Source: Squalus acanthias (Eukaryota). Taken from it: a stretch of 64,000 nt of DNA. A program made the position numbers and the translations under genes. Where the stretch lies: positions 68,138,001-68,202,000 of the forward strand of contig CM059430.1 in NCBI GenBank assembly GCA_030390025.1, written 5' to 3'. The stretch's first letter is position 1, and every line of letters begins with the position of its first letter. The notes under the pieces are model-generated. The model had not been told where the DNA came from, searched no databases, and was given only the letters and a program-made list of their open reading frames with translations. Below, piece after piece: positions 1 through 64,000 of this stretch.

Positions 1-825
1 GTGAGAATGATACCAATCGACTGCAACAGGACATAGAAAGGCGAGCAGAATGGGCAGGAAAGTGGCAGATGGAATTTAATACAGAGAAGTGTGAGGTGAT
101 TCATTTTGGCAGAAGGAACAGGGAGAGGCAATATACACTTAATGGCACAGTTTTAAAGAGGGTGCAGGGACAGAGGGACCTGGAAGTTAATGTACATAGG
201 TCCCTGAAGGTGGCAGGACACATTGAGAGATTGGTTAGCAAAGCATATGGGATCTTGGGCTTCATAAATCGAGGTATTGAGTACAAAAGTAGAGAAGTTA
301 TGCTGAATATTTATCAAGTGCTGATTAGGCCACAAATGATGTATTGCGTCCAATTCTGATCATCAAGCTTTAGGAAGGATGTGAAGGCATTTGAGAGGGT
401 TCAGAGGAGATTTACCAGAATGGTTCCGGGGATGGGGGTTCTTAGCTACAAGGACAGGTTGCAGAAGCTGGATTTGTTTGCATTAGAGCAAAGGAGGTTG
501 AGGGGTGATTTGATAGAGGTGTACAAGATTATGACGGGTTTGGATAGACTAGACGGGGAAAGGCTGCTCCCACTAGTTGATGGTTCAAGGACTTGGGGAC
601 ACAGATTTAATGTTTTGGGCAAGAGATACGGGGGGATGTGAGGAGAAACTTTTTTACGCAGCGAATGGTGAGGATCTGGAACTCGCTGCTGAGGAATGTG
701 GTGGACGGGGAGACTGGATCGCCACTTGCAGGGCTTCGGGGATAGAACGGGGGAATGGGAATGACTGCATTGCTCTACACAGAGCCGGCATGGACTCGAT
801 GGGCCGAATGGCCTCCTTCTGTGCC
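1..825 (+). mobile_element. CR1 LINE 3' fragment (degenerate ORF2 C-terminus and 3' UTR)
   Basis: WQMEFNTEKCEVIHFG, RDL.V.VH, ERVQRRFTRM, RRLRGDLIEVYKI, and tail GGGCCGAATGGCCTCCTTCTGTGC. Confidence 0.93.
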
Positions 826-963
826 TCCTTCTGGGCATCACTGGAAAGGCCAGCATGTATTGACCATGCGAAATAGCCGTTTAGAAGGTGGTGGTGAGCC
901 ACCTTCTTGAACCGCTGCAGTCCATGTGGTGAAGGTATTCCCAAACTGCTGGTAAGTAGAGAG

Positions 964-3038
964 AGCTGTAATTTAATGTACTTATCGCAACTCCGTAGCG
1001 CCATGAATTGGCAAAAAAATGGCGGCTGCCGCTCTTTCACCAGCTGGTGGTGACTCCCCTGGCGGCCTCCATTTTCCTCCCTCTCTTTGCGCTGCTGTTA
1101 AGAGTTATGACCCTGGGAAAAAGTGGCAGTTTTGTGACGTCAATTGGCATGCAATGCCAACTTAATGTCACCACTCCGAACTTCGACCCTAGCGCTTAAT
1201 TCAGTGCTGGGTACTAAGCATGAAAAATGGCTACCAGTGGCGAGGTCAGCAGTTTTCAAGGGACACACACATCTTTCAGGTAAGTTTGGATTGAAGATTT
1301 TTGAGTGTGTTATTTTGATTTTATTGAAGTAGTAGCTTGCTGCAATAGATGTTAGAAGTTTTTTTAAGTGTATATGGCGTGCTACTGGGCGCTTGCAATG
1401 CCTCGGATGGTAAAGGAAGTTCTCTCAGAAGACAGAAGATGCTGCAAATACTCAGCAGGTCAGACAACTTCAGTGGAGAGAGAAACAGAGTTCACGTCTC
1501 AGATCGTAATGATTTCTGACCAGTTGAGTATTTCCAGAATGTTGTGCTGTCATTTCAGATTTATAGCATCTGCTCGCAGAGGGAAGAGGAAGACACAGTA
1601 GAGGAAGAACCTGAAGAGGAGGAAGCAGAAGGAAGTATGCAACCCAGACAGCCCCTTACTGGCCGTGATATCCATGATGTAATCATCAGCCTGCAGTATC
1701 AGAGAACCACAGCCCCAGTTTCCCTTTCCACATTTGTCCCACAGCTTACCTTCCCTCTCTTATTGACCATCACAGCGTCTGCTTGGCCACAATGATGAAA
1801 TAAAAGCGACCACAAAGCGAACCATCCAATCCAACTTTATACCTCTATCTATCCAATATGACATCAAGAAATCAACTCATCACCATTATGCATTCTCTTT
1901 TTCTTCTTCTTCTTCTTCGTCTTATTATTATTATTTTTATTATTATTGTTATTCCTCACTCTCTTCTCCCTCTTCTTCAACAACTGTCTGGGAAAGCTGC
2001 ATTTCTTGGGTGTGTGAAATGAGGAAGGCACAAGTGTGGAGTTGTGGTGACGGGCGTTTGGGAAACCAGGAGGTGCATGCATGAAGAAGGATAACATATG
2101 AGGATACCAGCATCTTGTATCATATCAGCTGGCCATGGGCTCAGCCATTTCCCTGCCAAAAATGGCCTGCACCGTCCTCTACAATGGGTGATGTGAGATT
2201 AGGAATGGGAAATGTGTCTCGTGATTGATACAGATTTTTGGTAGGTGTGTGATGGGCGGGGTGGGGGTGGTTGCGCAATGAGCAGTGTGTGAGAAAGTGA
2301 TGCAGTTGGTAGGAGAATGCTTCTGAAGAGGCATTCACTGAACTTGACCAGTGGTCTGAGGTCATAAGCTTCTTTGAGTACTCGAGTAAGGTGGTGAAGG
2401 TGACAGTGCTGGCAGTGACTGCCTTGGTGATGTAGTCCCACATCGTTCTTTTTGGAGGGCGTCCTGGCCCCTGTGGGTAGAGAACCTCACTTGCAGTGTT
2501 GACCCACTGAACAAAGCTGGAGTGCTGCGTGCGAGCCCCTGGGTGACCCCTCTCTGGCTTGCTGAATCACTTGTGTTAGTGCTAAAGCACTTTTACCATT
2601 TTTGGTGTGGAAGACAATTCATTTTTAAGAGCTCAATACTGCCATTTGGGAATGATTTTTAAAATATATATGTCATTTTTCTAAAAGGCAGCCAGAGCTG
2701 AAAATGCAATGTTTCACTTAATTTTAAATGTAATAATTTTGAATGCATTACCCCTTTAATTTATAGCCCCATTAATTGCCCACAATGCCTGGCGAACGCC
2801 ACAGATTCTCTCCCAGAGGTTGGAAGAAGCAGCAACGCCGACTGTGGACAGGAACTTCGAGTTGGAGGCCTCCATTAACGCCACCAGGAGAGCGTAGCAC
2901 GGTAAGTTAGCCCTGCACTCCACATCGCCAACCCCCAGAGCCAATTTTTCTACAGTAGCGCTGCGGCCATTTTCGGCAGCCATTACCTCGATTTCCATTG
3001 ACAGCGGCAATTCTGTTGGCGCACGCGAATTTTCCCCC
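964..3038. mobile_element. Internally deleted Harbinger-type element with Myb/SANT-like ORF remnant (-, ~2340-2540)
   Basis: Minus-strand VLYPQGPGRPPKRTMWDYITKAVTASTVT...KKL resembles the Harbinger Myb-like protein. Acidic transposase tail at ~1580-1650. Splits a LINE that is contiguous across ~960/3040. Confidence 0.65.
1895..1985. repeat. Compound (TTC)n/(TTA)n microsatellite
   Basis: Directly visible. Confidence 0.85.
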
Positions 3039-3039
3039 C

Positions 3040-4950
3040 AGATTTCCAGGATTTTGATCCAGTGATGATGAATGAATGGCGCTATATTTCGAAGTCAGAA
3101 TGTTGTTTGACTTGGGGAACTTTGAGGTGCTGCTTTCCCCATGCATCTGCTGCACTTGTCCATCTAGGGGTCAGATGTTGCGGGATTGGGAGCTGCGGTC
3201 GAAGAAGCCTTGCCGAATTGCTACATTGCATCTTGTAGATGCTTCACGCTGCAGGCATTTTGCGCTGTTGGTGGAGAGACTGACTGTTTATGATGGTGGA
3301 TGGAGTGCCTATCATGCGGGTTGCTTTGTCCTGGATGGTGTCGAGTTTCTTGAGTGTTGATTGAGCTGCACTCATCCAGGAAAATGGAGAGTATTCCAAC
3401 ATACGCCTGACTTGTGCCCTGTCGGTGGTGGAAAGGCTTTGTGGAGTCAGGAGGTAATTCCTGTTAAGGCGGGTCCAGTTAAGTTTCTGGTCAATGGTTA
3501 CTCCCAGGATGTTGAAGGTGAAGGATTCGACTATGGTAATGACATTCTCTAGTTGGAGTTGGAGATGGTCATTGCCTGGCACTTGTGCCACTTTTCAGCC
3601 CAAGCCTTGATGTTGTCCAGGTCTTGCTGAATGCGTGCTTGGACTGCATGGTTATCTGAGGAATTGTGAATAGCACGGAACACTGTGAAATCAGTAGCAA
3701 ACATCCCGACTTCTGACATTATGATGGAGGGAAGGTCATTGATAAGCAATTGAAGATGGTTGGGCCTAGAACGTGATTTGCCTCCAACAACCATAGCCAT
3801 CTTTGTGCTCACTATGACTCCAGCCGGTGGAGAATTTTGCCCCTGATCCCATTGACGTCAATTTCACTAGTGCTGCTTGGCGCTTTACTCGGTCAAATGG
3901 TGCCTTGATGTCAAGGGCATTCACTCTCACCTCACCTCTGGAATTCAGCTCTTTTGTTCATGTTTGGACCAAAGCTGTAATGAAGTCTGAATCCGAGTGG
4001 TCCTGCGGAAACTCAAACTGAGCATCGGTGAGCAGGATATTGGTGAGCAAGTGCCACTTCATATCACTGTCGACGACACCTTCCCTCACTTTGCTGATGA
4101 TTGAGAATAGACTGATGAGGCAGTAGATGGCGGATTGGATTTGTCCTGCTTTTTGCGAACATTACATAACTTGGCAATTTTTCACCTTGTCGGGTAGGTG
4201 CCAGTATTGTAGCTGTACTGGAACATCTTGACTAGAGGCGAGGCTATGTATGGAGCACATGTCTTCAGCACGACAGCCGGGATGTTGTTGTGGCCCATAG
4301 CCTTTGCTATATCCAGTGCACCCAGCCGTCTTATGATATCATGTGAAGTAGGTTTTCCTCTCATGTTGGTTCTCTCACCACCTACCACAAGCCCATTCTG
4401 GCAGGTATGTTCTTCAGAACTCGGCCAGCTCGCTCAGCAGTGATCCTACCGTACGACTCTTGATGATGGACACTGAAGTCACCCACCCTCAGTACATTCT
4501 GAGCCCTTGCAACCCTAAATGCTTTTTCCAAGTCATGTTCAACTGCTGAAGGAATGCAGTAGGTGGTATTCAGCAGGAGATATCCTTGCCCGTGTTTTCC
4601 CTGATGCCGTGGGATTTCCTGGAGTCCAAAGTCAATATTGATAACTTCCAAGGCCACTTCCTTCCGACTGTATACCACTGTGCCGCCACGTCTGGTGGGT
4701 CTGTCCTGCCACTGGGACAGGACATACCCAAGGATGTTGTTGGAGGAGCCTGGAACAATGGCTGAATATTATGCGAGTATGGCTATGTCAGGCAGTAGGT
4801 TGAATAGTCTGTGGGTGCTCTCCTAATTCTGACACAATTCCACATACGGACGTGAGGAGGACTTTGCAATATTGATTGGTCTGTGTGTGCCTTTGCCGTG
4901 CCCGATACCTAGGTAGATGTCAGGTGCTCAGTCCGGTTTTATTCTTATTT
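3040..4950 (-). mobile_element. Degenerate non-LTR retrotransposon, second family (CR1/L2-related); its 3' end is displaced to ~830-960
   Basis: KTCAP..A.PL.K.FQYSYNTG.YP, INDLPS....VGMFA.D and ILGVTIDQKLNW motifs with stops and frameshifts. Confidence 0.88.
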
Positions 4951-5445
4951 TACTTTTTCTTTTATTGGTATAATTGTTCTGGGATTTTAGTAACTCCTAC
5001 AGTTGTACAACAGTAAAAAGGCATTTTAATATTCCATTTTATAATGTATGGAGACGGGAAAATATTTCTAACTGATCGGCGTTGCAGATATCACAGACAA
5101 ACACGTTGGAGAGGTGCAATTAAACACAAATTCCCAACAGAAAGTTTTGTATTTGTTTCGTTTCCAAAACAACTCTGTTTTTAATGGAACACACCTAATA
5201 ACAGAAGTAATTAGATTACATCGCCGAACAATGTATAATTAACAGCGCAAAGAGATCTCAGTTTTAAGAATGGATTGCTTTTTGCATGACCCCAGAAGCT
5301 TGCATAGAGCGAATATATCTGTAATGAATCACAGGGCTTGAATCCTTTCAGTGTATTTCCTCATTCCTCATTCTCAGCTTAATTGGACACATCTCGTTAA
5401 GAAGTTGCTGTTTTGGTCCAACCAGTACAACTGCACCACCACAAG

Positions 5446-5473
5446 TCAGTCCGCCTCCCAACACTTAATGCAT
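5446..5473 (-). CDS. Candidate terminal coding exon of gene B (R-CIKCWEAD*)
   Basis: Acceptor ctgaatttcgtttcacag in non-repetitive sequence. A phase-2 join gives 9 residues then TGA. No homology support. Confidence 0.25.
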
Positions 5474-6697
5474 CTGTGAAACGAAATTCAGATCAATACA
5501 GTTTTTATCGCTGATAATCATTTCGTTCTTGATTACGTTTACAGGTCGTCACTTTGCACCAGCAAGAAATTGTTTCTGTGTCTATATGATGGAATTACAA
5601 GAGTTCCATTTAAAACTGTTCAGATATTTCCATCCAGCTTGATAAGATTATTCTGTTACCATAATTTGAACCTGTATATTGTGCAGTCTTAATCAATTCC
5701 GAGCCTTCGTCACATAATAATTAATCTTTTAGCAATGATTTTTTTCTGTCACGAAATTAAATTCAATCATAGTTTACAAACCCGTCTAGAATTACTTATT
5801 ATACATGCATTAATCTGTGTAACTTCTTTTATTAATTTGTATCATGTGTTGTACAATCACTTATGAATTTGTAGTTTAAAGACTATTTCATAGATGAGTA
5901 ATATGCAGTCTAGTGAACTAGAGTTTATTTAGACAACAAAAGATTGCAAAAACGTTTCCAAAAGCTTTCCACTACTGGGCTTTTCCTCGCGTCATGTCTG
6001 GATATGTATTTACCTGATTGATAGATTCATTACCATGATTAAACAGCAACTCTATTATCATTGTCTGATGCAACGACCAGAATGGTAGAAGGTGCACTGG
6101 ATGGACCATGATCTTTTCTTATCTAGCAATTCGCATGTTCCTAAACCATCTTTGCAGCACATCCAGTATCTGGGTCGCTTCGATCAGTTTTCTCTCCTAA
6201 GATGTCCAGGAAATATGATACCACCAGGATTTGAACATCATAATACAAATTGTTTACAACTAGTTGAAGGAAAATCTAAGGCTCTAACGGATTTTGCTTG
6301 AACAGGGTCATTGTAATTAATCTACTAATGTGTGAGTAAAGTTTTGATTTTCAGCTTTTAAAGTTTTACAACAGTAAATAGGCATCATAGTAATTTAAAT
6401 TTCCACTAAAATAGAGACTACATACCAAACTTTCTGAATGTTAGTTTTGCAAAGGATCATAAGCATCACGCAACTGTAAAAGTAGAGTTCGTTTTGATCG
6501 ATATTTAAAGTTACTAAACGATACTAGGGGGATATCCCATTTTGATGTATGCAAATTTGGTAAGTATCAATCTATTAGGAAATACGCAATACGGAGCAAA
6601 ACAGGTTTATTTACTCATACTAAAATTCAGTCCAATGCATTAATATATTCAAAGATATATCAACCATGACCATAGTACCGTTTATATCAGATTAATT

Positions 6698-7638
6698 GGC
6701 CCAAAAATTAGTCTTAGTACGCGAGAGTACGCACTGTGTACTCTCGCGTATTCTGTCTCCAATTGCCGGTTTTCTGCATGCACTGCGCATGCGCTGAAAA
6801 CCGGCACTTGGTGAACTCAAAAGGGGGCGGTTCCTAAGTGAACCGCGTGCGCGCACGCAGTGCACTTAGTGCTTTGAACGCGCAGGTAAGCATGGAAGAT
6901 TTTGCACATAAAGAAAGGAGACGTAAGACCCACTTTTAACAAGGTAAGTGGTTAATTAAGTATTATTTTAAAAAATTTTCAACAGGTATATCTTTTTTAG
7001 AGACTTTAAAGAAAGGTAAGTTTATTTTTATAACTTTTAAAAAGATTTTAAATTTTTTCAAAAATTTAATTTTTTGTTTAAAGTGGTTAATTTATTTAAC
7101 TATACTTATTTTATTAATGTGATGGTTTTTTTTAAATTTAATTTAGGTTTAGCTGTTCTTTTGGGTATAGATTCATAGCTTTGACAGCCCTTGCTCTCAA
7201 AACTATGAATGAAAGATGGTGTGCTGCCATTGGCTCTAACTTAATCACGTGATCCCATAGCTCGCACGATTTAAGTGCGTCTGTGGGATACGCACACACT
7301 GCACAGCAGCAGCCTTGAAACTAAAGTTCGTGCGAGCTATGAATGAAAAGGCAGGCGCGCAGTGAGATATCACGGGGAAGCCTTAACCCCGCAGGAAGAC
7401 TCCATCTTTAATTTCTGGGCCTATGAATGAAAGATGGTGTGCTGCCACTGACTCTAACTGAATCACGTGATCCCAGAGCTCGCACGAACTAACTCTGTCT
7501 CTGGGATATGCACACACTGCACAGCTGCAGCCTTGAAACTAAAGTTCGTGTGAGCTCGGAGGGAAAGGTAGGTGCGCAGTGAGATATCGCGGGGAAGCCT
7601 TACCCCCGCAGGAAGGCTCCGTCTTTAATTTCTGGGCC
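6698..7638 (+). mobile_element. ~740-bp MITE copy 1 (TIR GGCCCAAAAATT...AATTTCTGGGCC) with duplicated 3' ~217 bp; TSD ATT
   Basis: TIRs present, ATT on both sides. 7422-7638 repeats 7204-7421. Confidence 0.85.
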
Positions 7639-7652
7639 ATTACCTATATAAT

Positions 7653-8389
7653 GGGCCAAAAATTCATCCCGGTGTGCGAGAGTAGCCACTGCGTACTCTC
7701 GCGTATTCCCTCTGCAATTGCCGTTTTTCTGCATGCCCTGCGCATGCGCTGAAAACTGGCAATTGCTCTTTTGAAAAGGGGGCGGTTCCTCGGTGCATCG
7801 CGTGCGCGCTACAGGCTGCGTGCACGCTGTGCACTTCATGCTTTGGACGCGCAGGTAAGTACTGAAGATTTTAGAAATGGAAAAAGGAGGAGTAAGACCC
7901 ACTTTTAACAAGGTAAGTAGTGAATTAAGTATTTTTTGAATTTTTTTTAACAGGTATATCTTTTTTAGAGACTTTAAAGACAGGTAAGTTTATTTTTATA
8001 ACTTTTTAAAAGATTTTAAATTTTTTCAAAAATTTAATTTTTTATTTAAATTGGTTAATTTATTTAACTATACTTATTTTATTAATGTGATGGTTTTTTT
8101 TTAAATTTAATTGAGGTTTAGCTGTTCTTTTGGGTATAGATTCATAGCTTTGACAGCCCTTGCTCTCAAAACTATGAATGAAAGATGGTGTGCTGCCATT
8201 GGCTCTAACTGAATCACGTGATCCCAGAGCTCGCACGAACTAACTCTGTCTCTGGGATATGCACACACTGCACAGCTGCAGCCTTGAAACTAAAGTTCGT
8301 GTGAGCTCGGAGGGAAAGGTAGGTGCGCAATGAGATATCGCGGGGAAGCCTTACCCCCGCAGGAAGGCTCCGTCTTTAATTTCTGTGTC
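7653..8389 (+). mobile_element. MITE copy 2
   Basis: Same TIRs and internal sequence. 5' half is nearly identical to the copy at 49559; 3' end matches 7422-7638. Confidence 0.85.
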
Positions 8390-8468
8390 ATTACCTATAT
8401 AATATGTTCTTTTGGTAAAATATGTAAATAAAAAATATATAATGATCTGAGTAGATCATAGTATTCAA

Positions 8469-9305
8469 GGGTCAAATTCCACTTCTATCTTCAGGTGTTA
8501 ACGGGCAGGTAACGGCCTCATAATGAGGTCAGTAGACTTAACGCCCATTTAACACGACAAAAGAACCCCTATGCATTTTGAAAAGGGCCTACCGCAATGC
8601 CCGGCGCCTCCTGTTTGAGTTGGTACCCACAACCCCTTTCAATATGCAAATAGCGTTGGATCCGGATTGACATTTTAGGGCAAAACTGATCGAAACTATG
8701 GGCTTTCCGAGGATTTCCACGGATCACAGATCCAGAGAGAGCCAGACAAGTCAAGTGTGGAATTATTTGTGTGGGTCCCGGAGGAGCACGGGAGCTGCTC
8801 TGGGCCCCACACATTTATTTGGGCTGCTGCCGCCTCGGAAGGCCATCCTCGGCGATCGCACGTCCCTTGCTGGCGGCTGGGGAGACCCTCATCCCAGTGA
8901 GCAGTATCGGGAAGTCCGTTTGGTGCGTGGCAGATTGCCAGTCCAATATTAATAAAGCCAGTATCTCAAAATCGTGCCCGCCTCATTGTCATGGCTACGC
9001 TCTATCAGCTAGCGCGCACTGTCTGTCAGTCTCCTGCCCTAATGTTAAGATGTCCCCTGTACAGTACAAGACATTCGACAATCAAGTCTGTGTCGGTGCT
9101 TTTCCCTGCAGCAGATACCTTGCGGGTTATTCTAAATTCTGCCGATGGTGTAAACGGGCGGTTACAGATCCCTCATCCTTTATACACCAGCCACATTCTT
9201 CCATTCGCTGAAGTCCGTGGAAGGGTAAATCGGGCGTTATTTATAAAGTGCGGCCAACTCCATAACATGCATTTTACACCTTCGCCCAGTGTTAAAATGA
9301 TCCTA
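8469..9305. mobile_element. Probable non-autonomous DNA transposon of a different family
   Basis: Imperfect TIRs GGGTCAAATT / AAAATGATCCT bounding a GC-richer block. Similar GGGG(T/C)A.ATTTT-ended elements start at ~13117, ~21653, ~43975 and ~49480. Confidence 0.45.
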
Positions 9306-9391
9306 CAATCTTCTTTCATTCTTTTCAGTTGTTGTTTGCTGTCTGCCCTGTCTTAAAGCTATCGTCCGTCAGTTATAAATGAATGTCTTAC

Positions 9392-9500
9392 CTTTCAAAG
9401 CAGTTGATCCAGAAATGATCAGCAATGATTATCGTCAGCATCAAAATGACCAACACGCTCAATACCAAGCGAACAACCATAACTGTCTTGTCAAGTGAAA
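9392..9500 (-). CDS. Transmembrane exon with charged Arg (VSLDKTVMVVRLVLSVLVILMLTIIIADHFWINCFER); probable exon 4 of gene B
   Basis: Acceptor tttcttatttatttcctag, open in phase 1, donor AG|GTAAGA (read-through gives AGG TAA). Not in the ORF track. Assignment to gene B rather than only to the decayed duplicate is inferred. Confidence 0.8.
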
Positions 9501-9945
9501 CTAGGAAATAAATAAGAAACAGAAGTGAAAATCCGGCGGTTTATATAAAAGGCGGCTGAGCTGAAACTCGACTTTACTCTCCGACGCCAAATAGAAAAAT
9601 CGACCCCATTGTATTCCTGGTCCTACACCCGAACAATGATTGAGAATTTCATTTACAAAACCGTGAAGTTCTTTAGTTAAAAGTGTTATGAAGTGATTTT
9701 AATAGTGTTTTGCAACATGCACTTCTGAGAAAGGAAATAAATATATCCTGCCATCCGTGTGCAGCGTTATTTGGGACAATATCCGTATTTTAACGACATT
9801 AGAATTCCGAACAATCAAGCTGACATTGGCTGAGACCGGAAATATCAGATGGACTCGTCTTTTTTTCTCCGTAGAGATATCCTGACTCCGCATTTACACT
9901 ATAAATGTTCCTCTGGTGCTAAGCTAAAAAAAATTCCCACCGACG

Positions 9946-10747
9946 TGTAGGCTTCGCAAAATCCCCCAGAAACTCGAACAGAGCCCTAAAGGGAGTGATT
10001 TTTGGACTTTTCATACAAACGTGGGATGATGGGGCCTAAGTGAAGTGATTTGATGTAAAAACCTAAAGATCAGGGAAGAAAAAACCTGAGGAAACTGACT
10101 TTTTCTTTTAAATCTTACTGTTGGGAGAGACACCTTTCACAGACACAAGCTGCGAGGGGCATGGCCTGGCAGTGAACAGATCAAGCTGTCTGGGAATTGT
10201 TTACACTGCGAATCCTAACGAGGTGCAAGAGACAAAGCAAAAACTCACAAACACATTCAAATATGAATCCCATGGGGTTTCTCTGCTCTCTCCATGCTCC
10301 AGCAAAACCTACCACAAACCACGAGGAAGAAGGCCAGAAGACCAGCACGCAAGAAGAAACCAGAGCGACTGCCTCAGTGACCATCGGACACCTCGCAGCA
10401 ACAAGGGCCTTATGGAGTCTTTTTAAACAAAAGACACTAATATCCTGTCAAGGATTCGTTGGTGAGCATTATCCCAGATCTCCTGAAACCATTAACCGAG
10501 CCAGATAGTGGGATCTTTAAGAGGGATAAGGTTTTGTTTGATATATTGTCATTTCTCTCGCTTGTACCGTGTGCTCCCCAAATCTGTGTTTAAGTAATAA
10601 GTGTGTTTCAAGTTTGGTACCTTTTTCTTTTAATAAAGTAAAATTCTTTCATCAGAACCTGTTTACTGCAATTTTGTTCACAACCCCTAAATAAGTCCAA
10701 AGTCTAGGAACCGGAGGGGTGTGGGAGCGATTAAGATACCTCTTACA
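9946..10747 (+). mobile_element. Solo LTR (802 bp) with 4-bp TSD GACG
   Basis: Termini TGTAGG...CTTACA, GACG on both sides (9942-9945 and 10748-10751), internal AATAAA near 10632. The paralogous intron at ~14650-14680 lacks the insert. Confidence 0.8.
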
Positions 10748-10816
10748 GACGCTACATTGCAATGTAAATGCACACTTATTCAACTCTAATTATTTTTGAA
10801 GGTCTCGGCACATTAC

Positions 10817-11124
10817 CCATGTTAGAAACATCAACAATTAAGGGATTTTAGCTCGAGCCGTGAGTGTGAGGTGAGACACTTGACAAGTATAAACAGCTCC
10901 GCTCCGGAGGGGCTGCGTCTCCTTCTGAAGGCTGGAAATTTCATACAGTCCATTCATGTTCTACTTTGTGCTTTTCGCTATGCCGATCAAAATCTCAATT
11001 CCATCTTTATACCAAGTGAGGTTGAGAGTAGCCGGGTAAAACTGAACCGTTTTTCACACGAGATTCAGAGCATAGGAGTTTAATTCAGGTACTTCGGAGA
11101 AAATCTTCAGCTGAGTAGGCGGAA
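10817..11124 (-). pseudogene. Decayed duplicate: C1 pseudo-exon
   Basis: Highly similar to 14736-15044. Acceptor AG>GG, first Cys TGT>TGA, a further TAG, and net 1 nt shorter (frameshift near the 3' end). Confidence 0.92.
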
Positions 11125-11559
11125 CCGTAGGATAAAAACGGTTAAGACATAGCATTTGGGCTATTTTGTTCTTGCGTTTGCCAATTATCTTCTCTTCATT
11201 TGGAGCCTTTAAATGGGCTAGCATTAAAGTATCAGTGTTAAATGACTACCGCGAAATTGTATTCATTACATTAAAAAAATTAATCAAGAGAACTGCGCAT
11301 TTGAAGCGCAGCTTCTTTTGTGTTCGAGAAACTTCAACTGCATAACATAAATTCATATCAATATGAATTGACATAAATGCCTGTTCAAATGTCCCTTGTC
11401 TATTGTATTATTATAATTTGACAGTATTGTTAAAAACTTCAGTTGTTACAAATCCATTATAACTTTCAAAATTGGAATTGTGTTGCGTTTTCAAATAACA
11501 GTCATATTTGTCATGCAATTGTCGGTAAATATTCTGAACAAATATCAAATCTCTTACAA

Positions 11560-12200
11560 TATCAATAATAAATGTGTTATATTGTGAAGTATTAAATATC
11601 CTCTACTTTAACAGCATATATTACATTATCCACCTATATTACAGTATATAGATTCAATATATTACATATAAAGATAATAAAATGTTAAATCTTTCAATGT
11701 ATTAAATAGTATATGTTTAATAACCAGATTAAACATGCTGCCACATAAAATGGTAAATATGTTCTAGCATTAATAATCACATGTTAGTCTACAATGTTAA
11801 AATGGTAAAGAATGATATAATAAATGCTGTAGCCATATAAGATAGCAAATTATTGCAGCATAAAATAGCAAACATGTTACAGTATTAAGTAGCGCACATG
11901 TTGCATTAGAAAGTAGCAAATATATTGCAGATTAAATAGCTAATTTGTTCCAGTACAAAATATCCAATATCTTGCAGTATAAAATAGCCAATATGTTACA
12001 GTATTAAATAACCAATGCGTTGCAGCATCAAATATCAAATATGTTGCAGAATAAAATACTAAATATGTTATAGCATAGACCATCAAATATGTTGCATTAT
12101 AAAATAGCCGATATGTTGCATTATAATATAGCCAACTTGTTGCAGCATCAAATATCAATTAGGTCGCAGAACAAAATAATAAATATGTTACACTATAAAA
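11560..12200. repeat. Degenerate 24-bp AT-rich minisatellite (approx. consensus AAATATGTTGCAGTATAAAATAGC)
   Basis: Units in clear register at 11845-12200 and more decayed to the left. Produces the 8-aa periodicity of ORF 11940..12158. Confidence 0.85.
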
Positions 12201-13434
12201 TTGAAACTACGTTGTAAATATAAGAAGATAAACCGTGATCGCAGAGGATTTGTTCGACAGTTTTCGCCCATTGTGCACACACCATTCGCGCCTTTAGTAC
12301 ATAGCGAATCCTTTTATTTGAGCTTGGAAATTGACTGCAGATGTCACTCTCGTGTGGGGAGATATCTATCCCGGCAAGTCCAACATCTTCCTGCAGAGGT
12401 TATTGAGCCCAATACCAGATCGGTTTGGAAGCAGAATTTGTTTCTGGGTGATATTTTATTCCGAGGCAGCTATAATTTTGCGTTCGACATCGCCAGAGCT
12501 GATCGATGACTATCCAGTATCACTTGGCTTTAGGCTGTGGGCTACAGATTGGTGGTTCGGGGAGGGAAGCATCTGCTATTACAAAGTGGAACACTTGTAT
12601 GTTTCTAGAGGGTGAATATTTTAATATATATGTCCACCTGAAGTTATAATAGACATTATTTTGTTTCCTGCTCCGTGCCAGATAAAATCGGTTAATTTGA
12701 CCGTGCGAACTCATGTTGTTTGAAAAAATCAACAAAATCATTGAACATCATGGTAATTTTGTAATTTCAGCCTTTAGTTTGACGACTGGAGATATGTTAA
12801 AGCAGAGCAGCTGCGGCGCAGAATAAATTGGGGACGACTTTAATCTGCACTTAGGGCGTACAAAATAACTCTGTACAACCATATAGAACCTTGAAATATT
12901 TTGAATAAATTTTAGGGTTCTTATATTATTTAACACAAATAATATGCGACGCAGGTAGGCATGGTTTCGGTATTTTAAAAAACGAGGAAAAAGTTATCAG
13001 CATGTAAAGCTGCAAATGGATAATGCGGTTATTAGCCGGTGCACGCTCAGGGTTTGTAAAATTTCCCAGTTTTTAAAAAAATAACAAAGGCATTCATCTG
13101 TTTATTTTTACATGAAGGGGTAGATTTTCAACTTGCCGCACGGGAGTCACACTGATGTTCAGAATGGGCCACCTGTTATGGTCACAATCCTTGGGCTGTT
13201 TCTACGATGCACGCGTAATATTAACTACTTATTTTAACTATTTAGAAATTAGACGCCCGGATCTCCACTTCCATTGACTTCAGTGGAAAGGAACATCCAG
13301 CGTAGTTTAGAATGAGATACTCATTCAATGAAGCTGATGGGCGGAAAATTGATCACTGACAAAATGTCCAGCACCCATATTTATTTTGAAATAACGGACA
13401 TTTGAGGTTGCTTTCTCCACCCAGTTTCACTTAC

Positions 13435-13468
13435 CAGAGATTCACTCAGAACTGAGCGTCAATAGCAA
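13435..13468 (-). pseudogene. Decayed duplicate: V exon reduced to 34 nt by internal deletion, with in-frame TGA
   Basis: Starts TTGCTATTGACGCTCAGTTC, identical to the gene B V exon start. CGA has become TGA, and the sequence then joins directly to the V-exon end TCTCTG|GTAAGTGAAACTG. Acceptor and donor are both intact. Confidence 0.85.
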
Positions 13469-13592
13469 CTGTTAGGAAACAAAACGGTAATTTTAAATAA
13501 AGCTCGAAGTAGGAATGAGGGAGATACATTTAACAGGGTATAAAAAGGGGGAGAGGGAGAGCCGAGAAACGCAGAAAAAGAGCAGAAGATAA

Positions 13593-13647
13593 CTGTGTAA
13601 ATAATCGCGAGGACCCATATGACCAACAGTACAGAGCATCCAGACAT
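13593..13647 (-). pseudogene. Decayed duplicate: leader exon MSGCSVLLVIWVLAIIYT with mutated donor
   Basis: 55-nt leader homologous to A and B. The phase-1 donor reads G|TTATCT instead of G|GT. Confidence 0.75.
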
Positions 13648-14735
13648 ATTGAACAATACAAATCGCCCTCTTTGCTGTGAATAACAACAATCATTTGGGA
13701 AAAAATGGTTTGTGCATAATCTGTCATAAAATGACACGCAATATCAAAAGGCAGAATCGGAGCTGGCAAATGAGGCGCTAATTGAAGTGCGTAGGGTGAT
13801 GTTTCCCGAAGCCCCATTCGGTCGGAAGTGCACCCGGTATTCCATTCCGCCGACCCAGTAACTCCACAGCTCATCCAAATGAATTACCGAGTCAGAAACA
13901 AGTATTTACTAATATTGCGCTTCGGCTGAGAACCGTTCAGCTCTTGGGCGCAAGTGAATATGAGGATGAAAACTGGATGCTGTTGCAGCAATTATTATGC
14001 TGTAGCAAATTAATTTAATCAAATGATTTTATGACTAAAGCGACACTTTACGACACTGCAGTAATGACGTGGTGTGGCCTGCAATTGTAATAATGTGCTT
14101 TCCTGTCTACAGCTGGCCATAGGATCAAATATTCACCTCTAACCTGTTTTCACAGAAAGGTTGAATGGTCACTGGCAATGTTAGCAGAGGTCTGGGACTA
14201 GAAAGTAAGAATATATCCCGGGGAATATCGAGGCTGATGCAGAAAACTAAATACTTTCAGAAAGTCAGATCGCATAAAGTGGAGACAAAACATAAAAAAT
14301 GTATATTAATAAGTGACAATCATCCTACCGCAGCCACCAGGCTGAATTTCACATTCCATGCCATCAAAAGATTGATAATCGCTGATATTTTAGCTGTTTC
14401 CGGAAATAAATTGTTTTAAAAAATTGCGTACAATTTCTGCATTGAAAGTATAGTTGCCACATACCACATATTTAATGACAAAATGCAGTATTGTCAAATT
14501 AGCCACGGCAGTGGATTTATGCTCCGTGTGGAGTCAAAATGAAGCAGTGAGCGACTATCCGCTGAAAGGAATGTCACTCCGCTTCTCTCGGAGTCGGGTC
14601 CTGACTGCGGGTCTACACTACAGGTTTGCCTATGGTGCTAATTGAAGTGCATTCCTACCGACGCCAAACTTGCAGTGTAAATGCACACTTATTTAACTAC
14701 AGTTCATGGCGTTCGTGAGAATGTCGGCACGTTAC

Positions 14736-15044
14736 CTATTTTAGAAATCGGAACAATGAATCTCTCACTAGCTGGATCCGTCAGTGTCAGGTGAGACACT
14801 TGACAAGTATAAACAGTCCCGCTCCGGACGGGCTGTGTCTCCTTCAACAGGCTGGAAACTTCATACAGTCCGTTCATGTTCAAATTTGTACTTGTCTCTA
14901 TGCCGATCACAATCTCAATTCCATCTTTATACCAAGTGAGGTTGAGAGTCCCCGGATAAAACTCATCCGTTTTACACACGAGATTCAGAGCAGAGGAGTT
15001 TAATTCAGGTACTTTGGAGAAAATCGTCAGCGGAGTTGGCGGAA
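14736..15044 (-). CDS. Gene B exon 3: Ig C1-set domain
   Basis: Acceptor tttatttctacag, donor G|GTAACG, 309 nt. VPPTPL...LVC...FYP..L.LTWYKDG...NGLYEVSS.L...YTCQVSHLTL. Confidence 0.92.
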
Positions 15045-16070
15045 CTGTAGAAATAAAACAGGTCAGAAATAGCATTTGGGCTGTTTTGTTCTTGAGTTTA
15101 CAAATTTATCTTCTCTTTATTTGGAGCCTTTAAATAGGAAGTCATTAATGTATCTTAATGTTCAATGACTGCCGCGCAATTTTTATTCATTACATACAAA
15201 TTAATTAACTAAAATATTTCGGAAATAATACAATGTTTTACTTCTATGGCAGTTTCTAGCAATATATTGCAGGGCTATGGGGAAAGAGCAGGGGATTGGG
15301 CCAATCAGATTGCTCTTTCAAAGTGCCGGCTCAGGCACGATGGGCAAAATGGTCTCATTCTGTGCTGTATCATTCTATAACTTTTGAATTTTGATTTTTA
15401 TCAATAAACCGCCAATTTAAATATTTTAAAGCATCAGAAAAATAGGTTAGTATGTAATAGGACGAAACATCGTGCACAGCGAACCTTGAAATCTAATCTT
15501 GTCCCCCTCCAATAAAATCGATTGTTATTTCAAACTACTAACAACTCTAGTTTTGTGTCAGTTAGAAAGTTTGTGTGAAATGCACAAATTCTTATTCGGC
15601 AACATTTTTTTTTAAAGTGAAGAGATTGGTTTTGCAGAATTTGAAACAGGTCATCATCTAAAAAGGGTGAATTTGTAGTTTGGGAACATAACTATATTAA
15701 AAACAAAACATTGTAGACCATATAGTGATTTTCAGTCTGAGCAAGTGCGAGTTACCTGGATAATGCTGTGTTCGTCCCGAACCATAACACGGGGATACCG
15801 CACTGATAATATGGAAGGTGTATTGGAATTCACATTAACAAGTCGTAATTTAAAGCGCTCGGTGTGTTTTTTAAAATTTGTTTGTATGCATACTTCATAT
15901 TTGATGAAGAGATTTAAACAAACGAGACAACGCAGCATTATCATTACAGAATGTTGTCGCCCGCGTTTTTCGTCAAAATCTCAGTAACATTTACTGACGG
16001 GTAAAAAGCACAATCGTCTAATTTTATATTGTATTCTTATATAAATCTGGAAATAGATATGAAAACTATT

Positions 16071-16167
16071 CTGACGAAAGGTCATCGACCTGAAACGTTA
16101 ACTCTCTTTCTCTCTCCACGGATGCTGCCTGGCCTGCTGAGTTTTTCCAGCGTTTTCTGTTGTTATT
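16071..16167 (+). mobile_element. 97-bp Penelope-type mini-insert beginning with a hammerhead core; 13-bp TSD
   Basis: CTGACGA-a-aggtc atc gacct-GAAA-cgtt-aac. TATGAAAACTATT is duplicated at 16058-16070 and 16168-16180. Confidence 0.78.
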
Positions 16168-16560
16168 TATGAAAACTATTGGTGCTCAAGATAAATTAGG
16201 AGCAGATGTTAGAACTGTATAGGGCGCATTAAAGTAAATCAAGGCGTGTCGATGTAAGAGCTGGAGAAACGACTTAAAATGATTATAGCAACACTGTTAA
16301 CATGCGTTTGGAGCAAACTTCTTCTTTCACACTTTGGAATCAATAACGTTACACAATGAAACGAAGATTCCGGTGACTATAATACACAGTATAAAAGGGA
16401 ATACATATACATCAAGGGGACGCTTCAGTTAAAATATGCTTCAACATTAAGTAGCAAGGATTGAAAGTGTAGTTTGGTGCAGCATTTTTAGTTTAATATT
16501 CTAACAAGAACACCACACATCTCTGTGTTGCAGCTCATTCGGCTCCACAGTTTCACTTAC

Positions 16561-16881
16561 CGGAGACTTTGATCGTTGAGCCTGTTCCGTTTACAATCCT
16601 GCTTCCCAGGTTTCTCACTCCGCAGTAATAGACCCCAGAGTCCCACGCACTGATATTCAGGAGATGAAAGGAGGCTCCCCCTTGTTTAAAAAGGAGAAAT
16701 GTTTTCCTGTTGTCGGAGGCTGTTTGAAGAAATTTACTTTCGCCAAGTTTCCACCAATAAACACTCACATCAGAGTTATCTTGAAAAATGGGGAATGTGC
16801 AATAGAAGGTGATGTTTGAACCCACGAGCAAGCTCTTGCTTTCAGGAGCCTGGGAGACTCGGAACTGAGCGTCAATAGCAA
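16561..16881 (-). CDS. Gene B exon 2: Ig V-set domain with germline-joined J-like G strand
   Basis: Acceptor tttcctgacag, donor G|GTAAGT, 321 nt. Motifs VSQAP, TFYC, VYWWK, DSGVYYC and VNGTGSTIKV. About 45% identical to the gene A V domain by manual ungapped alignment. Confidence 0.93.
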
Positions 16882-16970
16882 CTGTCAGGAAACACAATGA
16901 TAATTATAAATAAAACATGAAAATGGAATGCACGGGGATTTATGAAGAGAAAAAGAACAATAGAAAATAC

Positions 16971-17025
16971 CTGTGCACATAATCCCCAGGAGCCGCATGG
17001 ACTGAAGTACCCCGACTATAAACAT
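16971..17025 (-). CDS. Gene B (activating-type VJ-C1 IgSF receptor) exon 1: signal peptide MFIVGVLQSMRLLGIMCT
   Basis: ATG at 17025, 55 nt, donor G|GTATTT. An 89-nt intron separates it from the V exon. Homologous to the gene A leader (VLQ...LG.M.T). Confidence 0.85.
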
Positions 17026-17844
17026 GTTTAACGACGGGCATTTATCGCTTTTTGCGAGGAAGCACAAAGCTCTGGCGATAACCTGCGAGCAGATGACATC
17101 CGCCTGAACTGGCAGAGCCAATGAATGAGTTGATTTTAATGTGCGAATTGCGTGGGAGTAGCTGAACGCTCAATCAGACTTGGAAGCTCGTCACAATGTT
17201 AATAGTGTTAGTCAAAATCCAGACCACAGCGGGAAACTGGGCGCGGGATAAACGTGGTAGAAAATATCCTTCTGGAAATAGGAAGCTTGATGTTAGCTTC
17301 TTTACTTGATGTTAGCTCATCAATATATACAAATTGTCTATTACCTGAGATGAAGATTTATTTCAGATGCAGTGACATCTCTACGGCCTACCCCTGCAGC
17401 GTCGTTCGCAAATATCTCAGAAACAACAACCCAGAAAATACAGGAACCTCTAAGCAGGTCGCTCAACATCTGAGGAGAAATCACACGAGTTACCGTTCTG
17501 GGCATAACACTTCTTCAGAACTGGAAAAAAGAGCAAGATTTAAATAGCATCAGAGCAAAGGGAAAAAGGTGAAAACAAAATCGCACCAGAGAAACAGAAT
17601 ACATTGTCAGTGCTGTAATGTCCTGGAATAAAGTTTTAATGGACGGAATGATATTAATATTGAGTTCAAAGGAAAGGAAAGTCCGGCAAGGTTTAAAACG
17701 GACGGCTGATCCTCTATCACCCGTTTGTCATCTTGTGATCTCTCTCGATTTTCATTGCCATCCTTAGAGGTTTATAAAGGGCGGTTGATACCATATCACC
17801 CGCTTAATACTAACCCACAGTCAAAATTACATTTCATTAAAAGA

Positions 17845-20660
17845 TAGAATCATAGAATCATAGACTCGTACAGGAAAGGTAGAGGCCATTAGGCCCATCA
17901 TGCCTGTGCCGGTTCTTTTACAGAGTTATCCAATTAGTCCCACACTAATGTCACGTTCCTATAGCCACGCGACTGATTCCCCTTCAAGAATTTATCCAAT
18001 TACCCTTTGAATGTTATTTTTGAATCTACTGCCACCGTCCTTTCAGGCAGTGCATTAGAGATCATAAGAACCAGCTGCGTTGGAAAAAAATCTCATTGTT
18101 TCCCCTTTTATTCTTTTGCCAATTACCTTAAATCTGTTTCCTCTGGTTACCGACCCTCCTCTCAGTGGAAACCGTTTCTCCGAACTTACACTATCAAAAC
18201 TTCATGTAATTTTGAAAATCTCTGTTAAATCTACCCTTAACATACTCTACTATAAAGAGAACAATCCCAGGTTGTCTAGCCTCTCCGCATAACTGAAATC
18301 TCTCATCCCTGGTTCTATTCTAGTAAATCTCCTCTGCATCCTGGCCTAGGCTCTTACCTAAAGTGTGCTGATCAGAATAGCACACAGTACTCCAGCTAAG
18401 GCCTAACCAGTGATTTATAAAGTTTTAGCATAACGTCCTTGTTTTTGCATTCTATGCCTCTATTTATAAAGCCAAGGATCCCGTATGATTTTCTGAAAAG
18501 CCTCATCAACTCTTCCTGTCACCTGCAAAGATTTGTGTAAAGAAAAAGCAAAGACTTGCATTTATATAGCGCCGTTCACGACCACCCAACGTCCCAAAGC
18601 GTTTTACAGCCAATGAAGTACTTCTTGAAGAGTAGTCACTATTGTAATGTAGAAAACGCGTCAGCAACTTTACACACACCTAGCTCCGACAAACAGCAAT
18701 GTGATAATCTGTTGATTGAGGGATAAATATTGGCCAGGACACCAGGAATAACTCCCCTGCTCTTCTTCGAAATAGTGCCATAGAAACTTTTACGTCCACC
18801 TGAGAGAGCAGACAGGTGATCGGAAAGACCGCACCTCCGACAGTGCAGCACTCCCTCAGTAATATACTCGAGTGAGATTTTTGTGCTCAAGTGTCTGGAG
18901 TGGGACTTGAACCCGCAACCTTCGGACTCCACGGCGAAGGTGCTACCAGCTGAGCGACGCCTGACACTTGTGTACGAAAAACATAGGTGTCTCTCCTCCT
19001 GCACCCCATTTAAAATATTCTCATTTTGTTTATATTGCCTCTCCTCATTCGTCCTTCCAAAATGGATCACTTCACACTTCTCTGCATTTAACATTAATCT
19101 GCCATGGATCTGCTCATTTCGCCAGTCTGTCTATGTCCTCCTGAATTCTGCTACTATGCTCCCCACTGTGAAGTACATTTCCGACCTTCGTGTCATCTGC
19201 AAACTTGGAAATAATTCTCTGTCTACCCAAGACTAGGTCATTAATATATATCAAAATAAGCAGTGGTCCGAATAACGACCCCCTAGTGGGTATTATTGTA
19301 TATATCCCTCCAGTTCGAAAGGCCATATACACAACATTAACCACACTACCCTCATCAACCCTTCCTTTTATTTCATCAAAGAACTCAATCAAGTTTGACA
19401 CATTCGATTTTCCTTTAACAAATCCGTGTTGGCTGTCATGTATTAAACATATTTTCGAAGTGAGAAATAATTTCGGCCAAGTTTCTTTTCTCTAAAAGTT
19501 TCCCCAACTCTGACGTTAGTTTGACTGGCCTGCAGTTACTGGGTTTATTCCTCTCCCCTTTTTGAACAGGGGTGTAACATTTGTATCCCTCTAGTCCTTT
19601 GCCACCAGTCCCATTCGCAAGGCAGATTTAAAGATTGTGGCTATTTCCGCACTTACTTCCCCCAGCAACGTAGTATGCATCCCATCTGAATCGGCTGAAT
19701 TTTTTACTTTGAGCGGTGCCAATCATTTAATGGCTTCTCTTTAGCTATTTTTATACTACCTTCTTTCTGTACCCATCCTCATTTATTGTGACATTGGGAG
19801 GATCATCTTCTTTTGTGCAGCCAGATGCAAACTATTCATTTAGTACATTAGCCATGCCTTCGGCCTCCATAAGAAGTTCCCTTGTTCTGTTCCTAATCAG
19901 CCCCAACCTTCCTTTGACTTCCTTTTTAATATGTATATGTTTATAAACGACTTTAGTTTAGTTTTTTATGTTACCTGCTAATCTTTTCTCATAGACTTTC
20001 TTTGCCAGTCGTGTTTGCTTTCTCAGTTCTGCTTTGCACTTTTTGAATTCTGCTGGATTCTCTAATGTATAAAAGATTTGACATTTACCATAAGCGTCCT
20101 TTTCCGGTTTAATTGAAATCTCTATCTTTTTATTCATCTAGGGAGATCTAGCTTTGAATGCCCTTCGTGTCCCCATCAAGTACACAAACTATACCCTCTC
20201 TGAAGGCCTCGAATTTCTCATTTAACGTTTTCCTGCTAAGCTTAGATTCCAATCCATCTGGAACAGATTCCTTTTCAGCTCACGAAAATTAGTGCTCTTC
20301 CAGTTGAATATCTTGACCTTATTGTTCCTTGTTCCTTTCCCTAACTACTCTACACCTAATGATATTGTGATCACAGTTTCCCCAAAAATCTCCCCCTGAA
20401 ACTTACTTCACTTGCCCCATTTCACTTCCCAGAACGAGATCCAACACTGCTTCCTTCATATTAAGGATGGAAACACACTGATCAAGAAAGTTATCCTGTA
20501 CAAATGTCAGGAATGCATCCGCTCATTGCATATTACTCCGTTTTTTGCTCAGTCTATTTTAGGATAACTGAATTATCCCATTATCATTACTCTATTGTTT
20601 TTTCAACTTTCTAAATTAGCTGGGAAATTTGCTCCTCCATCTTCTTCCCGGATCACTTCT
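17845..20660 (-). mobile_element. Degenerate CR1 LINE interrupted by a Deu-SINE
   Basis: NLIEFFDE, ISKFADDTK and NAEKCEVIHFG motifs; (CTATGATT)n tail at ~17845. Confidence 0.88.
18540..18965 (-). mobile_element. Deu-domain SINE (SacSINE1-like); further copies at ~45590-46045 and ~47545-47965
   Basis: tRNA-like head (GGTTCAAGTCCC), conserved core and L2-type tail GCGCTATATAAATGCAAGTCTTT. Three mutually similar copies in the window. Family name from recall. Confidence 0.7.
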
Positions 20661-22837
20661 GAAATGAGCAGAAATCGACTGTTCTTATGTTTCCAGAAAA
20701 TAAGAGCGTTTTTGAATTTCTATGCAGGAATCCGAGTCTCCGCTGCCTCACTCCAGCTTTTGGTAATCCCACCCCTTTTACCATTGCATTATTGGCTGTC
20801 CCTTTATCCACCTTGGCCCCACGTTCCCTCCTTAAAGCGACTGCCTGTTCACCTCTCTCTCCCTCTTTAATACCCTAATTAAAATCTTCCTCTTTGACAA
20901 ATCTTTTGGTTACACTCCCTATTACATTTTTCTATCCAGCGGCCATTTTTGAATACCTCTCTGTGGAGACCATTGGGGCGTTTTTCTAAGTTAATGGCAT
21001 TGTTTGAACGCAATTTGCTGTCGTAAATAACAAACAACTGGACAAAGTCATTGCACCAGAACTGCTTGTTACCAGGATGAGTGTGGATAAGACGTTCATG
21101 AAGGGCTATTGCTCAATAACTACCATTTCACAATTAAGAAACCGTGGTCTATGTTTATATATCCGTTGCAGCTTCAAACTTATCAACAGCCCTGACTTTT
21201 CAAACTATTCACATCTGTAATTATAGCTCAGTTTCAGTGTAACCACTTCTACAAATAGGAAACTTTGCATGTGTGCGCTTGAATGATAAATATTCTGATA
21301 ACTAACATCTCTTTATTGTATACAATGGTGCGTGAGAACTGTGTGCATAACTTTGCAAGGTAAAAGACTGTTTGTGAATATGTCCGTGCCGATTAACACA
21401 TCTGTTGGATACATTTTAATGAGTTAATTGATCAACACTGCCAACCAGCAAAATATGTTATTTGTGCGACTAATAATATACAATGCGTGTTTCCATCAGA
21501 TATAATCGATTTTTTGTATGCTAATTTGTGTTGGCTGCAAGCGACAATTTTCAGTTTTCTGAAAACCTTTGTGAGAGCGTTACTTCCATAAATTTTCAGT
21601 ACCGAGGACTTATACTGAAATATTCTAGCATGGATCCCGCGGCCATAGAAATGGGGTCAATTTTGTGGGCAAGGTCAGATCTGGAAGTGATAGTAGGTTA
21701 GGAGGAAGGATCAGGTGGATGTCTCGCTGAGAGCTGAGAGGAGAAGACAGCACACTCTACAGCTGAGAACCGATAGAATCATACTGGGAATTGTAAATCC
21801 AAAAAACGGTTCGGGTGGGGGCGGTGGAAGGTTAAAGTATAAAAAATGTGAATCCCGACCACAATCCGCCTCCAACACGCCCATTTCCGGATTCAACGGA
21901 GGCGGGACGTGGGACTTTAAATTATAACGAGGCTGAAGCCTTTGATTTAATATGCTGTGCAGGTTTAACTGTGTCCCGACGGGGAGCCGGCCCTCGGGAT
22001 TCCCTACAGCTGCAAGGAGGTGAAGACAGCCTCGGGGTGCAATCCTTAAGGGCTGCAAGTAGCAGAAGTGCTTCCTCCTGGACCACAAGGTTCGCCCCCT
22101 CCCCCACCCATCAGTTCCCCCTCTATTATCTGGGACCTCACGGATTGGAACCCCCTCGGGTCGGGGATCAGAACCACCCGTGTTCCGACCCCCAACCTCG
22201 GGTCGTGGATTGGATTCTCCGGGATTAGACCCCAAACGAAGGTCGGGACTCACACCTCCCTGGTCCTGCGACCGCCTGTACAGCGTTCCCGACCGCCTGG
22301 AAACCTTGCTGTGTAGTTAAAACTTCTGGCGGGAAGGAACTTCAAAATTCCGACATAGAATCAGGCAATCATACAGTACAGAAGGAAGACATTCTGCCTA
22401 TCTTGTCTGTGCCAGCTATTTGAACGCGCTATCCAATTATTACCACTCCCATGGTCTTGCAACATAGTGCTGCAAATGTTGTAATTTAAGTAGAGATCTG
22501 CTTCCCTTTTGAAATTTACTATTGAATCTGTTTATACCAGCCTTTCAGGCTGTGTCTTCCAGATCATAACAACTCGGGTGTAACAATATATCTGCCCATC
22601 TGCACCCTGGATTTTTTGCCAATTATCTTAAATCTGTGTCCTGTTGCTCCGACCATCCTGCCAGTGGAAACACTTTGGCCGCAGTTTTTCAATTGGAGAG
22701 AGTGCGGGTTTGCGAGTGGGTTAGCAGTTAATAGTGCAGAAATTGACAGCGTGTCGGGAAGCTGCCTTCCAGCCGCTAATTTTAGCCTTTTACTCTGGTG
22801 CGTTTCTCAGCGCGCCAGAGACACGCTCGGGAGAGGC

Positions 22838-23625
22838 AGGCAGGTAACATTCGCGCCGCAGAAGTGCCAGGCAATGACTTTCTCCAACAAGCGAGAGGCC
22901 AACCACATCCCCATGACATTCAACGGCATTACCTTTGCCGAATCCCCCACCATCAACATCCTGGGGGTCACCATTGACCAGAAACTTAACTGGAGCAGCA
23001 ACATAAATACTGCGGCAACAAGAGCAGGTCAGAGGCTAGGTATTCTGCGGTGAGTGTTTCACCTCCTGACTCCCCAAAGCCTTTCCACCATCTACAAGGC
23101 ACAAGTGAGGAGTGTGATGGAATATTATCCACTTTTCTGAATGAGTGCAGCTGAAGCAACACTCAAGAAGCTCGACACCATCCAGGACAAAGCAGCCCGC
23201 TTGATTGGCACCCAATCCACCACCTTAAACATTCATTCCCTCCACCACTAGCGTACCGTGGCTGCAGTGTGTACCCTCTACAAGATGCTCTGCAGCAACG
23301 TCGCCAAGGCTTCTTCGGCAGCACCTCCCAAACCACTTCCACCTAGAAGGACAAATGCAGCACGCGCATGAGAACACCACCACCTCAAGTTCCCCTCCAA
23401 GTCACACACAATCCTGACTAAGATGTATATTGCCGATCCTTCATCGTCGGTGGGTCAAAATCCTGGAACTCCCTTCCAAACAGCACTGTGGGAGTACCCT
23501 CACCACACGGACTGCAGCGGTTCAAGTAGGCGGCTCTTCCACCACCTTCTCAAGGTCATCTAGGGATGGGCAATAAATGCTGCCCGTGCCAGCGAGGCCC
23601 AGATCCCATGAACGAACAAACAAAA
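22838..23625 (+). mobile_element. 3' fragment of the second LINE family inserted in the Harbinger left arm
   Basis: QVTFAPQKCQAMT...ILGVTIDQKLNW and 3' end GGGCAATAAATGCTG...GCCAGCGA..CCCA.ATCCCATGAACGAA. Confidence 0.88.
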
Positions 23626-23740
23626 CTCATTAAAATATTTCAGAAGTGGTTAACGCGCTATTAACAGGTTTTTAAACTGGTGTAACAGCTTTCACTGTGC
23701 ACGGGATTCATGGGCTTCCTGAACCTTGTCTATGAATGGA

Positions 23741-23955
23741 AGTGAGAAGTCGCACAATACCAGGTTATAGTCCAACATTTTTATTTGAAATCACAAGCTT
23801 TGCGAGCTGCTGCTCCTTCGTCAGGTGAAGTCAGCAGCAGCAGGAGCAGCAGCTCCGAAAGCTTGTGATTTCAAATAAAACTGTTGGACTATAACCTGGT
23901 GTTGTGCGACTTCTCACTTTTGTCCACCCCAGTCCAACACCGGCATCTCCGCAAT
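23741..23955. mobile_element. Penelope-derived inverted pseudo-LTR pair (hairpin)
   Basis: ~77-bp arms GTGAGAAGTCGCACAA.ACCAGGTTATAGTCCAACA...CAAGCTTT in inverted orientation. Same family as 36462-37195. Confidence 0.75.
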
Positions 23956-26469
23956 ATGAATGGAGGCTGAGAGCTGAGCAAACATTGTGGGAGTTGAACA
24001 ATTGGCAGTAGAAAAATTCACGTAAATACTCACACCTCACACCTGCTTCCGTTTCAAAGGGAAAGGCTCTTGCTGACACCAGCTCTACTCTGAAATTGCT
24101 TTCAGGAGTTTGCAAGTGATTTCTACAAACACGGAAGTCACTCTCGCTACATTGAGGATTGTGTCTCTGTTCTCCACTTTATCTGGCATCTATCAGATCA
24201 GCATATGCTCTTTCACCTTGGATCTCAGATTCGGGCCAAGATGAGCTCCAACAGCAAAAACACCAGCCACACCAGCGCAGCAGCCTTCTCCTCACCGATC
24301 TGCAGCTCCACAGTAGAGAGGGGATGTGCTTGGGGTGCACCTCGCCAGAGGCGATACCCCTGACACCGGCTATAGAGGGAGAGGATTAGCTTCTTGGACA
24401 TGACTGAACAGCAGTGCTTCAGGATGCTAAGGTTATTGCGTCAGGTCGAGGCAGACATTTGTAGCTTGATGGAGGAAGACCTGCTGCTAATTGGACCTGA
24501 TGGACACGCGTTACCAGTGGCTGTCCAAAGTCACGACTGCCCTCAACTTCTTCATCTCAGGCTCCTTCCAGGGATCTGCAGCAGACATTTCCAGGATCTT
24601 ACAGTCGGCCGGCCATAAATACATCACCCAGGTGACCGATGACATGTTTCACCAGTCAGTTTCACTTATGTTCACTTTGCCACTGATGAAGACTGTCAGA
24701 CTGAGCAAACGCTCGGCTTTGTGACTCTGGTTGGCTTCCCACATGTGCAGGGTGTCATCAACTGCACGCATGTGCCTATCAAGGCACCCCCAGATCACGT
24801 AGGATTGACCGTGAACCTGAAGGGCTTCCACTTCCTAAATGTGCAACTCGTCTGCAACCACAAAACGTTCGCCATGCATGTGTGTGCCAGATTCCCAGGG
24901 AGCTGTCAGTGCTCGTTCATCCTGCACCAGTCCACCATCCCTCAGCTCTTCACACCTAAGACCAGACTTACTGGCTAGCTGCTTAGAGACAAGGTCTATG
25001 CGCTGATGGCGAGGCTGATGACACCCTTGAGGAGGCCAAGCAATGAGATCAAAGAGCAGTATAATCAAAACGATATGACGATCAGATGTGTAATAGAGCA
25101 AGCAATCACGATGCTGAAGATGCGCATCAGATGCCTGGGAAGATCTTGAGGAACCCATCAATATGGACGAGGCAGGTACTCCAGAATTATCATCTTATGC
25201 TGCGTGCTGCACAACATAGCGCAGCCGCGAGGATTGGAGATGGAGGAGGAGCAAGGTGCAGAGTGCAGAGCCTCTTTGGAGGAGGATGAGAAGGAGGAGC
25301 AGGTGGAACACGTGGAGGAGGAGGAACCTGTAGTATAGATGGCACCAGCAGCGGCACACATTGTTGCCTCGGAGGCACGGGATAGCATCATAATGGCACG
25401 ACTTATTTATGTTGCATCAGTGCACCGGTATGACAACCAGATGCTAATCCAACATCCCCCCCACCCCACCCCACCAATACCACAAAGCAGTCCTAAAATG
25501 GCCAAAATTTTGCTGTCACACACACCCATTGCTCGAGTTTAAGTAATGTCTTACCATTCACTCGAAACGACAAGGCCACTGCCCAGGGAGAAAGCAAAAA
25601 GGCACAAGACGGGGAAGTGCTGCAAAGAAATACATTTTGTGCGTCATAAATAGAACTAATATTTTGAAACACACCCTTTGTATAGCTCCCATTGTGTCAT
25701 TTTACTTCTCCACGTGCCTCTACGAGGTGCACCTCCAGTGGCTTCAGCAGATGTGGAGATAGGCTGCTCACTTCCGTGCTCTGACTGCTTAAACACTTTT
25801 GTCGGACGTCCTCTGGGTTTTGGAGCTCGTGACGCCCACGCTAAAGACTGCTCCACCTGCAAATGTGTAGGGGCAAACTTGGCCATCGGGATCCGAGGCA
25901 GCATGTGTGGCTCTGTCTGATGGGAAGGCAACGGGGGAGAAATGGAGCTGATTTCTGCAGAGTTCCCATTTCCATGTCCCCTCCCACCATCACACCTCCC
26001 ATGGGCCACCTGCACCTCCCTGCTAGCAAGTAGCTGTGGAGTTTGTATCCCTCCTAGATATGACTGCAATCAGAATCTGAAAGCTCTCGTTCAGAGCAAG
26101 CATGCATTCGTTGGACTGGCACATTCGAAACTCCATGTAGGTGGCCACCCATTCCATGGAAGAGCACATCGCCGCCATCACTTGCGACATGGTGCTGCTC
26201 ATGTTGGAGATGGACTCCTCCATTCTCCCTACAATCCTGCCAATCGCGCCTGGAAAAGCGGCCTGTGCCTCCCGCAATTTTTGCTGCTCCTCCAGAATAA
26301 TCCTCTTTGCAGGCAACGCCCAATGTTCTATATTTGCATCCAGCTGAGCAGAGCTTGGAGCGTCCTGCGCCCTCCGACGAGGACTCTCCACTGCATTCCA
26401 TGTCTCCACCATCTGCTCTTGCTCACGTGTGATCTGTGAGACACCAGGCGACAATACATATAACCCAAA

Positions 26470-27042
26470 GTGTGGGGAAGTCACTGCAAGTGGCAGACGT
26501 TCTTAGCAAAGTTGATTATTGTAGGTTTTGACTGACTCCACTTATCGTAGCTTACCTTCTAAGGGAACTTAAATTTGAGATAGGAAGAACGGTGAGGCTA
26601 ACAGCACTCAGTTACCCATTATACACGCCAGGAACAAGTTAGGGCTGGTGCATTCAGGTGTAAGTGATTTTATTTTTAATGGCATGATATGTCTTACTTA
26701 CTGCCACACAAACTCTCTGGCCCTAAAAATGTTATTTTACAAGTGTGGACTTTCATTCCTTCAGAATATAATTATTTTTGGAGAATTTAAAAATAGCTAC
26801 ATTTTTCCTTTTTCTTGCTGTCTCTTTTATCTCTCTCTCAAACCCATCTTTCATTCTGTCTCTGTATTTCACTTGTTGTATATGATTTTGCATTGAATGA
26901 AATATTCCAATTCATGCTTTCTGCTTTAGATTCTGCGCAACTCGGTGTGAAATTTTTAAATCTGACTGGTGGAAGAGACACGTTGTTGCTTGCCTTGCGC
27001 ACACACGCCACAAATCCCCTGCAGAGGGCAGCACATTGAAAA
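26470..27042 (+). repeat. Direct repeat of ~33795-34546 (diverged; second copy has ~180 extra bp)
   Basis: Collinear similarity by eye, e.g. CTTATCGTAGCT.CC.TTCT, GGGCTGGTGCATTCAG, GTCTTACTTACTGCCA and CCCCTG.AGAGGGCAGCACA.TGAAAAG. Confidence 0.8.
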
Positions 27043-27751
27043 GTAAGAAATCGTGAATTGGAAGAAATTGTGAATTATAAGCAATAATGGCTTTATAAAA
27101 TCAATTAGCTCATCCGAGCTGAGCAGCCAAGATAAGCTGCTGATACAGCTATTGTACAAAGAGCTGAGTTCGTTGCAAGGTCATAACATAAAACATGCCT
27201 TCGAGTGGGCATACCTCGGGCTGATAAGGGGTTGAGTAAGAAAAACAAGCTATCTAGGAGGAAGTCCAAGAGATAAGCAAAGGGATGGTCTCGATAGACT
27301 GGGAGGGATGTGCTACAGATGCATATTCCTCCGTAAATGGACAATTGAATGGGTAAAGGTGATTAAAACAAGTGATTGTCGTGAGGTATCCGCCAGCACC
27401 TCAAATAAGTTATACAAACGAGCAGCCGAGACGGAAAGGCAGGCAGAAAGGGGGTATAGCTTCCCCGGGGTGGATGCATGCTAGTTTCGGCTTAACAACT
27501 CTGCCAGCTCGCGAGATGAACAATTAAGAAGAGACCGCTGCCATAGGCTGCAGGGAATGTAGACTGCCATTCTGCCTTCTGCCATCCGTCCATTCCGGGT
27601 CGGTAAACCGTTCTCACCTATTACGGGTTGTATGTCTACTATGTCTATCCTGATTTAACTATTTTTTACCTACCGCTCCTTAATAAAATGACCTAAAAAT
27701 CCTAAGAACCTTTGGGTAATCTGTGTGTGCCTGCGATTCGAATTCTTACAG

Positions 27752-27769
27752 TGGTGTCAGAAGTGGAAT
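27752..27769 (+). promoter_or_regulatory. Primer binding site TGGTGTCAGAAGTGGAAT (tRNA-Leu type)
   Basis: Lies 1 nt after the 5' LTR end. Near-complementary to the vertebrate tRNA-Leu 3' end ATCCCACTTCTGACACCA (recalled, not searched). Confidence 0.75.
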
Positions 27770-28242
27770 CACATAGCGGGAGTCACATGGACCTCGGCAT
27801 TGTGAGAGCCCGGAAGTCTTGGTCGACCGTGCATGATCGACGCTTAGACTGGGTATGGAACTCTCTGAGAGAGTTAGAGGAAGCGTGTCAAATAATTGAA
27901 AACAGATATACAATGGCGCTGGCATATCACCGGGAACACTTGATAGATAGCCTGACAGAGAATAACAGCGCGCCTGGGGCGACGGAAATTCTAAGAATTC
28001 TAGAGGAGTGTGCTGGGAACTATGATTGCATTCTTGACAGACTTTCTGAGGACGTCCAGAAACCCAAGCTTAAGCCGAAAAAAGGCCGAGATAAGTTAGC
28101 CTACGAAGCACACTTCTGCGCCTTGCAGTTAAACAAAATAAATAAAAAATTAAAAGAACAGGCAGTTATGCTACATAACGAAAGCGAAGGTTAGCAGGAA
28201 AGCATTGCCGTCCTACACAATCAGTTGCAGTGGGAACAGATA

Positions 28243-28558
28243 GGGGCAACACGGTGGCACTGTTGCCTCACAGCGCCAGGGACCCGGGTTCGAATCCGGC
28301 CTCGGGTGACTGTCTGTGTGGAGTTTGCACATTCTCCCCGTGTCTGCGTGGGTTTCCTCCGGGTGCTCCGGTTTCCTCCCACAGTCTAACGATGTGCGGG
28401 TTAGGTTGATTTGGCTATGATAAATTGACCCTTAGTGTTAGGGGGGGATTAAATACGTGGGGTTACGGGGATAGGGTGGGATATGTGTCGGTGCAGGCTC
28501 GATGGGCCGAAATGGCCTCTATCTGCACTGTGGGGATTCTGTGATTCTGTGATTCTGT
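28243..28558 (+). mobile_element. HE1-type V-SINE inserted in gag
   Basis: tRNA-derived head with B box GGTTCGAATCC, V-domain core GTGGAGTTTGCACATTCTCCCCGTGTCTGCGTGGGTTTCCTCCGGGTGCTCCGGTTTCCTCCCACA, CR1-type tail ending (GATTCTGT)n. Confidence 0.88.
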
Positions 28559-31500
28559 GTGACATGACGAGTCGCCTTATAAACGGAAAAAGCTGGAACA
28601 AATATTAGACAGAAATATCGAGTTACAGGCAGAAAATACCAGACTAGGTGAGGAGTTAGAAGATGCAAGGGGGGCTCTGAGGGAGTTAGACTAGTGCCAA
28701 ACCATTGCCTCCCCCAAAGCAGACCACGCATCGTGTTTAGCAAAAATCCAACAGCTTCAGGCACATATCGGACAACAGCGGGCAGTAGTGGTAGCTGTCT
28801 CCAAAATCACACCAAGACATCCAGTCCCTTGTTGGGACAGCATAGCTGAGGACCCCACTCCCTCTGCTCCCCCTCCACCGTGCAATGATGGCGAGGCAAA
28901 CAAAGCAAACAAGGCAATACCAGTGTGTGTCGTCAGCTGGGCCAATGCTGCCCGTCAGCCTCAGCACCAGAATTACGAGGAGGTGGGAGGTGTCCAACCA
29001 TCCTATTCCACTAACGACGAGGGGGAAATGTTCACCACAACCACGCATAGCCTCCTTACCGCTGTTGAGGTTCGGGCTCTAAAGGATGACCTAGGGACGA
29101 TAGACATGAACACCAGACCCCTTGACCTCAGGCAGCGGTGGAGGATTTTTAAGTTTACTCATCCAGAACTAGAAGGGGGCAACCTTAAACAGGTCCTCCT
29201 GGCTGTGTGTTCCTCAGATTTAAAACAAGAGATGGATCAGGATGTTCTGGAGGCGGGTGCGATACATGATATTGAGATGGACCTATGTAGAACATTAGGG
29301 GAGGAGCGCATCGACTTCCAACAACTCTTGGCTAGTATCAAGCAGGTCCCTCCCGAATGCCTGAATGCCTTCGCGCATAGCGTCCATGACATTTTCCATT
29401 GCAGTAGGGATGGCAGAGGTGACTACCTTAACTATCCGGGCCTCAAAACCCTCTTTTTCAACGGCCTCCACCCATTAATCCGTAGCCCGCTGGGCGTTTA
29501 CATCTCCAAAGACAAACCCTGGGAACAGCTGTGCCACCATTCCGGGACTGGTTAGCAGCAGACAGGTGCCAATATTCCCAGAATACAAACTAAATTTAAA
29601 ATAGCAGCCGTCGAAGACCAACTACTAGGCCAGAAATCAGGGCCGTCTAAAACCCCTGCACCAGAGAAGGGTGCTCCGGTACGCTGTTACCTAGGCCAAT
29701 ATGCCCATTACTGCCGAATTCCTCTGAGACAAATTGGTCCAGACTCGATGGAGCAGAGGTTGGAGAGAATGGAGGCAGCGATAGGGGCCATGCAGATTAG
29801 CCAAGGGGCTCGACCGGTTGCCGCGGTGCATCAACAACCGAGCAAATGGCAGATCGTTCACCTCCCCTGTGACTCCTGCAGGCTTCTCAGGGAGAGATGA
29901 CTTCCCCTCTCCGATACGCTAGTGCACAGAGACCGTTAGTCCGCACTGTTGATCCTGGAGGCCATCAACAATTAACGTTAGTTGGCTCTGGTTCGTCAGC
30001 CATCATCATTCAGGATCCCCACCCCGCCCCTACGAAAGGAGTGCCCCAAGTTTTATCGGGCTCTGACAATTCAACTCAGGCAACTATACACGGATCCGTT
30101 CGCTTCGAGCTAGACCTGGACGGGGTTTGAGTCACGGTCCAGTCTCCCATTTATATGGCCATGCATAATGAGCAGGGACTACTGGGAAGTGATGTGCTCA
30201 AAATTTATCGAGCAGTAATTGATTATGCCAACAATTGTATCTGGTGGAACCTTAAAAACCGACCCCCTACTCTGATGTCTAGCGTGCACTCGATATTCGC
30301 AATTAAATATGATGACCCCGAGGTACAGGGTATCCTAGAGTCAGTGCCGGGTTTATTCGCAAGCCATTAACATGATTGGGCCAACATGACTGAACCTGAA
30401 GAAATTAACGAACCAGTACATGCTCCCGTAAAGCAGTACTCCTACCCAGCCGAGAGTATGCCAGATATTCGAGCCACCAGTGAAGTCGGGATTAAGTTGC
30501 TGTGAGAATTTAAAAGGCGAAAAAAAAATAAACTTAAAGTTGAAACGGACACTGAAACGTTCAGCTTCTGTGCCGAGAAAAATAAAACACAAGATTGCTG
30601 AGTGATAGGAACCTTAAAAGAAATGCTGGAATTTCAGTTTGTGTGAAAGTTTCCCTGACTATGAATGTTTCGAAGCTACAAGCTGAGGGAAGCTCCGCCT
30701 CTTTTTCCTTTTGTGTAGAATATATAACGTTTGTTTAAATGTGAAACAACTATTTTTTCTCCAGTCATATTTAGTACTTTTACAATCATTTAGAAAGTCA
30801 TCTGAAGAAAGGACAGTAAGAAATATCATGTAATTTGCTGCTTTCTGCAAGCAGCTGCTTTTGTGTTTTGTTTTATCTGTGTTGTATCGTGTTTAGTTGA
30901 TAAAATATTGATCTGAATTAAATTGGAATTATTGAAGCAAACGAACCTATTGAATTGTCAAAACACAACTGTCCTTTTCCGATCAGGAAAGTTTTTTTTT
31001 AATTTAGGTGAAGTGACGCATTTGTGTGCGTCTGACAATATTTGCTCCATCTTCTGACAAACATGCCAAGTAGTTAACCCTTTCTGCTAACAACTTTTTT
31101 TTTCACCACACAGCAACTTTTGTATTGCTGAATGAAATTTAAAGATATTGAACATTATTAATTTTTAAGTTTCTTAATTGTCATTGAATATTTCCCAACA
31201 GTGACAGAAGGACTATTATGATTTGACGAATTAACCCCTTGAGCGCTTAAGCAGTGCCACAATGGAACTAATTGTGGCACTTCTGTCTCGAATGTTAAAA
31301 CACCATTTTAAACCACCTAGCCTGGGAATCACTTGTTTCTGAAATTGGAGCTGATAAGGTAAGGTACAAGAAGGGGAAATCTACCTGAAGTTGAAGGGGA
31401 TAATTAAATTTTCATTATAATAAACTGGTTGAGAGCAGTCTAGGTGGTCCTGCCAATTGCTGTGATCAAGGAAGAAAGTTTGTGGGGAAATAAAATTGAA

Positions 31501-34500
31501 CATTGTCCAAACCTGTCAGTGCAACAATTATGCTATTTGGACTTGGGATAAGTTCGAACTGATAAAATGGACTCGGGCACAGTATGTCTGCAGCATTGCC
31601 GCTTGAAATGTATCTACTTGGTCGATGTGCTAATGATTGTAAGACTGAATCATAACTTGTAACTGTAATAATTGTGGTTTGTAGGTAACAGAGCGTGGGA
31701 AAAGCCAACACGAGTCCAGTATGAGGTACTTTGGGTCGTGCCTCCTGTGTCACTACTACCTGTCTAACAGGGCCTGTCCCATTAATAGCCACAGTTTCTG
31801 CTTTACACCACATCAACCAACACGTTTTACAAAGGATCAAAACCTATGCTCAAGTGAAACTGACATTAAATGAGATAATTAAGTAGGAGCTGTAAAATTA
31901 TGTGGACAATTGGGTACGGCATTCCTCTGTTGTCTGAGGGCTTTTGTAAGCTCGTGATGCGACTGAACTCCTCCCTAAAGCATTTTTATGTTTTGGAGAA
32001 ATACAACTCGAGAATAGATATTGAAATTGACAGCATAGGGGATGATTCACACTGGTGGGCTATTGAACTTAATATATCAGCACCCCCTTAAGGGTCGTAT
32101 TATTTCACATGCTCTGGTAGTTCTCCAAATTGTAATGATAGTGTATTTGATATATATAACCCGTGCAGTAAGACTTTGATGCATAAGCCAATCGTGTACT
32201 CATGCCTATGACTAACCAGCACTAACAAAGAGAAGACCCGAAGCAATGTAGGGGAGACCCCAGGCGGGGTCAGATCAGGAAAGATAGAAGAAACAGAAGA
32301 TAGCCCAGGCGGGGCTGAATTGGAACACCGGAATCGTGAATGGAACCTTTGTGAAGGGTAGGAGGTTGCTACTCTCCGTCAAAAGAATGGATTGTAAGAA
32401 AGGGGAAAATCTTCATTTCTGAGTCTCCCTACTAACGAACTCACAAATTGAGGGAGCAATAAGAACTAGCTAGATTAGTCAAGAGACGATTTTGAAAAGT
32501 CAATAAGTATATTTCATTCCCAAAGTGGGGAATTGTAAGAAATCGTGAATTGGAAGAAATTGTGAATCATAAGAAATAATGGCTTTATGAAACAAATATG
32601 CTCATCTGAGCTGAGCAGCCAGGATAAGCTGCTGATACAGCTGTTGTACAAACAGCTGAGGTCATTGCAAGGTCATAGCACAAAACAGGCCTTCGAGTGG
32701 GCAGAACTAGGGCTGATAAAGGGTTCAATAAGATAAACAAGCTGTCTGGGAGAAAGTGTAAGAGTTAAGCAAAGAGATGGTCTCCATAGACTGGGAGGGA
32801 TGTGCTACAGGTCCCTATTCCTCCGTAAATGGACAATTGAATGGGTAAAGTTGATTAAAACAAGTGATTGGCGTGAGGTATCCAAAAGCCCCTAAAAGAA
32901 GATATATAAATGGGCAGCCAAGAGGAAAATGCAGGCAAAAAGGTTGGATAGCTTCCCCGAGGTGGATGCATGCTTGCTTCGGCTTAACACTCTGGTCAAG
33001 TTTAAACTCTGAGGTAGACTCCATGCTAGCTTCGGCTTAACACCTCCGCGAGCTAGGGAGATGAACAAAGAGGAAGAGACCGTTGGCGCAAGCTGCATGG
33101 ATCCAGGACTACCGTTCTGCCTCAACCTCCGTCGGTCCGTCCCTCCATCCGTTCCGGGGCCTGTAAACCGTTCTCATCTGTTACGGGTTGTATGTCTACT
33201 ATGTCTATCCTGAGTTAACTATATTTGAACTGCCGCTCTTAAGACCCTTTGGATAATCTGTGTGTGACATGTGATCCGAAATCTTACAATTTCCACAAAA
33301 CTGCTGAACAGTCAACTCCATATGCTGACCCTGGTGCTAGCTGAGATTTTGAACGGTTCCCTCGCCTCACGCAATGCCCTCCTCACTTTGATAACTGCAT
33401 TCACCCCTCTTCAAAGAATACAACCTTGCTCCCTCTGCAGTTGCACAATAAGGCTTCATTTACAACCTTCCTTTCCCTCCAATCTCCTGAACAAGTTATA
33501 CCTCCCATATTCATGCCAATCAGTCCCGCAAACTCATGTTTTGACCATTCCAATCAGTGTTCATCACTGCCACAGCACTGAAACCACCCGAATCAAAGTT
33601 ATAAGGACATCCTCTGTGATGGTGACCATGGTCCACTGTCCCTCCTCATCCTTCTCTACTTCTCTGTTACATTTAACATGTTTGACGACACCATCTTCAT
33701 CCAACGCATAACCAACATTGTTCAACTTTGAGCGGGAACATCCTCGCCTGGTTTGGCAGTTTCCAAAATAATTGAAACCGTATAACGCAGAATATGGGGA
33801 AGACTCTGTAAGTGGAAGAAGTTCTGAGTACTGTTGTTTATTGTAGGTTATGGCTGGCTCTACTTATCGTAGCTGCCCTTCTATGGGAACGTAATTTTGC
33901 GATCGGAATAACGGTGAGTCTAACAGCACCCAGTGTTATTATGGAGTAAATCGGCAGCAACTTCCGGCATCCACACATGCAAAGTTAAACACTGAATTCC
34001 GGATGTTGCTGTCTGAGTTGCTCTGTTTCCTCAACACGCTTCGCTATACCAGTACCTCACCGATAGATTCGATATTAAACTACATGAAGTCATGAACTTG
34101 CGGTCCTTACTAACTAGTTAGCCACTACATACGCCAGAAAAAGATTGGGCTGGTGCATTCAGCTGTAAATTATTTTTTATTAATGTCGTGCTAAGTCTTA
34201 CTTACTGCCAAACAACCTCTATGGCCCTAAAATGTGTTTTTACAAGCGTGGCCTCTCATTCCTGCAGAATTTAATTATTGTTGGACATTTTAAAAATATC
34301 TACCTTTTTACTTTTTCCTTCTGTCTCTTTTATCTCACTCTCAAACCCATCTTTCATCCCCTCTCTTTATTTCACTGTTTGTATATGATTTTTACTTTGA
34401 ATTAAATATTCCAATTCAGACTTTCTGCTTCAGATTCTGCGTGCCTCGGTGAGGATTTTTCAACCTGATTGGGGGAAGAAACACGCTGTTGCTTTCCCTG

Positions 34501-35864
34501 CGCAATCACGCCACAGATCCCCTGTAGAGGGCAGCACACTGAAAAGGATCTCAAGTAACCTTAAGTTGCCTCTAAAAATCACATAAAAAGTCTTTGTACA
34601 GCTGTAACCGCAATGAATGGCGAGCTCCCTTCTTTCCCCTCTTACCACAATATCCGGGACATTGTCTTTCTATACTTTATTGTTGGGAATGGGTAGATAT
34701 TTTATGCATTGAGGTCACTTGTGACCATCTTCCATTGTATCTATTCCTCTCACTTACGGGCCCTGCGATGGTCATTGCCAAACGCACCTCTCTCCATCAC
34801 CACCAGCGCCCCACCCACACCCCCGCCGCAGGCTGTCCATGATCAACAGATGCATCAAGGAAACTCGGGTCTCTTTATCCTCTCTCACATGTGCCGAAGA
34901 TTAGTTTTCTAAGAATCTTTGTGCCTTTACACGTATCTGTTTATGTGGTGTCTGTGCCACTGCCGTTTGAAGCATCTGCAAGCCATTAAATTCCGCAACA
35001 GGTTACCCCGCCCCCACCCCCAAAGCTTTATCGACCTTGGTCACTGAATAACAGCGACGACGCTTCACAGTATGGGTGAAACATGGGAAAGATCGGCATT
35101 CATGATGATATTTTGATAGTACAATCACAGACCATTGATAGGATAGTCGTTCCTAGTCTAGCAGCTACTGTTACCAATCAACAAATGAAAATGTGGCACA
35201 GAAAAACGTCATAAACGGCCGTATTCAACGCGACACATGGTTTCTGTTACGTTTGCATCAGCCTGCCAATCCATCACGGGAGATCTGGTGATAACTCAAT
35301 AAAATTATGGGCGGCAGTGTTTTCAATCTATCAGAATTTCCTACAGCATTGCCCGAAACATCTCTCATGTCTGATCTGAAATGGTGAAGGACACTGAGGG
35401 AGAACTTTGGCGCAATCCTCACAGTCTGCAGCCGTATTTTCGCCAGACGATCAATTGAAACCTAGCACAAGCGAAGTAACGGCCAGGATCCGCCAATCTC
35501 GGCAGATACCGCCGGTCTCCCGTCAGGGAACTCTGCCGAAATTCTATGCGCAGAGCACTGAAATATGGAATATTCCAGGACGAGTGCATGACCTTTTTAT
35601 CCAACTGTCCTTAGAGTAGGAGGTCCCGCGGCGAGGCCGCTCCATCTGTCTGTGCAGAAACTTAAAATTGAGAACTGGCGCCTCTTTTGGTGCATGCAGA
35701 AATGTTTCAGCAAATCTAACCAAAGGGACAAAAATACATGTTCTGAACACATAGACAGGATGTCACGCTTCATCGTGACGTATTCAATTCTCCGGCTCTT
35801 CAACTATCTTACAAACCATCAGCCAGTTCACGGTCTGTCGCTCCGAGTGATCAATTGGTTCAGA

Positions 35865-35919
35865 ATGTCGGCGAGTGCTGTACTTCAGTGCCTCTCTGTT
35901 CTGGGATTCATGTTCACAG
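35865..35919 (+). CDS. Gene A (inhibitory VJ-C1 IgSF receptor) exon 1: signal peptide MSASAVLQCLSVLGFMFT-G
   Basis: ATG at 35865, 18 mostly hydrophobic codons plus 1 nt, then phase-1 donor G|GTACAT. Same 55-nt length as, and similar sequence to, the gene B leader. Confidence 0.85.
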
Positions 35920-36091
35920 GTACATGTTGTTTCTATACCTTGCTTTCTCGCTAAAACGCATCGCTGCTTATCATCAGTTTGATACAACATGTTTAATTGT
36001 CCTTTACACACATTTCCTGACTCACTGAACCTCGCTGTTTTTTCTCCTGTAATATTCTCACTAATTCGGTTTTGATTTTCTTTTCCGATAG

Positions 36092-36412
36092 GCTCCTGCG
36101 AAACCTCGGTCAAAGTGAATCAGCTCCCTGAAAGCCCGAGCGGAATCAAGGGTACAAGCGTTTCCTTTCATTGCTCGATTCCCTTCTTTCAAGACGGACC
36201 AGAGGTGAAGGTATACTGGTGGAAACAGGGTGATAATAAATATCTAAGCACAGGACCTGATGACAGAAAAGTAACTGGTTCCAAAACTAAATTCAGCGGC
36301 TTCCTTCAGATAATCAATATAAGTGTCCAGGACTCGGGAGTATATTACTGCACTGTCGCCCATCGAGGCCGAATAGTTGGAAACGGAACGGGATCCAATT
36401 TAACTGTCTGTG
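36092..36412 (+). CDS. Gene A exon 2: Ig V-set domain with germline-joined J-like G strand
   Basis: Acceptor ttttcttttccgatag, donor G|GTAAGT, phase 1/1, 321 nt. Motifs VNQLP, SFHC, VYWWK, DSGVYYC and GNGTGSNLTV. Confidence 0.93.
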
Positions 36413-36461
36413 GTAAGTATAAAAGAAGCGGTGAATTAGATCCATGTAACTGTATTATTTC

Positions 36462-37195
36462 AAAAATGAGAAGTCGCACAACACCAGGTTATAGTCCAAC
36501 ATATTTATTTAAAATTACAAGCTTTCGGAGCTGTCGCCCCTTCCTCAGGTAAAGTTACAATGAGTGAATCTACAATATTTCACAGTATATAAACACAGAA
36601 ACTGCAGAGATACAATCTTTCAGGGAAGGTGCCCTTACATCAAAGACACTCCAAGAGCACAGCCAAGACAATGAGATGTGTCACAGGGGGTCCAACGTTT
36701 CAAATCCTGCTGTCTGCAGTTTTTTTTGTTTGTTTGGTTTTTTTTGTGTTCTTTTTTAAACTGGAAAGACAGACAACAATGTCGAGTCACGTTCTGTAGC
36801 GTGACATGAACCCGATATCCCTATTGAGGCCGTCCTCATGGGTGCAGAACTTGGCTATCAGTTTCTGCTCGATGATTTTGCGTTGTTGTGTGTCTCGAAG
36901 GCCGCCTTAGACAACGCTAACCCGCAGATCCGAGGCTGAATGTCCTTGACTGCTGAAGTGTTCCCCGACTGGGAGGTGACAATCCTGCCTGGCGATTGTT
37001 GCGCAGTGTCCGTTCATACGTTGTCTCAGTGTCTGCATGGTCTCGCCGATGTACCATGCTCTGGGGCATCCTTTCCTGCAACGGCGACAGCTCCGAAAGC
37101 TTGTAATTTTAAATAAATCTGTTGGACTATAACCTGGTGTTGTGCGACTTCTCATTTTTGTCCACCCCAGTCCAACGCCGGCATCTCCGCATCAT
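36462..37195 (-). mobile_element. 5'-truncated Penelope element (GIY-YIG endonuclease C-terminus) with inverted pseudo-LTRs, in gene A intron 2
   Basis: RKGCPRAWYIGETMQTLRQRMNGH...LPVGEHFS. Inverted terminal arms at 36462-36538 and 37083-37159. Confidence 0.85.
36515..36552 (-). ncRNA. Minimal type I hammerhead ribozyme motif in Penelope pLTR
   Basis: Minus strand reads uuac-CUGAGGA-a-ggggc gaca gcucc-GAAA-gcuu-guaa: catalytic core boxes, stem I, stem II and a palindromic minimal stem III. Confidence 0.7.
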
Positions 37196-38137
37196 GTATT
37201 ATTTCACACTTCGAAGAAATTCTCGATTCTGCTTGGTAGGATTCACAAAGCAACTTAAATTCCAGTCGTTTTATGTGTATATATTCAAATTCCACTGTTG
37301 ACTGCTATTCGTTTCATGCTAATATGTATTGCAATATTTCAGCAATATTAATCAAGACGAGCATCATCGGATTTATCCCAAGTACACAGTAATCATGTAT
37401 ACAACAAGCGTTTGAGGTTATAATTGCAGTGTCTTTTAAGGATGTGTATAATGGATAGGAGTGGGTATCATCCAATGTAAGCACCGATCTTACCCTATTT
37501 GTTGGTTTATTTTGTCTGCCTTGGTTACGGAAGGCTGACTATTTCTATTGGGATTTAGATTCGCAAATTTAGAATTTAATGATCTATATGTTAAGATCTT
37601 TGAAAGCCAAATTGCTAATGGCTAAATTCCGCACTCTGTAGCTTAACCCTCGGACCCCATATTTTAATCATCATTGCAGCCTCCAGCAAATAACATTTCG
37701 TACCGGACCTTCCTGCCATAGCCCCTCTATCTTCGGTAAATTATACTTCCTCATCAGATGTTATGCTCAACTGGATGGAATTGGTCCGCAGATGTACCGC
37801 AAAAGAAGCGACAATGAATCGGCAGCCCGATATACACCACACTCAATGTTCTTTAACATTAGAAAAGAAAATCGGCGAGCAGTAAAAGGGCGGCCTATTC
37901 GCTGCAATCCGGTTTTCGCCGGGGGAAAGCAGTTAAAATTACCGCCGATATAACGTTGACATTTATGAAGATGCCGTTTATGATGTAGGTACCAATAGCG
38001 CACAGTGAACACAAGGCCCCCACCACTACCCCAACCCGCCGCCCACATTGTGCTGTCAGGAATGGGCTGGAAAAAAGACGATGGGTTGGTAATCTTGACT
38101 GATGTCCATGTAACATTCTTTTCCTCCATTTTTCTAG

Positions 38138-38449
38138 TTCCGCCAACTCCACTGAAAATTGTCTCTCAGGAATCTGAAAAGGAATCTACTGCGTCTCTGA
38201 CTCTACTGTGCACAACATCTCCCTTTTACCCGCAGAATATCAGCTTCACTTGGTATAAGGATGGAACCAAAATTACAACAAGGATAAATAACATTAATCA
38301 ACCAAACACCGATGGACTATATGAAGCTTCCAGCCGGTTGGAAGAGACGAAAGCTGTCCAGACGGGGACCGTTTATACCTGCATGGTGTCTCACAGTACC
38401 CTCAAAATTTCAGCCACAGCCACTCACATTGTCACCTACCAGAACACAG
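38138..38449 (+). CDS. Gene A exon 3: Ig C1-set domain
   Basis: Acceptor tttttctag, donor G|GTAATA, 312 nt, phase 1/1. C1 hallmarks LLC...FYP..I.FTWYKDG...NTDGLY...S.L...YTCMVSHSTL. Confidence 0.93.
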
Positions 38450-38464
38450 GTAATATTTTAGATA

Positions 38465-39850
38465 GAATCACAGAATCTTGCAGCACACAAAGAGATTATT
38501 AGGCCCGGCGTGCCTGTGCGGGCTCTTTGAAAGAGCAGTCCAATTTAATGCCCACACCAGCTTTTTCCCCATAACTCTGCAAAGTAGTCCTCTTCCAGTA
38601 CACGTCCAATTGCCTTTTGAAAATTCCTGCGGAAACTGGTTCCACCAACCTTTCTGATAATGCGTTCTGGATCCGAACAATACTTCGTGAGAAAATAATT
38701 CTCCTTAATTCGCCTCATGTTTTTAACCAATAATTTTAAGTCTATGACTTATGGTTACCGACTCATTTTCCAGTGGAAACAGTTTCTCCCTACTTGCTCC
38801 ATCAAAGCCTCTCATAATTTTGAATTTCTTTATTAGGTATCCCCTTAATCTTCCATGCTCTACTGTGAATAATTCCAGCTTCTCCAATCTCTCTACAGAA
38901 CTGCAGGCCCTCATCACTGTTATCATCCTGCTAAACCTCCTCTTTACCCTCTCCAAGAACTTGACATCCTTCCTAAATTGTGGTGCACAGAAATGGAAAG
39001 AGAACTCCAGCTGAGGACTAGCCAGTGATTTGTCAATTATTAGCATGACTTCCTTGTTTTTGTATTCACTGCCTCTATTTACAAATTCAATCATACCATG
39101 TGCTTAATTAATCACCTTATCATCTTGCCCTTCCACCTTCAAAGATTTGTCAATATGCACCCCGGGTTCCCCTGCCTCTGTAAGCCCCATCAAAATAGAA
39201 CAATTTCGATTATACTGCCTCTCCATGTTGTTTCACCCAATGTGCACACTTCACTTGCCCGCATTAAATTGATCCTGACTTGTGTCTGCGCGTTTCACCA
39301 CTCCATCTATGTCCTGCTGAAATCTGCTAAAATCTTCCTCACTATTTACTACGTTGCCAAGTTTTGCATCATCTACAAACTTCAAAATTGTATTCCCTGT
39401 ATCCAACTCCTGGTCATTGAGGCATATCAACTAAAGCATTGGTTTTAAGATCTATCCATGGGGAACCCTACTGCATAATTCTCTCCAGTCAGAAAAGGCA
39501 TTCTTTCACCACTACACTCTACCTCCTATCACCTGGCCAATTAAGTACCCAAATTACCAACATCCTTAAAATCCTATGCGCCTCTATTGCCGAATAAGTC
39601 TATTGTGAGTTACTTTATTAAATGACTTTTTAAAGTCCATATATCTTCTCAACGACCTTCATCATACTTCTCTGTTAATTCATCAAAGAACTCAGTCAGG
39701 TTAATCAGCCATGATTTTCCTTCAACAAATCCATGTTGGTTGTCCCTTATTAAGCCATGCTTCTGCGAGTCAGAATTAATGTTGTCCTTACCAAGGGTCT
39801 CGAGTAATTTTCCCACCACTAACGTTAGACTTACTAGACTGTAGTTAATA
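38465..39850 (-). mobile_element. Degenerate CR1 fragment in gene A intron 3
   Basis: NRGSEYKNKEVML, ERVKRRFSRMI and RLRGYLI motifs; CR1 tail ends ~15 nt from the C1 donor. Confidence 0.88.
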
Positions 39851-40580
39851 GGTTAATCTATCGCAATAATCGTGCAAGTAAACGGTTTGCTGTGATCCAT
39901 CCCCCCATCATTTGTTTACTTTTACTCAGATACAATTATCCGCGGAGTTCGGCCAGGTGTTGTGCTCCATGGTCTCTGCAACTGCTGTTCGACATCTTCT
40001 GCCCCAATGGAAGTCATGGTCGAGGTGTGGAACTGACGTGTGGGACAGTATCCCGCAGTATCTCGCAGCCTGTGGTTCTAAGTCGCAACATATCGGAGCT
40101 GGACAGCTGTCTCCAGCATTCCTTAAATCGTGTTGTAATCTTCAGCAAGCTGTAAATTTAGCAAGTGCCGTCTTTAGCCCTCTTATGAAACAACAAACTA
40201 AACATGATCGAACTGAATTCAGTGGAATTAAAAATGGGGAGTAATGTAAATCTATCTGCCGATTGGCTATCGCCCATTTTACAGTAATGCACAATGTCAG
40301 AATTACCCCCTGATATCGCAGTCTTATTTCAACAAGAAACAAGGATGAAATCACAATTGAGTTTCAGCCAAGATAAAGTAAAAGTAACTATCCTTTAAGC
40401 ATGTAAAATTAAACAAAGACGAACATTTTTATTTTGTTTCATAAAATTGTACCTTAATGCAAAAAATAAATGGTAAAAATTATTTAAAATATTTTAATGT
40501 TTCTAATCTTTTAAGTCATTGTCTCATTGAATTGAACAGTGTAGGGATTCATATTGATATATTTCATCTCAATCTTGAAG

Positions 40581-40691
40581 GTGATGAGATCTTCCATTGC
40601 TTGCGGATTTCTGCAAGTGCAGGGGTCGGGTTGGTAGTCCTGGTGCTGGTTGTCATCATTGGGAAGCAATGTGTCTCAAAGAAAAATAAAG
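40581..40691 (+). CDS. Gene A exon 4: stalk and transmembrane (GDEIFHCLRISASAGVGLVVLVLVVIIGKQCVSKKNK)
   Basis: Acceptor tcttgaag, donor G|GTAAGA, 111 nt in phase. Hydrophobic run followed by basic stop-transfer residues. Confidence 0.88.
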
Positions 40692-41319
40692 GTAAGAAAT
40701 AATTTAGACTTTTACTAAAGTAAGAACAACTTTCAAAGAGAGAGTGAGCGAGAACTTCATGTTACATGTAGAGAGAATGTTAGTTGATTGCAACTAAAAG
40801 GTTCAAAGAACAGTTACTCTGTCTCACAGGAACAGGGGCGTTTGCTGAACGGGTTTTTAACTATATGGGACGCTCCACAGTCACCCCAGTCTGCTTCATT
40901 TACAAAAATTGCAGCACCTGATGTATTTAATATGGGTTTCATCACGACCGTGTAGCGATAGATTCGAATTTCTGAAATGTGGTCGAATTTTCCGAGTTAC
41001 CCCAGCCAGCGGCAGCGACTGGCACTCCGCGCGATCTTTATTGGAAAATCTCTTTTCATTGTTTGCCAATTTACGCCCATTCGGGACAAGGAACGTAGAA
41101 TTATGGGAAGTGACCCCGCGATTTTCCAATCAGGATCGCGCAGCGTCCGAAGCCCCACCGGCATCTGAAAAATCCATTGTCAAACACAGTTCGGAAACCA
41201 ACAAATCCTTAAAATGTGATATCTAGATCATTTTATACCTTACATTGAATCTACCCGAAGTGTCTTTCCAGGCTGAGTAAATGCCTCATTTTAAAGTCAT
41301 GAATTTCATTCATTACCAG

Positions 41320-41363
41320 GAGCGCAGAACGATGGCGAAAGATCCGACTATCGCGAACAGCCG
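41320..41363 (+). CDS. Gene A exon 5: short cytoplasmic exon (GAQNDGERSDYREQP)
   Basis: Acceptor ttcattcattaccag, donor CCG|GTATGT. The 44 nt convert phase 1 to phase 0, exactly what puts the ITIM exon in frame. Confidence 0.7.
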
Positions 41364-41749
41364 GTATGTGTGCATGATTCATTCTAATATATTTCAGATA
41401 TTAACATATACATAACAGTAGTAATCTATTTAAAGCAATAATTTGTCACGTTATAATCTATTGCTCTCAAGATTCATACAAAAATAGCGCAGATTGAATT
41501 CAGCGCTTATGGGAAAGATCTTCGTCAATAGGTCAGAGGCAGCTGAATTGTAAATGTCATCTGCTGATGGCGAATAAACATATTGCTTAAAAGTTACCAT
41601 CAACCGTATTTAATAATAAAGAAGTTGTTTTTTGCCTCCTGGACACAGCGGACAGTATGTTGGCGGTAGTTCATAATGCTGTGCCCATTAACTAACACTG
41701 AACTTAATCCAGAGTACGCGAGTACAAATCCTATCATTGTAGTTTGAGA

Positions 41750-42475
41750 TTTTAAGAACATCTTTCCTCAGATGAGGCGACCAAAACTGTACACAGTACT
41801 CGAGGTGTGGTCTCACCAGTGCCCTGTACAGCTGCAGCAAGGTATCCCTGTTCCTGTATTCCAACCCTTTTGCTATGAAGGCCAGCATACCGTTTGCCTT
41901 CTTGACCGCCTGTTGCACCTGCATGCTCGCCTTCAGTGACTGGTGTACAAGAACACCCAGGTCTCTCTGTACTTCCCCCTCTCCCAATTTATTGCCATTT
42001 AAATAATAATTTGCCCTCCCGTTCCTGCACCCAAGGTGGATAACTTCGCACTTGTCCACATTATAGTGCATCTGCCATTTATCCGCCCAATCACCCAGTC
42101 TGTCCAAATCGCTCTGGAGCTTCCTGGTCTCCTCCTCTGAGCCCACCCCCCCTCCTAGTTTAGTGTCGTCTGCAAATTTGGAAATGCTGCATTCGACTCC
42201 CTGATCCAGGTCATTAATATAAATTGTGAACAGCTGGGGACCCAGGACAGATCCCTGTGGTACCCCACTTGTTACTGCCTGCCATTCAGAAAATGAGCCG
42301 TTTATTCCAACTCTCTGTTTTCTATCTGACAGCCAGTTCTCTATCCACGTCAATACTTTCCCCTTTATCCCATGAGCTTCAATTTTCCATGCTAATCTTT
42401 TATGTGGGACCTTATCGAAGGCCTTTTGGAAGTCCAGGTACACCACATCTACTGGCTCTCCCCCATCTATTTTAC
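41750..42475 (-). mobile_element. Young CR1 RT fragment in gene A intron 5
   Basis: Open frame with YLDFQKAFDKVPH, GVPQGSVLGP and KFADDTK. Confidence 0.93.
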
Positions 42476-44782
42476 CAGAATTCAGGTTTCAAAATCTGTA
42501 AATAAATGATGTTATCTGAAGCTGTGGGATTGTCTTAAAACCCCAACTGGTTCACTAACATCAGTCAGGGAATGAAACCTGCCATTCTTAACCGGTCTGC
42601 ACCGTATGTGACTCCAGTCCACACCAAGGTGCGTGACTCTCAATTTCCCCCTGAAGTCTCCTCTGAATCTCACCACCAGCAACTTCTGAGGGAAAACAGG
42701 GCTCGGCAATAAACGCCGACCTTGCCAGCGATGCCCACATCTCGAGAATTAATACAAATTCCGGCACAATATCACAGGCTGGCGGTGCCAGTTTAGCGAT
42801 TTGTTGTTCCCGGAATTTTGGGTGAATTTGCGGAAATGTTAAGAAGACGTGGAGACAGGTGACGATTAAGCGGCATTCCCTTCAGTCGCCTCATTCTCCC
42901 GTCATAATATCCATCTGAATTTGGAAAACCTCCAATGTCAACGCCCAACCGTCACCTCCTTGGGCGGAATTTGCTGCTTCACCGCACAGGCCGGGAGACC
43001 AAGCAAGCACGGAGATGCTTATCGGAAAATTGAGGGTTATTTTCCCGCCATCTCCCACGTATTGAATCAATGGACAGAAAAGAGTTGGCATTAATTCGAT
43101 GTGTTCCAATATATACCGCCTGTTGCCTGTGATTACCGATCCCGGGAAGCGTCCTGCGATAATTCCAGCCCATCAAAAGAGTTATTCCAACCAAATCTGA
43201 TTCTTTCAGTGCATATGTTTTTCCTGATATCTGTTCGACATTTGTTTTCCATTTGTATCCCTAGTTCTAATTCATCTCCGTGATTGAGTCATCAGGGTCT
43301 AAATTAACGTGAAAGACAGATAGACATTGATGTAGATAGAAATATATAAATATAGATATATATATAGTTATCGATATAGATATAGATATTGTGACATTGT
43401 GGATGAATTAATAGCTGGACATAAGATTCTGTGTGCAGTCCAGAAGCTCAATGACAAGCTTTAATATAATCTCTTGTAGTCCATGTTCTGATCCTTGATT
43501 CCAGAATTCTATTCGTTGTTTACTTTTCTGGACATTGAAAGTGACCTGACTGCTGTTAACCCCAGACCCCTTTCTGTCTCATTGTGCTAATTCAATTCCA
43601 TTCATTGTATAACTACGATACACATTTACCATTATGCCTAAAGCTCAATTTTATAAAGGAGTTAAATGGTTTTACTATTTTTTTGGTGCAACGAAAGTGT
43701 AATTTCAAGTATGGAAACCTTGCCAGATGGAGGTTATTTCAACTAGACTACTCCTATCAATCGACTGCAAGGATGAACTTTGATCCCTTATTTTTCTTTA
43801 CTTTCTTAAAATGTAAATTTCGATGGATTTCCGTAACTTCGGCGGGACACCCGTGGAAGTCCCAGACAAACAACGTAAAGGGCGCGTTCAACCTATTACA
43901 CTGTTTCTATGGGGCTTCTGGTGGTCACCCAGCAAAGTGAGACCAGGAGACCGGTTGTAGCTCCGCGCATTTTGGGGGTAGATTTTCGTCTTTACCGTCT
44001 GGGCGCTAAGCAATGCATGGGTGCAGCGCAGAAAGAGAAATCTGGTGGGGAGGATCGCCCGTCCCGAGGGAATTTCTTTGCATTCGTTTCAATGGTAGGA
44101 CAATGCGCGGGTTCTGGTGCCAGCAGCGGCTCCGCAAGATTTTGCAATCCATGCTGAGCCCTGACGATGCTTCAGGTCTAGGCGGTAAAGAAGAACCCTC
44201 CTTTCACCCTCCCCCAAACTGTTCGAATATTTGTGATAATGCGACGGATTCCGCCTGCTGGGCACTGACGGCGCGGACACGGAGCACAAACAAGGAGGTT
44301 GTGGCAGCAGTGACTGATATTCCATCCGTTCATTTAATTGATGGACTCTGGACCTGCTATTTTCGGGCCTGCTTGCATCGTTCTGCGCAGGGAGCGCCCA
44401 AACGTGGTATCTGCCCTAACACCATAACAAGATATATTTTTGCCGTTCCTTCCATGCAGGGAGCTGCTGATGTGATGGCGCCTTATGCCGCATTAGATCA
44501 GAACAAGTCCGGAAAGGTCCAAGACCAAAGCATCAATAGAGGACAGTGTATGCACAGGTAAGGGCTGAGGAACAGAACAAAGAGTCACAGATTACCTGTA
44601 ATTAACGGGCATGCAGGATAGTGTAAGCAAGAACTTGAATTGTACTATGGTAATCTTTTATATTTAATTTAAATTTAAATCCTCGCTAATTCTGCGAGGC
44701 TCCAGCTATTCCAATGAATGTGCTAAAACATTAAATAACTGCAATATCGAAGTAATTATATTCCCAATAATTGATTTCACAG

Positions 44783-44950
44783 ACCAAGCAACGGGTGCCT
44801 GATAATAAGCTGACCTACGCTGCTCTAGACATGACAGGCTTCAAGAAAACATCAAAGCCTAATTTTAAGGATAAGAGCACGGAGTATGCTCAGCTACAGA
44901 TGAAAAATCAAAGAACAGACGTTATTTACACGGAACGAAAAGCCAAGTAA
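44783..44950 (+). CDS. Gene A exon 6: ITIM/ITSM-like cytoplasmic exon (TKQRVPDNKLTYAALDMTGFKKTSKPNFKDKSTEYAQLQMKNQRTDVIYTERKAK*)
   Basis: Acceptor tgatttcacag, 56 open codons to TAA at 44948-44950. LTYAAL fits the ITIM consensus (I/L/V/S)xYxx(L/V); TEYAQL is ITSM-like. Not in the ORF track. Confidence 0.88.
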   Translation, partial: TKQRVPDNKLTYAALDMTGFKKTSKPNFKDKSTEYAQLQMKNQRTDVIYTERKAK

Positions 44951-46548
44951 TATTGGCGTCCAATGCGGAACCCGTTTTATTTGTGTATAACTAACTAGAG
45001 GCTCATTAACCTAATAACAATAACAGGGAAATTAATTGCAACAATTCTAAGATGAAGGGTGGGATGCTCCAGTTTAGAAATAGTTAGCAAATAAAGGCCA
45101 GCATGGATTAAAAGCGGGGCTCCTGTCTGACCATCCCCTCCGCCTTATTTTTGAAGCTGCGGATGAAATAGATTGTAAAAACCCACTGACACGACGCCCA
45201 AGCTTTGCTCTAACAGGTCCCAGCCGTCCAAGGCCAGGCATCCGATTCGTGTACGCACTTCTTTAGATAGTTGATGTTTTGTGCTGTCTGAATACTGTGA
45301 AGCTTTGGAAAGGGTTCGATTTAGCGCGGTTTCCCGATCGGCAGATAAATCCTGAATCACAACACCGTGATCGCTCAAGTCTCAGAAACTTGAGTTTTTG
45401 AAAAAAAAATAGGAATTTGCATTTAATCTTCATGGGGTATAAATTAGTCTTGAGCGAGTGCGCAACATGGGCGCTAGAGAATAGACAACAGGTTTGCACT
45501 TGATTTTTCTTCATATTAAAGTCTGACCATAGGGATTGGAATGGGTGCAAGAAGCAAAATTAATCTCAGTGAACAGCTAATGAGTCGGATGAAAGAAAAA
45601 ATGAAACTGCCTGTATATATGCCTTTCTGAGATCTCAACTCGTCCCAATCGCTTGAAAGTCACGGAAGTACTTTACAAGTGCAGTCACTATTGTCATGTA
45701 GGGAAAATGGGACAGACAATACGCACAACAAGACCCCACAAACAGTAAATAAATTTATGATCTGATAGCTGTTTCATTGATGTTGGCTGAGGCATAAACA
45801 TTGGCCAGGAGTCCAGGAGAACTTCGCTGCTTTTCTTCAAATTGTGCCATGGTATCATTTACGATGAGAGGGCAGACGGGAATTTGATTTAACGGCTCAT
45901 TCGGAAGACGGGACCTCTGTGATTGCAGCATCCCTCAATGCTGCCCCGACATGTCAGATTAGATTATGTGCTAAAGACATTGAGTGGCGATTGAAAAACG
46001 AACCCTATGACTCAGAAAGGAGATTGCTACCGCAGAGTCAAGAGGGGCACTTGAGGAGGTCAAGCACTACTGCCTAGGAAGAAAGCAGTTAATTTAGGAA
46101 TTTACTGTCATCTATAAAACATTAAATAGTACAGATAAGGTGAATGCAGAATTTAAAAAAAGTAAATCCCGGAAGTAGTACAGGAGGACAAAACAACTGA
46201 GTAAGAAATAGTTTTTTTTTAAAGGTATTAGAACGTGTTTATATTTTACTCAGAGGCTTGAATACTTCTTCAAACGGGCTACAGAACCAAAATTGTTAGT
46301 TGTGTTGTAAATGTTTCTGGACGCTCTAAAAGGAGAGCTGGGTACTGGGCGACGAGCTTCAGTGGGTCGACTGGTCTTTACTGGGCCTTGACTTTTATTA
46401 TGTTGTTACTATTCATTTAGTTGTAATCTACTTTCCAGTGTATCACTGTTATTCGAGAGTTAACAGAATGCCCAGACGAAAAAGGATTAACATAATAGAA
46501 TATGGATATTGTATTTTGCCTTTCTTGTTTTACTGATTTGTATTCTGT

Positions 46549-46587
46549 AATAAATCTACTTCTAAGATTGTGTTCTGGTAAAATAAA
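46549..46587 (+). terminator. Candidate polyadenylation signals of gene A (AATAAA at 46549 and 46582; another at 45090)
   Basis: Two AATAAA hexamers after a T-rich tract downstream of the stop codon. Usage unknown. Confidence 0.35.
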
Positions 46588-49558
46588 TGTATATCACATT
46601 CCTTCCTGCCTCCTCCTCACTTTGCAACTGCAGTAAGCATAAAGTTATAGATTTGTTTATGAACATAAACATAAACAAAGCGCAGTCTTGTGTGCAGAAA
46701 TTTTAGGCCGCCATGGCTCTGTAATATGCATTCGTTTGTATAAACTGGAAAATCAGGTTAGTGTCAGATATCTTATGAACCATTGGGACAGCTAGGGTTG
46801 TCTGGGTTGTTGAAACTAGATTATCTTCATTTGTCAACACTGACATTCGACGATACGTTATTGATTCATATCATGACGGCTGAGTGAGAAGAGCAAACAC
46901 ACTCGTGCATACTCCATGAATCCCTTCCAACATGAAATCATTTTATTGAAGAGGTAGTCCCTTTAAACGCGTACGAGATGCATCGCATGGTACAAGATGT
47001 TGTTTGATGAGTTGCACTTATAAATCTGCGCAATATTGGGACACTACAAGGGCTGATCCAGAAGTGAGACACGCCGTTGATGGAAAGGCGCTTGCAGGAT
47101 ACACTGGTCAGGAAATATTAAGTCCGCAGTACTTGATGTTCTGCATAGCTGAGTTAAAGGACGGAACGGCAGGCATTATAGGCCTTCAGTTTGCTGGTCA
47201 GCTCTCCCTGTGGGCACCCTTCGGCCTCGGGAGTTACCAAAGGGTCTTATCAGCCCTGTTATGTGCTTCAGTAGAGAATGCCGTGGAATGCCCTAATTAT
47301 GGTTGTAGCTCTTCTGTGCAGAACATCGATTTGTTTTGAGGTGTAATTGCACAGTTTCTGGAAAGATTGGATAGATCACTACGAAGCAGGGGAACGACGG
47401 AAAATTGTTAACTGACCTTGTGCAGGGTTTGTAGGAAACGAACAACGGAAGTGAACACTATTAAAATCATTAGATGAAACGCCAGGCTCTAAAGAGGAAC
47501 ACATTAAGGTTGAAATAATATAGAGAGTTATCAGAACGAAGGAAAGCAAACAAAGAAAGAAAGAACAATGTGGCGCCTTTCAAGGTATCAGGACCTCCCA
47601 AAGCGCTTTGCAGAAAATAAACTACTTTCGAAGCGTCACTGCTTTAAAGTAGGGAACCCGGCAGACAACTTTTACACAGCAAGATCCCACAAACTGCAAT
47701 GAAATAATGACAAGTTAATCTCTTTTAGTGATGTTGGCGGAGGGATAAATATTGACCAGGACATCCGTTCTTTCAATGGTGTAATGTGATATTTAACGTC
47801 CACCTGAGAGGGCATACAGGGCTCCTGCTTAATCGCTCATCCAAAAGACCGCATCTCCGAGAGTGTAGCACCCACTCAATACTGCACTGGACTTTCAGCC
47901 TAGATTATATGCTCAAAACTATGGCGGGGTAGTTGAACCCACAGCCACTGATCCAAGGTGACTGATTGCGTCGCCACCACATCTCAGACCTCTTTTACAT
48001 ACCTTGAATTTCATCTTGAAGTGTAATGGTTTTTATATGTAGAGTCAATAAGATACATTATCTGTGTTTCTGTATTTGGTGGGGTTGGTTCAATCCTGCA
48101 CTCTGTGAAGAGTCTTATTTTTCTTACGATGCTGTTTCTAACTTCTTATCCGAAAGACGGCACATCTGACAACGCAGCAGAACCAGTAGGGCAGTAGATG
48201 GGATTAATAAAGCAGTAGTGGTGAAGTGTTGGGCAGAATAAATATCCTTGGTGCACTAGAGAAAGCGAAAGCGACATGTCAAGGTACTTTGACATTAACG
48301 GCTACTAAGGCGTCAGGCTGCACTTTTCTATGACATGGCTCCGAAAAAAGCCTTTTTAAACTGATAAAATCTTCATTATTGGAATAACGTCTTACCCTCG
48401 GATTTTCTTTGAGAAATTACTGAAGTATTGTGTTATTTAAAATCGTCTAATATCGTTGAGACTTTTCTAAATAGTGAACTACATTCCACATAAATCTCCT
48501 CCATCAGGTTAGTCCAGATATAAGCAATCCATCCTCTCTCAGTTAATAATTCCCATCTATATGTTTACAGACTCGGCAGTGTGTTTAATCATTGGTCCAA
48601 GTCAAGCCTCATGTGGGAGATTTGAACATCTATCACATACCAATTCTTGACTTTTTTGTGATTGCCCTGTTGATTACAATGCTGTTTTCACGTGTACCTA
48701 TATTTATCTGGGATACATTTCTGGCCTTCTCGGAACAATTCCCAAATTGTCTGACTGAATGACTGATTGCGAATTATTTGAATCTCAGCTAATTGTACAC
48801 GGGATGAGAAGGGTTAGCTTTGGCTCTGGAAGAATGCTTGTTTGCGTTACGAAACAGGTTTATGGGTGTAAATACGTTCACGACTTCGATAAGGAGGTGC
48901 ACACATCTACAATGTAACCAGTGGGCTGCAGATAGATTGCACAGAAATGTCATCACTTTAAAATGCTACTACGATAGACTGGTCCAAATAGGAATAGATG
49001 TCATTAATCTACAGCAGTGACGGGGTTAATGAGTGGATAATTTACTACTCACGTACACAGCTAGATATGACTAGTCTGACCTTTTACCAAAACTGTGATG
49101 TGGTTTCTGTTGTACTGAAAACTGTTGGCCAACGTTTATTCTATTATCGCTGTTTACGAGTAGGTGAGGAAGAGGTTCTTAGCATCTCTCGGGGCATCAA
49201 TCGTTGAGTTTATTGCAACATAATGGAAACAAGTCTTGTGGTTTGCAACTGTAACTATTAAACACCACCTTTCAATATAGATGTAATAACTGACCTATTT
49301 TTATATACAGAAGGTTAATTCTGCCTCTTCGGCTGCGACCACGCACATGAACCATTGGATCTGCTCAGTGGCAGAGCTGGATTCTGAGGAAGGACAGGGA
49401 ATATTGAGGAGGCCTGTGTGGTTATTTCACTACAGGATTTCACAAAACTTCACATGGCCTATAAAGGTCAATACACATGGGGGTAATTTTTACTTTGTGT
49501 GATCTATAAAACAGGTGATACCAAATCGGAAGCCCGATTTACAGCTCTCCCAGTTTTT

Positions 49559-50300
49559 GGGCCAAAAATTCATCCCGCGACGCGAGAGTACGCACTGCGT
49601 ACTCTCGCGTATTCCCACTCCAACTGCCGGTTTTCTGCATGCCCTGCGCATGCGCTGAAAACCGGCACTTGGTCTTTTGAAAAGGGGGCGGTTCCTCGGT
49701 GCATCGCGTGCGCGCTACAGGCTGCGCGCACGCTGTGCACTTCGTGCTTTGGACGCGCAGGTAAGGACGGAAGATTTTAGAAATGGAAAAAGGAGGAGTA
49801 AGACCCACTTTTAACAAGGTAAGTAGTGAATTAAGTATTTTTTTGAATTTTTTTTAACAGGTATATCTTTTTTAGAGACTTTAAGACAGGTAAGTTTATT
49901 TTTATAACTTTTTAAAAGATTTTAAATTTTTTCAAAAATTTAATTTTTTATTTAAAATGGTTAATTTATTTAACTATACTTATTTTATTAATGTGATGGT
50001 TTTTTTTTAAATTTAGTTGAGGTTTAGCTGTTATTTTGGGGGGGTGTAAGATTCATAGATTTCACAGCACGTATGTGAAACTAATGAATGGAAGATGGTG
50101 TGCTGCCATTGGCTCTAAATGAGTCACGTGATCCCACAGCTCGCACAAATTCACTACGCCGGTGGGATACGCAAGCACTGCCCAGCTGATGTCTGGAACA
50201 TCAAGTTCGTGCGAGCTGGATCTGAAAAAGCACAAGCGGAGTGAGAGATCGCGGGGAAGCCTTACCCCCGCGGGAACAGAGCGAGATCAATTTCTGGGCC
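49559..50300 (+). mobile_element. MITE copy 3; TSD TTT
   Basis: GGGCCAAAAATT...AATTTCTGGGCC flanked by TTT on both sides. Nested in an older short palindromic element (~49480-50520). Confidence 0.88.
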
Positions 50301-50621
50301 TTTATTTCCATTGGGACAATCATTCTGCACTATCGCACATGGAGCAATATTCTTTGGGCTGTTGTGTAAAACGGGCGCTATCAAATTAGCCGTCCATTAT
50401 GCGCCACCCCGATTTTTCTTTCCATTACAGTCAATAGAAGTTAAATCGATCATGACATATAATGGCGGCCAATTCAATATCGCGAATGTTACAACACAGC
50501 CCAAAGTTAAAATTGCGTCCCATAGAAATAGTGCCCCAGATTCATTTGCAGCCCTGCACCTGTTCAATTTCACAGTGAGATGGGACTTTGATCTCTGGTG
50601 GACCAGTAACATAGAAACATA

Positions 50622-51364
50622 GGCCCAGAAATTGATCTCGCTCTGTTCCCGCGGGGGTAAGGAGCAGGCGCAATCTCTCACTCCGCGTTGGCTTTTTCAG
50701 ATCCAGCTCGCACGAACTTGATGTTCCAGACATCAGCTGGGCAGTGCTTGCGTATCCCACCGGCGTAGTGAATTCGTGCGAGCTGTGGGATCACGTGACT
50801 CAGTTAGAGCCAATGGCAGCACACCATCTTCCATTCATAAGTTTCACATACGTGCTGTGAAAGCTATGAATCTTACACCCCCCCCAAAATAACAGCTAAA
50901 CCTCAATTAAATTTAAAAAAAAACATCACATTAATAAAATAAGTATAGTTAAATAAATTAACCATTTTAAATAAAAAATTAAATTTTTGAAAAAATTTAA
51001 AATCTTTTAAAAAGTTATAAAAATAAACTTACCTGTCTTTAAAGTCTCTAAAAAAGATATATCTGTTAAAAAAAATTCAAAAAAATACTTAATTCACTAC
51101 TTACCTTGTTAAAAGTGAGTCTTACTCCTCCTTTTTCCATTTCTAAAATCTTCCGTCCTTACCTGCGCGTCCAAAGCACAAAGTGCACAGCATGCGCGCA
51201 GCCTGTAGCGCGCACGCGATGCACCGAGGAGCCGCCCCCTTTTCCAAAGACCAAGTGCCGGTTTTCAGCGCATGCGCAGGGCATGCAGAAAACCGGCAAT
51301 TGGAGAGAGAATACGTGAGAGTACGCAGTGCGTACTCTCGCGCAGCGGGATCAATTTTTGGCCC
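50622..51364 (-). mobile_element. MITE copy 4, inverted relative to copy 3
   Basis: Near-identical reverse complement of 49559-50300. Inserted in the (AAACATAG)n tail of a CR1. Confidence 0.88.
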
Positions 51365-54142
51365 ATTGAAACATAGAAAATAGGTGCAGGAGTAGACCAT
51401 TCGGTCCTTCGAGCCTGCACCGCCATTCAATGCGTTCATGGCTGAACATGCTACCTCAGTACCCCATTCCTGCTTTCTCGCCATACCCCTTGATCCCCCT
51501 AGTTGTGAGTATTATATCTAACTCCCTTTTGAATATATTTAGCGAACTGGCCTCAACAACCTTCTGTGGTAGAGAATTCCACAGATTCACCACTTTCTGG
51601 GTGAAGAAGTTCCTCCTCATCTCAGTCTTAAATGGCTTCCCCTTTATCCTTAGACTGTGACCCCTGGTTTTAGTTTTCCCTAACATTGGAAACATTCTGC
51701 CCGCATCTAATTTGTCTAAACCAGTCAGGATTTCAAACGTCTCTATAAGATCCCCCCTCATTCTTCTGAACTCCAGAGGATACAAGTTCAGTTGATCCAG
51801 TCTTTCTTGATATGTCAGTCTGGCCATCCCAGGAATCAATCTAGTGAACCTTCGTTGCACTCCCTCAATAGCAAGAATGTCCTTCCTCAAGTTAGGAGAC
51901 CAAAACTGCGCACAATACTCCAGGTGTGGCCTCACCAAGGCCCTGTACAATTGTAGCATCACCTCCCTACTCCTGTACTCAAATCCCCTTGCTATGAAGG
52001 CCATCATGCCATTTGCTTTCTTGACTGCCTGCTGCACTTGCCTTCCCACCTTCAGTGACTAATGTACCATGACGCCCAGTTCTCGTTGCACCTCCCCTTT
52101 CCCTAATCTGCCACCATTCAGGTAATAGTCTGCCTCCCTATTTTTACCACCAAAGAGGATAACCTCACATTTATCCACATTGTACTTCATCTGCCATACA
52201 TTTGCCCATTCACCCAACCTGTCCAAGTCACTCTGTAGCCTCCTAGCATACTCTTCATTGTTCACACTGCCTCCCAATTTAGTGTCATCCGCAAATTTGG
52301 AGATATTACAATTAATCCCTTCCTCCAAATCATTAATATATAATGTAAACAGCTGGGGCCCCAGCACCGAACCCTGCAGTACCCCGCTGGTCACTGCCTG
52401 CCATTCTGAAAAGTACCCATTTACTCCTACTCTTTGTTTCCTGTGTGCCAACCAGTTCTCAATCCACGTCAACACATTACCCCCAATCCCATGTGCTTTA
52501 ACTTTGCACACCAATCTCTTGTGTGGGACCTTGTCGAAGGCCTTCTGAAAGTCCAAATACACCACATCTACTGGTTCCCTCCCGTCCACCCTATTGGAAA
52601 CATCCTCAAAAAATTCCAGAAGATTTGTCAAGCATGATTTCCCTATCACAAATCCATGCTGACTTGGACCTATCATGTCGCCACTTTCCAAATGGTCTGT
52701 TATGACATCTTTAATAATTGATTCCATCATTTTACCCACCACCGATGTCAGGCTGACCGGTCTATAATTCCCTGCTTTCTCCCTCCCTCCTTTTTTAAAA
52801 AGAGGGGTTACATTAGCCACCCTCCACTCCTTCAGAACTGATCCAGAGTCTAAGGAATGTTGGAAAATGATCGTCAATGCATCCACTATTTCCAAGGCCA
52901 CCTCCTTAAGTACTCTGGGATGCAGACCATCAGACCCTGGGGATTTATCAGCCTTCAGGCCCATCAATTTCCCCAACACCTTTTCCCGACTGATAAGGAT
53001 TTCCCTCAGCTCCTCCCTCTTACCAGATCCTTTGATCTCTTTTATTTCCGGAAGGTTGTTTGTGTCCTCCACAGTAAACACCGAACCAAAGTACTTGTTC
53101 AATTGATCTGCCATTTCTTTGTTCCCCATTATGACTTCCCCTGTTTCTGACTGCAGGGGATCTACGTTTGTTTTTACTAACCTCTTTCTTTTTACATATT
53201 TATAGAAGCTTTTGCAGTCCGTTTTAATGTTCTCCGCAAGCTTCCTTTCATATTTTATTTTCCCTGCCCTAATCAAACCCTTCGTCCTCCTCTGCTGAGT
53301 TTTAAAGTTCTCCCAGTCCCCGGGTTTGCTGCTACTTCTGGCCAATTTGTATGCCACTTCCTTGCTTTTAATACTATCCCTGATTTCCCTTGTTAGCCAT
53401 GGTTGAGCCACCTTCCCTTTTTTATTTTTACGCCAGACAGGGATGTATAATTGCTGTAGTTCATCCATGCGATCTCTAAATGTCTGCCATTGCCCTTACA
53501 CTGATAACCCCTTAAATATTGCTTGCCAATCTAACCTCGCCAATTCACGCCTCATACCCTCAAAGTTGCCCTTATTTAAGTTCTGGACCATGGTCTCTGA
53601 ATTAACTGTTTCCTTCTCCATCCTAATGTAGAACTCCACCATACTATGGTCACTCTTCCCCAAGGGGCCTCGCACCACAAGATTGCTGATTAGTCCTTCC
53701 TCATTACACAACACCCAGTCCAGGATGACCTCCCCTCTAGTTGGTTCCTCAACATATTGGTTTAGGAAACCATCCCTTAAACACTCCAGGAAATCCTCCT
53801 CCACCGTATTGCTTCCAGTTTGAGTAGCCCAATCTATATGCATATTAAAGTCACCCATGATAACTGCTGCGCCTTTTTTGCATGCACCTCTGATTTCCTG
53901 TTTCATACCCTCCCCCACCTCACTACTACTGTTTGGAGGTCTGTACACAACCCCCACTAACGTTTTCTGCCCTTTGGTGTTCTGCAGCTCAACCCATATT
54001 GATTCCACATCCTCCAAGCTAATGTCCTTCCTAGCTATTGCATTAATCTCCTTTTTAACCAGCAATGCTACCCCACCCCCTTTTCCTTTTATTCTATCCT
54101 TCCTGAATGTTGAATACCCCTGGATATTCAGTTCCCAGCCTT
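51365..54142 (-). mobile_element. Relatively young CR1 LINE, most of ORF2 (endonuclease C-terminal part and RT) with few disruptions
   Basis: ORFs 53496..54065 (VYRPP, GDFN, SDH), 52059..53468 (RT motifs) and 51456..52049; (CTATGTTT)n tail. Confidence 0.95.
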
Positions 54143-54240
54143 GATTGAGGATAAAAACAAATAATGCTCGAAATACTCAGCAAGTCAACAGCATCTGTCC
54201 AGAGAAAAACTGAGTTAAAGTTTCAGGTCGTTGACTCTTC

Positions 54241-56688
54241 ATGGAAGAAGACGCAAAAAACTCCCGGAAATAGTGGAGTACCAAGGGTTTAGTGAGGATG
54301 AGGAACTGAAAGAAATTAGTATTGTAAAAAAATAGTAATGGAGAAAGTAATGGGACTGAAAGCCGATAAATCCCCTGCACCTGATGGCCTACATCCTAAG
54401 GTTTTGAAAGAGGTGGCTATAGAGATAATGGCCCAGAAATCCGGGTCGGACGCCTCCCGCGGGAGCAAGCCCCCGACCTGCACTTACATAGTGCGCCTGC
54501 CGTCGTGCTGTGGGCCCGCGTGGGATTCCGATCCTGGGCCTCCTTTGAGATGCCGGTGTGCAGTGCTCGCGTATCCCATTGGCGAAGCTAGTTCGCAGCA
54601 TCCCCTGTGTCCACGTGGGCCATGGGGAGCCAATCGGAGCAGGGAATCTCCATTAATAGATTTGACAGGAAGACCTGTCAAATCAATGAACAGAGATCGG
54701 CCCCAAAACCTAAGCAAAACTTCAAATACATTTTTTAAAAAACATCACATTTTTAAAATAACTATAAATTACATAAATTAACTATTTTAAACAAAAATTT
54801 AAATTTTTGAAAAAATTAATTAAAGTTTTTAACGGGGCTAAAAATAAACTTACCTTTCTTTAAAGTATTCAAAAAAGATAAACCTGTGGAAAAAATGTTT
54901 CAATTTTACTTAATTCACCTTTTACCTTGTTAAAAGCAAGCCTTGCGCCTGCTTTTTCCACGCGCAGCTGCTAGGGACTAACCCGCACGGAAAAACCTGT
55001 AAAAAAGGTGGAAGTTCCATGTCTACGCGCTGCCTCTCCGGCACACGCGTTTGACCTGTGAACCCCTTCAGTCAAGAGAGCAGAAGTTCCGGTTTCCAGT
55101 GTATGTGCAGTGCATACACGAAACCGGCACTTTCCTTGGCCTTACGGGTGAGTACAGAGCGCGTACTCACCCGTGGGGACCCGAATTTCTGGGGCAATGA
55201 ATGCATTGATTGTCATCTTTCAAAATTCCATAGATTCAAAACGGTTCCCACGGATTGGAAGGTAACAAATGTAAACCCACTATTTAAGAAAGGAGGGAGA
55301 GAGAAAACGGGAAACTACAGACTAGTTAGCCTGGCATCAGTAGTAGGGAAAATGCTATAATCTATACTTAAGAACGTTGTAGCAGGGCACTTAGAAAATA
55401 ATAATAGGATTCGGCATAGTCAACACGGATTTATGAAAGGGAAATCTGGTTTGAGCTTGTAACTAGCAGAATAGATAAGGGGAACCAGTGGATGTGGTGC
55501 ATTTAGATTTTCAGAAGGCATTCAATAAGGTGCCGCATAAGAGGTTATTAAACAATATTAGGGCTCTTGGGATTGGGGGTAATATAATAGCATGGATTGA
55601 GGATTGGTTAACCGGCAGAAAACGGAGAGTAGGAATAAACGGGTCATTTTTGGGTTGGCAGGCTGTAACGTCTGGGGTACCGCAAGGATCAGTGCTTGGG
55701 CCTCAGCTATTCAAAATCTGGATGAGGGGGCCAAATGTAATATATCCAAGTTTGCTGATGATACAAAGCTGGGTGGGAATGTAAGTTGTGAGGAGGCTGC
55801 AAAGAGGCTACAAGTGGATGTAGATAGCCTAAGTGAGTGGGCAAGAACATGGCAAATGGCATATAATGTGGAAAAATGTGAAGTTATGTACTTCGATGGG
55901 AGAAATAGAAAAGCAGATTATTATTCAAATGGTGAGAGATTGGGAAATGTTGGTATTCAGAGGGACCTGGGTGTCCTTGTACACGAATCACTGCAAGTTA
56001 ACATGCAGGTACAGCAATCATTAGGGAAGCAAATGGTAAGTTCGCATTTATTTCAAGAGGATTTGATTTTAAGCGTAAAGACGTCTTAATGCAATTATAT
56101 ATTGGACCTTGGTGAGACCACACCTGTAGTATTGTGTACAGTTTTGGTCTGCTTACCTAAGGAAGTATATACTTGGTATAGAGGGAGTGCAACAAATGTT
56201 CACCAAACTGATTCCTGGGATGGGGGTTTGTCCGATGATGAGAGATTGAGTAGACTAGTACTATATTCTCGAGAATTTAGAAGAATTGGAGGTGATCTCA
56301 TTGAAACATACAACATTCTTACAGGGCTTGACAGGGTAAATGCAGGGAGGATGTTTCCCCTGGCTGGGGAGTCCAGAACCAGATGTCACAGTCTCAGATT
56401 AAAGGGATCGGCCATTTAGGACTGAGATGAGGAGACTTTTCTTCAGTCAGAGCGTGGTCAATATTTGGAATTCTCTACCCCAGAGGGCTGAGGAGGCTCA
56501 GTCGTTGAGTATATTCAAGACAGAGAGCAATAGATTTTTGGACAGTAAGGGAATCTGGGGATAAGTGGATAGTGCAGGAAAGTGGAGTTGAGGTAGAAGA
56601 TCAGCCATGATATTATTGAATGGCGGAGTAGGCTCGATGGGCCGAATGGCCTACTTCTGCTCCTATTTCTTATGTTCTTATGTTATTG
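54241..56688 (+). mobile_element. Degenerate CR1 LINE inserted into a Penelope terminus; hosts MITE copy 5
   Basis: GLKADKSP.PDGLHP, LDFQKAF and KFADDTK motifs; tail TTCTTATGTTCTTATG. Confidence 0.9.
54430..55195 (-). mobile_element. MITE copy 5 (diverged subfamily); TSD AAT
   Basis: TIRs GGCCCAGAAAT...AATTTCTGGGGC, AAT on both sides. Splits a CR1 ORF2 at KEVAIEI|..AL. Confidence 0.85.
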
Positions 56689-56720
56689 TTTCGTCAGATC
56701 TGGCAAAAGTTAGAGATAAT

Positions 56721-57466
56721 GGCCCAGAAATTTGACTCGGAGGCTTGCCGCGGGGGTAAGGATCTTGTGCAATATCACACTCCGCGCCGGCCGTTGTGTT
56801 TCGGGCCCACAGGAACTTCGGGTCCTGGGCCTCTCCCTGGTGCCGGCGCGCAGTGTGTGCGTGTCCCAGAGCTGCAGTTAGTGCGATGCGACCTCTGGGA
56901 TCACGTGGGCCATGGAGAGCCAATGGCAGCAGACTATCTTTCATTCATAGATTTGACATGAGACCTGTCAAATCTATGAATACAAATTGCCCCCAAAAGT
57001 ACAGCTAAACCTCAAATAAATTTAAAAAAAAACCATCACATTAATAAAATAACTATAGTTAAATAAAGTAACCACTTTAAACAAAAATTTAAAATCTTTT
57101 TAAAAGTTATAAAAATAAACTTACCTTTCTTTAAAGTCTCTAAAAAAGATAAACCTGTTGAAAAAAATTTAAAATTATACTTAATTAACTACTTACCTTG
57201 TTAAAAGGGGGTCTTACGCCTCCTTTTTTCATGTGTAAATACTTCCATACTTACCCTCGCGTTGAAACCTGAAAAAAAACCTAAGTGCGCTGCGTGCGCA
57301 CTGCCTGTAGTGCGCACGCGGTTCACCTAGGAACCGCCCCCTACGCCATACCGGAAGTGCCGGTTTCCCGCGCATGCGCAGTGCATGCTGGAAACCGGCA
57401 CTTCGGGATCTAATACGGGTGAGTACACAGTGCGTACTCTCCCGTATTCGGCCGAATTTTTGGGCC
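56721..57466 (-). mobile_element. MITE copy 6
   Basis: GGCCCAGAAATT...AATTTTTGGGCC with the same internal motifs. Inserted in a Penelope element. Confidence 0.85.
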
Positions 57467-60400
57467 ATAATAGTTTTTAAGTAAGTACAGAGGCAAGGAA
57501 AGCAAGAGGAGAGAATGGAACAAAAGGTAAGGTTTGTGATAGAGTGGAAGGCAGCAATGATTAAATGACAAAAGGGATGATGTTGGAATGCATATGGAGG
57601 TGTTAATGGAACAAGAAAAGAAACAGAAGTAGGGACCAGAGGAGCTGTAAATGGCCCATAGCAGAATCATTACAAACAGCTTCTGTCCAAAAATGAGAGC
57701 GGTGGTTATCATCTGAAATTGTTGAACTCAATGTTTAGACCAGAAAGCTTAAAGTACTTATTCGAAAGAGGGGTTCTTCTCGAGCTTCATTAGAACAGTA
57801 TAGGAAGCAGAGGACGGAGAGGTCAGAGTGGGAGTGGGACCGAGAATTAAAATGACAAGCGACCGGAAGTTCAGGGTTACACTTGCAGAATGAACCGAGC
57901 TGCTCAACAAAGCAATCACCCAAAATGCGGTTGGGCTTCCCAATGTACAGGAGACTACATCATGAGCAGCGAATACAGATATTAAATTAAAAGAAGTACA
58001 TGTAAATCACTGCTTCACCTGGAAGGTGTATTTAGAGATCTCGACTGTGGTCAGGCAAAAGGGCAGGCATTGCATCACCTGTGCTTGCATCGGAAGGTGC
58101 CGTGGGAAGGGGAGCCGTGTTGGGTTGATTGAAGAATGTACCAGGATGTCCCTCCAGAATGCTGAAAGGGGATGGAAGGGGAGGCGAAGAAGTATTTGGT
58201 GGTGGCATTGCGCTGGATGTGTTGCAAATGGTGGAGGATGATCCACCATTGGAAGCTGGTGTGTGGGAAGTGAGAAAAAGGGAACCCTATCATGGTTCTG
58301 GGATGGAGGACAAGGATTGAGAGTAGAAGTGCGCGAAATGGAATTGTCACGGGGGAGGGGCCTGTCAACCATGGTGGAAGGGTGTCCTCAGTTGAGGAAA
58401 ATGGAAGACATGTTGGAATCATTGGTATGGAAAGTATCACCATCAGAACACATGCGATGGAAATGGAGAAACTTGGAGAATGATATAGAGTCCTTTCCGG
58501 AAGCAGGGTGAGAAGAATTATAATGAAGGTAGTTGTGGGAGTCAGTGGGCCTATAATAGATATTGCTCAACAGCCTATCCACAGAACTGGAGATAGGGAA
58601 GTCGAGGGAGGGAAGGCAAGATTCAGAGATAGACCATGTGAAGTCGAGGGAGGGTGGAAATTGGAAGCAAAGCTGATGACATTTTCCAGTTTGGAGCGAA
58701 AGCAGGATATGGCACCGATACAGTCATCAATGTACCAAAAGAAGAGGTGAGGGAGGAGACATGAGCAGGCCTGGAACAAATAATGTTGCACTTGTCTCAA
58801 GAAAAGGCAAACATAGCTAGGACCCATACGGGTTCCCATCGCAACCGCTTTTGTTTGAAGAAATTGAGTGGTGTGAATGGAGAAGTTGTGCAATGTAAGA
58901 AGTTCAGCCAGGTGGAGGAGTGCAGTAGTGGGTTGGGACTTGTTGGCCCTCCAGTCAAGAAAGAAGCAGAAGGCCCTCTGGTTGTCCTGGTGGGGTTGGA
59001 AATGTAAAGGGACTGGACATCCCTCCACAGATGCTACCTCACCGGCGGAGTATTTCCAGCATTTCATTTTCTTATTTCAGATTTCCAACTTCCACAGTAT
59101 TTTGCTTTGGCCCACGTTTGAGGATCTGTGACACAGCCACTCTTCCGCAAAGAACATGGGTATGGAATCAGGAATTCAGGTGTCAGGGAATTGGAGGTCA
59201 GGCTACCAGTCTCACCAGACTTAAATGTTCACCGGGAGTTTTCCAGATTGCTTGTCATAACTTTGGTGTATGATCTGCAGAATGCCCAGAGAAACAGCAC
59301 GATATACATTTAACTTAACCTTTCCTGGGGGAAATCGACAGGATATTAACTGATGCAGCAATATTGAAGTTAATGGAAAAGTAATTGCATACTGGAACAA
59401 CTATCTGTTTCAAATGAGAGATCAGCCAGCTAATCCAACAGGAATTCCATCAGTTAAAACAATAAATGGGATTTTCCTTGGGGGTCTCCCACTCTTTGGA
59501 GAAGATTCGTGCAACCCTCATTTACGCATATACAAGGGGTTGCCGGCAAACCTCCACAGAAGTGACGGCGATGGAGCAGTAGAAGCCACGTTGAAATTTA
59601 TACCGTATTTTGACATACTACTGACATTAGCATTCTGGCTGTCGTGGTGTTAAATTGGAGGAAGCAAAGGAATTACCGAGGAGGAGGAAGGAGAGACAAG
59701 TGTGCTACTATGAATACCACGTGGCTCCTACCAGCAGGCTGTCCGGAAATTATGTTATGTGACCCAGATGCAACTACCTAGACATGTTGGAAGACTCACA
59801 TGTTCTTTGACCGAGATTTGTCATATCCTGGAGCGTTACCTGAAAGCAGCATCCAACTGAGTGTAATATTAAAACGCTTCTCCTCCTTTGTCCATCTGTA
59901 TGGGTCTCCCTTTGCATGGTTCCACTTTTACCTATCCAGTTGTAGCTAAATAATCACCTGAAATGGTGTCTCTTCCCGCCACTGCATTATTAGCTCTGGA
60001 TTCTCATTAGGATCTACCCTTGCCCCCAGCCTATTTCTCATCTACATGAGCCCCTCGGTTACATAATCCAAAGATATTACGTGAGATTCCACATGTAGCC
60101 TGATGAGAATCAATTCTACTTCACCGTTACCTCTCTCGACCGTGTGTATGAGGTGATGGTGTTCCCATGCAACTGTTGCCCTTGTCTTTCTCAGTGGTGA
60201 TGGTCGTACGTTTAGGACGTTTTTCCGAATTTCCATAGGCATGATAGAAATTCGATTATGCTCTATCATCTTTTTTAGTTCTTGTATTTATTTGTCTCAG
60301 TTAGGTACCTATAAGGATTGTTAGCATATAACAGGTAACGACTGGGAATTCCATTAGTTCTGCTCCTGCTCATTCAACGTAACTTTACCAGAAGGGCAAC

Positions 60401-60929
60401 TAAAACCGCGTTTCTGGACCTAATTAGATTTAGCCTTCACTCCAATAATTATCATGTTGTATGGAGAGAGTGAAGGGTTATTGCAGGCATACATCCAACT
60501 GGATAGTGTGTCTCTCCCGCCGAGAATTTCCTCGGGGGTTCTCTTGATTGATCACTGTAACTTCAGTGGAAAATCGGCGCAAACCCTCGAGAAACTGCAT
60601 AAACACGGTTTAAAGGTTCCTGCAATGAAATTCCAGCAGCTTGGTGTCGACGGGTGCTCATCAGCATTGTGATTGGGGAAGCAACCGGGGTCTCTTGGAA
60701 ATCAAGGTGGCTGGAAGAAAAATGGCCAGGTGGCCGAAATTTAGAACCTTGTTAAAACTCCATGGATGACTGGGTAAAGCAACACATGAGCTAGGTACCC
60801 AGACGTATCCACGGCATTGCTGATGATTGAACAGGTAATCTGGCTCACTAATGTGATCTGCAACGATAAGGTTATTGCTGGGAGGAGGGAAACCTACCAT
60901 TTATCTTCAAATAAGTCGGCATATCAAAA

Positions 60930-63115
60930 TCCTAAAGGGTAGAGTGGTCCTCGTCAGGAAAGGAGCGGGAAAGGACAGCCAGCCTGGGGTAGCTGCAACA
61001 CCGGACTACTTGCATGCTAAAAAGCGGAAGCTGCATTCTATAGACAGAGCTAAGCGATCCCACAATCAACGGATCAGATCAAAGCACTGCAGTCCTGCCT
61101 CATCCAGTCGTGAATGGTGGTGGACCATTAAACAACTACGGAGGAGGAAGCTCCATGAATATCCCCATCCTCAATGATGGTGGAGCTCAGCACGTGAGTG
61201 CAAAAGAGAAAGCTGAAGCGTTTTCAACCATCTTCAGCCAGAAGTGCCGAATGGATGATCCACATCGGCCTCCTCCTGAGGTCCCCACCATCACAGAAGC
61301 CAGTCTTCAGTCAATTCGATTCACTCCACATGATATCAAGAAACTGCTGAGCGCACTGGATACAGAAAAGGCTGTGGGCCCCGACAACATCCCAGCTCTC
61401 ATGCTGAAGACTTGTGCTCCAGATCTAGCCGCGCCTCTAGCCAAGCTGTTCCAGTACAGCTATACCTCAGACATGTATCTGACAATGTGAAAAACTATCC
61501 AGGTATGTCCAGTCCACAAAAATTAGGAGAAATCCAAACTGGCCAATTACAGCCCCAACGGTCTACTCTCAATCATCAGCAAAGTGATGGAAGGTGTCAT
61601 CGACAGTACCATCAAGCAGCACCTACTCATCAATTACCTGATCATTGATGCCCAGTTTGGATTCCGCTAGGACCACTCGGCTCCAGACCTCATTGTAGCC
61701 TTTGTCCAAACATGGACAGAAGAGCTGAATTCCAGAGCTGTGGTGAGAGTGACTGCCCTTGATATGAAGGCAGCATTTGACCGAGTGTGGCATCAAGGAG
61801 CCCTAGTAAAAATGAAGTCAATGGGAATCGGTGGGGGGGGGGGGGGGCGGGGGGAACTCTCCACTGGCTGGAGTAAAAGCTAGCACAACGTTGTCGCTGG
61901 GACAACATTCTGGAACTCCCTCCCAAACGGCACTGTGGGAGTACCTTCACCACAGGGACTGCAGCAGTTCAAGAATGCGGCTCACCACCACTTTCTCAAG
62001 GGCAATTAGGAATGGGCAATAAATGCTGTCCTTACCAGCGATGCCCACATGCCATAAACGAATAAATCAATAAAAGAAGATGGTTGTTGTGGTTGGAGGT
62101 CAATCATCACAGCCCTAGGACATTGCTGCAGGTGTTCCTCAGGGCAGTGTCCTAGGCACAACCATCTTCAGCTGCTTCATCAATGACGTGCCCTCCATCA
62201 TAAGGTCAGAGTGGGGATGTTCGCTGATGATTGCAGTGTCCAGGGCCATTCACAACTCCTCAGATGATGAAGCATTCCATTCCCACATGCAGCAAGACTT
62301 GGACGACATTCAGGCTTGGGCTGATAAGTGGCAGGTAACATTCGTGCCACACAAGTGCCAGGCAATGACCATCTCGAACAAACGAGCGTCTAACCACCGC
62401 CACTTGACATTCAACGGCAATACTATCGCCGAATCACCCTCTAACAATATCATGGGGTCACCATTGACCAGAAACTTTACTGGACCAGCCACATCAATAC
62501 TGTGGCACCAAGAGCAGGTCAGAGGCTGGGTATTCTGCGGCGAGTGTCTCACCTCCTGTCTCCCCAAATCCTTTCCACCATCTACAAAGCACAAGTCAGG
62601 AGTGTGATGGAACAGTCTGCACTTGCCTGGATGAGTGCAGCTCCAACAACACTCAAGAATCTTAACACCATCCAAGACAAAGCAGCCCGCTTGATTGGCA
62701 CTCCATCCACAACCTTAAATATTCACTCACTCCACCACCAGCGTACAGTGGCTGCAGTGTGTATTATCTACGAGATGCACTGCAACAACTCGCCAAGGCT
62801 TCTTTGGCAGCACCTCCCAAACTCGCGAACTCTACCACCTAGAAGGACAAGGATAGCAGACGCATGGGAACATCACCAACTCCAAATTACCCTCCAAGTC
62901 ACAAACCATCCTCACTTGGAAGTATTTCGCCGTTCCTTCATCGTCGCTGGGTCAAAATCATGGAACCTCCTTCCTAACAGCACTGTGGGAGTACCTTCAC
63001 CACAGGGACTGCAGCTGTTCAAGAAAGCTGCTCAGCAACAACTTTTCAACGGCAATTAAGGATGTACAATGAACGCTGCCCTAGCCAGCAATGCCCACAT
63101 CCCATGAACGAATTT
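60930..63115 (+). mobile_element. Degenerate LINE of the second family, with an extra 3'-end fragment inserted at ~61915-62075
   Basis: NIPILNDGGAQHVSA, KTCAPDLAAPLAKLFQYSY, GVPQGSVLG and YKAQVRSVME motifs; family 3' end present. Confidence 0.9.
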
Positions 63116-63499
63116 TAAAAAATTATAAAGCGGACCATTGTGTAGTACTGGTTTTATCTAATTAAACCTAGGGAGGCATCAATTTATGTTGCAGGTTGAC
63201 TTAAAGGACCAAAAATGATTGGACGCGCTCTAGAAACTGTCCAATTCAGTGAGTAGAGCCTGTGGGTATGACTGGTGGAGGTACCCCTGAGGACCGTGAC
63301 AACTTCTGGTGCCTGGAATTCGGAAATATATTACCCACATGTTGCACTGTTACTAAGAGCAAACTTGATGCAAGTACTCATACGTGGAGTATAGCAACGA
63401 GGAGTGCAGATTTCACCTTCTTTGGAGCGTTTAATGATGATTTTTGCCCAGCAACCACATAAGACTGATCGTAATTGCGTCAAAAATAGGATCGGGGCA

Positions 63500-64000
63500 G
63501 GAACAATAATATAGAAACAGGAGTAAGACATTCAGCCCCTCGAGCTTGTTCCACCATTCAATTAGATTTTGGTTGATCTGTGTCTGAACTCCAATTACTC
63601 GGCTTAGTTCCTTATTCCTTAATATCCTTACATACCAAAAATCTAGCAAACTCAGTTTTGAAATTTTCAATTTACCTAGCCTCAACAGCCTTTTGAGGAG
63701 AGAACTCCATATTTCCACTACCCTTTGCGTGAAAAAGTGCTTCCTGAAGTCACCCCTGGAAGGTCCAGACATAATTTTAAGGTTATGCCCCCTTGTTCTG
63801 GAATCAACCCACAAAACGAAATAATTTATTTCTATCTACCCTATCAAATCATTGAATCATCTTAACGATCTCAATTAGATCGCCCCTTAACCTTCTTTGT
63901 CCAAGGGAATACAAGTCTTGTCTGTGCAGCATGCCCCCATAATTTAAGTCCTTTAATCCCGTTAACATTCTGGTTCCTACTGTTCATCTCCAGTTTTACC
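63500..64000 (-). mobile_element. CR1 3' fragment running off the window
   Basis: SRTRGHNLKI...RKHFFTQRVVEIW and CR1 3' UTR. Confidence 0.88.

Follow-up and report, generated by a model that had tools for sequence, protein, structure and literature searches.

The question raised by this locus is whether a short membrane-spanning exon belongs to a genuine receptor gene and, if so, which signalling partner such an anchor would recruit. The window, i.e., the whole stretch of DNA analyzed, covers 64,000 nucleotides of the Squalus acanthias genome (C6:68.14–68.20 Mb of a 3.7 Gb genome), and the closest protein relatives were from sharks. The exon (9392–9500, 109 nt) lies on the minus strand between canonical AG/GT splice sites (acceptor ..CCTAG, donor AAG/GTAAG), is entered in phase 1 and left in phase 2, and is the genuine transmembrane (TM) exon of gene B, a leader–VJ–C1–TM gene. 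The first-pass annotation had placed an Arg near the extracellular end of the anchor and an acidic residue together with Trp at the cytoplasmic end, and this arrangement was confirmed: in the top-scoring hydropathy windows of 19, 21, or 23 residues, the Arg occupies position 4, 5, or 6, and 17 residues further on comes an Asp, followed by His-Phe-Trp. The pattern of Arg, 16 hydrophobic residues, and Asp/Glu was found at a single site in the six frames of the window, namely this exon (mean of 0.05 in 40 shuffles). The core contains no Lys, position −3 to the Arg is Met and not the Asn of the NxxR motif, and the apparent stop after the TM segment is part of the splice donor. The exon showed 94.5% identity to the paralog at 75.35 Mb, with 84% in the flanking introns, and comparison with three paralogs gave synonymous to non-synonymous codon ratios of 4:2, 5:1, and 5:1. 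A PDB sequence search with the TM peptide returned no match.

The leader, V, C1, TM, and tail exons of gene B, all five with canonical sites, form an open frame of 273 codons for a type I protein of 273 residues. The leader exon (16971–17025, minus strand, as for all gene B features) is of the activating-lineage type. It is followed by an unsplit VJ-type V exon (16561–16881; Pfam V-set, E 4.5e-7) and a C1-set exon with canonical splice sites (14736–15044; Pfam C1-set, E 2.8e-13), both of which are open and of the inhibitory-twin type. Between this intact C1 and the TM exon lies a broken duplicate unit, absent from the earlier annotation, which consists of a second leader of inhibitory type with its donor GT changed to TT (13593–13647), a 34-nt remnant of a V exon (13435–13468), and a C1 exon that belonged to the original activating gene and is now dead (10817–11124; acceptor CGG, stops, and a 1-nt loss). 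A V-C1-C1 reading of gene B was rejected as the second C1 is dead. Head to head with gene B lies gene A (35860–44950, plus strand), comprising leader, V, C1, a neutral TM (about 40583–40691), and tail exons. The middle tail exon of gene A (44460–44557) is one base shorter than in the paralog L110 and carries a new TAG; its inclusion in the transcript would leave the last Tyr-motif exon out of frame. At 28695–30367 on the plus strand there are long open frames with features like those of retroelements, and many LINE-type reverse-transcriptase fragments are scattered across the window.

The cytoplasmic tail had been expected to be about 6–15 residues long and devoid of Tyr. The donor of the TM exon joins, in frame and in phase 2, a last coding exon at 5446–5473 (minus strand), which completes an Arg and adds eight residues (CIKCWEAD) and a stop. 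The spliced tail thus has 14 residues after the Trp and the form read through the donor has six, within the expected range, and Tyr is absent from both. An equivalent of the last exon is present in two of three paralogs, and the RefSeq model P0002 of Heterodontus francisci has the same anchor and the same last exon, with a matching C-terminus. Because neither tail form contains Tyr, the spliced ITIM-bearing exon that the first-pass annotation had regarded as counter-evidence is not seen in gene B. A downstream ITIM exon was likewise rejected on the profile search, which gave no match within 6.4 kb past the TM exon, and none was assigned to gene B in the genome tail-exon search. The short tail contains three Cys within eight residues (5446–5473 and 9392–9420, minus strand), conserved in Heterodontus, and palmitoylation of this Cys-rich stretch is possible from its composition. 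The TM–tail intron harbors two tandem copies of a ∼740-nt repeat (window positions 6697–8400), absent at the same position in three paralogs.

Four close copies of the TM exon exist: gene B and those at 75.47, 75.35, and 75.15 Mb. The 75.47 Mb copy repeats the layout of gene B but has a C1 donor shifted out of phase by one base, the 75.35 Mb copy is a simple intact gene in whose TM an Asp adjoins the Arg, and the 75.15 Mb copy is broken. The ectodomain of gene B is shared with twins at 74.83 and 67.43 Mb, in which the TM is of the neutral type and is followed by Tyr-motif tail exons. Each twin agrees with gene B at 101 of 107 V residues, and the agreement in C1 is 94/104 and 93/104 residues, respectively (V 94% and C1 90% identity for the 74.83 Mb twin). 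Gene B and the 74.83 Mb twin therefore present the near-identical ectodomains with opposite TM and tail types by which paired receptors are recognized. Informative sites in the 5′UTR, leader, and intron of gene B were activating-like in 74 cases and inhibitory-like in 2. The corresponding counts were 4 and 26 in the V exon, 3 and 32 in the next intron, 11 and 31 in C1, 4 and 38 past C1, and 31 and 9 in the dead C1; in three short bins of intron sequence next to the C1 exons, the sites were evenly divided (14:16 just before C1). The inhibitory-like part corresponds to an insert (13444–16916, minus strand) derived from a sister gene of the ITIM type in circularly permuted order: it begins with V, an intron, C1, and another intron, continues with ∼60 nt that immediately precede the TM exon in the sister, and closes with sequence from upstream of the sister's leader, this leader itself, and the start of V. 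The same junction is present in the 75.47 Mb copy and is hence not a one-off assembly artefact. Judged from these sites, gene B is a mosaic, in which an activating-lineage 5′ region and TM enclose the V-C1 of an ITIM sister.

The V-C1 of gene B would have been gained by insertion of the circularly permuted sister piece with a crossover near the V start, either through integration of a circular piece at that point or through equivalent template switching; a tandem duplication followed by unequal crossover would give the same pattern. In primate paired Siglecs, activating KIR, and Ly49, the activating member keeps an ectodomain nearly identical to that of its inhibitory twin via recombination or conversion. 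The exchange in gene B differs from these in having left a visible circularly permuted insert and a displaced C1.

An alternative reading keeps the activating type for the anchor but takes the gene B copy to be dead, or to yield no more than a V-C1 protein that is truncated or secreted, with the simple 75.35 Mb gene as the working member. The 34-nt remnant keeps the V exon's own AG/GT sites intact and has an in-frame TGA, so that its inclusion as a mini-exon would end the protein at residue 236; the out-of-phase C1 donor of the 75.47 Mb sister mosaic, the broken 75.15 Mb copy, and the frequency of broken genes in the C6 cluster also favor loss of function. These points are opposed by the five open exons with canonical sites and by the identity of V, C1, and TM to their closest counterparts (94–97%), which exceeds that of the adjoining introns (81–87%) and the dead C1 (90%). 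The 5:1 synonymous excess in the TM exon was moreover obtained against the 75.47 Mb copy, which split from gene B after the insertion. The C1 comparison with the twin (synonymous to non-synonymous 4:10) gave no clear purifying signal. A search for RNA data containing V-C1 listed none, and three same-species contig sets, which covered mainly an intronic repeat of the 75.35 Mb paralog with exon traces only and no exon–exon joint, were no evidence either way. Very short exons of the size of the 34-nt mini-exon are often skipped, which also speaks against a dead or secreted product. On balance, loss of a working gene B is regarded as the less likely reading, though a real risk, and an intact activating receptor is preferred.

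The anchor recurs in a large family. Of 150 scored candidates, the V exon search matched 122, almost all of them at C6 57.5–76.9 Mb, a cluster with more than 100 V exons, and the Tyr-motif tail exon search gave 60 matches out of 78. Of 113 C6 loci kept, 108 were examined (the five left out all had a tail match), and a TM exon was found in 92. The Arg-x16-[D/E/N] anchor, with N at +17 allowed by the search pattern, was present in 18 of these 92 TM exons, distributed over 8 subgroups that are related and not independent. The Arg is invariant among the 18 by definition, and Ile+8 (18/18), Asp+17 (15/18, with one Glu and two Asn), and His+18 (14/18) recur across the subgroups. The 67.43 Mb twin was excluded from the 18, its pattern having arisen by substitution and frameshift in a neutral-type exon. 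In this twin (L015), Thr is replaced by Arg where the TM begins and 1 nt is lost where it ends; the two changes together create the Arg-x16-Asp spacing and put the tail out of frame, which may represent a fresh inhibitory-to-activating conversion or an assembly error. A Tyr-motif tail exon was detected at none of the 18 Arg-anchor loci (5–17 kb examined) vs. 42 of the 74 others, a weak test since 32 of those 74 also have no detected tail exon.

The TM exons of the Arg-anchor genes group together and their V domains do not. In a quick tree of 87 rows, a single branch separates the 18 TM exons from the others (SH-aLRT 87, unstarred), and the V domains of 16 of these genes required 10 changes on an 84-row tree, on which a single clade was rejected (p-AU 1.4e-5). 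Seven of the 16 V domains have a Tyr-tailed partner at 87–100% V identity, and four have none above 54%. At the level of individual loci, the V proteins of L060 (Arg-anchor) and L125 (Tyr-tailed), 1.4 Mb apart, are 100% identical over the 99 residues extracted, and the L032/L109 pair is 93% identical. Other charged anchors were also seen in the cluster. L036, L037, L039–L041, and L043–L046 make up a further charged-TM subgroup that arose from the neutral type, with Arg, often a nearby Asp, and seemingly degenerate tail exons. L061 and L064 have a TM Arg in a different TM type, and L061, which has a Tyr-motif tail exon, could by its sequence be a dual-function receptor. L077, L082, L084, L087, and L089 combine gene-A-type ectodomains with another Arg-bearing TM with a basic end, no tail exon being detected at these loci.

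A wide search found the anchor in 6 of 71 TM-bearing relatives, belonging to six shark species; the modelled tails of three of these six gave a Tyr-motif match. In the comparison with the SIRP domain layout, six relatives had one C1 each. The automatic RefSeq names of the relatives include tapasin-like, Ig lambda-like, MHC II beta-like, and SHPS1-like. For the Heptranchias ITIM relative P0001, the AlphaFold model (pLDDT 78.6) matched only generic V/C1 folds (Fab light chains, MHC II, and a B7-H6 entry) with tied Z scores of 14–15.6, which allows no family assignment, and PDB sequence searches with the gene B V and with P0002 likewise gave generic Ig matches.

The position of the Arg could also mean that it merely snorkels at the outer face of the membrane, in which case gene B would be an adaptor-free decoy or adhesion molecule comparable to SIRP-gamma, with the Cys-rich tail as an anchor. 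A hydropathy window placing the Arg outside is only modestly worse than the best one, as the 19 residues from just after the Arg are still hydrophobic (KD 2.5), and both the Asp next to the Arg in the 75.35 Mb paralog and the three tail Cys would fit a molecule of this kind. Against such a molecule, the outer-face Arg with the acidic inner end is retained in 18 exons spread over 8 subgroups and also occurs in six further shark species, and an acidic C-terminal end is a noted feature of FcR-gamma-coupled NxxR anchors (PMC6557307). An adaptor-free molecule is accordingly thought rather improbable, and an anchor that engages an adaptor is favored.

The genome contains two exons above the Pfam TCR_zetazeta cut-off, both containing a Cys in the TM and having Asp as residue 6 of the helix, which, from sequence and the motifs known for these adaptors, we take to be zeta-like and FcR-gamma-like. 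The ITAM family search gave 0 of 61 candidates, and the DAP10 search one sub-threshold match containing a stop. The Arg of gene B, at position 4–6 in the outer part of the helix, is in register with the Asp of both adaptor exons of the same genome. In CD89, FcR-gamma is bound by an Arg close to the upper end of the TM, and the same is assumed for NKp30 and NKp46 (PMC13107469). According to the same source, a centrally placed Lys is common to every known DAP12 partner, and NKG2D pairs with DAP10 via a mid-membrane Arg (PMC13107469). Coupling of gene B to DAP12 or DAP10, as in SIRP-beta1 or NKG2D, would fit the use of Arg with DAP10 and the resemblance of the ITIM-twin tail motifs to SIRP-alpha tails (33% identity, E 6e-5 in a three-sequence comparison); the central Lys of DAP12 partners, the mid-membrane setting of the NKG2D Arg, and the register with the gamma/zeta-like Asp make it very improbable. 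The contrast with the central Lys of SIRP-beta1, drawn in the first-pass annotation, was upheld by the bat SIRP-beta1-like P0160, in which Lys is at position 9–10.

Gene B is therefore likely to be the activating partner in a receptor pair and is predicted to signal through an FcR-gamma or CD3-zeta dimer bound via the Arg, a reading to which we assign a probability of roughly 0.6. The Arg would pair with the two adaptor Asp residues as for CD89 and NKp46, and with the Arg set against the adaptor Asp, the Asp+17 of gene B may make a second contact with adaptor basic residues at +16/+18. Besides adaptor binding, we infer correct splicing, in which the leftover mini-exon and dead C1 would be skipped. 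Since its V-C1 appears to come from an ITIM sister, gene B and the ITIM twin would recognize an identical or similar ligand and respond to it in opposite ways. One Xenopus NxxR receptor depends on FcR-gamma to be expressed at the surface and another does not (PMC2413239), and FcR-gamma-coupled NxxR receptors often reach the surface without the adaptor (PMC6557307). Adaptor-independent surface expression would thus not disprove FcR-gamma/zeta coupling, contrary to what the first-pass annotation had proposed.

Among known receptor systems, gene B resembles in its anchor the NxxR-type module of CD89/FcalphaRI, NKp46, GPVI, LILRA2, OSCAR, and the Xenopus XFL TM1, in which the Arg is near the N-terminal TM end, the C-terminal end is acidic, the tail is very short, and Arg-anchor genes are intermingled with neutral-TM, Tyr-tailed genes (PMC2413239 and PMC6557307). 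It differs from this module in lacking the Asn at −3, found in 2 of the 18 family members, and in its VJ + C1 ectodomain, which replaces LRC/FcR-type domains; moreover, its tail is split over two exons, unlike that of XFL, described as being in one exon with TM1. Likeness to the SIRP family is seen in the VJ-type V and C1-set domains, the long Tyr-motif tails of inhibitory members, the short-tailed charged-TM twins, and the SHPS1-like RefSeq names of several relatives. Gene B departs from SIRP in having one live C1 and not two, and from SIRP-beta1 in its outer Arg, and its V is only 28–29% identical to SIRP V. SIRP genes have NSFL1C and PDYN as neighbors, and in S. acanthias, SEP-domain and opioid-precursor matches, which are domain matches and not named genes, were found only on C8 and C11 and none on C6. 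The statement that gene B is not a simple SIRP-beta equivalent probably holds for adaptor chemistry and locus; its logic, that of a short-tailed twin of an ITIM receptor, is much like that of SIRP-beta1.

NKp30 (NCR3) is MHC-linked in sharks, and several subtypes have reportedly been described in a study of shark NCR3. None of 49 MHC class I matches fell on C6, many being on unplaced contigs. Like NKp30, gene B has an unsplit V whose end is J-like and of the GxG type, together with an Arg in the TM, which in NKp30 serves zeta/gamma (PMC6514059 and PMC11599192); it is unlike NKp30, which has one Ig domain, in having V + C1 in frame and ITIM twins. The single-exon VJ followed by C1 and the split leader are also features of PRARP, other VJ-C1 non-rearranging genes, and UrIg (PMC10751288 and PMC12227049). 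The family differs from PRARP, compared by description only, and UrIg in its more than 100 copies and paired signalling, and C6 gave no MHC-I-like match and, in the CD3-like marker search, no CD3-like match. The literature search found no paper describing a shark VJ-C1 paired family, a prior description being possible, and the one file covered of the elephant shark supplement (PMC3964593) gave 0 matches.

The Arg/adaptor mechanism itself is textbook knowledge, and the function of gene B is predicted from sequence; what is described here is a known mechanism on a new scaffold, to which the mosaic origin and the family-wide discordance between TM module and ectodomain are the additions. It bears on the age of the Arg/FcR-gamma module, which would either be older than bony fish or have emerged a second time on a new ectodomain. 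Little has been described of the variable paired receptors of cartilaginous fish, and the genes of the C6 cluster carry misleading automatic names. A cluster of more than 100 members with matched activating and inhibitory pairs offers concrete constructs for the study of shark innate recognition. We tentatively suggest, as a broader view held with less than even confidence, that sharks may possess an extensive system of paired receptors, as yet unnamed, whose VJ-C1 ectodomains are TCR/Ig-like and non-rearranging and in which an ancient Arg-x16-Asp activating module has repeatedly been fitted with the ectodomains of ITIM twins, in gene B via a circular DNA intermediate that is still visible. 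If so, this would be a candidate for the missing NK/myeloid receptor complex of sharks and would place FcR-gamma/zeta-coupled paired recognition by antigen-receptor-like domains at the base of jawed vertebrates.

Follow-up and report, generated by a model that had tools for sequence, protein, structure and literature searches.

Described receptors with related architecture

SIRP receptors have one V-set domain and, behind it, a pair of C1-set domains; they comprise an inhibitory member with ITIM-type tyrosines and an activating member with a basic transmembrane (TM) residue and a short tail (PMC12975943). Non-rearranging VJ-C1 genes of elasmobranchs are described in PMC12227049, namely the secreted UrIg with three C1 domains and UrIg2 with nine to eleven, and the legend of its Fig. 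2 postulates a two-domain VJ-C1 gene from which UrIg and UrIg2 would have started and which, by way of these two, would have led to Ig and TCR. In that paper the term ITIM has 0 occurrences and no ITIM or Arg-TM partner of UrIg or UrIg2 is described. Other receptors with a joined VJ are CD79, NITR, CD8 and PRARP (PMC11599192).

The two genes found in the window (the whole 64-kb stretch of DNA that was analysed) share with SIRP a V domain at the N-terminus that carries a J-like G-x-G motif and precedes C1-set sequence, as well as the occurrence of an ITIM inhibitory form and a basic-TM form with a short tail, but each has one C1 domain where SIRP has two. With UrIg and UrIg2 they have in common the split leader, the single-exon VJ, C1-type domains and the restriction to cartilaginous fish; they differ in that a single C1 exon is followed by a TM exon and in that the family has two signalling modules. 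The G-x-G bulge of the V domain is shared with CD79, NITR, CD8 and PRARP. NITR exist in ITIM or charged-TM forms, PRARP was reportedly described by Fu et al. in 2019, and we know of none among these four with one VJ and one C1. NKp30 (NCR3), the shark version of which is said to have been treated by Kinlein et al. in 2021, resembles the window genes in its non-rearranging VJ-type V domain but is not known to have a C domain, whereas both window genes carry a C1-set exon (E = 2.2e-16 and 7.5e-13). The one V plus one C1 found in each gene thus bears out an earlier sequence-only reading, which had set the architecture apart from SIRP (V-C1-C1) and NKp30 (V only). Ig light chains, including the germline-joined shark clusters, have the same V-C1 layout, split leader and phase-1 exons, but V and J of the window genes lie in one exon that ends at a splice donor and the presence of TM and cytoplasmic exons sets these genes outside the light chains. 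The chondrichthyan family that has this architecture is represented by RefSeq models and has no curated name.

Two intact receptor genes in head-to-head orientation

The window contains two intact shark receptor genes located head to head, each with one V and one C1. What the sequence-only reading had observed is real, and its interpretation was partly supported. Both genes probably represent intact copies within an extensive VJ-C1 multigene family so far confined to chondrichthyans, with the plus-strand gene as the ITIM form and the minus-strand gene as the Arg-TM form. All 11 exons of the two genes have AG/GT sites, fitting phases and no internal stops, and the summed exon lengths give coding sequences of 1011 nt (plus) and 822 nt (minus). 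The common exon design noticed earlier, with a 55-nt leader, a 321-nt VJ exon and a C1 exon of 312 nt (plus) or 309 nt (minus), was recovered with the same sizes and phases, and the VJ and C1 exons of both genes run from phase 1 to phase 1 between AG acceptors and GT donors. In both genes the Pfam V-set and C1-set matches exceed the curated cut-offs, in agreement with an ectodomain of a single-exon VJ-type V and one C1-set domain. The spacer between the diverging start codons (17026..35864, assigned to neither strand), described previously as about 19 kb and filled with repeats, measures 18.8 kb (18,839 bp from start codon to start codon) and contains reverse-transcriptase-like fragments; no further family exons were found in it by tblastn. 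No gene other than family members and no Ig light-chain C exon was found in the window, in which tblastn detected three C1-like exons including a pseudo-copy.

The plus-strand gene spans 35865-44950 and encodes a product of 336 aa in six exons, in the order leader, VJ, C1, TM, a 44-nt exon and an ITIM tail. The leader exon (35865..35919, 55 nt, phase 0 to 1) begins with an ATG at 35865 and shares 78% identity (18 aa) with the P0003 leader from Heterodontus francisci. The VJ exon (36092..36412, 321 nt, phase 1 to 1, Pfam V-set E = 3.4e-11) ends in the J-like G-x-G motif GNGTGSNLTV, and its V is 76-78% identical to H. francisci family proteins. For the C1-set exon (38138..38449, 312 nt, phase 1 to 1, Pfam C1-set E = 2.2e-16) the identity was 72% over 124 aa with P0015 from Heptranchias and up to 75% with H. 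francisci members. The stalk and TM exon (40581..40691, 111 nt, phase 1 to 1) encodes an inhibitory-type TM that aligns with the TM of homologues bearing an ITIM. The 44-nt cytoplasmic exon (41320..41363, phase 1 to 0, AG/GT sites; 61% identity to P0015 over 18 aa in tblastn) was included because the last exon would otherwise be out of frame, and with it the length of 336 aa proposed from the sequence alone was reached. The last exon (44783..44950), which shows 75-76% identity with the P0003 and P0015 tails, contains both tyrosine motifs that had been reported for this tail, LTYAAL (44810-44827), which is an ITIM, and TEYAQL (44879-44896), which is ITSM/ITIM-like and has Thr at position -2, and is not a strict ITIM, followed by the stop codon; both motifs are on the plus strand. 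Each exon of this gene, the 44-nt and ITIM exons among them, has its match in P0003, P0004 and P0015.

Five exons make up the minus-strand gene, which encodes 273 aa. It consists of a leader exon (16971..17025, 55 nt), a VJ exon (16561..16881, 321 nt, Pfam V-set E = 3.3e-7), a C1-set exon (14736..15044, 309 nt, Pfam C1-set E = 7.5e-13), a TM exon (9392..9500, 109 nt, phase 1 to 2) and a last exon (5446..5473, 28 nt, with an AG acceptor and 8 codons plus stop). The last exon lies outside the range covered by the sequence-only reading and was located by homology to H. francisci XP_067905015 (P0087), which matches the gene exon by exon with identities of 85% in V, 73-75% in C1, 80% at the TM end (15 aa) and 73% at the C-terminus (11 aa); in its C1-TM junction the H. 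francisci model departs in some details from the best pair of splice sites in the minus gene. The TM Arg and the short tail without Tyr that had been read for this gene were both recovered; the Arg is in the outer part of the TM, and Asp-His is at its inner end.

A putative receptor family of cartilaginous fish

On sequence grounds the two genes belong to a large, unnamed family of sharks, rays and chimaeras, so far found in chondrichthyans only. The approximately 74 family proteins with a species name in the databases are all chondrichthyan (20 species, including Callorhinchus), and representatives with conserved TM and tail exons peculiar to the family are present in holocephalans, sharks and batoids. 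As type I membrane receptors, members possess a split leader, a single non-rearranging VJ-type V exon that closes with a G-x-G J motif, and one C1-set domain; homologues of 260-370 aa each have one C1 domain, and in both window genes the leader, VJ, C1 and TM are present and V and C1 conform to the family consensus. Family membership of C1 domains was set at a threshold of 60 bits; against the window C1 exons family C1 domains scored at least 62 bits and every non-family domain at most 41. The RefSeq labels are inconsistent (SIRP-alpha-like, Ig-lambda-like, tapasin-related-like and NCR3LG1-like), the commonest being 'tyrosine-protein phosphatase non-receptor type substrate 1-like', and many members are labelled 'immunoglobulin lambda-1 light chain-like'. 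A literature search, for which key subscription papers were out of reach, found no description of the family.

When 103 family proteins were classified (4 rows being relabelled by eye), 38 were ITIM forms, 10 were Arg-TM rows (from 6 genes), 1 was a Gln variant, 22 had short tails, 3 had long tails without ITIM and 29 had no TM, classes of tail that are partly artefacts since automatic models or isoforms account for many of the database rows. In a TM alignment of 8 sequences an Arg column was present in 7/8 and Asp/Glu-His followed 17 residues later in 7/8, and this Arg-x17-Asp/Glu-His type is conserved in six shark species. The ITIM forms and this TM form recur in several sublineages. The presence of both forms among family proteins upholds the suggestion of a cartilaginous-fish family with both types of signalling; the further suggestion that automated annotation could miss the pairing is not supported, given that RefSeq models of other species include ITIM tails and Arg-TM exons, though under inconsistent names.

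The signalling, cell type and ligand of both receptors are entirely inferred, with ITIM receptors and charged-TM receptors, e.g. SIRP-alpha and SIRP-beta, as the models. By analogy with the former, the plus-gene product would upon ligand engagement become phosphorylated on Tyr and recruit SHP-1/SHP-2, which would dampen activation. By analogy with the latter, the minus-gene product would activate through pairing of its TM Arg to an acidic residue in an ITAM adaptor; we guess that this adaptor might be of FcR-gamma or CD3-zeta type because the Arg is in the outer part of the TM.

Relationship between the two genes

The two genes had been taken for paired receptors. Judged by sequence, the family seems to fall in the class of paired activating/inhibitory Ig-like receptors, and ITIM and Arg-TM forms do pair at the family level, but the two window genes are no usual pair. 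They are only 42% identical in V and 49-51% in C1 and are placed in different deep halves of the V tree and of the C1 tree, and are therefore neighbours rather than a recent pair. The nearest ITIM form to the minus gene is not the neighbouring gene but a Mustelus protein (69% in V, 64% in C1), and in both the V tree (SH-aLRT 99) and the C1 tree (SH-aLRT 91) the minus gene shares a group with the Arg-TM protein P0087 and the ITIM protein P0146 from Mustelus. Arg-TM rows adjoin ITIM rows in several subclades of both trees, with 4 changes for 4 Arg-TM rows in the V tree, at least 2 of them forced by well-supported branches, and 6 changes for 6 rows in the C1 tree, at least 3 of them forced likewise. 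The C1 domains of P0052 (Arg-TM) and P0086 (ITIM) are 90% identical. Both signalling modules are found on several ectodomain lineages, and the two neighbours represent different old sublineages.

Alternative explanations and origin of the family

The family could be regarded as SIRP, with nothing new apart from the domain count, a possibility that we consider rather unlikely in spite of several similarities. When PDB was compared with the family profile, SIRP ranked directly behind UrIg2 among the non-antibody V-C1 matches if total scores were taken, and ahead of UrIg2 for the V-C1 unit (64.8 bits for human SIRP-alpha, 2wng, with 45.3 for its third domain, versus 51.4 bits for UrIg2); the Ig lambda V-C unit, however, scores equally high (65.8 bits). 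With the V-only profile, the best 60 matches included lambda, TCR V and amphioxus VJ-C2, whereas SIRP V was absent; NKp30 is likewise missing from the 60 top-scoring PDB matches to the V domain. The ESM Atlas puts P0004 nearest to SIRP-alpha-like clusters (0.97, 0.96), with an NCR3-like cluster at 0.93, and the commonest RefSeq label likewise points to SIRP. The best non-family single C1 for the plus-gene C1 was that of a lungfish SIRP-beta-1-like protein (37.4 bits), but its profile-profile identity is 19%, and the gap between family and non-family scores against the window C1 exons (62 versus 41 bits) also argues against this reading. An ITIM tail and a basic TM residue are present in both families, but the Arg of the window family is near the outer end of the TM, while SIRP-beta has a Lys for DAP12, and highly homologous ectodomains of inhibitory and activating members, as in SIRP, are not seen in the two window genes. 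SIRP moreover has two C1 domains to the family's one, and the analysis yielded no evidence of orthology to SIRP or of CD47 binding.

A second alternative concerns the minus gene, which might be a decaying locus whose V-C1 and distant TM exons are left from two tandem genes and are no longer joined, or which yields only a secreted V-C1. Within its 5.2-kb intron between C1 and TM there is indeed, on the same strand, a second, decayed copy of the leader, V and C1 exons. The leader-like remnant (13594..13647) has TT in place of the donor GT, the V remnant (13435..13468) has collapsed to 34 nt with AG and GT kept and is interrupted, on entry in phase 1, by a TGA in frame, and the pseudo-C1 exon (10847..11122) has two in-frame stops and GG in place of the acceptor AG. 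The decayed V region is 90% identical to 16914-16857 over 58 nt; the pseudo-C1 is 78% identical to the live C1 at the aa level, within a duplication of 557 nt that is 82.6% identical. Splicing of the minus gene must thus cross 5.2 kb with a 34-nt mini-exon that has intact splice sites and an in-frame stop, and read-through at the C1 donor ends after 14 codons. The rows without TM (29/103) and the RNA data also fit with decay: the C1 exon of the minus gene was not found in any RNA run searched, and comparison of four runs with the window yielded nothing but the repeat at 9945-10700 and a single contig of 202 nt within the C1 exon, with no splice joints. On the other hand, all five exons of the minus gene are open with consensus splice sites, the pseudo-C1 acceptor and the pseudo-leader donor are lost and most decoys are therefore disarmed, and the TM and last exons have conserved counterparts in the H. 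francisci model, which connects V-C1 to them. An intact Arg-TM gene is preferred and decay is considered unlikely.

With both genes taken as intact family members, a bolder idea, which we put forward as improbable, is that the family may be the surviving membrane-bound form of the VJ-C1 starting gene of PMC12227049, wired to ITIM and ITAM-adaptor signalling and kept and expanded in all cartilaginous fish, with SIRP possibly its derivative. If true, the family would show the signalling mode of a pre-RAG antigen-receptor-like chain. Least likely of all is that the family originated secondarily when germline-joined clusters of Ig light chains acquired TM and signalling exons, which would make it a derivative of rearranging antigen receptors and not a relative of their precursor: the best full-length PDB matches of V are lambda light chains (about 30 bits) and the lambda V-C score and RefSeq labels given above agree with it, but light chains resemble the family weakly and no more than SIRP does, the light-chain C exon is absent from the window, and holocephalans, sharks and batoids all have the family with its own TM and tail exons.

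The plus gene also carries a disabled optional tail exon (44460..44557, plus strand, 98 nt versus 99 in Heptranchias), in which a frameshift divides the tblastn match into two segments read in different frames and a TAG stands in frame where homologues carry Glu; its counterpart in relatives contains two further Tyr motifs.

Structure of the two VJ-C1 genes

The sequence-only reading had described two VJ-C1 genes in the window, one with a tail containing LTYAAL and TEYAQL and one with an Arg in the transmembrane (TM) segment, and this observation was confirmed and extended by exon delimitation, Pfam searches and motif comparison. The gene with the ITIM tail (the plus gene) starts at 35865 on the + strand with a 55-nt leader exon (35865-35919), followed by a V exon (36092-36412, 321 nt; Pfam V-set, E = 3.4e-11), a C1 exon (38138-38449, 312 nt; C1-set, E = 2.2e-16), a stalk/TM exon (40581-40691, 111 nt), a small exon (41320-41363, 44 nt) and a last exon (44783-44950, 168 nt) that contains both tyrosine motifs. 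The second gene (the minus gene) starts at 17025 on the - strand and consists of a leader exon (17025-16971, 55 nt), a V exon (16881-16561, 321 nt; V-set, E = 3.3e-7), a C1 exon (15044-14736, 309 nt; C1-set, E = 7.5e-13), a TM exon (9500-9392, 109 nt) whose outer part contains the Arg and whose inner end carries Asp-His, and a last exon (5473-5446, 28 nt), with which the tail is short and without Tyr. This last exon lies 3.9 kb past the start coordinate of the earlier reading and was identified because the C-terminus of the Heterodontus francisci protein XP_067905015 (P0087) matches there.

All exons of both genes have AG acceptors and GT donors, compatible phases and no internal stop, and the window contains no N and no masked letters. 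Each exon was translated and searched singly and only the exon lengths were summed, giving 1011 nt (336 aa) for the plus gene and 822 nt (273 aa) for the minus gene, in agreement with the product sizes proposed earlier. C1-set was the best Pfam family for both C1 exons, and the TM and tail exons of the two genes gave no Pfam match. The V exons end in GNGTGSNLTV (plus gene) and NGTGSTIKV (minus gene), both of which agree with the J consensus given in PMC11599192 in its G-x-G portion. As a single exon, ending at a splice donor, holds V and J without a break, neither gene rearranges. In the alignment of 22 family members from which our family profile was built, the consensus residue before the G-x-G bulge is Asn, forming an N-G-T sequon, whereas antigen receptors have Phe or Trp at this place (PMC11599192). 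If glycosylated, the sequon would argue against an antibody-like V-V pairing.

An optional exon of the plus gene (44460-44557) is 98 nt long, compared with 99 nt in Heptranchias, and has a TAG where relatives have Glu; in the relatives its counterpart encodes two additional Tyr motifs. The 336-aa form results when this exon is skipped, and corresponds to the 335-aa H. francisci protein P0004. Additional cysteines of the plus gene lie close to the N-terminus of the mature protein, at the final V-exon codon (36092-36412; Thr, Trp or Leu in relatives) and in the stalk that precedes the TM segment (40581-40691); they may be sites of interchain disulfides. The intron between its 44-nt exon and the tail exons holds a reverse-transcriptase fragment on the - strand (41688-42446; RVT_1, E = 4.2e-22).

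Between the C1 and TM exons of the minus gene there is a decayed duplicate of leader, V and C1 on the same strand. Its leader-like remnant (13647-13594) has the donor GT changed to TT, its V remnant (13468-13435) has shrunk to 34 nt with AG and GT kept and an in-frame TGA, and its C1 copy (11122-10847) carries two stops in frame and has GG in place of the acceptor AG. The live C1 exon of the minus gene must therefore splice across 5.2 kb to reach the TM exon.

When sequencing runs were searched with the C1 exon of the minus gene, no RNA run matched, and reads of four runs compared with window positions 9200-15199 showed no joints at exon borders. These reads covered a repeat at 9945-10700 and formed one 202-nt contig in the C1 exon with 9 differences, and nothing else in that interval. 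Support for the splice junctions therefore comes from splice-site consensus, exon phase and the models of homologues. The repeat, which lies in the C1-TM intron, is of high copy number, with contigs from all four runs, summed depths from about 100 to 1100 and many variants. With 18.8 kb between the two start codons, a bidirectional promoter was rejected.

Probable pairing of inhibitory- and activating-type forms in the family

Both genes belong to a family of chondrichthyan receptors with leader, VJ, C1 and TM segments. The earlier proposal that the two window genes form a pair proved overstated, since they share only 42% identity in V and 49-51% in C1 and fall into separate lineages. The V tree contained 60 rows (the two window exons and 58 distinct segments from a set of 67) after segments shorter than 85 residues had been left out and identical ones merged. 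In this tree the minus gene grouped with P0087, which has the TM Arg, and with the Mustelus ITIM protein P0146 (SH-aLRT 99), and the plus gene was placed in the opposite half, in a 14-row clade (support 97) of H. francisci, other sharks and batoids. The C1 tree (86 rows) was consistent with the V tree (support 91 and 95). As the trees are based on about 105 columns and a quick search, their deep forks are weak. On these comparisons, the two window genes are members of separate old sublineages.

The Arg-TM label changed four times for four rows in the V tree and six times for six rows in the C1 tree, and well-supported branches forced at least two and at least three of these changes, respectively. 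Clustering of the ITIM label on the trees was not above that of shuffled labels. The ITIM form closest to the minus gene is P0146 (69% identity in V, 64% in C1), and the C1 domains of an Arg-TM protein (P0052) and an ITIM protein (P0086) are 90% identical. These patterns point to a pairing of inhibitory and activating types that is real at the level of the family, with exchange of TM/tail exons between neighbours as the probable route.

Putative signalling modules

Family proteins (n = 103) were sorted by TM/tail type, with four rows reassigned by eye. In 38/103 rows a single conserved TM type is followed by an ITIM-type tail; the Arg-TM type was found in 10/103, which represent six genes, from H. 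francisci, Carcharodon, S. canicula, S. torazame, Chiloscyllium punctatum and Heptranchias; the remaining rows have a short tail or no TM, and some of these are surely partial models or isoforms. Among the 103 classified proteins the Arg-TM type was found in sharks only. One Heptranchias protein has Gln in place of the TM Arg, and in some short-tail forms from batoids an Arg is found at the edge of the TM. When the TM exon of the minus gene was aligned with seven proteins of the Arg-TM kind, Arg was present in 7/8 rows, as was Asp/Glu-His 17 residues further on. The sequences show the domain layout, the motifs and intact reading frames, and both TM/tail modules are conserved across species; the sequence-only reading was right about the architecture and the signalling types.

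In the ITIM form, phosphorylation of the Tyr residues would be expected to recruit SH2 phosphatases, and the Arg-TM form would depend on an ITAM adaptor bearing a TM Asp. With its outer Arg and inner acidic residue, the Arg-TM form would resemble receptors coupled to FcR-gamma or CD3-zeta more closely than DAP12-coupled ones.

Size, range and annotation of the family

A search with the V-containing ORF gave one relative, and a search with that protein gave 18 proteins including itself. The C1 exon, searched against 1.84 billion representatives, matched 912 proteins at E ≤ 0.001 and 16 at E ≤ 1e-30. Its best 150 matches included many single-C1 proteins (200-420 aa, 43-65% identity) and also long proteins with several C1 domains, for which the score is summed over domains. 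With the 22-member profile 42 proteins were obtained, 41 chondrichthyan by species name and one without a name, from a search that scored only the 8000 candidates with the most shared words and thus does not imply absence outside chondrichthyans. The species-named members (n = 74, named rows only, with about 30 further rows lacking a species name) represent 20 species, of which 12 are sharks, 7 are batoids and one is Callorhinchus milii. In each species checked, family members share one large record.

The sequence-only reading had suggested that automated annotation could miss the pairing, which went too far given that the family is present in RefSeq. There its members carry no fewer than eight automatic, mutually unrelated names (SIRP-alpha-like, Ig lambda-1 light chain-like, tapasin-related-like, NCR3LG1-like, MHC class II beta-like, CD276 homologue, PD-L1-like and uncharacterized), and keyword searches therefore miss it. 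Three models of 413-493 aa (P0009, P0172 and P0020) contain two V domains or two V-C1 units and may be longer family forms or tandem genes fused by the predictor. Residues 1 to about 125 of the RefSeq model P0087 match reverse-transcriptase-like stretches of the window at no fewer than seven sites, and the true leader of the protein begins near residue 150; the model is probably a fusion with a transposon fragment. In the main texts of non-subscription papers that were searched, no chondrichthyan VJ-C1 family with ITIM and Arg-TM forms was described. The family thus seems undescribed there, though genes of this kind might be listed in Table S1 or the supplementary figures of PMC12227049.

Relation to known receptor systems

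Single exons gave generic matches only against PDB sequences: the V exon of the plus gene matched lambda V at about 34 bits, titin scores were sums, and the C1 exons matched Ig, MHC class II beta-2, UrIg2 and SIRP domains. Per unit, the family profile scored 65.8 bits against lambda V-C, 64.8 against SIRP-alpha V-C1 (45.3 for its third domain) and 51.4 against UrIg2 V-C1 (30.5 and 37.7 for further domains). A V-only profile matched V domains of lambda, of TCR and of amphioxus VJ-C2 at no more than 31 bits, and neither SIRP nor NKp30 was among its best 60 matches. Among non-family proteins, the single C1 domain that scored highest with the C1 of the plus gene was that of a lungfish SIRP-beta-1-like protein (37.4 bits, 19% profile-profile identity); family C1 domains scored at least 62 bits against the C1 exons of the window, with the threshold set at 60. 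In the ESM Atlas, the nearest clusters to P0004 were SIRP-alpha-like (0.97 and 0.96), followed by kappa-like, CD33 and NCR3-like ones. Because of these PDB, profile, C1-domain and Atlas comparisons the family is regarded as distinct, at about equal distance from SIRP and from Ig/UrIg chains.

PRARP was weighed as a family of identical architecture; it is not known to have a C1 domain. Homology to the SIRP-alpha tail was not counted as evidence, since ITIM-plus-TxYxx motifs occur in a wide range of inhibitory receptors and the sole Pfam match, to SIT, was below threshold (E = 0.035). By domain count the family differs from SIRP (as defined in PMC12975943), UrIg, UrIg2 and NKp30. According to PMC12227049, UrIg is a secreted VJ with three C1 domains and UrIg2 a VJ with nine to eleven C1 domains and a TM, and a two-domain VJ-C1 precursor is postulated in its Fig. 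2 legend; the terms 'ITIM' and 'SIRP' were absent in a term search of this source. NKp30, PRARP and UrIg are cited as non-rearranging VJ genes in PMC10751288. We placed the present family among the paired Ig-like receptors, of a SIRP/VJ-C1 type.

No living lineage with Ig, TCR and MHC is older than the cartilaginous fish, and non-rearranging VJ-C1 genes are the current candidate relatives of the gene split by the RAG transposon. The family is far larger than UrIg or UrIg2, its VJ-C1 layout is the simplest, and it extends over sharks, rays and a chimaera. Given that inhibitory and activating forms exist, the family probably serves these animals as a major innate receptor system, and a curated description would close a gap among SIRP, NKp30, UrIg and the antigen receptors.

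Other features of the window

Two ORFs in the spacer between the genes (28788-29555, 255 aa, and 27712-28194, 160 aa, both on the + strand) had no match in Pfam, and GC content rises to about 0.50 across 22-30 kb. A near-complete LINE on the - strand (51456-54065) has three consecutive ORFs of 189, 469 and 197 aa; the last gave no Pfam match, and the first two matched an endonuclease domain (Exo_endo_phos_2, E = 5.5e-9) and reverse transcriptase (RVT_1, E = 1.3e-31), respectively.
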